NCBI RefSeq assembly: GCF_016433145.1
Contig: NC_058135.1
Coordinates: 279,931,875 to 279,995,874 of the forward strand
Length of the DNA stretch: 64,000 bases
Direction: 5' to 3'
Source of the DNA: Gracilinanus agilis
Lineage: Eukaryota
Shown piece by piece: positions 1-64,000 of this stretch. The position numbers were made by a program, and so were the translations under genes. Within the stretch, counting starts at the first letter, position 1. The number at the start of each line of letters is the position of its first letter. The notes under the pieces were generated by a model. That model saw only the letters and a list, made by a program, of their open reading frames with translations, did not search any database and had not been told where the DNA came from.

Positions 1-95
1 TTGACCCCCATTGCCCACCCTTACCACTCTTCCACCTATGAGACAATACACCAAAGTTAAGGGTCTAAAAAAAAAAAAGAAGAAGAAGAAGAACA
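1..95 (+). mobile_element. Opossum SINE1 3' part
   Basis: ttgacccccattgcc...cccttaccactctt...aagggtctaaaaa plus a GAA tail. Confidence 0.8.
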
Positions 96-269
96 GAATT
101 CATACTTTGCCTCAGGTACTTATCTGTATGACCTTTGGCAAGGCACTTAATGTCTCTCCCTTTCTGTTTCCCCATCTTAAAATATGGATAATAATATGTG
201 AATTTTTTTAAATTTACATTATTTTCCAAAGTTTACAAGACAAAATGAATGCTACCTCATAGAACCAAC

Positions 270-720
270 TGCTTGACTAACCTTGAAGAATAAGAAAATG
301 ATGGCTCCAAAACTGATTTTGAATCCTGCTCCCTTCCCCTCACCTTGAAGACAAGGATTATTTTTTTACTTTCATGTGCTATGAATATTGTAGATATGAG
401 TGTGTGGCCTGTCACTAGAGTTCTGATATCCAAGATCTCCCTGGTGACAAGACTCCAAGTAGAAGAACTGACCTAACTTTTCACTGAAGGTCTTCAATTA
501 GAAGTCCAATTCAGAGAAGAAATAAAATGCCTTAAAGGAGAAATTCTTCCAGGATAGAATGAAAAATATTTTTAAAAATTCTAATAGGAAACAAACTGTT
601 ATCTCCAGTCATTGTGGTTGCTTGATCTTGGGGTCAGTAAGGTCACTAGATGAAGGAAGGCATAGGAGCATTTAATTTGATCTAATTAATAAGTGAAGGA
701 TGATGATCATGATAGTAATA
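270..720 (-). other. Divergent fifth copy of the exon-1/intron block (belongs to an OR left of the window)
   Basis: Aligns by eye to 47590-48000 and 13350-13780 (e.g. ggtgacaagactccaag, cttgatcttgg, tgatctaatt). The donor motif is absent. Confidence 0.65.
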
Positions 721-734
721 ATACCTTACTAAGA

Positions 735-965
735 TAATAGCTAGCATTTATATAGTACCTATTTTATGTGAGGAATTTCACAAATATTATCTCATTTGAT
801 CCACAGAACAATCCTATAAAGCTGGTGCTGTCATTATCCCCATTTTGCACTAGAGAAAAGTAAGATAAGTAGAAATTAGATGACTTGTCCAAAGTCAATA
901 AGAGTGTGAAATTTGATTGGAAATCAGGTCTTCTTGCTTCTAGGCCTAATGAACTATCCATTAAG
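735..965 (-). mobile_element. MIR
   Basis: atctcatttgatcc...tattatccccatttt...tgacttgtccaaagtc. Confidence 0.7.
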
Positions 966-1603
966 AGATCTAACTGTCATTTTGACTCTGTGGTGATGTA
1001 CAGGGGGAATGAAGAATTTGTAGGTATATAAAAAAAATAAAAGAATAAAATTAACCAATGTATTACTTAAAGCATACAGAAAAGAGCTGAAGGAATTTCA
1101 GAAGGGGATATAGACAAGTAAGATAATTTTCCTATTGGTTAACTAAACAAATCCTAAAAACTGTACATAAAAGGTGAAGTTTAATGCAATATTTTTCTTT
1201 ATTTTTCCATATATTTAGATGTTCATTTGTTAATGTTTAAGTTAATCATAAAAATAAAATTTAAATGAAAAGAATGAGTATCTGTTTTCATATGTTCCAA
1301 CAAATTCGAACAAATAAATGTGTTCAAAGTTGGGGATTAGGGAGTAGCATCCTTTCTTTTAAGAAAATTACAGCACTTCTTCAGTAGCTGCCTAAGTCAA
1401 ACTCCCCAAGTCTCAAGAAGACTTAGACCATATTAGAAACAGAACAGTCTAACTTCTCTCTTCCTACCTTGAGATGATAGTGAGTCAATTTTGACCCCCC
1501 AAAATTAGACTCTTAATTCTAGTAGCTTGTCCTGGTTTTTCATCAAAGGAAGTGCCACCATCATCATTTAACCTCTCCATTAAACTAAAGAGAAAAAAGG
1601 AAT

Positions 1604-1812
1604 GGCAGCTAGGTAACTCAGTAGACAGCTACTTTAGACAATGTCATGTCTAAATATAGGAGGTCCTGGATTCAAATCTCATCTCAGACACTTCCTAACT
1701 GTGTGATCCTGAGCATGTCAATTAACCTCAGTTGCCTAGCCCTTACCACTCTTCTGTCTCAGAACCAATTATTAGTATAGAATCTAAGACAGAAGGTAAG
1801 GATTTTTTAAAA
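1604..1812 (+). mobile_element. Opossum SINE1
   Basis: ggcagctaggt...ttcaaatc...cagacacttcc...ccttaccactcttctg...gaaggtaagg, with flanking agaaaaa(a)ggaat repeats. Confidence 0.85.
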
Positions 1813-3049
1813 AGAAAAAGGAATAATATTTGCTTCCCCATTTTAATCTTTAAAGTGTAATTTCTCAAAGGCTTATAGCCCATTTGTGTATTGTGAAAAT
1901 CAAGGTAAATGAATGTTCCCCCTCAATCCAGAAACCAGGAAACATTTAACTTCTTTTGCTTTCCAATAATTGATTCTGTGAGCTACAACAAAATTCCAGA
2001 ATTTCAATGATAATAATTTTAATTTTTTAAAATATTAATTCATTTTTAAAAACCTGAAATTTTAAAAAGGTTCACACCCCTTTTTCCTTTTGCTATTATA
2101 TGAAACTTGATTGTATATATGAGTTACATATATATGAGAATTATAATATAGGAAATCCACCTGGGTTTTTCAGGATGGATGAAAAAATTCCAAAGGATAG
2201 AAATGAAAGAACATCTCACTTATCCATCTTCAATTAAAACCTCTTTTAAGGAAGAATAAAGGAATCTCACTCTGGAGAATTTCTCCAGGTACTGGTGCTA
2301 AAAGATCAGAACATTGCATCAAAATTACTGTTATCCTTAACTATGATTTTTGCATAGATTTTAGGCAAGCAAAGTAAATAGCTGGACTATGGCATAATGC
2401 TATGACATCTTTTCACACAGCCAAAAGAATAACAGACAATGTCTTGACTATTATTTTGTTTCACTAAAATAACTCCAAATGAAGTCAGAATATGGTTTTT
2501 ATATCAATATACCTGAGAATGGACCTATAATGGCATGAGAATATAGGTCATCAAGGGAAAATTACTCCTTTGAGAACACCTACACCTCTTCAGGCAGTTG
2601 AATTCATAAGATGTAATTATTCTTCTAGTGTTTAGGGATACAATCATGATTTCTGAGGGAAATCCTAGAGGATTTCAGTTGTTGTTAAAAATGTTTCTAT
2701 AAAGCATAGTATTCTATATCACAATACTGGAAAGTCAAGAAATAAAGGACACAAGTATTACTAGGCAGTAATAGGGTGTAGCCAATAGAATAGAAAGAGA
2801 AACAATCAGGGAATTAGCCTAGTCACAAGGATATCACCATATGGCTTCTAGTAATACAACTGAATTTCATTGAACTTGCTGAAAAGAAATGTTTGTCCAC
2901 ATATTATCCATGTAATCATCAGCCAAAGAAGTTAGACCTGTTTCAAGTGGAGATGAAAGAATACAAGAGCTTCCTTTTTTCCTTTCTCAAAGTCATTTCT
3001 ATAATGCAAACCAATCAAAACTGTAGAAAGATTCTTTGCCCCTCTCTAC

Positions 3050-4296
3050 AGCCATTTTGAAAAATGTGTCCAAAATGACAAATATAAAGAGGAAAATCAT
3101 AAACCAATTAGGTGAACATAAGATAGTATACCTGTCAGATCTATAGGAAAAGGAAGGAATTTAAGATGAAGTAAGAGATAGAGAACATTACAAAATGTAA
3201 AACGAATAATTTTAATTATATTAAATTTAAAAGTTTCTGAGCAAACAAAACCAATGCAAGTAAAATTAAAAGGGAAATGACAAATTCAGGAAAAAAATTT
3301 TTATAACAAAAAGGCCTAATTTCTCAAATTTATAAGGAACTAAGTCAATTGTACAAAAAATCAAACTATTCTCCAATTGACAAATGGTCAAGGGATATGA
3401 ATAGGCAGTTTTCAGATAAAGAAATCAAAATTATCAATAAGAACTTGAAAAATTGTTTTAAATCTCTTAAGAGAAATGCAAATTAGAACAATGCTGAGGT
3501 ACCACCTCACACCTATGAGATTGACCAATGTAATAGTAGAGGAAAATAATAAATATTGGAGGGGTTGTGGCAAAATCCAGACACTAATGTATTGCTGGTG
3601 GAATTGTGAATTAATTGAGACATTCTGGAAGGCAATTTGGAATTATGCCCAAAGGGCTTTAAAAGAGTGCCTACCTGTTGATCAAGAAATAACACTGCTG
3701 GGTTACTATCCCAAAGAGGTGATAATGAAAAATACTTCTTCAGAATATTCATAGCCATGTTCTTTGTGGTGGCAAAAAATTGGAAAATGAGGGTGTGTCC
3801 CTCAATTGGGGAATGGCTGAACAAATTGTGATAACTGATGCTGATGGAATACTATTGTGCTGTAAAGACTGATCTGGAGGCTTTCTATATGAACTGGGAG
3901 AACCTCAGTGAACTGAGGCAGAGTGAAATGAGCAGAATAAGAAGAACATTGTACACAGAAAGTAAAATATTGAGGAAAAATCCAATGTAATGGATTTCGC
4001 TACTATGAGAAATGCAACAACCTAGGACACTCCTGAAGGATTTATGTAAAAGGATGCTATCCACATTGAGAGAAAGAACTATGGGAGTATAAATAAAAAT
4101 GCAAAACATATGACATCACTTATCACATGTATATATGGATATGTGATTTAGGGTTTAGGCTTTAAAAATAGCTCTGTAACAAAAATGAATAATATGGAAA
4201 GAGGTGTCAAGTGATAAAATTTGAACAACCCAGTAGAATTGTTTGTCCACTCTGGGAGTAGGGAGGGAAGAGGGGAGGGGAAAAATGAATCATGGA
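3050..4296 (+). mobile_element. L1 3' fragment (ORF2 C-terminus and 3'UTR) running into a gap
   Basis: Degraded translation MQIRTMLRYHLTPMRL...WRGCGKIQTLMYCWW is typical of the L1 ORF2 C-terminus. Confidence 0.85.
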
Positions 4297-4459
4297 NNNN
4301 NNNNNNNNNNNNNNNNNNNNNNNNNNNNNNNNNNNNNNNNNNNNNNNNNNNNNNNNNNNNNNNNNNNNNNNNNNNNNNNNNNNNNNNNNNNNNNNNNNNN
4401 NNNNNNNNNNNNNNNNNNNNNNNNNNNNNNNNNNNNNNNNNNNNNNNNNNNNNNNNNNN
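4297..4459. other. Assembly gap
   Basis: Run of N. Confidence 1.
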
Positions 4460-4749
4460 TCCTCCATGTTTGGCTTATTCTAAACTACTAACTCTGCAAC
4501 TCAATCTGTATTCTAAGAAAAATGAAAGATCAAGATTCATTCTTCAACTGCAGAATCAAAAGTCCACACAGGATTAATGTTCTCAATCGCCAGGTGTTAC
4601 AAAGCATACCATTGATCAAGAATTTTTTCATCAAGTTTCCTGTTAATTCAGGGTCTGTCTCACGTGCTCCAATGAGAAAGAATCTAGGTCAGTGAGAGGC
4701 AACTATTGCACTTTTGGAATTATCTCTTTAAAAATCAAACAAGCAAACA

Positions 4750-4945
4750 AAAAACCTCTTACTTTCTGTCTTAGAATCAACACTGTGTACTGGTTTCAAG
4801 GTAGAAGAATGGTAAGAGCTTGGGCATAGGTGTTAAGTGACTTTCCTAGGGCTATACATCTTAGAAATATTTAAGATAAAACTTGAATTCAGGATCTTCC
4901 ATCTCTATGCCTGACTCTCTACCCACTGAACTATCTACCTGCCAC
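4750..4945 (-). mobile_element. Opossum SINE1 (diverged)
   Basis: Reverse-complement match to the other SINE1 copies. Confidence 0.8.
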
Positions 4946-6719
4946 AAGGATTGCTCTCTTTAAGATTTTTATCCTAAATGGCCTACTTAAATTTAGATTT
5001 CCAGAACAGGAAATCAAAGGGCTTCACTAGTCAAAGATATCCACTGCTGCCCTACTTAAGGGGAAATATCCTTTGACAACGTTACTCTTGATTCTCTGTT
5101 CTTGCAACCTTGAAAGTCACATTATTTTAAATTAAAGGGATCATTGACCTGAGCATTTGCTTGCACATCATAGTCTCCTTTTTAACCCTGTTTCTTCCCA
5201 ACACTGAATCTCAGCTATGGTCTAGATAAGAAAAGAATTTCTCACAATATAGCCTGGGACTTCCTGGGTACCTGAGACACTTTCAAGGAGTTCACAAGGC
5301 TGAAAATTTTTCATAATAATATAAAGGCATTCAATTTCTTTTAAAAATATCAACAAATACCACCCACACCAACCCAAGTTCTTTGGGGGTACAAATAATT
5401 TTTAAGATGATAAAGGAGTCCTGAGGCCATAAAATCTGGGAAACTGATCAAGAATATATATCCCTTCTGGTACTAACAAACTATACCTTTGAACTCCGGA
5501 GAGGTGAGTATGCCTAAGAAAACACATAAATATCTACAATCTATCAAGTGCTGTCCCAGTGTCAGAGTCTGATCTAAGAAAAACATATTGAGTAGATCTA
5601 TAGGGACTGACTAGCAACTGTAAAATTAGACTATGCCCACAGAAAACCTGACAGTTAATATGGTTAATATACATAAATATTATGAAGTTGACATAAGGTA
5701 ATATTTGCTAGGTGTTTCAGAAATGTCAAAATTCTAAATATTATTTATTTACTCAATATACCTGATTATTTATCATGAAAGGAACAGAGGATATGATACC
5801 AATGTCTCTTCTTTATGAGCAGTAAGGATCATGAAAAGAAGTTGTTTATGAATATAGCACTCCTATCATCATCATTATTATTATACTTATATATTTTACA
5901 TATATTCTCTAGCATGTTGATTGCTATCCCCATATTAAATTCTAGACTTTTAATTTCTCTTGCATAATGTTAATCTCATGGTCTTGAAGTAATGGATTTA
6001 AATTCATTCATAATTAATAGGTGAATGTTTCATGTATGGAATCTCTGTATAAAAGCTTTGGATTGAGAGAACAACCCAAGAAGGAAAGAAAAGGTTGTGT
6101 CCTAAAAGTTTAGGCAATTGGGCATAAAAAAAAATGTTAGATGAGGACCCTGGATAGAAAGTGAACAAGTCACAAGTGAGTGGAGTGTTGTGTTCATAAA
6201 CATCTTCTCCTCTCCATGGTCCTGATTACTCATAAAAACACTGTTAACACACCCTCTATTCATTTTATGATAAAAAAGATATACTGAGTTTGCATAGGTG
6301 TTGAGGTTTTTAGAGATAATCTACATGCTTTTCTCTATGCACCATGACTCTTTCTGTTAAACCAAATTTACTAGAAGTTCCTCTGAAAAGATAAATTTCA
6401 TTACATAAGAGAATCAAAAACACAACATATCAAAAGAATCAATCAGTAAACATTTATTAAGCTCTGATTTTCAACCATGGTACTTGATTCTGGGAATGCT
6501 GATATACTCAATTTCAATATCATGTTTTTAAAAAATTAAAATCTATGACCATCTGTGAGGAGAGGATAGAGAATTTATGTCTGAGTGTTAATCTATCATC
6601 AGCAAAGCAAGAAGAGAGTGGTAACTCTCCTTCATTTAATCTGACTGAAGAACAAACCCAAGATGAAGACAAGTATTAAGGAATAAATCCCATATAGGAC
6701 TTAATGTGCCACCTAGCTG

Positions 6720-8620
6720 CCTATAAGTGGAGATGTGATTTTAATTTTAAAGATCATAGCTTAAATAAAATTAGGAGAGAATAAGATCATATACCTCTCC
6801 AAAGTAAACAAAGATATACAATTAGATAAACTAGATAACTTTAATTACATAAAGATCAGAAGCTTCTGCACAGACAAAATTAATGCAGCTATGAAAAGAA
6901 GTCAATTGGTTAAATGAGAAAAAATTATTTGTTTAAAATTGCCATGATAAAAGATTGCTATCCAAAATTATTTCTTTATGTGTGTGTTCATGTATTTACA
7001 ATACACAAATATATTTATATAAACCTATGTAATAGCCATTCCACAGAATAAGAGAAATTTAAATTAAAACAACCTTGAGGCTTCACCTCATATCAGTCAA
7101 TTTGAGCAAATAACTAAAAAATATCAATACACATTCCTGAAGGTATGAGATGATAGGCACACTAATATATTGTTGATGGAACTATGAAATAGTACAAAAA
7201 CTTCAGAAGATTATTTGGAGTTATGTAAATAATGTTACACAAATATCTATACATTTTGAACTCTTACTGGACTTATTCTGTAAGTTAATTGATAATATTT
7301 ATTGTTAAGAAAGAAGCTCTTATACATGAAAATATTTGTAGCAGCACTTTTGAAGATGGCAAAGAATTGGAAACAAATTAGATGCCCATCAAGAGGAAAA
7401 GAGCTAAAATAATTGTACTACTTAAATACAATGGAATATTGTGCTATAATATCTGATGTGTGTGGTGAATACAGAAGTCAGAATATAATAGAGAGATATT
7501 ATGAAGAAGCAAATTTTAAAAAGATAAAGGAAAAAAATTCTCAGTCTGTCTCTAAATGGTGGTTGATTTCCTTGGTGAGAATGTTGAGTGGAGGTTTTTT
7601 GGATCTCAGTTAGCTTACAAGACCACTAATGTCTCTTCCAATTTTCAAATTCTTCTGTTCTTTGACTCTAATATGAAATGCTATGAATTTATTTATAAAA
7701 GAAAGCTTAGAAGAGAAAGCATCAAAAAGAAAACTCTAAACCCTAGGAGTTTTTACATTCAAGCCAATATATGTGAATTAAGGCATTTATTTCCATTACG
7801 AACAATATTTAGATTTTATGCTATATTAGTTAGAGGGCAGACCTGCATTCAAGGCAACCAGTAAACAAAAATTTGTTCTTTCTAGGCATTAATCACTCTG
7901 AGAAGTTCTAACCATAACTGGCTATGTGACCAGATAGAATCAATTTAAGCTCTCAGTTCTCCTCCACAACTCTTTACATATATATGTATATATATGAGGG
8001 ACAAAAGATATGAATAGACAATTTTTGAATGAAGTAATCAAACCTATAGATAGGTATATTTTTAAATGTTCTTAATCACTACAGTTTGCAAATCATTAAC
8101 ATGAAAAAGACAAAACAAAACAATTCTGAAATGTCATCTCAAACTATCAGACTGTCTAAAATGATAAAAGGGCAAAACAACAAATGTTGGAGAAGATGTG
8201 GGAAAATGAGAACACTAATACACTCTTGGTGGACCTATGAACTGATTCAACCCTTTTGAAGAGCACTTTACAATTCTATCTAGAGAGTTATAAAACTTTG
8301 TATACCCTTAGACATAGCAATGGTATTGCTGGGTTTGTTTCCTGAGAAGATCACGGGGAAAAGAAAAGAACCTGCAAGTTCCAAAATATTTATAGTAGTT
8401 TTCTTTGTGATGGTAAAATTTGAAACCAAGAGGATGTCCATCAGCTGTAGAAAGATTAAATGAATTATGGGATAGGAGTGTTAGAGAATACTACAGCAGT
8501 ATAAGAAGCAATGAACAGGCTAAGCTTTTTTTAATTAGAAAGGAATGCATGGGATAATGAAGAATGAAAGGAGTAGAACCAATAGAACATTACACACTGC
8601 TAAAGATTTAATTCTTGAAG
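6720..8620 (+). mobile_element. Old L1 ORF2/3' fragments downstream of G1
   Basis: Degenerate L1 ORF2 C-terminal sequence at ~6720-7560 and ~8000-8620. The older part has paralogs at ~19200-19460, ~42150-42560 and ~56980-57400. Confidence 0.65.
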
Positions 8621-9572
8621 AATAAATTGTGAATGTTACCTCCAGCGAGTGAATTCAAAGGTGGAAACATGAAAGATATAATTTTATTAGCATATCTGGC
8701 TCTCAGATGATACCTTCCATGATGAGGGGAGTTAAGGAGAAGAGATGGAAAACTTGTGGATAAATTATATTGATAATTTATAAAAGAATATTTGTGAGTC
8801 AGAGTTTGCCAATCCTCATCAAAAAAGGAAATGCCACACAGAGTTCTAAACACTACCTCTCTCCCCATTTGGCACCACCAACAGGTACAAATAGGTGGTA
8901 AACTGGATACAGTGCCAGGCCTGAAGTAAGTCTTGAATTCAAATTGGTCCTCAGACACCTACTAGCCTTATGACCTCAGGCAAATCAGTTGCCCTGTTTG
9001 TCTCAGTTTTCTTATATATAAAATGATTTGAAGAAGGAAATGATAAACCATTCCAGTACTTCTACTAAAAAAGCCCCAGATGCAGTCACAAAATGTAGAT
9101 CATGATTGAATAACAAGTACAAAAGTCAGGGGAAAGTAATAGTTAATTTCCTACAGAATTTTTTAACAAAACTTGAAATCGTTAATAGAGTGGTGATGTC
9201 ACTTAACAATAGCTTGTCTATATTCATGTGGAGAGAAAATGGCAGACACATGAGGGGCAATATGTATCATAACATTATGTGATATAGGAATTCTGTTAAA
9301 GCTACTGTGAAAAGAGGAACAGAAAGTCTCCTCAACTGAGTTGAAGTGGAAAAACATCCTGATTACCCAGTCTTCCAGAGATTATAGATTATACAATCAG
9401 ATACTAGAAGCCAATGAAGGAAGATGTTTTCCAAATTCAGAATGGAAAGAGAATTTACTGCTTATGATCCAAGGATAATAAAGGGTATGTGACCCCAGGA
9501 GATGATGCACTTTAAAGAACAAAGAGTGGAAGAAAAGTCCTGAACATTTTTTGCTTAAATAAAAGGAAATGC

Positions 9573-10502
9573 CTAATGAAGACTTTGTCTCCCTATGATT
9601 TTCCTAAAAGCATTGCTGACTTCCTTATTCCTCAGACTATAGACAAGAGGATTCAACATGGGGATGACCATGGTGTAGAACACTGAAGACACTTTGTCTA
9701 TGTCCATGGAATGGCTAGAGCTGGGTCGTAAGTACATGAAGATTATAGTCCCATAGAATATGGAAACAGCTGTGAGATGGGAAGCACATGTAGAGAATGC
9801 TTTCTGGCGGCCCTCAGCTGAATGCATTCTCAATATGGCAATGAAAATGGAAAAATAGGATTTCAAGATGAAAAAAAGGGCAAAAAATACATTGAATCCT
9901 ACAGCAAAGAAGACAACTAATTCATTGATGTATGTGATAGAACAAGAGATCACCAAGAGGGGTGGAACATCACAAAAAAAATGGTGGATCATGTTCGAAT
10001 TATAAAAGTGGAGACTGAAGATGTTTCCTGTGTGAATGGAGGAAGAAAGGAAGCCACAGAAATAGGAACCAATCACCAGATAAGCACACACATTGGATGT
10101 CATGGTGGTATTGTAATGGAGAGGCTTACACACAGCTTCCTGGCGATCATAGGCCATAGCTGCCAGGAGATAACTTTCAACACTTGCAAATAACCCAAAG
10201 AAAAACATTTGTGTAGCACATCCATTATAAGAGATGGTTTTGTCCCCTGGAAGGAATCCAGCCATCACTTTAGGAGTAATGGTGGAAGAATAGCCTAGAT
10301 CTGACAGAGAGAGGATACTGAGGAAAAAATACATGGGTGTGTGGAGATGGGAATCCCACAATATCAGGACTATCATGCCCAGATTTCCTACCAGGGTGAT
10401 GAGGTAGATAATAGTGAATATTATGAAGAGGGGGACCTGAAGCTCAGGGGCATCTGTTAATCCAGCAAGGATGAATTCCTTCACCTCTGAACAGTTCTCC
10501 AT
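9573..10502 (-). CDS. Olfactory receptor, class II, OR5B-like (G1), 309 aa, single coding exon
   Basis: Open frame with OR motifs GN (TM1), [41 protein letters not shown], and the N-glycosylation sequon N3-C-S. The start is set at MENCS (ATG 10500-10502) because the ORF-track extension to 10568 lies beyond a splice acceptor (CAG at 10532-10534). Confidence 0.95.
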
Positions 10503-12249
10503 AAGTGTCTTTAGAAATTTAGGTGAGCCACCTGGGAGAAGAGAAAAACAATCAGTAAAATAAGTCATGGCAGTTACTCATTTGCAAGGGTGATAGAATC
10601 ATATTTAATATTATATTTCACTTCAAAACTCTGTTTACTAAAAATTTGGTTCTTTTAATGTATGATAAATTAACATCATACTAATGCTGAAATATGGAGA
10701 GCTAGGTCAAGAAATGGAAAGAATGCTGGGCTTGAAGTTACAAAAGCCAGAAACTCAGACACTCATTAGCTATGTGACCCTGGATAAATCACTTAATCTT
10801 GTCTGCCTAAGTTTCCTCTTCTACAAAATGAGCTGGGGAAGGAAAAGGTAAGCAGCTCTAGTATCTTTACCAAGAAATCCCCAAAAGGGGTCAGGAAGAG
10901 CTGGACATGTCGGAAAAGACCAAACAATAATAACAGACTGTTGCAGTTAGGGTTTTTGAGCATGCTTCATAAGTCCCCTTATTCTCATGGATAAGTCTCA
11001 ACCTCCACAGCGCCCATGATCTTCATCTTTACTATACATCAGACACATACACTATAGCCATGCAACTGATTTGATCATTCCTCCAACACCATGATCCTGA
11101 ACTCTGAAATTCCTTTTTTAAGCACAGTCTTCTAACTTTCCCTTACTGATTCTGTCTCACCCTTCCTCTGTCTAGATTTACCCCTTCTCATCATTGCAAT
11201 TTTCCACATTACTTCTATTTTTAAAATTCATTTCCCCTACTTTGGACTTAGTCAACTTCACAGAATTGACCACATGACTGGCTGCTTCAACATGACTGAC
11301 TATTCCATCAACTAGCCTAAAATCTCTTACCTGGCTTTTACCAGACACCCCAACCCAGCATCACATTCAACACATATTTTAACCCAAAATTAGGGGTTGA
11401 ATAAGGCCCCTAACTATGTTGAGGGAGTTCTCTACAGAAACATATTTTTATCTTGTCACTATCACCCTCCTTAGGCCAAAGGAATCCAATTATTTTTCCC
11501 AATTAACCCTATCTTCCCCTTGCATCAGCAGAGATGTCATCAATCTCAGATTCTCTTTTTTCACTTCTAAAGACTCCAAACCTTAATTGTTGCCTGTGCC
11601 TCCTGCTTTGTCCCTGTTATAGAGGAAGAAGTGGATCTCATTGCCAAGGTAATCTGTGTGTGTGTGCGCTCTTCATCTGGCCTCATCCTACAACTTCTAA
11701 AATACTAACAAATAGGATTTATATAGCAGTATTAGTTTTGGAAAGTAGTTTTAGTAATGTTACCTTATTTCGTCCTCACAACAAACTTGGAGTGTGTTAT
11801 ACCCATTTTGCAGGAATGAAAATTACATTTTAAAGGTGGAAACAGAAGAAGACCACACTATAAGAGTTTCATAAGTATCTGATGACCAATTTGAACTTGT
11901 TTCTTTGACTCCAAGTCCCATAGGAAATCCACCCAAATGTGTATTTTACTCCCTCAAACATCTCCCATTTCATTGTTTTCCTCATAAAATTTCTCCTTAC
12001 TTTTATTACCTAAAATAATGTCCTAATTCTTACATTTTTAGAAAAAGAACATCATTTTTGAAATGCATCTTCCCCACAATTATACTTTGATATTCCTAAA
12101 GCACAAATGCACTCTTCTCTCTGATTTAATTACATAAATAAAACTGAACAAATAAGACCAAGAATGCCCCCACAAAGTCTTATCATTTCATTCATTTTAA
12201 AGTAAGGGTCACTTGCTCCATTTCACCATTTGGTTTGTTGTTGTTGTTG

Positions 12250-12443
12250 TTGTTAAACCCTTACCTACTGCCTTAGGATCAATATTGATATTGGTTCCAT
12301 GGCAAAAGAATTATAAGGGTATGGCAAGGAAGGTTAAGTGACTTGCCCAGGGTCACGCAGCTAGAAAGTGTCTGAGGCTGGATTTGTACCCAGTACCTCC
12401 CATCTCTAGGCCTAGTTTTCAATCTGAGTCATCTAGCTGCCTC
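12250..12443 (-). mobile_element. Opossum SINE1 with a (GTT)n tail in the G1 intron
   Basis: aaacccttacc...gtgacttgcccagggtcac...ctagctgcc. Confidence 0.85.
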
Positions 12444-13497
12444 CCATCCTTTCATGTGTAAGTCACCTGCCCAGAGTCTACATGGATGGACCATGATTTG
12501 AACTGTGATACTCTAGTTGCAAACATTTAATTCTTTAAGGAAGACTGGTGTTGGGGAAAGACTAGAGAGCTCTGAGATAGAGAACTGGGATCTAATCCTG
12601 CCATTACAACTAGCTTATTCTGGATCATTAAACAGATCATTTCCCCAACTTGGGCATCAGTTAAATCACCTACATGATGAGGGAATAAGATTGGATGCTC
12701 TCTTTAAAATCCAGAATGTCCAGTGTGATCTAGTAAATTAGAACTCTAAGTAATGTACAAAACTGATAGGAGGATGTTTACTACTAAAAAAAAAAGATTG
12801 ACTCTTACAGTAACTGGAAAAGATTTTTTAAATTCACAGTTTTTATGAAGTTATTTGAAATACATTTGGGGAAAAATGATTATTGTATGAAATAATAATT
12901 AGTAGGATGGCAAGACTATTTGACTTAGGGTGAGAAGAGCTAAATTTAAATTCTAGTTCTGCTATTTACACCATGTCACCTCAGCTTTGACCCCTAGAGC
13001 CTCAGTCTCAGTTCCTTCAGCTTTAAAACTGGATTATTCCCAAGTCTTTTCCCATTGATTTTTCAGATCTATTAAGCAAATAAATGGCATAAAGGACAAA
13101 GTGAAGGATGTATAGTCAGGAGGAACTTAATACAAATTCTGTATTCAATACTTGTTCTCTGTATGCCCCTGGACAAATCACTTAGTATCTCTCAGACTCA
13201 GTTTCCTCATCTCTAAAATGGAGTTAACAATAGCCCTGACTTTAATAGGTGTGTCCTGATGATCAACTGATATTTTTTAATGTACAGTGCTCTGTGAACT
13301 TTCAAGGGCTAAATAAATGCTAACTATGATAATTTATCTGAATATAATGACAAGAAAATTACAGTAGCAATCTGTAATTCTGAACCCTCTAACTCCTCCT
13401 ACCTTAAAGAGAAGAATACTATTTTTTTTGTCATGTAAGACTCATATTTTAGCACTGAAAAGGACCTGCCACTAGTATTCTAATATCTAAAACCTAC

Positions 13498-13843
13498 CTG
13501 GATCCTTTAGGGTGTAGACAAAACTCCAAGGGGAGTACTAACTGAGAACCTTCACCTTCGTAGGTCTCCAATTTAAAACCTTGATCCAAAGTCAAGAAAA
13601 AAAGAATTTATGGAAAGTGTTTCTGGCAATGGAAGATAAAAATTCAGTTTTCCAGGTCATGCTCTGTTGTCATCAGCCATCATTGTCCCTTAGATCTTGG
13701 TGACAGTAAGATCACCAAATAGCTAAGGGAAAGGAGATCTGTTTCTAATCAAAATAACAAATGAATAATGAAAACAATCAAATATGAGACTTGTCCAGTG
13801 GACATTGTTCCAAATTAAGAAATGAAGGCTTTCTGTGGCTTTT
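13498..13843 (-). other. Predicted non-coding first exon of G1 (intron 10532-13497)
   Basis: Donor CAG|GTAGGT at 13500-13492 is conserved in all four units. The acceptor is a pyrimidine tract plus CAG, with 29 nt between it and the ATG. Inferred; no transcript data. Confidence 0.55.
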
Positions 13844-14000
13844 GATCAGAAACTTCTAGTACTGTTTTACAAGAATTGAAATATTAGTGTTCTAAAGCAA
13901 AAGGGCTTCTTTCAGGACATCCAGAGTCATCCTGTGTGCACCTCTTAAAAGTACATAAGAGGATACCCAAGTCTCTGGGGATGCAATCATGATTAGTTAA
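13843..14000 (-). promoter_or_regulatory. Putative G1 promoter with a degenerate TATA (TGTAAAA)
   Basis: Homologous to the other three promoters. TGTAAAA at 13871-13865; the homeodomain position reads GATTAG. Confidence 0.45.
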
Positions 14001-14339
14001 GGAACTCATGGATGTATTCAGATATTGTTGTTAGGGCTTCTCTGTGGTACAGAGAGCATATGGCTGCTCTCAAAGGAGAAAAGAAATCAGGGCCATGAGT
14101 TCACTAGGTATAGAACTGATAGAGCCACCTCATGGACAAAAGGAAAACATGCAAGTGATGAGAAAAGTCCCTTGGGCCCCAAGCACATTGCCTTCTTAGA
14201 ATGCAGTTTTCATCTATTTGTCTTGTTGAATGAAAATAACAAGTGAGGTAGGGACAATGTATGCAAAGATTTGACTGACTAATAATTTTACAGAGTAATT
14301 AATGACAATGATGCAAGAAAGAAGAAAATAAATTAAATA

Positions 14340-14785
14340 GAGTGCAATTCTAATGGGTTGGCCATGCCATTCCAATGGCAAATACATGATTTCCTAAAAA
14401 GAGAATTTCACAGTGAATTCACATAAGGCAAGCACTCATTCAAAGCCTAGAAGAAGCAAAATAAGAACACTCTCCAGGTCTCTCAGAAGAATTTTAGTAT
14501 CTGCTGTGAGATATGGGAGGTGTCCAACATGGCAAGTCTACATCAAAGAACATGGTGTTTCATGAGCAAATCAGAATCACAGTAGTTAGTACAAAGGAAA
14601 CATGAGATGCACAAATCCAGAGACAGCTCCATTCCGCATGTTCAAACTGACTATTTGTGTCTGACCTGTGGCTCAGTCCCTACTGAGCTAATATGGAGTG
14701 GATTAGTCAGTCAAACACACTATGCCTTGATCCCAACCTCCTGATGTCATTGATCCTCTTCAAACAATAAATAACAAACAAAAGC
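14340..14785 (+). mobile_element. RTE 3' remnant, paralogous copy of the same insertion as 33170-36708
   Basis: Matches 36115-36708 and ends at the same junction (ccatagccatg...ctagaac) in psi1. Confidence 0.85.
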
Positions 14786-15435
14786 CATAGCCATGTAATG
14801 ACTAGAACATGGTTGAAAATAGAGGAAGATTCCTATTCCACAGAATACGAGGACTGATCTGAGATGGCTTGCTGGTGGCTTTCAGGAGGATAGGTTCTCA
14901 TGATGGTTTCAAAGATGATTAAGAGTACTTGTAAGACGATAAGAAGGGCAAAAAACTCATTGATTTACACAATATACTAAACCAGTTACCGAAGTATATC
15001 TCAGACCAGGGGAAAGTTGTGAGCGCAATAAAGTAACAGAAAAAGTTATATACCACTTTGGAACTACAGAAGAAAAAACCCCAAAAGATCATCTGTGTAT
15101 ATGGAGGAACTCATAAAGTCATAAACACAAAAAACAATGGCCAAATTAGGAAATCTGCTTAATGCCATGGTAGTGGTACAAAGGAGTATCTTATAATAAT
15201 AATATTATAATATAATAATAACATAATAAAAATTACATAAGATCATAGATGAGGAGAAAAATTTTAGAACTGAAAAAGAAAACAAGTAAAAAAAAAACAT
15301 GTCCATTGTAGGAAATCCATTGTAGCAAATGACTTGTTCTCCATGAAGAACCAAGTTATCAGTATTGCAGTAATGGCTAGAGTAGTTAAAATCCATAAAG
15401 AGATATTACTGAGCAAAAAGTGCATAAGTGTAAGG
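14786..15435 (-). pseudogene. OR5B-like pseudogene fragment psi1 (TM2 to ECL3), frameshifted
   Basis: Minus-strand translations TLMHFLLSNISL (~[12 protein letters not shown]), DFNYSS...VICYNG...MFFF (~DLGYSS...[14 protein letters not shown]) and SSSIYTDD (~SSSIHTGN). Truncated by an RTE 3' end at ~14785; the N-terminus is replaced by LTR-like and L2 sequence. Confidence 0.85.
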
Positions 15436-15619
15436 ATAGGGAAATCCCAGTATTTAAGGACTTTTGCTTGAATTGAATTCAAAAAGCATTAGTGAACTAG
15501 GACAAACTTTGGTACTTGAGTTCTTTCTTAATACATTAAGATTGGAGGGTGAGCAAATGCTTAGATTTTTCTGGATAGGTATAGATCCTTGCACCCTGCT
15601 TCTCACACTGTGAACCTGA

Positions 15620-17030
15620 ATAAAGCAAATAATTCATGATCCTACTCTATTTCTTTTCTCCCCATTCTCATACTAGGGGACTTCAACATACATATTGATA
15701 CTCCCTCAAGTATCCTAAATCTCACACTTCCTCAACTTCCTCATCTCCCATGACCTGTGCTTAACCTCAGATACAGACTGATTTATCCTTGATTTTGACA
15801 TCACCCACAAATGTTTCCACTTTTGTGTTTAAAATTATTGAAATCCCCTTATATAATTATGTTATTATAATAGATGGTAATATAGAAATAGATTGTGATG
15901 CCCTTCCCTCTTTTTTTGACTTGCATCCTCAAACCTTGTTCTTTATCAACATCATAATATCAGTTCCTTCATACTTTTTTTGTCTCCCAGGGTATCACTT
16001 CTCTACTAGCTACGATTTCGTTCTTTCCTTATAATAAGCCACTTCTGAACCAGTTCAGCTCTAGTCTGTCCTCTTCCCTGGAGGTGTTTAGCCACTTATT
16101 TTATATAAGTTCTTGGCTTACCAAGACTTATTCTTGGATCACTCCCATAATTCACTGCTTTTGATTTGATTTGATAAATGTTCATTTATTGCCAACTATA
16201 TCCATAGCACTATGCTGAGTGCCAAGGATATAAATAAGAAAAACAAAGATTGCTTCTGCCCCCAAGAAGTCTACCATTTAAACAAAGCTGAAGAAATACC
16301 TGGAGAAGAGGCATAATAATGATTATGGAATCAGTGGTATGATGATGGTGATGATTATGAAATCAAGACCAAGCTGAGCAGCTGGTGGTAGATGAGGCTG
16401 AGATTTAGTGCCATTAATAAAGGGACATTGGCAAAAGTCTGTATGCTTCTCACTGAAACCCTTAATTAGAAGGGCATAATGAACTGGGAGTTCTTATGAT
16501 TTGTCATTATCAAAATTGATCTCCATGATGATAAGTAACTGGTAATGATCTAATCCTGGAGAAAGGGGAAGGGCACGATGATGATAAAGTTGGAGGCAAA
16601 ACTAGGAAGAGCAGCTGGTAGACATTTGTTTGTTTTTTCCCATACATGTGCTACTGATGGAATCTGGACAGGAAAATAATAAAACAGTATCGACTAGGTG
16701 CACTATAAATCTAGATTTTATAACCAAAATCAAATTTCCATCCTTTTGTTTTCCTAATTACTTTAGTATTCTCACCACAACGGGTCTTCCAAATCTTTTC
16801 AGTCATCCTCCAATCTCTAATGACTCCCCATCCCCTCACTTGCTCACCTGAAAATATTTTATTGAAGAAATTAGAAGCCATTCACTGAAAGCTACATCTT
16901 CTACCTCATCTCAAATCACCCAGATGCCCTTTGCCATCATCTCTTCATTCCCTTTTGACTTACATGAGGGAAAGTCACCTCCCCCTGCCAAATCCCTCCA
17001 CATCACCACATTAACCCATTCTATCCTATC
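15620..17030. mobile_element. L2 fragments; paralogous tracts at ~37290-38300 and ~50290-50810
   Basis: Degenerate L2-like sequence (aaatgttcatttatt...cactatgctgagtg; ccattcactgaaagctac...cacccagatgcc). Confidence 0.6.
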
Positions 17031-17039
17031 TTATCTGGT

Positions 17040-18330
17040 TAAGAGTAAATAGTCCCTACTAGCAAAGTCCACAAATTAAAATATATGGGCAAAACATTCC
17101 TCTTAGGAGATGACTATATTCCTATTGTGAAGCCCAGTCACCACTTTGACAGTAAAAGCTGAAGGATAAATACAACTTACCACATGGAAAATGGGAGGCA
17201 TTTTAATTAGCTGCAGATTCTAAAATACCTAATGACATGAATACAGTCCTTTTGTCAACTCGTTTCAGTTGTACTCTAGTATTGTGACCTCTTTACTTCA
17301 CATTGTCTAGTGAGAGGCAATGACCTAAATGGAAATGCCTTAGGGATTTTCCTCCTGAGACCATGTAGCCCCATTAGTTTTTATGGAATTCTACATTTGA
17401 TATTTTTATCCCTTTCTTTGTCCAGGGAGTGAAATATCTACCCTTGGATGTCATAAAGAGTCAGGAGAATGAACTCCAGGAACACAATACTTGAAGTTCA
17501 CACCAAATTTTGTAGACATTTGAACACTAATGTTCTGAGGGGCAAAGAACAATCTCTAAAGTGATCTCCAGAAGTGTATCTCAAGAAGATATGAGAGGCA
17601 CAGATTCATCTCACAGTTCTCCATCTGGATGTGAACTTGATGAGATTATATTTATGAATTGACCTAAATTCTGAGCTTGTTCTCCCAAGAAACTGAAGTG
17701 GTACAGAGTGAGTTATGTCTCCAAGGTACTTGGGAACATATTCATGCATTTTTTCTTGTCATATCTTAGAATCAAATATTCCTTTGACAAATTTGATTAA
17801 TGATAAATAGAATTGGAGCACTAGTCATTGATTCATAACAAAGTTTCATGGTTATAATTTCATTCAAAATAATGGGTAATGTTATTTGGGGTGTAGAAGC
17901 TTTGAATTAATAAAATCCTCTGAGAAAAAAAGAATATGACCTGATATGTGGTGCAACTAGGCAGAAAAATTGGATTAATCTTTCTCATAGACAAGTAGTG
18001 TCCTGTCCAGAAAGGTGCCAAGAAAAAATAACAAAGGACCCTTGATGGATGGTTTCACTGCTGAATAGCTTCTATCCATGGTCATGAATACAAGTAAAGG
18101 ACAAATAGTATTACCACATATACTGCTCCATTTATAATAAAAAACACAATCTTAATGAGTTGTTTTAAATATTAAGGTGTTCATAATAATATGAGGCTTT
18201 CTATCATGCCACAGTGACTTTTTTCTAAAAAAAAAATACAGTAGAGGCCACTGAAAAGATGAAGTTCATTATTAAAAAGATTTTTAAAAGCCAAAAATAT
18301 AAAAAGAAACAATTGCAAATTAGTTAAACT
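17040..18330. repeat. Low-copy non-coding block D (paralogs 38300-39680, 51830-53870; divergent copy ~5950-6420)
   Basis: Colinear similarity visible by eye across the three main copies; not recognised as a transposon. Confidence 0.8.
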
Positions 18331-18513
18331 ATAGACATAAATCACAGAATAGGAAAGGAATAAGAAAAAATGGAAATAAAAAATGAAAACGTTTTATTTC
18401 TTGACTCAATGAACTTTCTCTGACTGTTCCCCATGCTCCAAATACATATTTTCCTTCTTCATTGTTTCCTATTAGCTTCCTTGAAATCCCAACTCAAATC
18501 CCATCTTCTATAG

Positions 18514-18677
18514 CAGGGGTCGGCAACGCTTTTGGCTGTGAGAGCCATAAACGCCACATTTTTTAAAATGTAATTTCGTGAGAGCCATACAGTGCTCACA
18601 GTGCCACTCCTGTAACAGTGCCTGAAAAAAATTACTTTATGGCTTCTGCAGAAAGAGCTATACGTTGCCAACCCCTG
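18514..18677. mobile_element. hAT-superfamily MITE
   Basis: 15-bp TIRs CAGGGGTYGGCAACG (1 mismatch), 8-bp TSD TTCTATAG/TTCTAGAG, repeated subterminal GAGCCATA motifs, and empty sites in paralogs (~40435, ~53990, ~54620). Confidence 0.92.
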
Positions 18678-19649
18678 TTCTAGAGGAAGGCTTTTCTAAC
18701 TGCTTTAATTCTAATGCCTTCCCCCTGTTACATCTACTATTTATCCTATGTTAAAAATACTTCTCATACCCACAGCTTTGAGAGGTAAACAATCTTCTCC
18801 TATTTTTAAGTGTATAATCTTTAATGTTAAGGTTACAAATCTATTCAAAATGAATTGCAGAATAAGATGTAATGTAATAACTTCTGCCAGACTGCTTTTT
18901 TAGTTTTCCCAGCAGTTTTTAACAAATAAGGGATTTTTTTTCTATAGGTCATTTTATGTTTTTTGGAAAGCAAACCAGGTATCCTTCAAAGAGAGTTTAG
19001 TGGAATAAAGATATCAGCTCTGATTCCTTTACTTTCACTCACTTTCTCTAAGGTCTCTTAAATTCCTTCAGGCAAGAAGAGTTGAGTTTTTTAACTTAAC
19101 CCATTACAGGCCATCTAAATTCTGAACTAAGTTTAGAGACAAAACCCCACAATTTAGGACAAAATCAATTAATTGTAAATAGGGTCAATAAATAAATTAT
19201 ACAGAGACACTATCAATCTTCTCAAAGCAATTGATAAGGAACAAGTTCCCAAAAACACTAAAATTCTCAGCAGTGATTCTGAAGATATCAAAGAATTGGA
19301 AGCAAAGTAGATGCCTGCTAATAGAGGAAGGGCTAAAAGAACTGTGGAACTTGACTGTAGTGAAATATTACTGTACTATAAGGAATGATGTGGCTAATGA
19401 ATACAAAGGGCTGATGAATACAATGGAGAAAATGTATGGAGGAACAAATTTGAACTTGATATTGGGGGAAATTTCTAATCCAATGGTGCTGAACAAAACT
19501 GAAACAGGTATCCTCAAAAGGCAGGGATTTCCCCTGCTTAGATCTGTCTATAAACAGAGGCTAGATTCTTGGGAATGTTGAGTAGAGATTTACTTTGTGT
19601 CTGAGTTAGATTATAAGACCACTGAGGTCTATTCCAACCCTCAAATTCT

Positions 19650-19689
19650 TTTATTCGTTGATTGTAATACTATATGATATGAATTTATT
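19650..19689 (-). promoter_or_regulatory. Candidate poly(A) signals for G2 (AATAAA x2)
   Basis: Minus-strand AATAAA at 19689-19684 and 19655-19650. Homologous hexamers at 42863-42858 and 42826-42821 (G3), 57664-57659 and 57631-57626 (G4), and 7693-7688 (G1). The context is AT-rich and there is no clear GU-rich downstream element. Confidence 0.3.
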
Positions 19690-19939
19690 TATCAAAGATA
19701 ACTCTTTGAAAATAAAAAAATGCCAAACCCTAGCAATTTTGGTATTGTGCGAATCCAGGTGAACGAGGACTTTTATTTCCATGTTTAAAAATTTTAGACT
19801 TTGTGAAAGGCAGTGAAAGAATAATGTATTAAGTTCTTACTAGGTATCAGTCACTATGCAAAGTATGTGATTAGCTGTATGATCATGGAAAATTATTTAA
19901 ACTCTCAGTTCTCTCACACCATCTTCTAGAATATATGTG

Positions 19940-20135
19940 AGAGCAGAGAGGTGGCTCAGAAGACCAGGAGCCAGACTTGGAGACAGGACATCCTGAGTTT
20001 GAATCTGGCCTCAGACACTTCCTACCTGTGTGACCCTGGGCAAGTCACTTAATCCCCATTGCCTAGCCCTCACCACTCATCTGCCTTGGAACCAACACAA
20101 GGTATTAATTTTTAAAAGGAAGGTAGGTTGGGTTT
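19940..20135 (+). mobile_element. Opossum SINE1
   Basis: Match to the other copies. Confidence 0.85.
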
Positions 20136-20709
20136 TTTTTAAAGAATATATCAGAGCATACTTTGCCAATCTGCATCTGAAGAGGAAGTTGCTACCCTGG
20201 AAATTCAACACTTCACTACTTTCCCAATTCAGAATCCCTACCAAATGCAAAAGACCAGAGAGAATAAAGGGGGATTTTCTACTAGATTTTTTCCACAGAA
20301 CATTGAGCTCATTAATACAGTGATGATTCAAATGGATAGTAAATGGAAGACCCATAAGGGCTGATGAGTACAGCATATATAACTTTTATGACTTTTATGA
20401 CATGGGAATATTTTTAAAGCTCCTGTTAAAAAATGAGCAGATATTTGAAGTTCAGACCTCACAACTGAGAGTTGAAGTGAAAAAATCCATATTACCCAAT
20501 TTTTTAAAATTAAGAATCATAGAATCATATGCATGGAATCAGATGTCAAAAAAGGGGAGTTTTCCAAATTCAGGATGTAAAGAGAGAATTTACTATTTAT
20601 GATCCACAGATAATAAAGGATGTGTGACCCTTTGGGTATATGTACGATAAAGATTATAGAGTGAAAGAAAATAACTTGAATACATTTTTCCTTAATTAAA
20701 AGGAGATAC

Positions 20710-21639
20710 CTAGTGAAGGCTTTGTCTCCCCATGATTTTCCTAAAAGCATTGTTAACCTCCTTATTCCTCAGACTATAGACAAGAGGATTCAACATGGGG
20801 ATGACCATGGTGTAGAACACTGAAGCCACTTTGGCTGTGTCCATGGAATGGCTAGAGATAGGTTGTAAGTACATGAAGATCACTGTTCCATAAAATATGG
20901 ATACAGCTGTGAGATGGGAAGCACAGGTAGAGAATGCTTTCTGGCGGCCCTCAGCTGAACGCATCCTCAAAATGGCAATGAAAATGAAAAAATAGGATTT
21001 CATGATGAAAAAAAGGGCAAAAAATACATTGAATCCTACAGCAAAGAAGACAACTAATTCATTGATGTATGTGATAGAACGAGAGAGAACTAAAAGGGGT
21101 GGAATATCACAGAAAAAGTGATGAATCATGTTGGAATTACAGAAGTCAAGGCTAAAGGTGTTTCCTGTGTGAAGGGAGGAAAAAAGAATACCAAGGATAG
21201 AGGTTCCAATCACCAGACAGACACATACACTGGACGTCATTGTCCTGGTATAATGGAGGGGTTTACACACAGCTACCTGGCGATCATAGGCCATAGCAGC
21301 CAGGAGGTAACTTTCAACAGTGGCAAAATACACAAAGAAGAACATTTGTGTGGCACACCCACTATAGGAGATGGTTTTGTCCTCTAGGAGGAATCCAGCC
21401 ATCACTTTAGGAGTGATGGTGGAAGAGTAGCCCATATCTGACAGAGAGAGGTTACTGAGGAAAAAGTACATTGGTGTGTGAAGACGAGAGTCCCACAATA
21501 TTAGGACTATCATGCCCAGGTTCCCCACCAGGGTGATGAGGTAGATGATAGTGAATATTATGAAGAGGGGGACCTGAAGCTCAGGGGCATCTGTTAATCC
21601 AGCAAGGATGAACTCCTTCACCTCTGAACAGTTCTCCAT
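20710..21639 (-). CDS. Olfactory receptor, OR5B-like (G2), 309 aa
   Basis: Complete ORF with all OR signature motifs; closest paralog of G1. Confidence 0.96.
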
Positions 21640-22252
21640 AAATGCTTGTAGTTATTTGGGCGATTCCCCTGGAAAAGAGAATAACAATAAGAATTAATTA
21701 TAAAAATTATCATGCTTCTCTGAGACTGATAGAATCATATTTCATAAAATATAAAAGTGAAAAATGTTTGCATAAAAATTGGGTTTTTTGATGCATGATA
21801 AATTAATATCATTTTAATGTTGCAGGATTTTTCAGCAGGCAACATAAGGTCTCCTATTCCTTAAGATAAATATTGAACAGGTTCAACCTTCATAGTTCCC
21901 ATGACCTTTGTCTTTACTATTCATCAGCCACATATATTGTGGCCATGATATTGATTTGATTATGTCTTCAACTCAATGACTCAGAACTCAGAACTGTCTT
22001 TTTTGAACATAGCCTTCTGTCTTTCCTTAAAATGTTCTGCCTCACTCTCTCTGACTAGATTTACTCCAACCCATGAACACCATTTCCTACATCCCAATCA
22101 TTTTGCCAAGTTCATCTCCCCTGGATTGGTCTCATTCTTTCCCCATATTGACCCTATGATTATTATTGCTTCAACTCTACACCATTACCTACACTAAAAT
22201 TCCTTACTCATTTGTCCTTTCACCAGTCACTCCAAAAAAAATTATACTCTTC

Positions 22253-22952
22253 CGCTAAAAGAATGCCTGCCCTTTGATCTAGCCATACCATTCCTGGATT
22301 TGTACCCCCAAAGAGATCATAGATAAAAAGTCTTGTACAAAAATATTCATAGCCGCACTCTTTGTGGTGGCAAAAAACTGGAAAATGAGGGTATGCCCTT
22401 CAATTGGGGAATGGCTGAACAAATTGTGTTATATGCTGGTGATGGAATACTATTGTGCTCAAAGGAATAATAAACTGGAGGAATTCCATGTGGACTGGAG
22501 AGACCTCCAGGAATTGATACAGAGTGAAAGGAGCAGAGCCAAAAGAACATTGTACACAGAGACTGATACACTGTGGTAAAATCGAATGTAATAGACTTCT
22601 GTACTAGCAGCAATGCAATGACCCAGGACAATTCTGAGGAATTTATGGAAAAGAAAGTTACCCACATTCAGAGAAAGACCTACAGAAGTGGAAACAAAGA
22701 AGAAAAACAACTGCTTGAACACATGAGTTGATGCAGACATGATTGGGGATGTAGACTCGAAATGACTACAACAATGCAACTATCAATAATATGTAAATAA
22801 GTCTTGATTGATGACACATGTTAAAACCAGTGGAAATGTGCATCAGCTATGGGGGGAGGTATTTGGGGGGGAAAGAGGAAAGTAAGAACATGAATCATGT
22901 AACCATGGAAAATTTTTCTAAAAAAATCAAATAAATAAATAAATTAACAAAC
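22253..22952 (+). mobile_element. Young 5'-truncated opossum L1 3' end in the G2 intron
   Basis: ORF2 C-terminus and 3'UTR ending gaatcatgtaaccatggaaaa plus an A-rich tail. TSD ATTATRCTCTTC at 22241-22252 and 22953-22964; absent from the G3 intron. Confidence 0.9.
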
Positions 22953-25069
22953 ATTATGCTCTTCACATAATTGTAACAGACCCACAAATACAGAGCTGAA
23001 AATGGTCCATAATTATGCTGAGTGGCTTCTCCATTGAATCATGTTTTTATCTAGTCACTAACACTTTCCCTGGGCCAAAGTAATTCAGTTATTCTTCCCC
23101 AATTAGCTCTTTATCACACTTCCCTATCCACTTTCTTCCCCTTGAACCAACAAAGGAATATGTCATCCCTCTTGGATTCTCTCTCCCTTCTCCATACTCC
23201 AAAACTCCTTTTCATTATTCCCTGTGACCTTTTGCTTTATACCTATTGTAGAGAAAGAGGTTGATCTTCTTACCGCCAAGATTAATCTATGCATACACTT
23301 CAACTAGACTCATCCTACCTCCTCCAAAAATACTAATACACAGAAGTTGTATAGCACTTTGGCTTTGGACCATGTTTTATTAATATTACTTCATTTTATC
23401 CTCATAATAAAAATGGAATGTAAGTGCTACACCTATTTTATAGAGGATAAAACAGGAGACAAAAATAAGAGACTTGCTAAGGGTCATGTAGTAATCTAAT
23501 ATCTGAAGCCCAATTAATACTAAACTCTCCCCAAGAAACTACCCTCTCAATCACTCCTCTATTCTAGTTTCTTCCTTTTATATGATTCCTCACTATCAAT
23601 TATCTACAATAATGCCCATATTCTGTAATCATTTTAAAAATGCATCTTCCACATAACTACAATTTGATATTGCTGAAGCACAGATATTCTTTATCTCTCT
23701 AGTGCTCAGTGTTCTTCAGTGGAACCCTACTTTTTCTAAGATAAAACATGAATTCCAGTGTTTCACATTTAAAATCCTTCACCAATTCTCTCCATTGTCC
23801 CTTTCCAGATTGATTTCACATCATTCCCCCTCTCATGAGTCATACATGTTATATATGCCAGGCAGACTGATCAACATCAATTTCTCCATCCATGATTCCC
23901 CATCTCCTACTTATTGCCTTCTTATAAGCTGCTTTCCATCCCTCTAAAGTCCTTTCTCTTCAACTCTTCCTCTTAGAATCCCTGGCTACCTGAAATGTTC
24001 AGCTCAAATGCCAACTCTTATACTCAGATCATTTCCTGTTCCTCTCATAGTTTCTGCCCTCCATTAAAAGTTTATATTTCCTTGGTATATATTTTCCATT
24101 AATTTATCTACATAAACAGGTTTTCCACAAGTAGGATATAAGATCATTGAAGGTAATAAATATTTGTGATATGTGTGTGTTTGTGTATGGAAGAGGGGAT
24201 TACCAGAGATTAACACAATGTCTGGAATATAGTCAGCCCTAAATATATACTTATTGAATTAATTGCATTAATAAAATTGAACTTGTAAGATCAAGAATTT
24301 CTCCATAAAGTCTTAGAGATTTGTTCATTTAAAATAGAGAGTAACCTTTTAGGTCATCTACTCCAGCCCTTCATGTATAAATGACCTGCCCAAAGTCTAT
24401 ATGATTTAGTCAGGATTCGAACCATACCACTCTAGTTATAAATATTTCCCTCTTTAAGGAAGCTTGATTTGGGGAAAGAAAACTAGAGTTAAAATTGCTG
24501 GACACTAGTCCTATCATTACCAGTGACTTACTCTGGGTCTTTAAGGAGCTCACCTTCCTAACCTGTGTCTGTTACATCATCTCATCTGCAGGATGAGGGA
24601 GTAAGACTACAAGGTCTTTCTTGCATCCAAAATGTGCAGTGTGACCTATGCAATTAGAACACTTTAAATCAAGGGCAAATGGGGAGATTTTTACCATTAA
24701 AATGAAAATATGGCTTACAATTGCTGGAAGAGATTTTTAAAATTCAGAGTTCACCATTCTTAATGGTATGTTTTGAAATTCATGGGGAAACAAAGTATAT
24801 TTGAAATAATGGCAATTGATGGTGTGGCAAGACTCTTTAATTTAGGGTGAGAATACATCATTTGAATTCCAGTCTACTTTTACTACATGTCTCACCTCAG
24901 CTAAGGCCCATTATCATCTCAGAAGTTCAATGTGTTCATCTACAAAACTGGATGATCCCTAAAGTCTTTACCCAATCTTAAGATCTATTAGGGACATGAA
25001 ATAGCATTGAGGATAGAGTGAAGGATGTGGAATCAAGGAGGAGCTGACTTCAAATTTTATTTAGGACAC

Positions 25070-26166
25070 TGAGGAAAGGGATTTGCAGAAAGATTTCAAG
25101 CAATGTACAGATGCAGAAAAATCAAGAAGAGGAGATGGAATGTTGGTGAGAGAGGATTCTGAGAGAGCAAAAGACAGTTGGAGCCTGGGGGTCTTTGGGG
25201 ACTTGAACTCTGTGGGGGGAGATAGCTCTGGACCTTGCTCCAGACTCCACCAGCAAATCCTGAACTGAAAGTGATTCCTGTGAAAGAACTAGTAAAATCC
25301 TGTACCTGATTCCTCAATCCTTGGAGATCTACCTGTGTGGACTCAATCAAACTATATTCTGCCTGAGGGGTTTTGCCCTGAGGGTGGACTGAACTGAGCC
25401 AGCAGTGAACCTCTAATCCAAACCTGCTAACATTCTAGTGACTTGATTGATTTCTTAGCCTATTAATTTAGATATTGAACCATCCAGATTAGAGGGGATC
25501 TTTATAGTTGCTTTGGCTGTGGCCAAGGGCAGAAGACTGTAGTCCATTGGGTAGATAGCTAGGGATTCCTGTTTCCCACTTTCCTGATCCAATCTAGTTA
25601 CCATTCCCTTCAATAATTCAATTTATAAAGAAGTTATAGTAGTTAGATCAATTGGCCATAAGGGCATATCGGCTTGGGGATATCTTAGAGTGAGAGAGTC
25701 TACTTCATTTGGACAAAGTCAAGTCCCAATCACCCAGCATTCTCTCTCTCTCTTGCATACTTCCCCAGAGGGAAAACACTAAAGAAAACTAGGTAAAAGT
25801 AAAATTCCTAGCAAACCAGCATTCCTCTTTCCTAAGTTGTTTGTTTCTTTCTGGCACAGTTGCTGTGTTATCCCTTGTCACACAAGCTAAGCTGGGCCAG
25901 CTCAGAGAGCCCAAAAGGGCACTTGCTCCCTGAGTTTTGTAGAAGCTGCCCAGTCAGACCAAGTTACACAAAACATTCTTGGTCACCAGTTACAAACTTG
26001 CAATGCTTCTTCATTCACCATTTAACTGTCCTCAAGTAAGGGCAGAGAGAGACATCCAGTTTAATCTCTGTCTTAGAGGGGAGGCATCCTGTTAGGTCAG
26101 GTCACGTTAAAACCTGACCACCCATTTCAACCACCTTTCAGGATCTTCCCAATTTACTTTTTAACA
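25070..26166 (+). mobile_element. Solo ERV LTR in the G2 intron
   Basis: TG...CA termini and 4-bp TSD ACAC (25066-25069, 26167-26170). It splits a MIR-like element that is uninterrupted in units 1, 3 and 4. Orientation is inferred. Confidence 0.85.
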
Positions 26167-26510
26167 ACACTTGTCTTCTGTAGGATCTGTGACAAGTCAC
26201 TAAATATCTCAATCTCAGTTTCTTCATCTCTAAAATAGCATTTGCCATCTTAAAGCTGTCATGAGGATCAATGAGATCTGAAAAATGTTCAATGTTATGA
26301 GAACACTGAAGTGCTAAATAAATGCTATCATTCTTTTCTATCCAAATGTAATAACATAAAATATTATGAAAATGGCAATTCTGTATCTGTGATTATGAAC
26401 CCTCTACCTCCTCATACCTTGAAGAGAAGAATACAATTTTGCTTTCACATAACACACATATTACAGAACTCAGTGAAATTGTCATTAGTCATCTAATATA
26501 TGATACCTAC

Positions 26511-26830
26511 CTGGATCCTTTAAGATGATGACAAGAATACAAGTAACTTCACCTAAGGATATCTTCAATTAGAACCTCAATGTAAAGAGAAGAGGATTTG
26601 TAGAAACTCTCCTCGGTGCTAAAAACCTAGAATACTCCAGGGTATTATCTATTTTCTTCAGTCGCTGTTGTTCCTTAGATCTTGGTCACAATACTATTAC
26701 AAGATATGCTAAAGCAACAGAAAACTGCTCCTGTTTTAATTAATACATAAATGATGACAACAGCTAAATGTCAAACTTGTCCAATGGACATTTATCCAAA
26801 TTAAGACTTAAAGGACTTTCTGTATCTTTT
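26511..26830 (-). other. Predicted non-coding first exon of G2 (intron 21669-26510)
   Basis: Donor CAG|GTAGGT; acceptor ttctcttttcCAG, 29 nt before the ATG; TATAAAA 28 nt upstream of a TCA initiator. Confidence 0.6.
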
Positions 26831-26990
26831 GATCATAAACCTGTAGTAGATTTTTATAAAAGAGGGGATGCTGATGCTCTTAAGGGACAAAGATTACTCT
26901 GAGGATATCTAAAGTTACTTAGCACTCACCTCTGAAAAGCACATAATAGCATACCCAGGTCTGTAGGGAACCAATCACAATTATTACTAA
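26830..26990 (-). promoter_or_regulatory. Putative G2 promoter
   Basis: TATAAAA at 26858-26852; TAATTG (minus strand) at 26983-26978. Confidence 0.55.
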
Positions 26991-27519
26991 GGAAGTCATG
27001 GATGTAGTTGGATGTTTTTGTCAAGGCATCTCCATGGTACACAGAAAATATGGCTGCTCTCAGAAGAGACAAGAAAGTAGGGGCCATAAGCTCACTAAGT
27101 ATAGACCTGATGGAGCTACCTCAAAGACAGCAGGAAAACAGGAAAGGAAGATGATAAGTCCCTTTGACCCCAGGCTTAATGCCTTCTAATAATGCAGCTT
27201 CCATTCATTTGTCTCTCAATAAAAATGCCTGATGAGGGAATGGGAGGTATGCAGAGATTTAGTAGATTAATGACGGTGATGTAAGAAAGACGAAATAAAA
27301 GAGAACCAATGAATCATTCAAAAAAACATACAGAAAATAGTAGAAGGTATTTCAACATGGGACAAAGACAAGTAGTGCAATTTTACTATTGATTAAATAT
27401 AATAAACATTTAAAAATTCTATGTAATGAAAATTAATAGCTTCATGTGTTATTTTCTTCTATTATTTGTGTATTGAAATGATTGCTTGTTCATGCTTACT
27501 TTTGCTCTTGTACAGTCAT

Positions 27520-27750
27520 TTTTCAATTATTCTTGACTCTGTGACCACATTCTAGGTTTTCTTAGCAGAGATGGGTTGGTTTGCAATTTCCTTCTCAAAC
27601 TCATTTTACAGATGAGGAAGGGAGGTAACCAGGATTAAGTGACTTTCCCAGAGTCATACATCTAGAAAGTGTCTGAGGTCAAGTTGAACTCATGAAAAGG
27701 GATCTTCCTAATTCCATGTTCAATTCTTTCTATCTATCTATCTGCCATAA
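27520..27750 (-). mobile_element. MAR1/CORE-type SINE, shared with unit 3 (48960-49200)
   Basis: CORE-SINE sequence (ctcattttacagatgagg...aagtgactttccc) with an RTE-like tail. Confidence 0.75.
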
Positions 27751-27987
27751 ATCTTAACATAATTTAAAATAAAGGAATAAGGAAGCCCGTGCCTTCATAC
27801 ATTTCAAGTAGCTAATTCCCAAATAATCCACTTATGTGCCAGTTAGGAGAGAACATAGTACAGCCTCTTTTTCTCTAGTTGTTTTTCCAGTCCAATAACT
27901 CAAACCTCAGAGACAGTCATTGCCTCTGTTGGAAACTGTCTCTGCATTATCCCATCTTTGCCTTGAAATGACAGGTGAATTTATTCT

Positions 27988-30900
27988 TAATATTTTTTAT
28001 TCCGAATTTTACAAAACCAAACAAAATAAATACTTCTACATACAAAGGGGAAAAAAAGATTGCACACAAATGTAATCACAAAACTCCTTTGTTTAGCTTA
28101 CTTTTCTTTATATCTGCACAATAAATCTTGTCCATTTGTGTCCAAGTCCTTTCCTACCCTCCCTGTAGCACTGAATATAGAGTCCAGGAGACCAACATAT
28201 ACATATAATTTAAGTCATTCATATTTCAACTTTCTGTTCACTTTATTTGGAAGTAACATCCACAGTTTATTCTTCCAGTATTAATTCTGTAGCTGTGTAT
28301 AATGTTCTCCTAGTTCTACTTATTTCACTGTTCATTATCCTATGTAGTTCTTTCCAAGTTTTTTAAAATCATACTGCTCATAATTTCTTATAATATTCCA
28401 TCAGAATCATATACCATAGTTTGTTTAGCCACTCCCCAACTGATGGTTATCCCCTCAATTTCCAACTTTTGCCACCACAAAGAGAACTATAATAAATATT
28501 TTATAACATATAGGTTCTTTTCCTTTTTCCCTCATCTCTTTGGGAAACACTCAGCAATGATATTGCTGTATCTAAAGGCATTCACAATGTCGTAATTCTC
28601 TGGGCATAATTCCACTCTGCTCTCCAAAATGATTGGATCCGTTTATAGCTCCATCAACAGCTTATTAGTATCTCCATTTTTCCACATCCCCTCCAATTTT
28701 TGTCAATTTGCCCTTTTGTCATTTTAAACAATCTGATGGATGCAAGGTGATATCTCAGAGTTGTTTTGGTTTGTTTTAATCTAATTAGTAGTGATTTAAA
28801 GCATTATGGCTTTGATTTCTTAATCTGAAAATTGTCTATTCATATCTTTTTACCCTTTTGTGAATATGAAAATACTTTAAAAATAATTTTATTCTTTAAA
28901 TGCAATTTCGATCATTGACTTCTTGTTGACCTTTTCCACATTTCCTCCTCCCTTTATCTCCCCCCCAATTTTTTATTTCAACTGTTTACAAAACCAAACA
29001 ATACAAATATTTCCATATACAAAAAAAGAAGATAGTACACTAATGAAATTACAAATCATTTCTATATTGTCCCAGTAATTTTTACCAGATACTGATTACT
29101 TATCCTCAAAACCTGAATCTATGCTTTTGTCAAATATAAGAATACTATAATCATTTACTGCTATTTATCTTTTATCTGTTCTGTTCCATTGATCTACCTT
29201 TCTATTTCTTTCAGTACCAAATAATTTTGATAATTAATGTTTTTAAAACAATTTAAAATATGGTAGATCTCCTTCCGTTACATTTTTCATTAATTTTTTA
29301 AATATTCTTGATCTTTTCTTCTTCAAAATGAATTGTGTTGTTTTGTCTAATTCAGTAAAATAAATTCTTAGTTATTTAATTGGGATGGCAGTAAATAAGT
29401 AGATTAGTTTAGGTAGGATTGTCATTTTTATTAAATTGGTTCTATCCATCCATGAACAACTGATATTTCTCCATTTATTTATATTGGACTTTATTTGTGT
29501 AAGCAGTGTTTTAAAATTATGTTCATGTAGTTCTTGTGCATCCGCTCACCTTACCCCCATACTTCTTGATTTGTACTCCCTTCTAGGTATCTCTCTCTTT
29601 TCTTATTCCCTTGCTCTTCTTTCTCTTAACCCACTCTTCCTTCTTTCCTCAGTCCCTCAAGGGAACTTCCAGTCCCTCCCTTATCCCATCCTCCTTCTTT
29701 CCTTTCTCTGTATGTTAAGATTTTTACCCTTCTAATTGTATATATGACTCTCTCTTTATTCCAGATCTGTTGAGAGTAGTACTATTAGCCCTTGACCATT
29801 CCCCCTTCTCTGTGGCAGTTCCTCCACTCATTTCTCCTCCATCTCAGATAGACATTCTACCCTTCCTTCTCTTGGTATACTCCTCTACCATTTTGGCTCA
29901 TTCCATTGCATTCACTTTAACTTCAAGTCTTCTATCTATACACATCCCTTCAAAATCCCAGGCAATGATGCCATTCCCAGGGTACACTGATGACAATTTC
30001 CCATACAGGAACCAAACAATTTGACCTCTTGGGTTGCTAGTGATTAGTCTTTCATCATTACCTTTTATGTTTCTTATAGATCAAATTTTCTATTGAGTTC
30101 TGGGATTTCCCCAGGAAGAGATGAAACTTCTTTAGTTCATTAAATATTCATTTTTTACCTTTTATAATTATGCTCAACTTTTCTGGATATGTTATTTTTT
30201 AGAATATATTTTATTTTCTTAATCACATGTAATAAAAATTTTACACATGTTTTCTAAAGTTATAAGATTCAAAATGTCTCCCTCCTCCTTTCCTTCTCAC
30301 CTCCTCCCAGAGATGGTAAACAAATATGTAATAATGTTAATAATAATATATAACACATCTATAAAATCATGCCAAATATATTTCCATATTGTTCATTGTT
30401 GTAAGAGAATGTCCATATAAAACCAAAACCACAAAATAAAAACACAAATAAACTAAAGCAAAAAATATAATTTGCATTCCAATTCTATGGATATATTATT
30501 CTTGGTGGTAAGCCTGATTCTTTTGCTCTATGAGATACCGTGTCTCATGCCCTACATTCTTTTAATGTTGCAGCTGCTATGTCTTGCATTTTTCTGACTG
30601 TAGCTCCAAAGTATTTTAATTTTTTTTCTTCTTGCTTGTAGTAGTATTATCTTCTTAACCTGGGGGCTACAAAATTTAGAAAATGATGTTCCCATGCATT
30701 TTCATCTTTGGGTCTCTTTGACTGGTGTAATTGGTGGATTCTTTCCATTTCTATTTTACCCTCTTGATTCTAAAACTTCTGGGCATTTTTCATTGATGAT
30801 TTCTTGGAATATAGTCTCTAAACTCTTTTTTTTAATTATAATTTTCTAGGAGTCCAAGTATTCTTATATTGTCATTCGTTGATCTGTTTTCCAAGTCAGT

Positions 30901-32266
30901 TATTTTTGGGATAAGATGTTTCATATTCTCTTCTATTATTTCATTCTTTTGATTTGCTTTATTCTTTCTTATTGTCTAAGAAAATCATCAGCTTCTCCTT
31001 GTCCAATTCTAGTTCTTAATAAATTATTTTCTTCCATGAGTTTCTAGATCTCTTTTTCCTTTCAAGTGATATTTCTTTCATAATCTTGATTTTTTTCATT
31101 GCTCTATTTCTTATTTTTTTGCTAATTTTTCTTCAACTTCTTTCATTTGTTTTTTGAGAGCTTTTTTCTTTTTAAGCTGTTCCAAAAGCTCTTTTTTTTG
31201 AACGTGTGGTCATGTATTGTATTTCTTTGCTGCTTTTGAAGTAGATATTTTTATTTTACTGACCTCTTAGTTTTAACTGAGATCTTTTCTGTCCCCACAA
31301 TAGCTATTAATAGCTGAGTTCTTTCTCCTTTGCTCTCATTTTTTTATTTTAGGGACCAAGCCAATAGACTTATAATTATTGTTTTTATGGAGTTCCATTA
31401 TCCTAGGATGCTGGGGTATGTTACAGGTTTCAGGATTTTTTGTGTTTATTTTTTTTCCTGTGCCCTATTTGGTTATTCAGATTTTTATAATCTACAGTAT
31501 GATGTAATCCCAATTCTCTTGCTTAAACTTCAGTCCATGATTGGTCTCAAGTTCCCCAACCAGAACCTTCAGGCAGTTCTGCCACTGCAAGTGCAAGTAG
31601 ACAGCTCATTTACCCCTATAGCAGCAACAAGGGATTCCACTCTCCTTAAGAGTGACAACAGCTTACAGAGTCCCAATTCCTCAGTAACTACACTTACTGG
31701 TGTACATTCATTCCTCACTCCTTTTCTTCTGCTGTCACAGTCCTGGATAGAATATGTTTCCAGTCTAGGTTCCTCAGGCATTCAAAGTCCCTTGATTTTT
31801 AGCAGCAAGCCAGAGTTCCCACTCCAGGGCCTGGAGCATTTACAGTCTATTGTGTCCACTCCTTCCATCCCAGCTATGGGCCAGATGGAGTCTTTGGAGC
31901 CAAGGCTATACTTGACATGGTTATTCCCAGGACCCTCCACTTAATGATTCAAGTGCTATCCTCTGGGATGCAAGCTCAGCTGTTCACCACACAAAAGAAG
32001 GTTGCCAGTTCTTCACCCAGGGTCTGCCTTGTTGATTCCACTCTGCTTGTTTCACTCCCATGGTCTATAGCAGTGAGACTGAGGCCATGGAAGTCAGATA
32101 CCTTCCTCCCTTGTTGACCTTGACTATTCAGCTCCATTCCCAACTTCTGACTGGTTTTGCCTCTTTTAGCACTGATTCTTTGGATTACTTTTATTGTTTG
32201 TAGGAGGTATGAGAAGGGTGAGGAAGCTTCGTGCCCTATTCTACCATTTTCCCTCAATACCATACG
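27988..32266 (-). mobile_element. Old L1 with 5'UTR, ORF1 and 3' end but most of ORF2 missing; contains nested fragments
   Basis: L1 ORF2 C-terminal, ORF1 and 5'UTR-like sequence on the minus strand. TSD AGGTGARTTTATTCT at 27973-27987 and 32267-32281; empty site in unit 3 near 49445-49460. Confidence 0.8.
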
Positions 32267-34583
32267 AGGTGAGTTTATTCTAAGGCAATTGACTCCTAAT
32301 TCTAGCAATTACATGTTCAATTTTGGTCAAATGAAGGACTATTCAAGTTTTCTTCATTCTTTATTATGCCTCCAACCTGCTTGACTTTCACAAATTCTTC
32401 ATAAGAGCTAAGTTAAAAATCCGATCTCAAAATCAAACACTCTCAGAGGTAGGAGCAACTCTAGATATCGCTGAGTCTGGTTCATACTTAAACAAGATTT
32501 CCTTTACAATGAGAGGGACATAATGGAGATAGAATTGCCAAACAGTAGTCTAATCATCACTGTCAAACCAAAACAAAAAATGTGGATGAGAAGTATATTA
32601 ACATAGATTCCCATAGCATTAAAGGATTATTATTCTCAAGTCACTTAATAGTTTACTTGCCCAAAATCATATAATGAGTGAGTAAAATATGCACATGGGC
32701 AACTTCCTACATTCTGCATCATGCACCTTTCTACTGTGAGAGCTGATCTAAAGTTTCCTCAGAGAGCTGAATTGAGATATTCTGAACTTCAGAAATGATC
32801 ATGAAGTGGGGATTAGTTATGAGAAATGGTTCAAATTTCACAAACTCCTATATCTGCAAAGTCAGTTATTGAAAAGCTATAGGAAATTATGCTTCTGAGA
32901 TCAGGAAGGAAAGAAAGGATTCAGCATCTGTGTTCTATGGAGGCTAAATATAATGTGAGTCTTAAGAGAGTTAGTGCACTAGGAAAATATAAATGTAGAG
33001 AATGTATTTTTTAATGTATGCTCCTTACTTAGAAGTATAAGCCTAATGATGATTTTACCATCTGGAAATTTTAATGAAAACACTCTTTATATCTTTATTC
33101 CTGAAGCTATCAATTAGAGGGCTTAATACTGAAATGACCATGAAATAGATATCTCTATAACCATGAAATTGATTAAGCACTGGATGACAGACTGTTGAAA
33201 ACAGTGAAGTGTTCTTCCCATCTCTCCAGGATTGAGTCCTCATCATTGATAAGTTTGCTCCATCAGTTCTAAGTAGTTGAGATGTCCAGAGGTCTTTAGG
33301 ATCTAAATAGTTCTCAGGGAATTATAGAAGTGTTTTGGATTATTTTTTATTTGTGGGAGGCTGAATCTCATCTACCTTCTTACTGAGTCTGGAATCCTGA
33401 ATATCCCTAGGCTTCATTTCCATTTTACTCTGGATGGAATTAAGGGCTGCCTTCTTAGAGAGAGATGAACTGTTCTGCTGGTAAACCCTGTGGAGTTCTC
33501 ATTTTCAACTAAAAGCTTTTGAATTTCTCCATCATTTTCATCAGAGCAATCCTGATATTTATGAGTGATCTATCCTAGAGGAGCAAATACAGTGCTATAT
33601 ACCATGTCTCTGAAAGTTATCCAATCCTTTTCTGCTCCACTGTTGTCAGCTATGCGCTAACTCAACCTTCCCTCCATGTCAGCAATAAACTGTTCATACA
33701 CAGAGAAGTATTGAAGTTAACCCCCCTTCAGTTGTACTTCCAATTGAATAATACATATTGAATACCATTATGTTATTTTCCTGTGGCAAAACACCTGGTG
33801 TGATTTTTATCCAAGTAGAAATTTACAGTAACGGGGAATCTACAACTCATATAAATATTTTTCTGGGTTATATGGCAAAAGGAGATTATCCCCAGAAGAT
33901 CACGGATGTTTCCATTGTTCATCTCTACAAAGTAAAAGGAAATAGATTGCCCTGGAAAGGTCTCTTTCTTAGTCATTTCTGGTAAGATTCTTGCCATAGT
34001 CCTCCTTAACCAGCTGATCCTTCACCTAGGAGATGGTTTTCTGCCTGAGAGCCAAACTGGCTTCAAAAAGGCTTCAAAAAAAGTGGTCAACATGATGCTC
34101 AATTCACAACAATTCCAGGAGAAATGCTAGGAGCAGAACAGAGGTCTGTACAGAATGTTCATCACCCTCACCAAAGCCTTCAATATTATCACTCATAAGG
34201 GTTTGTGGAAGATTATGATGAAATTTTGTTACCTGGAGAAGTATGTCAGTATTGTATGCCATTCTCATGGCAGCATGCTTTTATTGGTTATGGATGAAGG
34301 ATGAGGTTTTAAGGCTTTCCTGGTTATCAGTGGAGTGAAGCATGGCCTTATCCTTGGAATGATGCTTTGTGTGATATTCTCATCCTCTTTAACAAGGATG
34401 AGAACAGCATAAGGGTTACCTACTGCACAGATGGCAAACCATTTAACTTGAAAAGGTGACAAGTCAAGACTAAAGCCCCTGGAGAGTTGACACAAGACTT
34501 TCTGTTTGAAGATTATTGTGCACCCAGTGTGGTCTCTGAGACTGAGAGGAAACAAAATATGGATTAATTCTCTGTAGCTCATG

Positions 34584-35426
34584 TGTTATATTGAATCTCT
34601 GGGAGCTTGAAGTTCACCTTTGATTGACAAATAAGTCAGTTGGATGGAATGTTCCCAGGGAAGTCATGCGAGAGACAGGAGGAGGGGCAGTTGAGAACCC
34701 TGAAGAGTTCTGGGTCTTTGACCTGGGCTGAAGCTGGAGATCGGTGGATCCTGGTCTTGGAGTGAGAGGGTGCAAACATCTCTCTGCAAACTCTTCCTGT
34801 ACTTGAGATACCATTTCAACCTCTACCTGACCACCACCTTGGTGTCTACTGCCCCTAGCTATTAGGAGTTTCATCATCTAGATATCTAGGTTTCCCAGGG
34901 CCCGGGAGGGATCCGGGAAGTGGGCAGGAGACAAAGAAGAGGGTGGAAAGGGTGGACATAACTCAACTGTAAGGCTGAAGATCTATTGAAGAAGAAGTCA
35001 AAGATATCCCAGCAGTTTACCTACTCTGGTTTAGTCCTGGCCAGGATGAACCAGAGGGAAGCTACATTGATTCTTCATCTGCCAGCAGTTGAGATTTCAT
35101 TAATAACCATTAGAATAGGGTCTCCTATACCACAGTCCTTTACCCTTATCCTTCTTGTTTAATATAAAGTTTAAAGTACCTTCCTAAAGCAGTTTCAAAG
35201 CTTATTTTGGAAGGGAGAAATTGCAGTCAGAATACAAGTCGTAATCCTAGCTAAAGCCCAAATCAACATATCAATTAACCCCAGGTGGGTCCTGAAGGGA
35301 TATACCTCTTTGACCTGAAGGATCCTGCCTGGGCAACTGTTATAAGGGAGAAGGGTCATCTCATTTCTCTCTGTACATCATTTCTACCATCTCAAATAGA
35401 TCAAGAGACCTCCAATAATTATAACA
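34584..35426 (+). mobile_element. Solo ERV LTR nested in the RTE
   Basis: Termini TGTTATA...TATAACA and TSD CATG/CATA; the RTE sequence rejoins across it. Confidence 0.85.
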
Positions 35427-35874
35427 CATACTAATTTTTTCCTGATGACCAACCTCAGGATAACAGAGGTTCTTCACCAGTCAGAACCACATCATCCAAA
35501 CTTGGAACAATTGGTTACCATAAATGGAGAAATTTTGAATGCTGTAGATAAGTTCATTTGACAGTTTACTTTCAAGGGATGTCCATGTCAATGATGATGT
35601 TGATGCACACATCATCAGAGCTAGTTCAGCATTTGAGAGGCACCAAACAAAAGTGAGGAAAAGAAGAATTATTAAGCTTCATACCAAATTGACTGACTTC
35701 ATTGTTCTCTGCCTGTGGAATTCAGTCAACAAGTGCCATGCCAGAAAATTGAACCAATATCATTTGAAATGTCTTAAGAATATTCTGAAAATTATCTGGC
35801 AAGATATAGTACTGGACACTGAGTTTCTCTCTCAAGTTGTACTGCCAAACATTTAAACTTTCCTACAGGGAAAA

Positions 35875-36100
35875 TTAAAGTGACACAATGAATAGAGTAT
35901 CAGGCCTGAAATCAGGAAGAAATGAGTTCAAATATGGCATCAGACACTTACTAGTTGTGTGGCCCTGGGCAAGTTGCTTAACCCTGTTTGCCTCAGTTAA
36001 CTTTCTGTTAAATAAGCTAGAGAGGAAACTCCAAATAACTCCATTACCTTTGCAAAGAAAACTCCAATTGGGACATAAAGAGTTGGACAGAAGTGGGATG
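35875..36100 (+). mobile_element. MAR1/CORE-type SINE nested in the RTE
   Basis: gagttcaaat...cagacacttactag...gggcaag...ttaaccctgtttgcctcagt, plus an RTE-like tail. Confidence 0.75.
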
Positions 36101-36280
36101 ATAAAAATATTGCAGAGACTGCAACTCCAATGGACTGGACATGTTCCAATGACAATAACATATTTTCTTAAAAGACTATTTCACAGAGAATTCAGACAAG
36201 ACAACCACTCACATAGTGGCTTAAAGAATCAATGCAAGGATTCCTTCCAGGTCTCTGAAGAACTTTAGAATCTTTTGTGA

Positions 36281-36412
36281 TATGGAATTGTTCATTGGCT
36301 ATGGGAATGGGATAGGAGAAGGGAGAGAAAGAACATGAATCATGTAACCATGGAAAAATATTCTAAATTAATTAAATAAATAAAAGTTTTCGGGTTGGAA
36401 AATAAATAAATA
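36281..36412 (+). mobile_element. Short L1 3' tail nested in the RTE
   Basis: catgaatcatgtaaccatggaaaa plus A-rich tail. TSD AGAATCTWTTGTGA at 36267-36280 and 36413-36426; absent from the psi1 RTE copy. Confidence 0.85.
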
Positions 36413-39400
36413 AGAATCTATTGTGAAATATGGGTGATGCTATCACAGGTCTTACCAGGATGGCAGGCCCACATCAAAGAATATGTATATTCCTTGAACA
36501 AAGCAGATTTATAGAATCACAAAGAAAACAAGAGATAAACAAATCAAAATATATCTCCGTTCCAAATGTTCAAATGGACAATTTGTGTCTGACCTGTGGA
36601 AGAACATTTTGAACTAGTATGGGACTGATTAACCATTCAAATATACTGTTCCTTGATCCCAACATGCTGGTGCCATTGGTCCTCTTCAAACAAGAAGGAT
36701 GAAGAACCATAGCCATGAAATGCCTAGAACACATCTGTAAATCCCGATTCCTGTCCCACCAAACTTGAACATTGCTATGAGATGGGAATCACAAATGAAT
36801 AAGGCTTGTTGGGTTTTTTTTTCAGCACAACAGATTCTCATGATGATTTAGAAGATGAATAAGCAGACTGGTAAGATGATTAAAAAAAAGGACAAAAAAA
36901 GACATTGAGTCACACAATACCCCAAACAAATATACTGAGGTATATCTCAGAGTAGGAGAAAGCTGTAAGTACAAGAATGTAACTGAAAAAAAAATGAATG
37001 ACCACTTTAAAACTACAAAAAACAAAACCCAAGATGTCATCTGTGTAAATGGAGGAATTCAGAAAGTCACAAATATAGGAACTAATGGCCAAACCAGCAA
37101 ATATGCTAGATGTCATGATAATGTATACATTTTATGAAGCATCTTATATATAATAACTACATTTAGATCATAGCTCAATAGAAAATTTTAGATATGATAA
37201 GAGCCATAAGAAAAACAAACTGTACCATAAATCCATTGTAGGAAATGACCTGTTCCCCATGAAAAATACACACTGATATCAATTCAGCTCTAGACTGTCC
37301 TCATCTCTAGTATTCTCTAACCACTTATCATATGCAAGTTCTTGCACTGTCTAATCTCTGTCTTGCATTAGTCCTGCCATTCACTCATTTTTATTTGATT
37401 TGATAAACATTTATTAAATGTTAACTACATCCAAGGCACTGAACAGAATGCTCAGGAGATAAGTAAGAAAAACAAAGACATTCCCTTCCCACAAGAAGCT
37501 TACCATAAAATAAGGGAAGACAATAAACAAAAGATATCTGGAGAAGAAACAAAATGATGGTAGAGTCAATGGCATGATGGTGGTTATGATGATGAAGATG
37601 ATGAAGTCAAAACAAATGAAGTGGTTTGTGGCAAATGAGATGACTGAGATTTTGAGCCATTTATAAAGTGAGGCTATGGGGGGAAAAGTCTTTTCTCTTT
37701 ATTGAAACCTTCGATCAAAGGGGCAGAAGGTACTAGGAGTACTGATGGTTTGTCAGTATCAAAACTCATCTCAAAGATGATGAGTTACCTGATAATAAGC
37801 TTATTCTGGGTAAAGGTGAAGGGCATTTTGATGACAGAGATGGAGACAAAAATAGGAAGTGCATCTGGTAGGTGTTTTTGTTCCTATATAAGTGCTCCAG
37901 GTTGAAGCTGGAACAAAAAGTCACAAAAGAGTGCTGCTTGAATGCACTACAAAATCGAGGTTATTTAGCCTTAACTTGATGGCCTTCCTTTTATGCCTCC
38001 CTAATTACTTCACTATCCTTTCCACCACTGTAGATCTTCCAAACCTCTTCAGTGTTCCTCAGATCTTTAACAATTCCCCATCCCCTACCTGTTCAGCTGA
38101 GAATATAGGCTCATATTTTTCAGGAAAAGGCATTTAATTCATTCACTAAAAGTTACCTCTTCTATACCATCTCATATCACCCAGATGCTTTCTGCCATCC
38201 TCTCTTTATTTTCTTCTGTCTTAAATAAATGAATGTCCTTTTCCCTGTCAAAGAAAATCCCTCTAACATGCACCTGTTAACCCATTCCATCCCATCTTCT
38301 CTGGCTAGGAGGAAAAAGTTCACAGTAGCAAAAGCCACAAGTTAAAATTTATGCACAACAACATATCCCTTATATGAGATGACCATATTCCTTGTGTGAC
38401 ACCTCGTCATCACTCTGAGAGTAGAGCTAAAGAGTAAATAAAGTTTGACATGTGAGGGAGGGACTTAGATTAGCTGAAGAGAAATTCAAAAAGCCCTAGG
38501 AATGTGGATGTAGCCTTTTGACACCTCTTATTTCAATTAACTTAAGTAGTATGAATTCTTATCTCACATGGTCTGATGAGAGGCAATGATCTCAGTGAAA
38601 AAAGCCTCAAAGATTTTCCCCCATCTGAGAGCATGTAGCCCTGAGAAAAATGTTTATATGGAATTCTGTAGTTTATTTTCTATCACTTTTTATGTTTAGG
38701 GAATGAAATGTCTGACCATGGAATTTTCAAAAAGTCATGAAATTAAGCTAGAGGAATACAATAATTGAAGTTCATGCCAGATTTTGTAGTCATTTCATCT
38801 TTGATGTTCAGAGGGGCAAGGAACAATCTCTGAGAGTGACCTCCAGAGGTACATTTCAGGAAGAGATGAGAGGCAAAAATTCATCTCACAGCCCTCCTTC
38901 ATATGGATGAGAACTTGATGGGACCAATGGTATGTAAGAACTGAGCTAAATTGGAAGCTTGTTCTCCCAAGGGACTAAGATGGCATAGAGAGGATTGTGC
39001 TCTCCATATTCCCAGGGTATTTGGGAACATATTCATGCATTATTTTTCTTGCCATATCTTAGAAGCAAATATTCTGATGTAATAGTTGATCAATGACAAA
39101 TAAAAATATGGCACTAACCACTGGCTCATATCAAGATTTAACAGTTATAATTTCATACATAGTTAATAATTACATATTAAAGATTTGGGGTAAAGAAACT
39201 TTCAATTGATAAATTGAGAAAATCTGAGAAAAACAGAATGAGCCCTGATAGGAGATAAAATAGGGCAGAGAAATTGGACTTCTTCTAGTTATGAAGGAGT
39301 CTAGTCAGAAAGGTAACAAATTAAAAATGACTAAGCACCCCTGAGCAGATGGTTTCCTTGCTGAACAGTATCACCCAGGCATGGTCCTGACAACTAGTAA

Positions 39401-39687
39401 AGAACATATGTTATTCCATTTATAATAAACATGTAAGCATAATGAGGTGGTTTAGGTACTGAGGGTTTAATAACAACATACAAGACTTTATATCATGCAA
39501 CAATGAATTTTTGCTAAAAACAAATATAGAAGAGGGCATTGAAAAAGATAAAGTTCATTGCATAAGAGAATTTAAAAAATATGAAAAGAAACTTTTGGGG
39601 AATAGGATAAAATCTAGAAAGACAGATCTCTTGAAAGGACAAGAAAAGGAAGAATCACAAACAATAGAAGTCAATAACAATTGATTC

Positions 39688-40313
39688 TGTAATAGGGAAT
39701 AAGTCAAGGTAGATAGGTGAAAATTTTAGATAATTATATTGGAAAATGCAAGCTTGAGCTGAACATTCTACGGGCTTTTGGAATGTGGCTGAAAGGCCAC
39801 AGGGCTTTTGAACTCTGGGACAGTTGGGAGTTTTGCCACTGGTGGAGGAGCTTGTGCCCTGATCTCACTGGAGAAACCCCACTTGGACTGCATTTTGAGG
39901 AACTACAAATAGGTCTGGATCAGTAGCTTTGGAGGGTGGACCACCAGGCCTGTGACAGCCTATTGTATTGACTCAGTGGAGTTTGTGGACCTCACCAACA
40001 CCCTGAACCCTGGGACAGCTGAGAACATTATTGGAGAAAGGAGTGAGATCCCCAAAACCCTTTCAAGTTTGCATTTAGCCTCGTATAGTGTAGTATAAGT
40101 TTTATCTTCCCTGCACTGATTTCCTGAACCACCTAAACCCCTGTTTCTTCCCTCCTATAGTTGTTAAGAATAGTTTGCCTCATTACCCACTTGCCTCACC
40201 TTATTCATTATTAAAATCCTTTAATGTTACTTCCTATTGTCTCAATATAACCCTAAAGGACTCACAGAAGGTTAATTAGGTCCCCTGGCTAAGTTGGGTT
40301 TTTAACTGTCACA
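39688..40313 (+). mobile_element. Probable solo LTR
   Basis: TG...CA termini, LTR-like composition, and absence from paralogous positions. No TSD verified. Confidence 0.6.
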
Positions 40314-40314
40314 C

Positions 40315-41540
40315 CAAGTATACCTGTCTTCCCCTATTCCCCTATTTCAGTTCCTAGATGTTTTCTCTGGCTGTTCCCATACCCTAAATAGCCTCTCCCT
40401 GATGGCCACTGGGAAGATCCAACTAAAATTCTATCTCCTACAGGAATGCATTTCAGACCTCTTTCATGCTACTGCCTTCACCTGTTAAGTCCTTACTAAT
40501 TATCCTGTCTAGATCTTTTGGGAATATATTTTTTTCTACCATTAGATGGTAATTTCTTTAAGGTCTGTCTGTGTCTTTTGTTTCTTTTTGTATCTTTAGT
40601 GCTTAACACGGTGACTAGAATATGATAGGTATGATAGGCACAAAATAAAGATTTATTGGTTAATTGATTAAGTGGAAAACTAATCACCTAGAGAAAGAAC
40701 ACTTCTGGGTAACAAAAAAAAAGATGAAATGACTGAGAAAAAAGGTTTAATCTTCTGAGCATATCAATTTATTAAGCAATTCTGGAGAATTGCAAACAAA
40801 TCTGGACAAGTTCCCTTCCTTAGCTTAGGACTAGACATTGAATACAGGGGGAGAGAGACATCTATTCAGTAAAATAACCAAATAAAGTCAATTAATTAAA
40901 AGTAATCAACAGATTAAGGAATCACATTTTTCATTAGAGGAAAGATTAGGGTCATTCCTAGTTGGGAGGGACAGAGTAACAGGACCAGTTTCCTGAATTC
41001 AAGGAAAGAGATGCCCCTCTCCTCCCAAGGCTTTGTACACTATCAAAAGAAAATGGAATCAATGACTGACTGATCAGTATAGGGCCAGTTTTTAGATAGC
41101 ATATATGGGTTGCTTGAGATGTACAATTGTAGGAAAACTCTTTACATCAATCTGAGGATATGACTGGGTTTCTGGTTATCTTAAACTAGGTCTTTGATTA
41201 GGATTCTCTAAACAACAGGTACAGGTGGTTCCTACAGGCCATACAGGGCTAGATTAAAACAGTGCAATAAGGTTTTCTCCCAGTTCCCAAAACTGAATAA
41301 AATTTTTTCACAAGACAGAATTGGGACTAAGCCCATAATTGAACAGAAAAGGAACTGAGCTACCTCTAGAATTGAGTGCCAGATGGAGTCAGGGTGGTTC
41401 ACACAATTCCCACCATCAACCACTTGCTGTCCTAATTCCCCAAATTTATTCATTTGTTTAAAAAAACTTCTGGGAAAACTATAAAGTTATCTGGCAGCAA
41501 TTGGGTTTAGATCAATATACTACACCATATTCCACAATAC
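40315..41540. repeat. Low-copy spacer block E/F (paralogs 54530-56620 and 62480-63535; partial 18420-18760, 53880-54160)
   Basis: Colinear similarity (e.g. aggtttaatcttctgagcatatcaattt, aatcaatgactgactgatcagtatagggccagtt). Confidence 0.85.
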
Positions 41541-41554
41541 ATTATAAGGGAAGA

Positions 41555-41755
41555 GGGGGCAGCTGGGTAGCTCAGTGGAGTGAGAACCAGGCCTAGAGAT
41601 GGGAGGTCCTGGGTTCAAATCTGGCCTCAGACACTTCCCAGCCATGTGATCCTGGGCAAGTCACTTGACCCCCATTGCCTACCCTTACCATTCTTCTGCC
41701 TTGGAGCCAATACACAGTATTGACTCCAAGATGGAAGGTAAGGGTTTAAAAAAAA
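41555..41755 (+). mobile_element. Young full-length opossum SINE1
   Basis: TSD CATTWTAAGGGAAGA at 41540-41554 and 41756-41770. Confidence 0.92.
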
Positions 41756-43776
41756 CATTTTAAGGGAAGAACTAACCTTAAAGGACATTATATATCATAC
41801 ATTAAAAAATATTAGAAGTGGTTCATATATTTCTCATAGCTAGGGGTAAGAGATGTATTCTAAAGCAAGTAAGGAATAGGAGACAATTAAAAATGTTAAA
41901 ATAAGTTACTTTAATAAATAACAATAAAAAAGCTACTATACACATAATATTAAAACACCTATGATAAAAATGAAATAAGGAGATTAGGGAAAAAAATCTT
42001 TGTATCAAGTTGCACAGATAAGAGATCGATATAAAAGATTATATATTTGTAAATTTATGTGTATGTGTGTATACATACATAATTATATATGTTTGTATAT
42101 ATAAAGATGGAAATATATAGATATAGAAGATAAAAATTTCTTTAAAAAATAATCATATTTATATCCAGCAAAATAAGCCTGAGGTTTCAACTTCCATCAT
42201 ATAAATGACAAAGGAAATCTAAAAAAGTAAATAATCCATATTGGAGGACCTGTGCAGTGATAAACACACTAATACATTGTAAGTAGAACTGTGAAATGGT
42301 ACCATCATTTTGGAAAGTGATTTTGAATTCTTCAAATACAATGACTAAAATTCCCATACACTTTGAACCATAGAGTTACATTTCTAGGATTATACCCCAA
42401 GCAAGCCACTATTAAGAAGAAAGTCCCCATATACAAGAAAGTAGGTCGAACGATCATTCTGAAGATAGTATAAATTGAATGCCCATAACCTGGAGAATGA
42501 CAAAAAAGAATTGTAGTTTTTGAATGCAATGAAATATTGTTGTGCTTTAAGAAATGCTCTATCAGTCTATCTGATAAATAGAGAACACAATGGTGAGAAG
42601 TGAGGAGGAAGTGACTTTAGAATTGATATTAGGGAAAAGTTTCTAAGCCATTACTGCTGTACAAAACCAAAATGGATAATTTGTAAAGGCAGTGGATTGC
42701 ACCACTTTGTAGGTCTTTAAACTGAGGCTGGATTCCTTGCTGGGAATGTTGGATGGAGACATCTTTGGGATATGGGATAGATTATAAGATCATTGAGGTC
42801 CCTTCCAATTCTCCAATTCTTTTATTCATTGATTCTTATTCTAATGATGTGAAATTATTTATTAATAATACCATAGAAGAGAAAACATCATGAAGAATAA
42901 TGAAACCTTAGGAAAATTTATATGCAGACCAATCCATACAAATTAGGAACTTTTATGCTACTCTATAAAAAGCTTAGACTTCCTGAAATAATGTAAAAAA
43001 AAACCTGACTTACACTCCAGTCAATCAAATCAGTGAAGAAAAATGCACTAAGTTCTTACTATGTGCCTACCACTCTGCAAAGTCATGTTTAGGACTGCTT
43101 CTATGAACACATATAATTAACTCTAAGTTCTCCCTCCAAACTCTTTAAGAATAAATGATGGGCAAAGGTTGCCTACCCACAACAGAATGGGGAATTACCA
43201 TACTGGGGGTTATACATATCATTTCACTCCCCATTTGACCACTCTTGCCAAATGTGAAAGAATGGAGAGAATAATGACTGATTTTCTACTGATCTTTTTA
43301 GCAAAACATTGAGATCAGTAACACAATGATGATGGCCCATCTCCTCAACTCACTCAACCATAGTCTGCCCAGATTCACCTAATGAATAAATATTCCTGAC
43401 CCATAAAGGCTGATGTGTACAACAAATCATAATTTTCTGTGATATAGGAATTCTGTGAAATCTCCTGTGAAAAAATGAACAGATTCATCAATTTCAAATG
43501 TCTTATCAACTGAGAGATGAAGTGAAAAAACATGCAGAATACCCAAATGTCTAGAAATTATAGATTATAAAATCAGACATGGGAAAAAAATAAGGAAAGA
43601 GATTTGAAAGCCCAACACAGAGTTTTAATGGAAAGATTTTTAAAACTCAAAGATGGAAATTTACTGCATATGATCCATGAAATATAAATTCTGAGTCCAA
43701 AAGAGTATGTATCTTAGAGATAATAAAGTAATAGACAAATACATGAGTACTTTTCTCCTTAATTAAAAGAAGATGC

Positions 43777-44706
43777 CTACTGAAGTCTTTTTCGCTGCAT
43801 GATTTTCTTAAAAGCACTGCTGACATCCTTATTCCTCAGACTATAAACCAGAGGATTCAACATGGGAATGACCATGGTATAGAACACTGAAGTCACTTTG
43901 TCTGTGTCAATGGAATGGCTAGAGCTGGGTTGTAAGTACATGAAGGTTATTGTTCCATAAAATATAGATACAGCTGTGAGATGGGAAGCACAAGTAGAAA
44001 ATGCTTTCTGGCGGCCCTCAGCTGAAGGCATCCTCAAAATGGCAATGAAAATGGAAAAATAGGATTTCATGATGAAAAAAAGAGAAAAAGCTGCAACAAA
44101 ACTAACACCAAAGAAGAGAACCAATTCATGGACATATGAAAGAGAGCAGGAGACAGCAAAGAGGGGAGGGACATCACAGAAAAAGTGATGGATCACATTA
44201 GAATTACAACAGTAGAGGCTGAAGGTGTTTGCTGTGTGAAGGGATGAACAAAGAAAACCAAAGATGTAGGATCCAATAACTAGACAGACACACACACTGG
44301 GTGTCATGGTGGTGGTGTAATGGAGGGGCTTACTCACAGCTACCTGACGATCATAGGCCATAGCAGCCAAGAGATAACTTTCAACAGTGGCAAAGTGCAC
44401 AAAGAAAAACATTTGTGCAGCACACCCACTATAGGAGATGATTTTGTCCCCTGGGAGGAATCCAGCTATCACTTTAGGAGTAATGGTGGAAGAATAGCCA
44501 AGATCAGTCAGAGAGAGGTTACTGAGGAAAAAGTACATGGGTGTGTGGAGATGGGAGTCCCACAATATCAGGACTATCATGCCTAGGTTCCCCACCAGGG
44601 TGATGAGGTAGATGATGGTGAATATTATGAAGAGGGGGATCTGAAGCTCGGGGGCATCTGTTAATCCTACCAGGATGAATTCCTTCACTTCGGAACAATT
44701 CTCCAT
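43777..44706 (-). CDS. Olfactory receptor, OR5B-like (G3), 309 aa
   Basis: Complete ORF with OR motifs. True start is MENCS at 44704-44706; the TTG-started extension in the ORF track is intronic/UTR. Confidence 0.95.
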
Positions 44707-46480
44707 AAATGCCTGTAGTGATTTGAGTGATTCCCCTGGGAAAGAGAACAACAATCAACAGCATAAAACATGGGAATTATCTTTCCTTCATGAGAGTGAC
44801 AGAATCATGTCTAATATAATATTATGCTACAAAATTCTGCAACATTAAAGTTGGTTTTTTTTCTAAGATCATACTAATGTTGAAGTTGAAGTTTTTCAGC
44901 ACACATCATGACATGCCCTATACTCATTAAGATCATTACTGAATAGTTCCTAAACCTCCTCAGCATCATTGACCTCCATTTTGATTATGTATAAGCCACA
45001 TATATTATGGTCACAGTATCTTTTAATTATATATTCTACCTCACTCCTCTTCTGCCTACATTTACTGCTTCCAGCAGATTCCAATCTCTACAATTCCTTT
45101 ATATCTATCATTTTTAAGTTCATTTCCCTGCCTCACTCTTTCCCCTTCACAAGACTGACAAAATGACTACTGATTCAACCATATTCCATCATCTATCCTA
45201 GAATTCCTTATTCTTTAGTCCTTTCACCAGTCAATCCAATCCAGCATTATGCTCATAACATACTTATAACTGTCTCACAAAAGTAGACAAGGTCCATAAC
45301 TATGTTGAAAGGTTTCTCTACTTTAAAAATGTTGTTACCTTGTCACTTGCAACCTCCATGAGCCAAACAAATTTAGTTATTTTTCCCCAATTAACTTTCT
45401 ATCACATTTTCCAATACCACATAATTTTTCTTGCAGCAGCAGAGGAAGAACTATTACTCCTGAATTCTCTTTCCATTTTCCATACTCCAATTCCCATTTT
45501 GTTATTTCCTGTGACCTCCTACTTCGTCCCTATTGCAGAGAAAGAGGTAGATCTTCTCACTGCCAAGCTTAATCAATATATATGTGCTCTTCAACTGGCC
45601 ACATTGAACCTCCTCTAAAAATATTAATAGATAGGTTTTATATAATATTATTGGGTTTTGACTATAATTTATTAATATTACCACATGTTATCCTCACAAG
45701 AACCTGGAATATAAATATTATACACATTTTACAAAGGAGAAAAAAGGAGACAAAGAGAAGAGACTTGCCAAGAGTCACATAGTGAGCACCTGAGGCTCAG
45801 TGTACTGATTCCAGAAAACATACTCCCTGATACCTGCAAAAATCCACCCCCTCAGTCATTCCTCTATTGTGTTTTCTTCTGCTTAGACACTTTCTCATTA
45901 CCAATTATTTAAAATAATGCCCACAGTCTATAATCATTTTTGAAAATCATCAATTTGAAAATGCATTCTCTACCTAATTACAGTTTGGTATTGCTGAAGC
46001 ATAGATATTCTTTATCTGTCTGGTGCTCTGTGCTCTTCAGGGGAACTCTACTTTTTCTGAGATAAAACATAAATTTCATTGTTTCACATTTAAAACCCTT
46101 CACCACTTCTCTCCATTGTACCTTCCTAGATTGATTTCATACCTTTCTCTCTCTTGTGAGCCATATATGCCAGGCAGACAGATCCACATCCATTTCTCCT
46201 TCCATGATCTCACATTTCCCACTAATGAGCCTTCCTATAAACTGCTTTTCATTCCTCTGAAGTTCAATCTCTTCAATAGTTACTCTTAAAATCCCTTGTT
46301 CCCTGAAATGTTCATCTCAAATGCCAACTCATACTCAGAATATTTCCTGTTCCTCTCATAGTTTCTGCCCAATATTAAAAGTTTACATCTCTTTGGTATA
46401 TATTTTCCATTGATTTATGCATGTAAATGGGATTTTCTACAAGAAGGATATAAAATAATTGAAGGTGAAATACTTGTGCT

Positions 46481-46521
46481 CTGTGTGTGTGTGTGTGTGT
46501 GTGTGTGTTTGTGTGTGTGTT
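46481..46521. repeat. (TG)n microsatellite; paralog at 59917-59956
   Basis: Seen directly, at the same intronic position in G3 and G4 and embryonic in G2 (~24170). Confidence 0.95.
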
Positions 46522-47732
46522 TGCATATGGGGAGGGGATTCTCAAAGATTAGCACAATGTCTAGAACATAGAAAAAATAATCTTTTTTTAATTAATTGAA
46601 TGAATAAAATTTAGCACAGAAGATCAAGAATTTCTCCAAAAACTCTTGAGGATTTGTTCATTTAAAACTTAGGGAACCTTTTAGGTCATCTACTCAATCC
46701 CTTCATGTATAAATGATTTGCCCAAAGTCTATATAACTCAGAGAGGATTTGAACCATCATACTATGGTTGCAAATATTAACCCATTTAAGAAGACCTGGT
46801 TTGGGGAAAATATTAGAGTTCACACTGAGGTATACTAGTCCTGTCATTACCACTAACTTACTCTGGAACTTTAGGCAGGTCACTTCCCCAATCTGTGTTG
46901 TTACATCACCCTCAGGATGAGGGAACAAGGCAAAATGGCCTTTTTTACAACCAATAAGTGCACTGGGATGTATGCAATTACAACACTTAAAAATGGAGAA
47001 ATCTGATAGACTTTTACTACTAAGATAAAAATATGATTTATAATAACTGGAAAAGATTTTTAAATTTCAGAGTTTGCAGTTCTATATGGAGAGCTTTGAA
47101 ATCCATGGGGGGAACAAATGATAGGTACTGGAAGCAATGGCAATTGATGGTGTGTCAAGACCATTTAATTTAGGGTGTGAGGCTTATATTGGAATTCCAC
47201 TTCTGCTATTTTCTACATGTCTTACCTTAATGAAGGCCCATTAGCATCTCAGAGGCTCATTTTCTTCATTTATAAAACTGGATCATCTCTTGGGTCTTTT
47301 TCCACTCAATCTTAAGATCTATGAGGGATATAACTGGCATAGAGGATAGAATGAAGCTTATGGAATCAGGAAGAATTGACTTGAAACTCTAAGACATTTG
47401 TTCTCTGTATGAACCTCGACAAGTCACCTAATATCTTTCAGCTTTAGTTTCTTCCTCTCTAAAATATCATCTGCCAACACAAGCATGAGTATCAACAGAA
47501 ATTTTACAGATGAACAGTGTTTTAAGAATCTTGAAGTGCTAAATAAATGCTAGCTAGCATTCTTATCTATCTGAATAGATTAACATGAAACATTATGAAG
47601 ATGGCAGTTCCAAATCTCTGACTTTAAACCCTCCATCTCCCCATACCTTGAACAAGGACATTATTTTTCTTTCATGTGGCACACATAGTACTGAATAAAC
47701 CTTCCATTAATATGCCAATATCTGATATCTAC

Positions 47733-48071
47733 CTGGGTCCTTTAAGGTGATGATAAGACTCAAGGGGGAAGGACTAAGTACTTTCACATAAGAATAAGTC
47801 TTTAATTAGAAACTTCATCCAAAGGCCAGCAGATTTGTGGGAAGTCTTCTCGGTGTCTGGGGCTAAAAACTGAGAATGATCCAGGTAAACGTCTGATGTC
47901 CTCAGTCACTGTTGTTCTTGGATCTTGGTGAGAGTAAGACCGCCAGATGAACTAAGGCATGCAAACACTGTTTTTTGATCTAATTGATACATGAATAATG
48001 ACAACCAAAAATAAAGTTTGTCCAGTGGACATTAGTCCAAATTAAGACAAAAAGGACTTTCTGTACCTTTT
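47733..48071 (-). other. Predicted non-coding first exon of G3 (intron 44736-47732)
   Basis: Donor CAG|GTAGAT; acceptor ttctctttccCAG, 29 nt before the ATG; same TATA-initiator spacing. Confidence 0.6.
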
Positions 48072-48235
48072 GGTCACAAACTTGTAGTCGATTTTTATAA
48101 AAAGGGGAATGTTGGTGCTCTTAGGGGACAAGTTACTCTGAGGACATCCACAGTTACTTTGCATGCACCTCTGAAAAACACATAATATCATACCCAGGTC
48201 TGTGGGGACTCATCATAATAATTACTAAGGGAAAT
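48071..48235 (-). promoter_or_regulatory. Putative G3 promoter
   Basis: TATAAAA at 48099-48093; TAATTA at 48219-48224, followed by a GGGA half-site. Confidence 0.55.
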
Positions 48236-48538
48236 CATGAGTGTATTCAGATGTTTTTGCCAGGGTAGCTCCATGGTACACAGAGAATATGGCTGCTCTC
48301 AGAAGACACAAGAAAGTAGGGCCATGAATTCACTAGTATAGGCATCATGGAGCAACATCATAGACAACAAGAAATTAGGCAGGGAATGTGGTAAGTCCCT
48401 TTGGTATCAAGTATAGTGACTTCTAATGATGCAGCTTCCAAGTATTTGCTTCCTTGAAGAAAAATGTCTGATGGGGCAAGGGTGTGGTATGCAGAGATTT
48501 GGTAGATTAATAACAGTGATACAAGAATGAAGAAATAA

Positions 48539-48732
48539 GGGGGCAGCTGGATGGCTCAGTGGATTGAGAGTCAGACCCAGAGATGGGAGGTCCTAGGTTC
48601 AAATCTGGCCTCAGACACTTCCTAGCTGTGTGACCCTGGGCAAATCACTTAACCCCCATTGCCTAGCCGTGTAACAATTTTAAAAAAATTAATATAGAAG
48701 GATATATAGAAAAGATATTAGGGTTTAAAAAA
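48539..48732 (+). mobile_element. SINE1 with a substituted 3' domain
   Basis: Perfect 16-bp TSD AAGAATGAAGAAATAA (48523-48538, 48733-48748). Sequence 48669-48720 does not match SINE1. Confidence 0.85.
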
Positions 48733-50089
48733 AAGAATGAAGAAATAAAAGAGAACCAGTGAATCATTCTGAAAACATACAGAAAACAGTAGAAGGCATT
48801 TCTAACGGGGACAGAGACAAGAAGTAAAATTTTAATATTGATTAAATTTAATAAAAACTTAAAGTATACAAAATGAAAATTAACAGCTTCCCATATTATT
48901 TTCTATTATTTGTGTTTTTTAAATCATCATATCGATTAATATCTATTTTTGCTCTTGTTCACTCATTTTTTAGCCATACTTGACTCTGTGAATCCATTCA
49001 GAATTATCTCAGCAGACATGGGTTCCTTTGTCATTTTATTTCCAAACTCATTTTACAGATGAGGAAATGATTAGACTGAATTAAGTGACTTTCCCAGAAT
49101 CATACTGCTAGGAAGGGTCTGAGGTCAAGGTTTGACTCATGAAGAGGGATCATCCTAATTCCAAGTGTGGTGCTTTTTATCCACTGTGCCACCTACATGT
49201 CCTAATCCCTATTAAAATTTAAAATAAAGGAATCTGGAAACACTTGCCTGAATATGTTCCAAGTAACCAATTCCCAAATAATCCACTTATGTGATAACTG
49301 GAAGGAGAAAATATAGCAGTTTCCTTTCTCTACCGCACTGATTTTCTCTAATTGTTTTCCAATCCAACAACCCAAACCCAAGAGAGAATTACTGCCTCTG
49401 TTGAAAAAATTCACTGATTTCTCCCATCATTCCTTGAAAAGAGAAATGATCATATTCTAAGGTCAACAAGTCCTAATTCTAGGAGCACTATATTGGATTT
49501 TGATCAAAAGAAGGGTCATTCTCTCTTTTGCCACTAAACTGCCTAATATCTATAGATTCTTCATAAGAGTGAAGGACAATCTACTTCAAACTATTAGTCT
49601 AATCATAGTGTGGTGAGAAGACACTGTCAAACCAAAAAATATGTGTGGGAGGGAATATTAACAATGATTCTTTTACCATTAAAGGATTATCATTCCCAAG
49701 TCACTTAATAGAAGGGTTAGTCATATCAAGGAGGAAGGTAAGAGACATATGAACCATTTCCTGTGCTCTACATGATTTCTACTGTAAGGACCGATCTAAG
49801 GTTCCTCAACAAGATGAATAGAAATTTTCTGAACTTCAGAAATAATCATGAAGTGAAGGTTGGAGTTATGAAAAATGGTTCAAATTCCCTAAATTCCTAT
49901 TAACTGCACATTAGAGTCGGTTATTTTAAAGCTACAGGGAAGATGCTTCTAAGGTCAGAAAGGAAAGGAAAGGAAAGATTAAGCTCTAATACTACTTGGA
50001 GGCTAAATAGAACGTGGGCCTTGGAGAGTTTTGCATTAGAAAAATATAAATGTATTTTTTAAAATATGTTTCTTAATTTAGGAGATAAT

Positions 50090-50285
50090 CCTAATAATGG
50101 CTTTTGCCTCTAGAAATTCTAATGGAAGTATTCTTAATATCTTTATTCCAGAAGCTATAGATGAAAGGACTCAACATCGGAAGGGCAATGAGGGAGAACA
50201 CTGATACCACTTTCTCTATAGTCATAGAATGGCTTCAGCATTGGATGATGACAACTTCTTGAGAATGCTGTGAAAATGATTAAAC
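50090..50285 (-). pseudogene. OR pseudogene remnant psi3 (TM7 and C-terminus only)
   Basis: Minus strand reads SHSMTIEKVVSVFSLIALPMLSPFIYSFWNKDIKNTSIRISRGKSHY*. It lies at the cassette position homologous to psi2 and carries no RTE. Confidence 0.8.
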
Positions 50286-50817
50286 CATCTTTTCACTGAA
50301 GCCCTCTATCAGAAGAAGAGAAGGAATTGGAGATGCCATGAGTTGTATCAAAACTCAACTTCATGATGATTGACCTGTTGATGAGCTTATCCTGTGTAAG
50401 AACAAGGGAAAATATGATGATGAAAGTAAAGACAAAACTGAGAAGGGCAGCTGATAGGTGTTTTTTGCTTCTATACATGTATTCCTTGTTGAAGGTGGAA
50501 AAAGAGTCACCAAACATTGCTGACTGAGTGCACAAGAAATCTAGCTTATATAACCAGAACTGGATGGCCATTCTTATGACTCCCTAATTATTTCACTATT
50601 CCTTTCACCAAAGCAGGGCTTTCAGAACTTTTCCTCAAAGTATATCTCAAAACTCTGACTCACTTCAGCTCAGAATAAGGCCTCGTATCTTATTGAAAAA
50701 ATTTGAAATAATTCGCTGAAGGGTACCTCTTCTACTTCATCTCACATCACCTGGATGCCTTATGCTATCATTTCTTTATTCCTTTCTTTCTTCATGAATG
50801 AATGTCCCCTTTCCCTG

Positions 50818-51764
50818 TGTAAGAATTATTGCAAGTGAGAAGGAAAAGGTGGTTCATATTTGGAACCCCAAGAAACTGAAGGCGGTTGAGAGGCAGTTAG
50901 AACTGGACTATATAAGGGGGTGATCCCCAGGCAGTGGAAGCTCATTCTGGGTTTGGGTCTTGGATGGTGGATGGTCTGATCAAGACACTCCATTGAACAT
51001 TAGTTGATCCAGGCCAGGAGCTCCATAAGCCTATTCCTGATATTCAGTTACTAGCTGTTTCATTCAATCCCCACTTTGATCTGTTTCCTGCTGCAGTTAT
51101 AAAATCAAACTAGCAGTAACATCATCACATCTTTTCTGAAGATCTTCAAGCTACATCTGACAACATCCTACTAAAGCTTGCTTATTTATTTATTTAATTT
51201 GTACTTGAATCATAGGTTAGGAGAGGGAGGAAACACTGTGAAGAGGCCTAGCCCTGTTTGGGTTGAGGCCAGCCTCTGGTCCATCTTAATTAGATAACAG
51301 AGATCTCCTCCTCCCTTTTACCTCACCTTTCAACTCTTTTCCCAATCAACTTTCACTTAGTAATTAAAGAAGTTACTTTATAGTTTTAATAGCTTATTGA
51401 TTCTATAATTAAGTAGGCCATTACTTCATAGAACTCTCCTTCACTCCAAAGTCTGGATGGAAGAGAGACCTCCATTAGTGGAGGTCCTTGTTGATTTTCA
51501 CACATATCCTTGTTTTTGGATCACACCTGTCAGCCAGTAGCATCCTTTCTAGTTGAAGATCACCTTCTCTCAACTAATCCATCAAGTTGAGAGAGAATTA
51601 GATCAGATCCTCTCAGTGAAGCCATTGTTCTATGTTCCCCCTGTAAGGACCTGCTTGACCAACCTCTTGTGGGAAACCTAACAGCTACTCCCCTAAGAAG
51701 TACTCATCCCCAACATGAGGCTTAAGTGGCTGCAATGCCAACTTCAGCCTGCATCATCCTTACA
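50818..51764 (+). mobile_element. Solo ERV LTR
   Basis: Termini TGTAAG...CTTACA, perfect TSD CCTG (50814-50817, 51765-51768), TATATAA near 50909, and an empty site at ~38245. Confidence 0.9.
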
Positions 51765-52769
51765 CCTGTGAATGTAAATCCCTCTGTACACACTTTCCTG
51801 TACACACTTTCAAATGCCATCCTATATTCTCTGAGTAGGAGGAAACAGTCCACATTAGCAAATATATCAAATTAAAATATACAAATAACCCATCCCTTAA
51901 GGGAAATGATCATATTCCTAGTGTGAAGCCCAGTCATCAGTTTGAGAGCAACACCTAAAATGTAAATACAGTTCACCACATGGAAAAGGAGATGATCTCC
52001 TGAAGAGACATTCAAGAGTACCTAGCAACCTATGCCTGGCCTTTGAACAAGTCTTATTTCAATTGAACTCTAATATTGTGACCCCTTACCTCACCTTGTC
52101 TGGTGAAAGTCACTAACCTATATGGAAAGGCCTCAGAAATTTTCCCCTTTTGAGGCCATGTAGTCCCAAGAAAGATACCTTCTATGGAATTCTATATTTG
52201 AATTTTTTATCCCTTTATTTTTCCAGGGAGTGAAGTGTTTGACCATGGAAGTTTCAAAAGGTCAGGAGAGTGAGTTATAGGAACCCAAGTACTTGAAGAT
52301 CATTCCAAATTTTGTAGTCAATTGAGTACTAATATTCTGAGGGACAAGGAACCACCTCTAAGAGTGACCTCCAGGAGTACATCTCAAGAGGAGATGAGAA
52401 GCAAAAATCCATTACATAGTTCATCACACAAACTGGTCATGAACTTGATGGGACCAATGATATGTAGGAACTGAGATAAATTGGGAGCCTGATCTCCCAA
52501 GAGACTGAGGAGGTACAGAGTGGATTATGCCACCAAAGTACTTGGGAATATGTTTACACATTCTTTTCTTTTCTTTTCTTAGGAGCAAATATCCTTTTCT
52601 AATAGTTATTCAATGTCAAAAGGAAATGAGGCACTTGTCACTGGCTCATAACAAGATTTAAATGTTATAGTCTCATTCATAACTAATAGGTAATCTTACA
52701 GGTTGATTTGTGAGATACAAACTTTGAATTGATAAAAATTGACAAAAAAATTGTTTGTTTGTTTGTTTG

Positions 52770-52948
52770 TTTTTAAACCCTCAACTTCTGTGTATTGGCT
52801 CCAAGGCAGAAGAGTGGTAAGGGTGGGCAATGGGGATCAAGTGACTTGCCCAGGATCACACAGCTGGGAAGTGTCTGAGGCCGGATTTGAACCTAGGACC
52901 TCCTATCTCTAGGCCTGACTCTCAATCTACTGAGCTAACCAGCTGCCC
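52770..52948 (-). mobile_element. Young opossum SINE1 with a (GTTT)n tail
   Basis: Near-consensus match to the other copies. Confidence 0.9.
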
Positions 52949-53316
52949 TGATAAAAATCTTTGGAAAAGAAAAAAGTGTGCCCTAACAGTTGGTACCATT
53001 GGTCAAAAAATTGGATGAATTCTTCTCCTGGATAAGAAAGGACCTGGTCAGAAAGGTAACAAAGAAAAAGTAACAAAGCACCATGGATAGATGGTTTCAT
53101 TGATGAATAGCTTCACCTAACCATAGTCCTGACAGCTAGTAAAGGACAGACACTCTTACCACATTTGCTGTTCCATTTGTAATAAACACTCAAGCTTAAT
53201 GAGTTGGTTTAGATGTTGAGATTTTCATAATAACATAAAAAACTTTCTATCATGCCATGAAGACTTTTTGCTAAAAACAAATACAGAATAAGAGCTCTGA
53301 AAAGATAAAGTTCATT

Positions 53317-53740
53317 GTGTGTGTGTGTGTGTGTATGTATATATNNNNNNNNNNNNNNNNNNNNNNNNNNNNNNNNNNNNNNNNNNNNNNNNNNNNNNNN
53401 NNNNNNNNNNNNNNNNNNNNNNNNNNNNNNNNNNNNNNNNNNNNNNNNNNNNNNNNNNNNNNNNNNNNNNNNNNNNNNNNNNNNNNNNNNNNNNNNNNNN
53501 NNNNNNNNNNNNNNNNNNNNNNNNNNNNNNNNNNNNNNNNNNNNNNNNNNNNNNNNNNNNNNNNNNNNNNNNNNNNNNNNNNNNNNNNNNNNNNNNNNNN
53601 NNNNNNNNNNNNNNNNNNNNNNNNNNNNNNNNNNNNNNNNNNNNNNNNNNNNNNNNNNNNNNNNNNNNNNNNNNNNNNNNNNNNNNNNNNNNNNNNNNNN
53701 NNNNNNNNNNNNNNNNNNNNNNNNNNNNNNNNNNNNNNNN

Positions 53741-53788
<48 letters not shown>
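53317..53788. repeat. Compound microsatellite (TG)n(TA)n-gap-(TA)n(GA)n
   Basis: Seen directly on both sides of the N run 53345-53740. Confidence 0.95.
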
Positions 53789-53794
<6 letters not shown>

Positions 53795-54159
53795 TTTGGG
53801 AATGGGATAAAATCTAGATGGATAGATCACTTGAACAGTCAAGAAAAGGGAGAATCACAAACAATGTGAATAAGTAACAATGTTTGATCTCTAGGCATTT
53901 TCTCTGGCTCTCCCCCATGTCTGAAATAGAGTCTTTCTTCATCTCTCCCTGATGGCTTCTGGGAAGTCCCAATTAAAATCTTATCTTCTCCTGGAATGCT
54001 TTTTAGACCTGTTTCATTCTAGTGCCTTTATCAGTTAGGTATTTCCTAATTATCCTGTTTATGGCTTGTTTGTATTTATTTGTTTCTTTTTTCTACCATT
54101 ACATGATAATCTCTTTAAGGTCACATTCTGTCTTTTGCTTCTATTTGTATCATCAGTGC

Positions 54160-54340
54160 TTAGTTTGAGCTGAAACCCCAGCTTGTTTTTCTCCCCCTAT
54201 AAAAGAAAACATAACTTTCAATAAAGTTGCCTTGCTTGCCATGAGTGGCTTGGCCCTCCTAACCTCACAACATTTGTCTCATTCTTCTTACCATATATCA
54301 TTCTTCTTATCCCTTCAATGGTCCCCAGACATCGACAATT
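54160..54340 (+). mobile_element. LTR 3' fragment at a cassette junction
   Basis: CCTATAAAAG followed by AATAAA, ending ...ATCGACA; absent from paralogs. Confidence 0.5.
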
Positions 54341-55507
54341 CCACAATGACTTTTTTTGCTAAAAAAAATACAGAAAAGGTACTTTGAAAAGATTTAGTTC
54401 ATTGTAAAAAAGAATTTTAAAATATAGAAGTAGAAACCTTTGTGAATGGGATAAGATTGAGACTGATCACTTGAAAAGACCAGAAGAGGGAGAATCAATC
54501 ACAAATAGTACAAATCAATAATAATGTTTGGTCCTGAGGCATTTTCTCTGGCTGTCCCCATTACCTGACCTAATCTCTCTGATGACTTCTAGGAAATCCC
54601 AATTGAAATCTCTTCTTTTATAGGAATGCTTTTCAGACCTCTTTCATTCTATTGCCTTTGCCTGTTAAGTATTTGCTAATTATCCTGTCTATGGCTTCTT
54701 TGTATATTTTGGGGTTTTTTTCTACCATTACATGATAATCTCTTTAAGGTCATACTCTGTCTTTTGCTTCTTTTTCTATCTTCAGTGCTTAGCAAAGTGA
54801 CTAGAAGATGATAGGCACAAAATGAAGGTTTATTGGTTAATTATTTGATAAAGTAGAAAATATAAATCTCCTAGATAAAGAACACATCTGTGTAACAAAC
54901 GAAAGATGAAATGAATGAGGAAACAAAGGTTTAATCTTCTGAGCATATCAATTTATTAAACAATTTATGACAATTGCCAACAAAATAGGACCAGTCTCAT
55001 TCCTCAGCTTAAGGCTGAATATTAAACAGGGGAAGACAGACTTTTATGCATTAAAAATAATCAAATAAATTCAATTAATTACAAGTAATCAATACTCTAA
55101 GGAACCATAGTTTTCATTGGAGGTACAATTGGAATCATTCCAAGTTGAGAGGGAGAGAGTAACAGGTCCAGTTTTCTGAATTCAAGAAAAGAATTGTTCC
55201 TCTCTTCCCAAGCCTTTGTAAACAATCAAAAGAACATGGAATCAATGACTGACTGATCAGTATAGGGCCAGTTTTCAGATAAGACATATGGGTTGCTTGA
55301 GATGTACAATTATGGGAAAACCCTTTGCATGAACCTGAGGATCTAACTGTACTTCTGGTCAACAGAAACTAGGTCCTTAAAGTTCTCCAAATAGCATGTA
55401 CAGTTGGTTCATACAGGCCATATATGGCTAGGTTAAAACAATGCAATAAGGTATTCTCCCAGTTTCTGCAAATGAATAAACTTTTCTCACAAGACAGAAC
55501 TAGGCCC

Positions 55508-56376
55508 TGTTATGTTTGTAATAACAGGGATATTGGGAAGCTGATGGTCTGGCCAGGGCCAGGTGCCTGCAAGACCCATTTCTCCCCCACAGACAGGCTT
55601 GAGTGAGTAGGGAGGGGGTAAGGTACTTCTTGCTCTCAAACCCCTCCCCTAAGCAGTTGGTTTTCAGTTGAAGATGGAGACAGGGCAGTGTGTCTTCAAG
55701 CAAGATTCAGCAAAAGCAAATCTTTAATGATGTTCCCTTTCTCAATCTTATGTTCCCCACAGGTCTGATTGAGGGTCAAAGGAGAAGATTGATCTCTTGA
55801 TGTTAAGGACGGAGAAGGAACTGACTTCATAGGCTGGCAACTGACAGGAACCAAGCTTAATGGCTGTGTGAGTATACCCAAATAATACCCAGGCACTGCT
55901 ATTAAAGATAAAGCATATATTGATAAAAGAAGGAAGGGGAAGGCAGGGAAGGGGTATCAAGGATTTGGATAAACTGGGAAACCCTGATCAGTTAGGTAGA
56001 AACTGCCCCTCCCCCCCAGGAGGGAGTGGCAGATCTTTAGCTAACTTGCCCTCAAAGCTAATAGTCATTATTCCTAATATCTAAATAACTAAATAAATAA
56101 TTAAAATGCTATTGCAATGAAAGTCTAATCCCACTAGACAGGCAAACTCCTGAGTAGAAACCACAATGGCTTTTGCCACTATGGTCTCCCAGGCAAATCC
56201 AAACCAGGAACCGCGAGCAGAGAAACCTGCTCCCCTCAACTCCCAGAAATCAACTGTTTAACTCCCTACCAACTGCCCCTCACCCAAAGTTCTCCGGGGG
56301 AGGGTCCCCTGAAATTCTGGGTGAGGCTTGACCCTGTATTTTGCAGAAATTCCACCCTGCCATTTTCTACATTACA
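55508..56376 (-). mobile_element. Solo ERV LTR
   Basis: TG...CA termini, TSD GCCC/GACC, and empty sites at ~41330 and ~63345. Confidence 0.85.
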
Positions 56377-58548
56377 GACCATAATTGAATAGAAAGAGAA
56401 CTGAGCTAACTCCAGAATTGAGTCACAAATTGGAGTCAGTGTGGTTCACTCAATTCCCACAATCAATGACTTACTGTCCTAAGTTCCACAATTCCTTCAT
56501 TTGTTTAAAAAACTTCTGGGAAAACTAGATAGTATTCTGACAGCAATTGGGTTTAGACCAATACATTACACTATATTCTATAATACATTATAAGTGAAAA
56601 GTTAGCCTTAAAGAACATTATATAACATACATAAAAAAATATTAGATCATATACTTCTTACAGCTAGGAGTAAGAGATGTATTCTAAAGCATATAAGGAA
56701 TAGGAGATAATTAAAAAGATAAAATCAATTGCTTTGATTTAAATATAACTGAAAATCTTCTACACAGATAAAAATAAAACACCTAAAATAAGAAGGAAAT
56801 AAGTAGAATGGGGAAAAAATATTTGTGTCAAATTGTACTGATAGGAGATTGATGTCTAAGATTATATTATTTATTTGTGTATTCATTTGGATGTGTATAT
56901 ATATATATATATATGTAATTACATATGTATGGATAAGGAGATAGAAATATATAAATATATTTGATGACAATTCCCAAAAATAAGAAAAATATAAAACTAA
57001 ACAAATCTGAGGCTTCAGCTTCCACCATACAAATGACAAAGATAATTAAAAAATGTCAATAATCAATTATGGAGAGACTGTGGGGTGATAGACACACTAA
57101 TACTTTGTGAGTAGAGCTGTGAAATAGTACCATAATCTTGGAAAGTAAAATGAAATTCTGCTAATAAAGTGAATAAAATTCCCATATGCTTTGAATCAGA
57201 GACTCATCTCTAGGCTTATGACCCAAGGTAGGCACTAATGAGAAGGAAGTCCCCATATTCAAGAAAATAGGTAGAACAATGATTCTGAAAATAGTAAAAA
57301 TTGGCTGCCCATCAAAAGGGGAATGACTAAAAGAACTGATGCAATGGAATATTGATGTGCTATAAGAAATGCTGTATCTGATGAATACAGAATACAATGG
57401 TGAGGGGTTAGGAGGAAATGACTTTAGAATAGATATTAGGAAAATGTTTCTAAGCCATTACTGCTGTACAAAACTAAAATGTATACTTTCAAAAGACAGT
57501 GGCTTAAACCCCTTTGTAGGTCTTTAAACAGAAACTGGATTTCTTCCTGAGAACGTGGAATGGAGACTTTTTTGTTATAAGGTAGGTAATAGGATTACTG
57601 AGGTCTCTTCCAACTCTCAAATTCTTTTATTCATTGATTCTAATTCTAATGATGTGAATTTATTTATTAATGATAACATAGAAGAGGAAACATCACAAAG
57701 AAAAAACAAACCTCAGTAATTTTTTATATGCAGGCCAATCCATATAAATTAGGCACTTTTCTCCCTCTATATAAAAGGCTTAGAATTCAAAAAAAATAAT
57801 GTACAAAAGGCTGGCCTACAATTAAGTCAGTCAAATCAGTGAACAAAATGTCCTGAGTACTTACTATGTGCCAATCTCTTGCAAGGTCCTGTCTGTGACT
57901 GCTTGTGTGAACAAATATAATTAATTTAAACTCTAAGATCTCCCAACAAACTCTTCAAGAATATATGTTGAGCAAAGGTTGCCAGTCCACAGCAGAACAG
58001 GGAGTTATCACACTGGGAGAAATATACATCACTTCTCTCCCACTTGACAACTCTTGTCAAGTTCAAAAGAATGGGGACAATAATGGCTGATTTTCTACTA
58101 GTCTTTTTAGCAAAACTTTGAGATCAGTAATGCAGTGGTGATGACCCATCTCTTCAACTCACTCAACCATAGTCTGCCCAGAATCACATGATGAGTAAAT
58201 ATGGCAGACCCATAAGGGCTGATGTGCACAACAAATCATAATTTTCTGTGATATAGGAATTCTTTGAAAGTTCCTATGAAAAAATGAAGAGACAAAAAAT
58301 TTAAAAGTCCCATTAACTGAGAGATGAAGTCAAGAAACATTCAGAATACACAAATTTTTAGAAATTATAGATCATGAAATCAGACACAGGAAGATAGTTA
58401 GGAAAGATATTATAAAATGTAAGAGAAAGAGAGAATTTATTGCATATAATCTATGAAAATAAAGTGTGTGAACCCAGAAGATGTTGTATATTAAAGAAAA
58501 TAGAAGACAAATACTTGAGTACTTTACTCCTTAATTAAAAGGAGATGC

Positions 58549-59478
58549 CTAGCTAAGATTTTGTCTTCCCATGATTTTCCTAAAAGCATTGCTGACTTCT
58601 TTATTTCTTAGACTATAGACAAGAGGATTCAACATGGGGATGACCATGGTGTAGAATACTGAAGCCACTTTGTCTGAGTCCATGGAATGGCTAGAGCTAG
58701 GTTGTAAGTACATGAAGATTATTGTTCCATAAAATATAGATACAGCTGTGAGATGAGAAGCACAAGTAGAAAATGCTTTCTGGCGACCCTCAGCTGAACG
58801 CATCCTCAAAATGGCAATGAAAATGGAAAAATAGGATTTCACGATGAAAAAAAGGGTAAGAGAAGCATTGAAACTAACACCAAAGAAGAGAACCAATTCA
58901 TGGACATATGTAAGAGAGCAGGAGAGAACAAAGAGGGGAGGGACATCACAGAAAAAGTGATGGATCACATTGGAATTACAAAAGTGAAGGCTGAAAGTGT
59001 TTGCTGTGTGAAGGGACGAACAAACAAAACCAAAAATATAGCATCCAATAACTAGACGGACACACACACTGGGTGTCATGGTGGTGGTGTAATGGAGGGG
59101 CTTACACACAGCTACCTGACGATCATAGGCCATAACAGCCAGAAGATAACTTTCAATAGTGACAAAGTGCACAAAGAAGAACATTTGTGCAGCACATTCA
59201 CTATAGGAGATGGTTTTGTCCCCTGGGAGGAATCCAGCTATCACTTTAGGAGTAATGGCAGAAGAATAGCCAAGATCAGTCAGAGACAGGTTACTGAGGA
59301 AAAAGTACATGGGTGTGTGGAGACGGGGGTCCCACAATATCAGGATTATCATACCCACATTCCCCACCAGGGTGATGAGGTAGATGATAGTGAATATTAT
59401 GAAGAGGGGGACCTGAAGCTCAGGGGCATCTGTCAATCCCACAAGGATGAACTCCTTCACCTCTGAGCCATTCTCCAT
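58549..59478 (-). CDS. Olfactory receptor, OR5B-like (G4), 309 aa
   Basis: Complete ORF starting MENGS at 59476-59478. It is the only one of the four with all canonical cysteines (C95, C125, C167, C177, C187) and no extra ECL2 cysteine. Confidence 0.95.
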
Positions 59479-59924
59479 AAATACTTGTAGTGATTTGGGT
59501 AATTCCCTTGGGAAAGAGAAAAACAATCATCAGAATAGTCATGAGCAATTATCTTTGTCTTATGAGAGTGATAGAATCATATATTATGTAAGATTATACT
59601 ACAAAATTCTGTTATATGAAAATTGGGTTTTTACAAGGTCATGCAAATGTTGTAGTTGTAATGTTTCAGCACACATCATAACTAGTGCCCCATACTGATT
59701 AAGATCATTCCTAAACACTTTCCTGAAATTCTACAGCACCTTTGACCTCCATTTTTACTTTGTATAAGCCACAAATATTGTAATCATACTCTTGATATAT
59801 TACTGAAAATCATGAATTTCTTCTTTTGAGCATAGTCTTCTATCTTTAAATTATGTATTTTCTATATAAATAGGGTTTTCTACAAGTATGATATAAAATC
59901 ACTGAAGATGCAAATATGTGTGTG

Positions 59925-59955
<31 letters not shown>

Positions 59956-60088
59956 CACGTGCATATCGGGGAGGAGATTCTCAGAGATTAGCACAATGTT
60001 TGGAATATAGTAAAAAATAAATACTTGTTGAATTAATTGCATGACTAGAATTGAACACATATGATCAAGAATTTCTCCATAAAGTCTT

Positions 60089-60248
60089 TTTTTTAAACCC
60101 TTACCTTCCATCTTGGAGTCAATATTGGCTCCAAGGCAGAAGAGTGGTAAGGGCTAGGCAATAGGTGACTTGCCCAGGGTCACACAGCTAGGAAGTGTCT
60201 GAGGTCAGATTTGAACCTAGGACCTCCCATCTCTAGGCCTAGCTCTCA
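60089..60248 (-). mobile_element. 5'-truncated SINE1 in the G4 intron
   Basis: TSD TCCATAAAGTCTT at 60076-60088 and 60249-60261. Confidence 0.9.
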
Positions 60249-61325
60249 TCCATAAAGTCTTAAACATTTGTTCACTTAAATTTTAGGTCATCTATTCCAT
60301 CCCTTCGTGTATAGGTGATTTGCCCAAAGTCTACATAACTAAGCCAGGATTTGAACAATCATACTCTGGTTGCAAATATTTACCCCTTTAAGGAACCCTG
60401 GATTGGAGAAAAGATTATAGTTAACAGTGCTGGGTACTAGTCCTTTGATTACCACTAATTTACTCTGAACTTTAGGCAGGTCACCTCCCCAACATATGTC
60501 TCCATTACAATACCTATGGGATGAGGGAATAAAGACTAGGTGGCTTTTTTGCATCCAAAATGTACACTGTTACCTATGCAATTATAACACTTTAAGACAT
60601 TTTCTACTAAGATGAAAATATGACTAATAAAAACTGGAAGAGATTTTTAATATTCAGAGTTCACAGTTCCTTATGTAGAGCTTTGAAATCAATGGGAGAA
60701 CAAATGATTAGTATTTGAAATAATGGCAATTGATGGTATGACAAGACTGATTTATTTAGGGGGTGAAGGTTTACATTTGAATTTCATTTCTGCCATTTTC
60801 TACATATCTTTTCTCAGTCAAGACCCATTAGCATCTGAGTCTCACTTTCTTCAGTTATAAAAGTGGATTATCCATCAGGTGTTTTCCCATTCAAACTTAA
60901 GATCTATGAGGGACATAAGTGGCATAGAAGATAGAGTGAAGGATGTAGAATCAGGAAGAACTGACTTCAAACTCTAAGAAATTTGCTCTCTGTATGAACC
61001 TCAACAAGTCACATAATATCTCTCAGCCTCAGTTTCTTCATCTCTAAAATAGCATCTGCCATCACAAGGCTATCATGAGTATCAACTGAAATTTTATAAA
61101 CGAAAAGTGTTTTAAGAACCTTTAAGTACTAAATAAATGTTAGCTAGCATTCTTAATTATCTGAATAGATTAACATGAAACATTATGAAAATGGCAGTTC
61201 CAAATCTCTAACTTTAAACCCTTTATCTCCCCATACCTCGAAGACGAAGATTTATTTTTTCTTTCACATAGTACACATATTAAAGAACTGAGGGAATCTG
61301 TCACACTCTAATATCTGATGCCTAC

Positions 61326-61708
61326 CTGGGTCCTTTAAGATGATGACAAGATTTCAGGTGGAAGGAGTAAGTAGCTTCACCTAAAGATAAGTCTTCAATA
61401 ATAAAAATGATTCAATATAATTCAATAAAATGCAAAATAATTCAATAAAAAAATAATGCAAAAACAACAGGATTTGTAGGAAGTCTTCTTGGTGTCTGGT
61501 GCTATAAATTGAGAATTTTCCAGGTCATGATCTGCTGTCCTCTGTAGCTGTTGTTCTTTGATTTTGGTGACAGTAAGATCCCAGATGAGCAAAGACAAGG
61601 GAAATTTTATTTTAATCTAATTAATACATGAATAATGACAACCAAATATCAAAATTGCCCAATGGATATTGGTCCAAATTGAGACATAAAGGACTTTATG
61701 TAGCTTTT
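61326..61708 (-). other. Predicted non-coding first exon of G4 (intron ~59507-61325)
   Basis: Donor CAG|GTAGGC; the acceptor CAG is changed to CAA with a new AG 1 nt downstream; same TATA-initiator spacing. Confidence 0.55.
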
Positions 61709-61870
61709 GATCATAAACTTGTGGTAGATTTTTATAAAAGGGGGAATGTTGGTGCTCTTATGGGACAAAAGTTACTCTGAGGACTTCCAAAGTTATTTTG
61801 CATGCACCTCTGAAAAGCACATAATAGCATATCCAGGTCTGTGGGGACTCATCATAATAATTACTAAGGG
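61708..61870 (-). promoter_or_regulatory. Putative G4 promoter
   Basis: TATAAAA at 61736-61730; TAATTA at 61858-61863. Confidence 0.55.
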
Positions 61871-62232
61871 AAATCAAGGATGTATTCAGATGTTTTTGCC
61901 AGGGTAGCTCCATGGTACACAGAGAATATGGCTGCTCTCAGAAGAGACAAGAAAGTAGGGCCATGAGCTCGCTAGGTATAGACCTGATGGAACAATGTCA
62001 TAGACATCAGGAAAATAGGTAGGGAATGTGATAAGTCCCGTTGGTCCCAGGCATAGTGCCTTCTAATAATGCAGCTTCGATTTATTTGTTCTTTGTATAA
62101 AAATGTCTGATGGGACATGGCTGAAGTATACAGAATTTTGGTAGAATAATGACAGGGATGCAAGAAAGAGGAAATAAAAGAGAACCAGTGAATCATTCTA
62201 AAAACATATAGAAAAGAATAGAAGGCATTTCT

Positions 62233-62435
62233 TTTTTTTTTTTAAACCTTCCCTTCCCTCTTAGAGTCAATACTGTGTATTGGCTCCAAGGCAGAAGAGT
62301 GGTAAGGGCTAGGCAATGGGGGTTAAGTGACTTGCCCAGGGTCACACAACTGGTAAGTGGCTGAGGCCTGATTTGAACCTAGGACCTCCCATCTTTAGGC
62401 CTGAGTCTCATTCCACTGAGCTACCCAGCTGCCCC
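62233..62435 (-). mobile_element. Young full-length SINE1
   Basis: Perfect TSD AGAAGGCATTTCT at 62220-62232 and 62436-62448. Confidence 0.92.
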
Positions 62436-63537
62436 AGAAGGCATTTCTAAAGGGGACATACAGAAGCAGCACAATTTTAATATTGTTATAAGGTATTTGC
62501 TAATTACTCTGTCTATGGCTTATTTGTATATATTTGTTTCTTTTCTCTACCATTACATGGTAATCTCTTTAAGGTCACATTCTGTCTTTTGCTTCTATTT
62601 GTATCATCAATGCTTTTCACAGTGACTAGAATAAGACAGGCACAAAATAAATTTTTATTGGTTAATTGGTTGGCAAAGTGAAAAACATAAATTACCTAGA
62701 GAAAAACATCTCTGTGTAACAAGCAAAAGATGAAATGAATGAGGAAACAAAGGTTTAATCTTCTGATAGTATCACTTTATTAAGCAATTCATGACAATTG
62801 CTAACAAATTAGGACCAAGCTACTTCCTCACTTTGGAGCTGGACATTGAATACAGGGTGAGAATGCATTAAAAACAATCAAATAAAGTCTAGTAATGAAA
62901 GGGAAACATTACATTATGTGATTAGATTTCTAATTGGAGGAAGGATTAGGGACTTTCCAAGTTGGGAGGGAGAGGGCGAAGAGGTGCAATTCTGGGAATT
63001 CAGGAAGGGTTGTCCCTCTCTTCCCAATCATTTGAAAGCAATCAAAAGAACATGGAATCAATGACTGACAGATCATCATGGGGCCAGTTTTCAGATAAGA
63101 CATAATGGTTGCTTGAGACATACAATTAGAGAAAAAAAGTAGAGGAAACTCTTTGCATCAATCAGAGGATCTGACTGTATTTCTTGTCAGCATACACTAG
63201 GCCCTTGATTAGGATTCTCTAGACAGCATGTACAGGTAGTTCAGTTTCCCAGCCATACAAGGGGTAGGTTGATGCATTGTAATAAGGATTTTTCCCAATT
63301 GTCACAACTGAATAAACTTTTCTAACAAGAAAGAAATGGGATTAGGCCCATAATTGAATAGAAAGGGAACTGAGTTAGCTCCAGAATTGAGTCACAAGAT
63401 GGAGTCAGTGTGGTTCACTCAAATCACAAAATTAACCACGTGCTATCCCAATTCCCTCAATTCCTTTATTTGTTTAAAAAAAACCACTGGGAAAACTAGC
63501 AATCTTGCATCATTTGGGTTTAGACCAATATATTATC

Positions 63538-63598
63538 TAGTGATGGGCAAACGTTTTAAAGAGAGGACCAGAGGAAAGGAAATGCTCATCTGTCGGTC
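63538..63598 (+). mobile_element. Left end of a second hAT-type MITE
   Basis: Begins TAGTGATGGGCAAAC, resembling a hAT TIR (CAGTGATGGGCAAAC); absent from paralogs at ~41520 and ~56565. Confidence 0.65.
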
Positions 63599-64000
63599 TG
63601 TTTAAAATAGACCCAAGTCAGGACCGGTACGGTAGTTTATTTACAATTAGGAAGGTAAAAGGTAGGGAAATAAAGAGAGGGAGAGGCTAGTCCAGGCCTG
63701 CAGAGGCCTGGATGGAGAGAGAGGGTTAAAAGGCTAATTAAACTAAACTACACACCACAAGACCTTAGCAATCAGATAGGCTAGAGCCTACTTAAGGTAG
63801 TCTGGAAACGCCAAGGTAGGCCAAGGAAGTCAGCCTAACTTACCTACATGACCATTCAGAATGGAAGCAGCCTGAGGTCTCAGCTGAGATGCTTCAGCAC
63901 CAAGTTCAAAGCGGGAACTGCCCCAACAGGAAGTAACCAACATACTTGAAGAGATCATGTCTCTCCTCACTTCCTGTGGGTCCACCTCTAATTCAAGTGG
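63599..64000 (-). mobile_element. Young LTR-like element running off the window, nested in a hAT MITE
   Basis: GC-richer sequence with retained CpGs (ggaccggtacgg) that interrupts the hAT-like end. Start and orientation are approximate. Confidence 0.55.

What the first reader, a model, noticed from the sequence alone, without database searches (positions are those of the whole stretch)
13498..61870. Four-way paralog comparison reveals a complete hidden gene architecture: TATA promoter, non-coding exon, fixed splice sites
Seen, minus strand, in flanks that are otherwise only roughly 70-85% alike by eye. (1) TATAAAA lies exactly 28 nt from a pyrimidine-CA initiator in G2 (26858 to 26830), G3 (48099 to 48071) and G4 (61736 to 61708), with the same spacing in G1. 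(2) A homeodomain hexamer sits ~150 nt upstream (TAATTG in G2, TAATTA in G3 and G4). (3) A CAG|GTAG donor lies 320-380 nt downstream in all four. (4) A pyrimidine tract plus CAG lies exactly 29 nt before the ATG in G1-G3. Established: mouse OR promoters use homeodomain (Lhx2/Emx2-type TAATTR) and O/E (EBF) sites and have 5' non-coding exons. Inference: this is the real two-exon transcript and core promoter, with a canonical TATA box, of an opossum OR subfamily.
Basis: partly seen in the sequence, partly recalled or inferred. Interest (0 to 1): 0.75.

Follow-up and report, generated by a model that had tools for sequence, protein, structure and literature searches.

The report
Predicted promoters of four smell-receptor genes
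Four neighbouring marsupial smell-receptor genes share a likely promoter, a short non-coding first exon and an intron ahead of the coding exon, which is the ordinary layout of such genes in mouse and is backed here by sequence conservation but not by any RNA data.

Summary
The window holds four tandem minus-strand class II (OR5-like) olfactory receptor genes of 309 aa.

The "exact" spacings carry no independent weight. The whole units are duplicates, and this stretch has no indels.

Measured against a neutral baseline (4-fold sites 0.52 and intron 0.53 steps per site), exon 1, the acceptor flank and the 29-nt leader evolve neutrally. The roughly 260 nt just upstream of the predicted start is the most conserved non-coding stretch of the unit. 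In G2-G4 it changes as slowly as the coding sequence (0.19 vs 0.33 neutral; permutation P=0.0002), and the block ends 4 nt before the predicted start.

The donor is the best conserved donor. A second conserved donor lies about 90 nt downstream and scores higher in G3. The acceptor ranks first of 241-374 AGs in G1-G3.

No conserved O/E site lies in the promoter. No RNA run was available, so starts and junctions remain predictions.

This is a new member of a known kind. The scan noted similar TATA-bearing OR promoter cassettes elsewhere in this genome.

The parts
9573..10502 (-). G1 coding sequence (309 aa plus stop), olfactory receptor
   Evidence: Pfam 7tm_4, E 7.9e-51. The ATG at 10502 is aligned with the other three genes.
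20710..21639 (-). G2 coding sequence (309 aa plus stop)
   Evidence: 7tm_4, E 6.9e-50. The closest solved chain is consensus OR5, 9wpm_A, E 1.5e-126.
43777..44706 (-). G3 coding sequence (309 aa plus stop)
   Evidence: 7tm_4, E 7.3e-47; coordinates.
58549..59478 (-). G4 coding sequence (309 aa plus stop)
   Evidence: 7tm_4, E 1.6e-49; coordinates.
26870..27129 (-). G2 conserved proximal promoter block (-300 to -40). It includes TAATTG at 26983-26978.
   Evidence: This is the lowest substitution rate of any non-coding 250-column window. The 3-way rate is 0.189 vs 0.332 neutral, P=1.3e-5.
48111..48366 (-). G3 conserved proximal promoter block. It includes TAATTA at 48224-48219.
61748..62006 (-). 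G4 conserved proximal promoter block. It includes TAATTA at 61863-61858.
13883..14138 (-). G1 counterpart of the promoter block. It has TAATCA at 13995 and evolves at the neutral rate or faster on the G1 branch.
   Evidence: G1-specific changes are 0.159 per site here vs 0.133 in the intron; site.
26852..26858 (-). G2 TATAAAA. The predicted start is at about 26830-26827.
48093..48099 (-). G3 TATAAAA. The predicted start is at about 48071-48068.
61730..61736 (-). G4 TATAAAA. The predicted start is at about 61708-61705.
13865..13871 (-). G1 TGTAAAA at the aligned TATA position. It is not a canonical TATA box.
13498..13843 (-). G1 predicted non-coding exon 1 (346 nt), donor CAG|GTAGGT
   Evidence: Exon 1 evolves neutrally.
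26511..26830 (-). G2 predicted non-coding exon 1 (320 nt), donor CAG|GTAGGT
47733..48071 (-). G3 predicted non-coding exon 1 (339 nt), weak donor CAG|GTAGAT. The alternative donor, with last exon base 47647, scores higher.
61326..61708 (-). G4 predicted non-coding exon 1 (383 nt, with a 45-nt insertion), donor CAG|GTAGGC
10503..10531 (-). G1 5' leader of exon 2 (29 nt), after the acceptor TTCTCCCAG|
   Evidence: The acceptor ranks 1 of 242 AGs, with a 45-nt AG-free zone upstream.
21640..21668 (-). G2 5' leader of exon 2 (29 nt), after the acceptor TTTTCCAG|
   Evidence: rank 1 of 374 AGs
44707..44735 (-). G3 5' leader of exon 2 (29 nt), after the acceptor TTTCCCAG|
   Evidence: rank 1 of 241 AGs
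59479..59506 (-). G4 5' leader of exon 2 (28 nt), after the shifted acceptor CCCAAG|
   Evidence: rank 3 of 125 AGs
19684..19689 (-). G2 shared AATAAA, 1021 nt after the stop codon. The counterparts are G1 7688-7693, G3 42858-42863 and G4 57659-57664.
53345..53740 (.). Assembly gap in the G3-G4 intergenic spacer. It is not part of any gene model.

Best explanation
Each of the four OR5-like genes is most likely a two-exon transcription unit. A proximal promoter of about 300 nt drives initiation about 28-31 nt downstream of a TATAAAA box in G2-G4. G1 has lost the canonical box. A 320-383 nt non-coding exon 1 is spliced from a CAG|GTAG donor, across a 1.8-4.8 kb intron, to a strong acceptor 28-29 nt before the ATG. 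Exon 2 carries the whole coding sequence and about 0.9-1.0 kb of 3' UTR (1.9 kb in G1), ending at a shared AATAAA.

Shown:
- the motifs and their coordinates;
- the homology of the units;
- constraint on the block upstream of the predicted start in G2-G4;
- neutral evolution of exon 1 and of the acceptor flank and leader, and the rank of the splice sites.

Inferred:
- that the conserved block is the promoter;
- that TATA positions the start;
- that these particular splice sites are used;
- that homeodomain factors bind the TAATTR site.
For: - The neutral baseline is consistent: 4-fold sites 0.520 and well-aligned intron 0.534 steps per site.
- The block -300 to -40 has 96 steps vs 134 expected (P=3e-4). 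It is the minimum of 2244 non-coding 250-column windows.
- In G2-G4 the rate in this block is 0.189, against 0.174 in the coding sequence and 0.332 neutral (P=1.3e-5).
- With look-elsewhere correction, the most conserved 250 columns in G2-G4 are -258 to -4 (P=0.0002). In the 4-way alignment they are -300 to -42 (P=0.017).
- The five best non-overlapping 30-column windows all lie in the promoter, at the start or at the donor.
- Gap columns make up 3.5% of the block, against 24% in exon 1.
- The TATA is the only sense-strand TATAAA shared by three or more paralogs.
- The donor is the best conserved donor. Only 2-3 of 122-292 GT sites score as high or higher in G1, G2 and G4.
- The acceptor ranks first in G1-G3, and all four genes have a 45-46 nt AG-free zone upstream of it.
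- GC content rises to 0.45 at -300 to -200 and dips to 0.29 at 0 to +100 in all four genes. Mouse OR starts show the same rise and dip (PMC3247239).
- The start-to-ATG distances of 2.2-5.2 kb fit the mouse mean of 4.2 kb (PMC3247239).
Against: - There is no transcript evidence. The run search found only one holder, which is not on record as RNA.
- The core promoter -40 to +10 is not significantly conserved (P=0.27 in the 4-way alignment, 0.06 in the 3-way).
- G1 lacks the TATA box and the TAATTR site, yet its coding sequence is constrained (0.047 vs 0.133 neutral).
- No O/E site with one mismatch or fewer lies in the G2-G4 promoters.
- A second conserved donor lies about 90 nt downstream and scores higher than the proposed one in G3.
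- Only four related sequences were available, so power is low and gene conversion cannot be excluded.
Confidence: 0.62

Rival explanations
1. The shared motifs are only inherited neutral sequence of a tandem duplication. The real first exon and promoter lie elsewhere: further upstream, in another part of the 'intron', or directly in front of the coding exon.
For: - All four units are homologous from about -480 to beyond the 3' UTR.
- Exon 1, the acceptor flank and the leader evolve neutrally.
- A shared MIR-like core in the intron is also among the top conserved 30-column windows. Short conserved patches therefore arise without function.
- There are no RNA data.
Against: - The block abutting the predicted start is the single most conserved non-coding stretch, even with look-elsewhere correction.
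- The only shared TATAAA sits at the 3' edge of that block.
- The best conserved donor follows 320-383 nt later.
- The strong acceptor and its AG-free zone argue against an unspliced transcript that starts at the coding exon.
Confidence: 0.17
2. The low divergence of the -300 to -4 block among G2-G4 reflects gene conversion or a mosaic duplication history, not purifying selection on a promoter.
For: - The trees are discordant. The coding sequence and its 4-fold sites put G1 with G2 (0.892 and 0.772). Introns and promoter put G2 with G3 and G4. Sequence exchange therefore happens in this cluster.
- The G1 and G2 terminal branches show little or no reduction in the block.
Against: - All three pairs among G2-G4 are more alike in the block than in the introns, by 0.07 to 0.11 in identity. 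No single pair has become near-identical.
- G1 pairs are also slightly more alike in the block, by about 0.04.
- Indels are depleted in the block.
- The tract would have to coincide with the TATA-proximal region by chance.
Confidence: 0.1
3. The model is right in outline, but the donor about 90 nt downstream (last exon base 13403, 26418, 47647, 61237) is the one used, or is used as an alternative. This is most likely in G3, whose proposed donor is GTAGAT.
For: AAG|GTAKGR is conserved in all four genes with a minimum score of 7.1. In G3 it scores 8.6, against 6.4 for the proposed donor. Mouse OR genes commonly have isoforms whose exons differ in length through variant splice sites (PMC4154679).
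Against: The proposed donor scores higher in G1, G2 and G4. Its window is among the most conserved: 3rd of the 30-column windows. The scoring matrix is approximate.
Confidence: 0.2
4. The promoter plus exon 1 derives from a co-opted transposable element. A retroviral LTR and leader, for example, also carry a TATA box followed by a splice donor a few hundred nt downstream.
For: Only the general resemblance of a TATA box followed 320-383 nt later by a donor. No repeat library was available.
Against: The block matches nothing else in the 64 kb window except the three paralogous promoters. No LTR boundaries or primer-binding site were seen by eye.
Confidence: 0.05

Closest known systems
Mouse class II odorant receptor gene structure and proximal promoter (Young 2011, PMC3247239; Ibarra-Soria 2014, PMC4154679; reviews PMC5318403 and PMC12547500)
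   Same: - A single coding exon preceded by a non-coding 5' exon and an intron of a few kb.
- An AT-rich promoter with a GC rise and dip at the start.
- Conservation rising towards the start.
- A homeodomain TAATTR site within 200 nt of the start.
- A TATA box 28-31 nt upstream of the predicted start, inside the -60 to -10 window where a subset of mouse OR promoters have one.
- A predicted transcript of about 2.2-2.4 kb, against a mouse median of about 2.5 kb.
   Different: - No O/E (EBF) site with one mismatch or fewer in the G2-G4 promoters.
- The start sites are predicted, not mapped.
- The species is a marsupial, and no olfactory RNA data were found for it.
OR promoter cassettes noted by this scan in other windows of the same genome (s1-181971, s1-170993)
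   Same: Tandem OR paralogs share a conserved proximal promoter module, with a TATAAA, several kb upstream of the coding exon.
   Different: The cassette AGGGAWNATGYCCC of s1-181971 is absent from these promoters at three mismatches or fewer. This subfamily therefore has its own promoter sequence. No orthologs from other species could be fetched here.
Consensus OR5 receptor (PDB 9wpm_A)
   Same: The G2 protein aligns over residues 2-306 with E 1.5e-126. It is class II and OR5-like.
   Different: This is a protein-level relation only. It says nothing about the promoter.

Membership tests
Olfactory receptor (Pfam 7tm_4), class II, OR5-like | Full-length 7tm_4 match in an uninterrupted ORF of about 310 aa | tested here: met
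   All four ORFs match 7tm_4 with E 7e-47 to 8e-51. Each is 309 aa with no internal stop. G2 is closest to consensus OR5, and the class I consensus chains score far lower.
Mouse-type OR gene with a non-coding 5' exon | Functional-looking splice acceptor shortly upstream of the ATG | tested here: met
   The acceptor ranks 1 of 242, 1 of 374 and 1 of 241 AGs in G1-G3 and 3 of 125 in G4. It has a 45-46 nt AG-free zone and a YTRAT branch-point candidate at about -21. The scoring matrix is approximate.
Mouse-type OR gene with a non-coding 5' exon | Spliced transcript joining an upstream exon to the coding exon | not testable with these tools
   No RNA run was found.
Mouse-type OR proximal promoter | Homeodomain (TAATTR) site within a few hundred nt upstream of the start | tested here: met
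   TAATTG or TAATTA lies at -153 to -155 in G2-G4 and is the only TAATTR in -500 to +50. G1 has TAATCA. Its presence alone is weak evidence, because 10% of 60-nt windows hold one.
Mouse-type OR proximal promoter | O/E (EBF) site TCCCNNGGGA near the start | tested here: not met
   At one mismatch or fewer there is none in -500 to +50 of G2-G4. G1 has two one-mismatch sites, at 13972 and 14168. The aligned G2-G4 sequence TCCCYACAGA has two mismatches.
Mouse-type OR proximal promoter | Conservation rises, repeats and indels drop, and GC rises then dips approaching the start | tested here: met
TATA-box core promoter | TATAWAW about 25-35 nt upstream of a mapped start | tested here: inconclusive
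   TATAAAA is present in G2-G4 and replaced by TGTAAAA in G1. The start is not mapped. The core -40 to +10 is not significantly conserved.
Promoter cassette of s1-181971 (AGGGAWNATGYCCC followed by TATAAA) | The cassette 29-34 nt upstream of TATAAA | tested here: not met
   There is no match at three mismatches or fewer in any of the four promoters, and no enrichment in the window: 40 matches vs 47 expected.

The most novel reading that the evidence does not exclude
G1 is a natural promoter-turnover experiment. Its coding sequence is still under purifying selection. On its own branch, however, the 300-nt promoter block has drifted at the neutral rate or faster and has lost both the TATA box (now TGTAAAA) and the TAATTR site. 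G1 would then either be chosen at a different frequency or in a different zone than its three paralogs, or start from another, unrecognised promoter. Comparing G1 with G2-G4 in olfactory RNA would show directly what the TATA and homeodomain sites contribute to OR choice in a marsupial.
Probability: 0.25. Interest if true: 0.45.

Novelty: new member of a known kind. Interest (0 to 1): 0.25.

Why it matters
If confirmed, the model gives usable start sites, UTRs and promoter coordinates for an OR5-like subfamily in a marsupial. OR annotation in such genomes is usually limited to the coding exon. It would also show that the mouse-type layout (proximal promoter with a homeodomain site, optional TATA box, non-coding first exon) holds in this lineage too. 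It does not change any concept. Its practical value lies in annotation, probe design and comparative study of OR promoters. The contrast between G1 and G2-G4 is a small natural test of how much the TATA box and the homeodomain site matter.

Tried and rejected
- RNA evidence failed at every step. The look-up of sequencing runs returned one holder that is not on record as RNA (X1, 0.72 of the words, about 1x of the genome).
- O/E scan: there was no enrichment at one mismatch or fewer (21 vs 18.6 expected) and no site in the G2-G4 promoters.
- The cassette of s1-181971 was not found here. A findings search by sequence was blank, which means nothing.
- The upstream spacer block with O/E-like sites (38965 and 39010, and its paralogs) evolves at about the neutral rate, 0.416 in a 3-way alignment. 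It was therefore rejected as a conserved enhancer.
- The composite Lhx2/Ebf motif could not be scanned, because the paper text gives no consensus letters.
- The big protein searches were not used, because Pfam and PDB already identify the proteins.
Exon 1 and the leader were joined only inside a local script, to count upstream ATGs.
- The gaps were not filled.

Full report
**What is in the window.** Four ORFs on the minus strand match the olfactory receptor family 7tm_4, with E between 7e-47 and 8e-51. Starting from the aligned ATG, each encodes 309 aa:
- G1: 10502..9573
- G2: 21639..20710
- G3: 44706..43777
- G4: 59478..58549

They are 82-88% identical in protein. G2 is closest to the solved consensus OR5 receptor (9wpm_A, E 1.5e-126), well ahead of the class I consensus receptors. 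This is therefore a class II, OR5-like subfamily. Other notes of this scan call the genome agile gracile opossum (s1-192260); I did not check that.

**The assembly gap.** The gap at 53345-53740 lies in the G3-G4 spacer. It is 5.2 kb upstream of G3's TATA and 4.8 kb downstream of G4's stop codon. Its flanks match the paralogous G2-G3 spacer in the same order and orientation and at a similar distance. No feature or alignment used here crosses it, and reading frame is not at issue. It was not filled.

**The observation.**
- TATAAAA lies at 26858, 48099 and 61736, with a CA 28 nt downstream.
- TAATTG lies at 26983, and TAATTA at 48224 and 61863.
- The CCAG|GTAG donor has its last exon base at 13498, 26511, 47733 and 61326.
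- YYYCAG| ends at 10532, 21669 and 44736, so exon 2 starts 29 nt before the ATG.

There are four exceptions:
- G1 has TGTAAAA (13871-13865) at the TATA position.
- G1 has TAATCA (13995) at the homeodomain position.
- G4's acceptor is CCCAAG|G, 28 nt before the ATG.
- G3's donor is the weak GTAGAT.

**Why the "exact" spacings carry no weight.** A self-BLAST shows that the whole duplication units are homologous at 68-82%. The homology runs from about 480 nt upstream of the predicted start through exon 1, large parts of the intron, the coding sequence and the 3' flank. There is no indel between TATA and CA. The repeated spacing is one inherited event, not four observations.

**Are the elements more conserved than neutral sequence?** I aligned the four units and counted parsimony steps per column.
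- Baseline: 4-fold degenerate sites give 0.520 steps per site and well-aligned intron gives 0.534. The intron is therefore a fair neutral standard.
- Exon 1 (0.556), the 40 nt before the acceptor (0.611) and the 29-nt leader (0.552) are all neutral.
- The core -40 to +10 (0.460) is not significantly low.
- The donor window -10 to +8 is nominally low (4 steps vs 10.1 expected, P=0.027).
- The block -300 to -40 is clearly low (96 steps vs 134 expected, P=3e-4). It is the minimum of all 2244 non-coding 250-column windows.
- The five best non-overlapping 30-column windows are -235 to -206, -127 to -98, the donor, -275 to -244, and -12 to +19.

**G1 accounts for most of the noise**. Its own branch changes at 0.159 per site in the block and 0.20 in the core, against 0.133 in the intron. 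Its coding sequence changes at only 0.047.

Among G2-G4 alone:
- The block evolves at 0.189, the same as the coding sequence (0.174), against 0.332 neutral (P=1.3e-5).
- After permuting columns to allow for look-elsewhere, the most conserved 250 columns run from -258 to -4 (P=0.0002). The 4-way figure is P=0.017.

The constrained block thus ends right at the predicted start. Gap columns make up 3.5% of the block, against 24% in exon 1.

**Other positional support.**
- The TATAAAA is the only sense-strand TATAAA shared by three or more paralogs anywhere in the units.
A second conserved donor, AAG|GTAKGR, lies about 90 nt downstream (last exon base 13403, 26418, 47647, 61237). In G3 it scores higher than the proposed donor.
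- With an approximate acceptor matrix, the proposed acceptor ranks 1 of 242, 1 of 374, 1 of 241 and 3 of 125 AGs. It has a 45-46 nt AG-free zone upstream.
- GC content rises to 0.45 at -300 to -200 and dips to 0.29 just after the start in all four genes.
- A shared AATAAA lies 885-1021 nt after the stop codon in G2-G4 and 1880 nt after it in G1. This gives predicted mRNAs of about 2.2-2.4 kb for G2-G4.

**What is missing.**
- No O/E (EBF) site TCCCNNGGGA with one mismatch or fewer lies in -500 to +50 of G2-G4.
- No RNA evidence could be obtained. The run search returned one holder that is not on record as RNA.

**Comparison with what is known.**
- In mouse, 866 of 913 reconstructed OR models have 5' exons, and the median model is about 2.5 kb (PMC4154679).
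- The 314 mouse OR starts studied lie on average 4.2 kb from the ATG. Repeats drop and conservation rises towards the start, and GC content rises and dips there. TATA-like sites lie at -60 to -10 in 39% of promoters, yet are not more conserved than their surroundings. O/E and homeodomain sites are enriched (PMC3247239).
- Reviews describe OR promoters as AT-rich, some with a TATA box (PMC5318403, PMC12547500).
- The present model, with starts 2.2-5.2 kb from the ATG, fits this picture in every tested respect except the missing O/E site.
- The scan has already reported conserved TATA-bearing OR promoter cassettes in other windows of this genome (s1-181971, s1-170993). The cassette of s1-181971 is not present here.

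**Verdict.**
Its "exactness" is inherited.
The promoter location is supported by a significant conservation peak that abuts the predicted start, and the acceptor is strong.
- The donor has a conserved competitor. The TATA box is dispensable at least in G1.
- Gene conversion remains a minor rival, because coding and non-coding trees disagree.
- This is a new member of a known kind and of modest interest.

Noticed in passing
44732-44741, 59504-59513, 21665-21674: Perfect O/E (EBF) palindromes TCCCNNGGGA sit exactly on the predicted splice acceptors of G3 and G4. With flanks they read TTCCCAGGGGAAT and TTCCCAAGGGAAT. G2 has one mismatch and G1 two. The window holds 5 perfect sites vs 0.9 expected (0 of 100 shuffles reach 5), but only three are independent by descent, and two lie in coding sequence (44447, 59219). 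This may be coincidence between the acceptor consensus and GGAAT, or an intragenic EBF site.
   Followed up: partly
13865-14138: On G1's own branch the promoter block changes at the neutral rate or faster (0.159-0.20 vs 0.133 per site). TATA has become TGTA and TAATTR has become TAATCA, while G1's coding sequence stays constrained (0.047). This agrees with note s1-154177.
   Followed up: partly
50100-50234 (-) and 14774-14872 (-): Short relics of OR coding sequence (aa 263-307 and 240-272 of G2; tblastn E 7e-7 and 5e-5) lie 2 kb upstream of G3's predicted start and 0.9 kb upstream of G1's. They are remains of older OR copies in the spacers.
   Followed up: no
G2 about 26207-26236, with aligned places in G1, G3 and G4: A MIR-like core (ATTTTAGAGATGARGAAACTG) is shared by all four introns about 300 nt after the donor. 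It ranks among the most conserved 30-column windows. Short 'conserved' patches therefore occur in presumably neutral repeats.
   Followed up: no
whole units, 9000-62200: The trees disagree. The coding sequence and its 4-fold sites group G1 with G2 (0.892 and 0.772 identity). Introns and promoter group G2 with G3 and G4 (0.75-0.77, vs 0.69-0.73 to G1). This suggests gene conversion in the coding exon or a mosaic duplication history.
   Followed up: partly
7688-7693, 19684-19689, 42858-42863, 57659-57664: A shared AATAAA is followed by a SINE-like sequence. It lies 0.9-1.0 kb after the stop codon in G2-G4 and 1.9 kb after it in G1, which carries about 0.9 kb of extra sequence in the 3' UTR. G1 and G2 have no AATAAA or ATTAAA in the first 880-930 nt after the stop codon.
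   Followed up: partly
38965-39019, 52495-52504, about 17660-17750: O/E-like sites lie in a spacer block that is repeated upstream of G1, G2 and G3. The block as a whole evolves at about the neutral rate (0.416 steps per site in a 3-way alignment), so there is no sign of a conserved enhancer.
   Followed up: yes
61400-61450 (G4 exon 1): A 45-nt AT-rich insertion (TTGAATTAT-type short repeats) is present only in G4's predicted exon 1. This fits the lack of constraint on that exon.
   Followed up: no
31330-31944 (+): A 204-aa ORF with a TTG start and no Pfam match lies in the G2-G3 spacer, near the RTE element noted in s1-153946. It is probably repeat-derived.
   Followed up: no
4297-4459: A second assembly gap (163 N) lies outside the finding.
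   Followed up: no

Follow-up and report, generated by a model that had tools for sequence, protein, structure and literature searches.

An old RTE-like LINE of Gracilinanus agilis with a 5′ part probably inverted by twin priming

In the 64,000 nt of DNA analysed here (the window; Gracilinanus agilis, NC_058135.1, 279,931,875–279,995,874, forward strand) the exon of an olfactory-receptor pseudogene is split by an old, 5′-truncated LINE of a one-ORF endonuclease/reverse-transcriptase type, likely a member of the RTE clade, with its front part in inverted orientation. We consider it probable (about 0.78) that the copy is such an element and that its front was inverted at insertion by twin priming, likely carried out by the element's own protein; both the process and this agent are inferred on a model borrowed from L1. 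In such a model a bottom-strand nick would prime copying from the AAC-type tail, a top-strand nick 10–17 nt away would leave a 3′ end able to pair with the RNA at positions 1768–1774 of the family profile, and this paired end would prime a second cDNA of ∼540 nt. The first cDNA would halt 16 nt short of the internal priming site, and the two cDNAs would be joined using little or no homology. The copy itself is a dead LINE fossil with no sign of function.

Layout of the inverted copy

The receptor pseudogene lies on the minus strand, with the 3′ part of its exon at 33024..33169 (13 nt shorter than in its paralogs, as aligned to the intact receptor genes of the cluster) and its continuation at 36709..37117, within which 37116–36883 matches residues 159–236 of an intact neighbour; two such neighbours contain the Pfam domain 7tm_4. 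Between these parts the preliminary description had placed RTE sequence on the minus strand from 33170 to ∼33710 and on the plus strand from ∼33710 to 36708. Our alignment to 19 copies from the same genome bears this out, as 33183–33708 and the sequence from 33711 onward align on opposite strands wherever a copy contains both parts. The strand and ends of the plus-strand part hold, but it is not continuous, being interrupted by three later inserts.

On the family majority profile (3623 nt) the inverted 5′ piece (33167..33710, minus strand) corresponds to positions 1225–1774, which are window positions 33708 down to 33167, and codes for the region between endonuclease and reverse transcriptase (residues 284–454 of the homologous protein P0007). 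The sense 3′ piece (33711..36708, plus strand) runs from profile position 1791 to the end, codes for the reverse transcriptase and C-terminal region (P0007 residues 475–1060) and closes with a short AAC/AACC-type tail that is not a poly(A). The pieces are thus adjacent in the element with ∼16 nt missing between them (1774 to 1791), or ∼19 nt if counted from 33170 as in the preliminary description, which had given ∼20 nt. The inner joint, head to head at 33708..33712, holds 0–3 ambiguous letters and no foreign bases. Flanking or other foreign DNA at this joint or inside the inversion, which the preliminary description had named as the mark of a later genomic inversion, was looked for at the locus and not found. 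The two pieces are 81% and 78% identical to the family majority, and no subfamily signal is seen among 30–32 copies (rho ∼0.03).

The element family and its tail

The family likely belongs to the RTE clade, an assignment made from its architecture rather than from a tree with labelled references. From base 373 the family majority aligns with the full length of the 1070-aa protein P0007 (64–73%), which contains the Pfam domains Exo_endo_phos and RVT_1; a natural copy of the family also matches RVT_1 (1.8e-08). There is therefore a single ORF with an AP-type endonuclease followed by a reverse transcriptase, as in RTE elements, and no ORF1 ahead of the endonuclease, the coding match beginning at base 373 of a 3623-nt profile whose true 5′ end derives from few copies. 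Homologs are 1030–1095 aa long and lie on contigs of 3.4–4.7 kb, compared with an RTE size of ∼3–4.5 kb. AAC/AACC-type tails occur among the 30 loci listed and the longest A run in 105 copies is at most 7, consistent with the short-repeat 3′ end of RTE elements. L1 ORF2p resembles P0007 only distantly (105 bits). Pfam searches gave nothing useful for nine open frames of the window and no relevant family for seven stretches of other copies, one of which also had no solved-structure match. Among the homologs is one called craniofacial development protein 2-like, a name that we take to be linked to RTE.

Twin priming could instead have been carried out in trans on the RTE transcript by the host's L1 protein, as in processed pseudogenes, which invert at 13% (3/23; PMC12016303). 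This very element has received an insert that is likely an L1 3′ end and is flanked by a 17-nt duplication, and the duplication of the element itself may be 17 nt. However, the hallmarks of an L1 retrocopy are absent: there is no poly(A) tail, as the duplication directly follows the AAC-type tail with A runs of at most 5, and the target sites are not TT|AAAA. An old poly(A) decays, but the interval between element end and duplication leaves no room for one. We therefore regard L1 acting in trans as improbable.

One target site and the priming junction

The preliminary description had placed the element between 13-bp target-site duplications. The direct repeat 33157–33169 and 36709–36721 is identical at 12 of 13 positions, and a third 12/13 look-alike at 33134–33146 is receptor sequence that is also present in the empty paralogs, so that repeat similarity alone was weak evidence for duplication. 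In 11 empty paralogs (of 13 aligned loci), in turn, the left and right flanks map to a single-copy stretch and overlap there, which proves that both are one target word written twice; both element ends belong to a single target site. The duplication is therefore real, but it is 10–17 nt long and not exactly 13, since its final 7 letters are common to it and the element. Its 5′ copy spans 33157..33173 (plus strand), of which 33157–33169 is plainly visible and 33167–33173 is microhomology common to the element, and its 3′ copy spans 36709..36725 (plus strand). A duplication of 17 nt would lie above the 7–15 nt range cited for RTE (PMC6007223) and counts against the explanation we prefer.

Two duplicated, filled paralogs lie within the window. 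That at 14326..14803 (plus strand) retains the last 450 nt of the element and the identical 3′ junction, and that at 50200..50295 (minus strand) retains the identical 5′ junction and ∼75 nt of the inverted piece, followed by a deletion. A second paralog with the same 5′ junction is located ∼39 kb left of the window. The sites at 50197 and ∼39 kb to the left had appeared empty, turned out to be filled and were left out of the empty count. The insertion is older than the local gene duplications.

In the two filled paralogs sharing the 5′ junction, 7 letters are common to the target end and the internal RNA site, which is what twin priming predicts. The target 7-mer is AATGGCT in 6/11 and AATGACT in 5/11 empty paralogs, and the element majority at profile 1768–1774 reads AGCCATT on the RNA strand; AATGGCT has 2 exact and 7 one-mismatch sites over the 3617 positions of the antisense majority. 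The complementarity between duplication end and internal site that the preliminary description had proposed to look for is thus present over 7 nt in these paralogs, and the window's own left junction has decayed to a match of 5/7. Another empty paralog, beyond the window, also has a 7-mer match of only 5/7. Outer microhomology elsewhere in the family is noisy: it is clear in only a few other copies, among them L239 with 5 nt and L131 with 2 nt, and amounts to 0–1 nt in L137, L144 and L210. The copies diverge from the majority by ∼15–22%, which blurs the junction letters.

Inverted copies across the family

The structure recurs: a 5′ inversion is present in 17 of 167 sampled 3′-anchored copies of this genome (10%, CI 6–16%). 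All 17 inverted pieces come from element sequence that precedes the sense start, with at most 8 nt of overlap, and none includes a 3′ end. The inverted piece adjoins the sense piece within 35 nt in 15/17, the two are ≤20 nt apart in the element in 6/17, and 191–1594 nt are missing between them in 10/17, losses that could also stem from later deletion. In 10/19 inverted copies the flipped end coincides with the end of a duplication, compared with 22/469 shuffled pairs (p = 2e-8); in the other 9/19 none was found at the threshold used, and where present the duplication begins −8 to +4 nt from the profile end. In none of the 19 does an A run longer than 5 follow the 3′ end, and non-inverted copies are alike in this; judged by eye, none of the 10 duplications starts at TT|AAAA. 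Together with the mapped breakpoints and the complementarity at the target end, these counts support the earlier claim of a twin-priming signature in a likely RTE-clade element, with twin priming by its own protein still inferred.

Similar products would arise if only one cDNA was primed and its 5′ part, once broken, was re-joined in inverted orientation by repair or template switching at insertion. The family seems prone to such events, with sense–sense internal gaps >300 nt in 8/112 copies and more complex flips in L121 and L230, and the large gaps in 10/17 inversions fit them too. Re-joining, however, would not lead one to expect complementarity between the target 3′ end and the RNA at the outer junction, or a piece overlap that never exceeds 8 nt, and we think it unlikely. 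That an ordinary truncated copy was partly inverted long after insertion, or that two fragments of independent origin adjoin, would give identical geometry at a single locus, in a class of old copies that gather rearrangements and with no subfamily signal either way, but is very unlikely here and already unlikely as a general cause, since the outer breakpoint falls at the duplication here and in 10/19 copies, the inner joint is free of flank DNA, inverted pieces never carry their own 3′ end, and only one unlinked opposite-strand piece (70 nt, L150) occurs in 112 loci with ∼5 kb of upstream sequence.

A duplication is seen in 10/19 inverted and 10/86 non-inverted copies (p = 2e-4); we do not take this excess as biology, because later inserts have often cut into the 5′ ends of old copies that lack an inversion. 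Several outer breakpoints cluster within 13 nt, L172 close to that of the window copy, and no hotspot is claimed, such clustering being near chance for ∼20 events by a rough estimate. No younger family with cleaner junctions was found, the best of 149 other matches being 68% identical to the query.

Comparison with known systems

The mechanism preferred here, twin priming, is known, having been modelled for L1 by Ostertag and Kazazian in 2001 (as cited in PMC2912911 and PMC12016303); the host family is one for which it is little described, since descriptions concern almost only mammalian L1. Like twin-primed mammalian L1, the copy has target duplications around an inverted 5′ piece that meets a sense 3′ piece head to head, with microhomology at the outer junction. 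Unlike L1, the family has one ORF and no ORF1, an AAC-type rather than a poly(A) tail, and no TT|AAAA site. The pieces are ≤20 nt apart in 6/17 inversions here compared with 46% in human L1 (PMC12016303), and the inversion rate is ∼10% compared with 18–31% for human L1, the samples being drawn differently.

Among non-L1 LINEs, one inverted Nimb-2_DR insert is described in chicken DT40 cells, with duplications of ∼12 nt (PMC4245944). The authors conclude that inversion depends on both L1 and human host factors, and suggest that the second overhang needs enough length to pair with the RNA. Nimb-2_DR is a single cultured-cell case, whereas the family studied here belongs to another clade and shows frequent inversions in genomic copies. 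It resembles marsupial RTE-clade LINEs (for example RTE_Mdo, named in PMC4476161) in having endonuclease and reverse transcriptase in one frame and a short repeated tail; its duplications are mostly 7–13 nt compared with a cited RTE peak of 10–12. The literature searched, which covered the key papers in part, returned no report of 5′ inversion in RTE, in line with the earlier view that the case is not well documented.

Whether RTE-clade elements routinely undergo twin priming, with a single protein engaging both target ends in ∼1/10 insertions without ORF1 protein or poly(A), we judge to be evenly balanced. If a one-ORF, non-poly(A) element does invert at ∼10%, this separates L1 dependence from the overhang-length idea: the L1 ORF1 protein and tail would be dispensable, and a cut of at least 10 nt might be needed. 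If the property is routine in RTE, how far apart the two strands are cut would set the limit, and nothing special to L1 would, and flipped RTE copies would so far have gone uncounted in mammalian genomes, many RTE insertions being counted as two fragments in annotation. A flipped RTE family would also offer a simple system for testing second-strand priming.

Later inserts in the sense piece

The three inserts interrupting the sense piece lie at 34584–35426, ∼35872–36107 and 36284–36412. The last (plus strand), which we take to be an L1 3′ end, has an A-rich tail and a 17-nt flanking repeat matching at 15/17 positions, and is missing from the paralog at 14326–14786. The insert at 35872..36107 is a short repeat of high copy number, presumably a SINE. 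That at 34584..35426 (843 nt) has 7-nt inverted ends (TG...CA) and a 4-nt flanking repeat matching at 3/4 positions, and is presumably a solo LTR; a relative of it was found ∼76 kb left of the window.

Structure and family of the inverted copy

The element at 33157–36721 is a 5′-truncated LINE copy whose two parts were placed on a 3623-nt majority profile of its family, compiled from 77 loci (109 pieces) in the same genome. The inverted piece (33167–33710, minus strand) corresponds to profile 1225–1774 and codes for residues 284–454 of a full-length 1070-aa homolog, while the sense piece (33711–36708, plus strand) runs from profile 1791 to the end and codes for residues 475–1060. Approximately 16 element nucleotides are missing between the pieces, the first 1224 nt of the profile are absent, and the inner joint holds no foreign bases and 0–3 ambiguous letters. 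A search of the 3.7 Gb genome, presumably marsupial by its repeat types, with the reverse complement of 33170–33710 found at least 39 other places (41 matches; 40 of 436 candidates scored), and in every copy with both parts (19 fetched loci) 33183–33708 and the sequence from 33711 onward match on opposite strands. The sense piece is broken up by three later inserts, which we take to be a solo LTR, a SINE and an L1 end; the insert at 34584–35426 (843 nt, inverted ends, 4-nt flanking repeat) is likely the solo LTR, and one relative of it lies ∼76 kb left of the window.

The family majority matches the 1070-aa protein end to end (64–73%, from base 373). This homolog carries an AP-type endonuclease and a reverse transcriptase and resembles L1 ORF2p only distantly, and the family tails are short AAC/AACC repeats. 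We take a one-protein endonuclease/reverse transcriptase plan with a short repeat tail to be RTE architecture, and the family is likely RTE on this architecture.

Empty paralogs and target duplication

The window belongs to a minus-strand tandem cluster of olfactory-receptor genes with four long frames (Pfam 7tm_4 in both of the two scanned), extending over 9573–59526 plus 100 kb on each side and mixing intact genes with pseudogenes. The strand is reversed for receptor copies situated ∼10–50 kb left of the window, pointing to a block inversion; runs of N at 4297–4459 and 53345–53740 are both far from the element. As both flanks match intact neighbours, the element interrupts one receptor pseudogene.

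Eleven of 13 aligned paralogous receptor sites are empty, and because in all 11 the two flanks align to a single stretch where they overlap, the flanking repeat is a true target duplication. The 5′-inverted insertion proposed in the preliminary description is real and well supported, its flanking repeat being proven by these empty paralogs. The remaining two sites share the 5′ junction, followed by ∼75 nt of the inverted piece and then a deletion, and a third filled paralog (14326–14803) preserves the same 3′ junction. Since the filled paralogs share the element junctions, insertion and inversion predate the duplications that produced them.

The 5′ junction in the two filled paralogs reads target, AATGGCT, then element antisense. 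At this position the target continues as AATGGCT in six and AATGACT in five of the 11 empty paralogs, and AATGGCT is also the complement of the element majority at 1768–1774. With these 7 letters common to target and element, the duplication is 10–17 nt long, and given the match its 3′ end could have base-paired with the RNA where priming would start. In the window itself the left copy of the 7-mer is decayed (5/7 matching), and the site varies among individual element copies as well. The outer breakpoint of L172, an independent inverted copy, lies at most ∼6 nt in the element from that at window 33167–33173, a near-coincidence that could reflect chance or a preferred priming site.

Inversion within the family

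Copies were sampled through the 3′ end in three sets. Five inverted copies were found in set A (28 of 30 loci, leaving out the window copy and its paralog; 1.5 kb flanks), three in set B (27 of 30, leaving out the query and two duplicates) and nine in set C (112 of the remaining 120 hits of the search behind set B, after seven that lie on small contigs and a duplicate were dropped; 5 kb upstream covered), where the complex copies L121 and L230 were kept out of the count. The overall frequency of 17/167 (10%, Wilson 6–16%; set C on its own 8%, 4–15%) is not a genome-wide rate, because the copies are the top scorers among 5648 and 468 candidates and had to include ∼300–400 nt of sense 3′ end. 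All 17 inverted pieces map upstream of the point where the sense piece begins, and not one includes a 3′ end. They lie within 35 nt of the sense piece in 15 of the 17; the distance between the pieces in the element is ≤20 nt in six copies, 32 in one and 191–1594 in ten. Later inserts seem to have clipped the outer end in some copies.

Target duplications were sought at 19 inverted-type loci, namely 16 of the 17 counted copies (one lacks the full 3′ end), L230, and L224 and L225, which were obtained via another anchor. A repeat of which one copy ends at the flipped end and the other begins at the tail (score ≥7) is present in 10 of the 19, compared with 22/469 shuffled pairs (p = 2e-8) and 10/86 non-inverted copies (p = 2e-4), and absent at this score in nine. 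Its length is 7–13 nt, with one of 17 nt. Microhomology at the outer junction can be read clearly in L239 (5 nt) and L131 (2 nt) and amounts to 0–1 nt in L137, L144 and L210; it is blurred in the other copies.

Mechanism of the inversion

The window copy is one insertion with adjacent pieces, outer microhomology and a family-type tail, and its structure recurs in the family. Twin priming by the element's own protein is the probable explanation (roughly 0.78). Action of an L1 protein in trans is improbable; at the inverted-type loci the A run behind the 3′ end is at most 5, and a TT|AAAA start was seen by eye at none of the duplications. Some other route at the time of insertion is just as doubtful. 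Least plausible is inversion after insertion, or a juxtaposition of two fragments; unlinked opposite-strand pieces are rare, with one (70 nt) in set C.

Under twin priming by the element's protein, as modelled for L1, the 3′ end of the second nick would pair internally with the RNA and prime a second cDNA, which would then be joined to the first (PMC2912911). About 31% of human L1 insertions are inverted, with microhomology of 2–5 nt in ∼70% (PMC2912911), or 18–22%, with pieces ≤20 nt apart in 46% (PMC12016303). Inversions came only from L1 in human cells, with a single Nimb-2_DR insertion as the exception (PMC4245944, which also cites a peak RTE duplication length of 10–12 nt). In the passages covered, RTE target signatures are described in PMC6007223, where inversion appears in a reference only, as it does in PMC5389967; PMC4476161 reports RTE template-switch chimeras and nothing else of this kind. 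A text search of a Bov-B paper (PMC13295347) returned no mention of inversion or twin priming. We found no report of RTE inversions in the openly available article texts searched. The mechanism is already known and is little described in this element family; the present locus contributes proof from empty sites, a 7-nt priming match that could be read from its paralogs, and a rate for the family.

Complex and gapped copies

Sense-to-sense joined copies with internal gaps of 0.4–3 kb make up 8 of 112 in set C (L125, L129, L163, L175, L190, L191, L207 and L233), and L063, L067 and L119 are of the same type; the gaps may stem from template jumping, from deletion at a later time or from the copies being non-autonomous derivatives. 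In L121, an otherwise collinear copy, positions 3614–3800 (element orientation) are an inverted duplicate of profile 2533–2718 that sits between profile 1976 and 1983 and lacks a 3′ end of its own. L230 (3564–5353, element orientation) is doubly flipped, running sense 1000–1233, inverted 2219–1039 and sense 3224 to the end, with ∼6 letters in common at its first joint.
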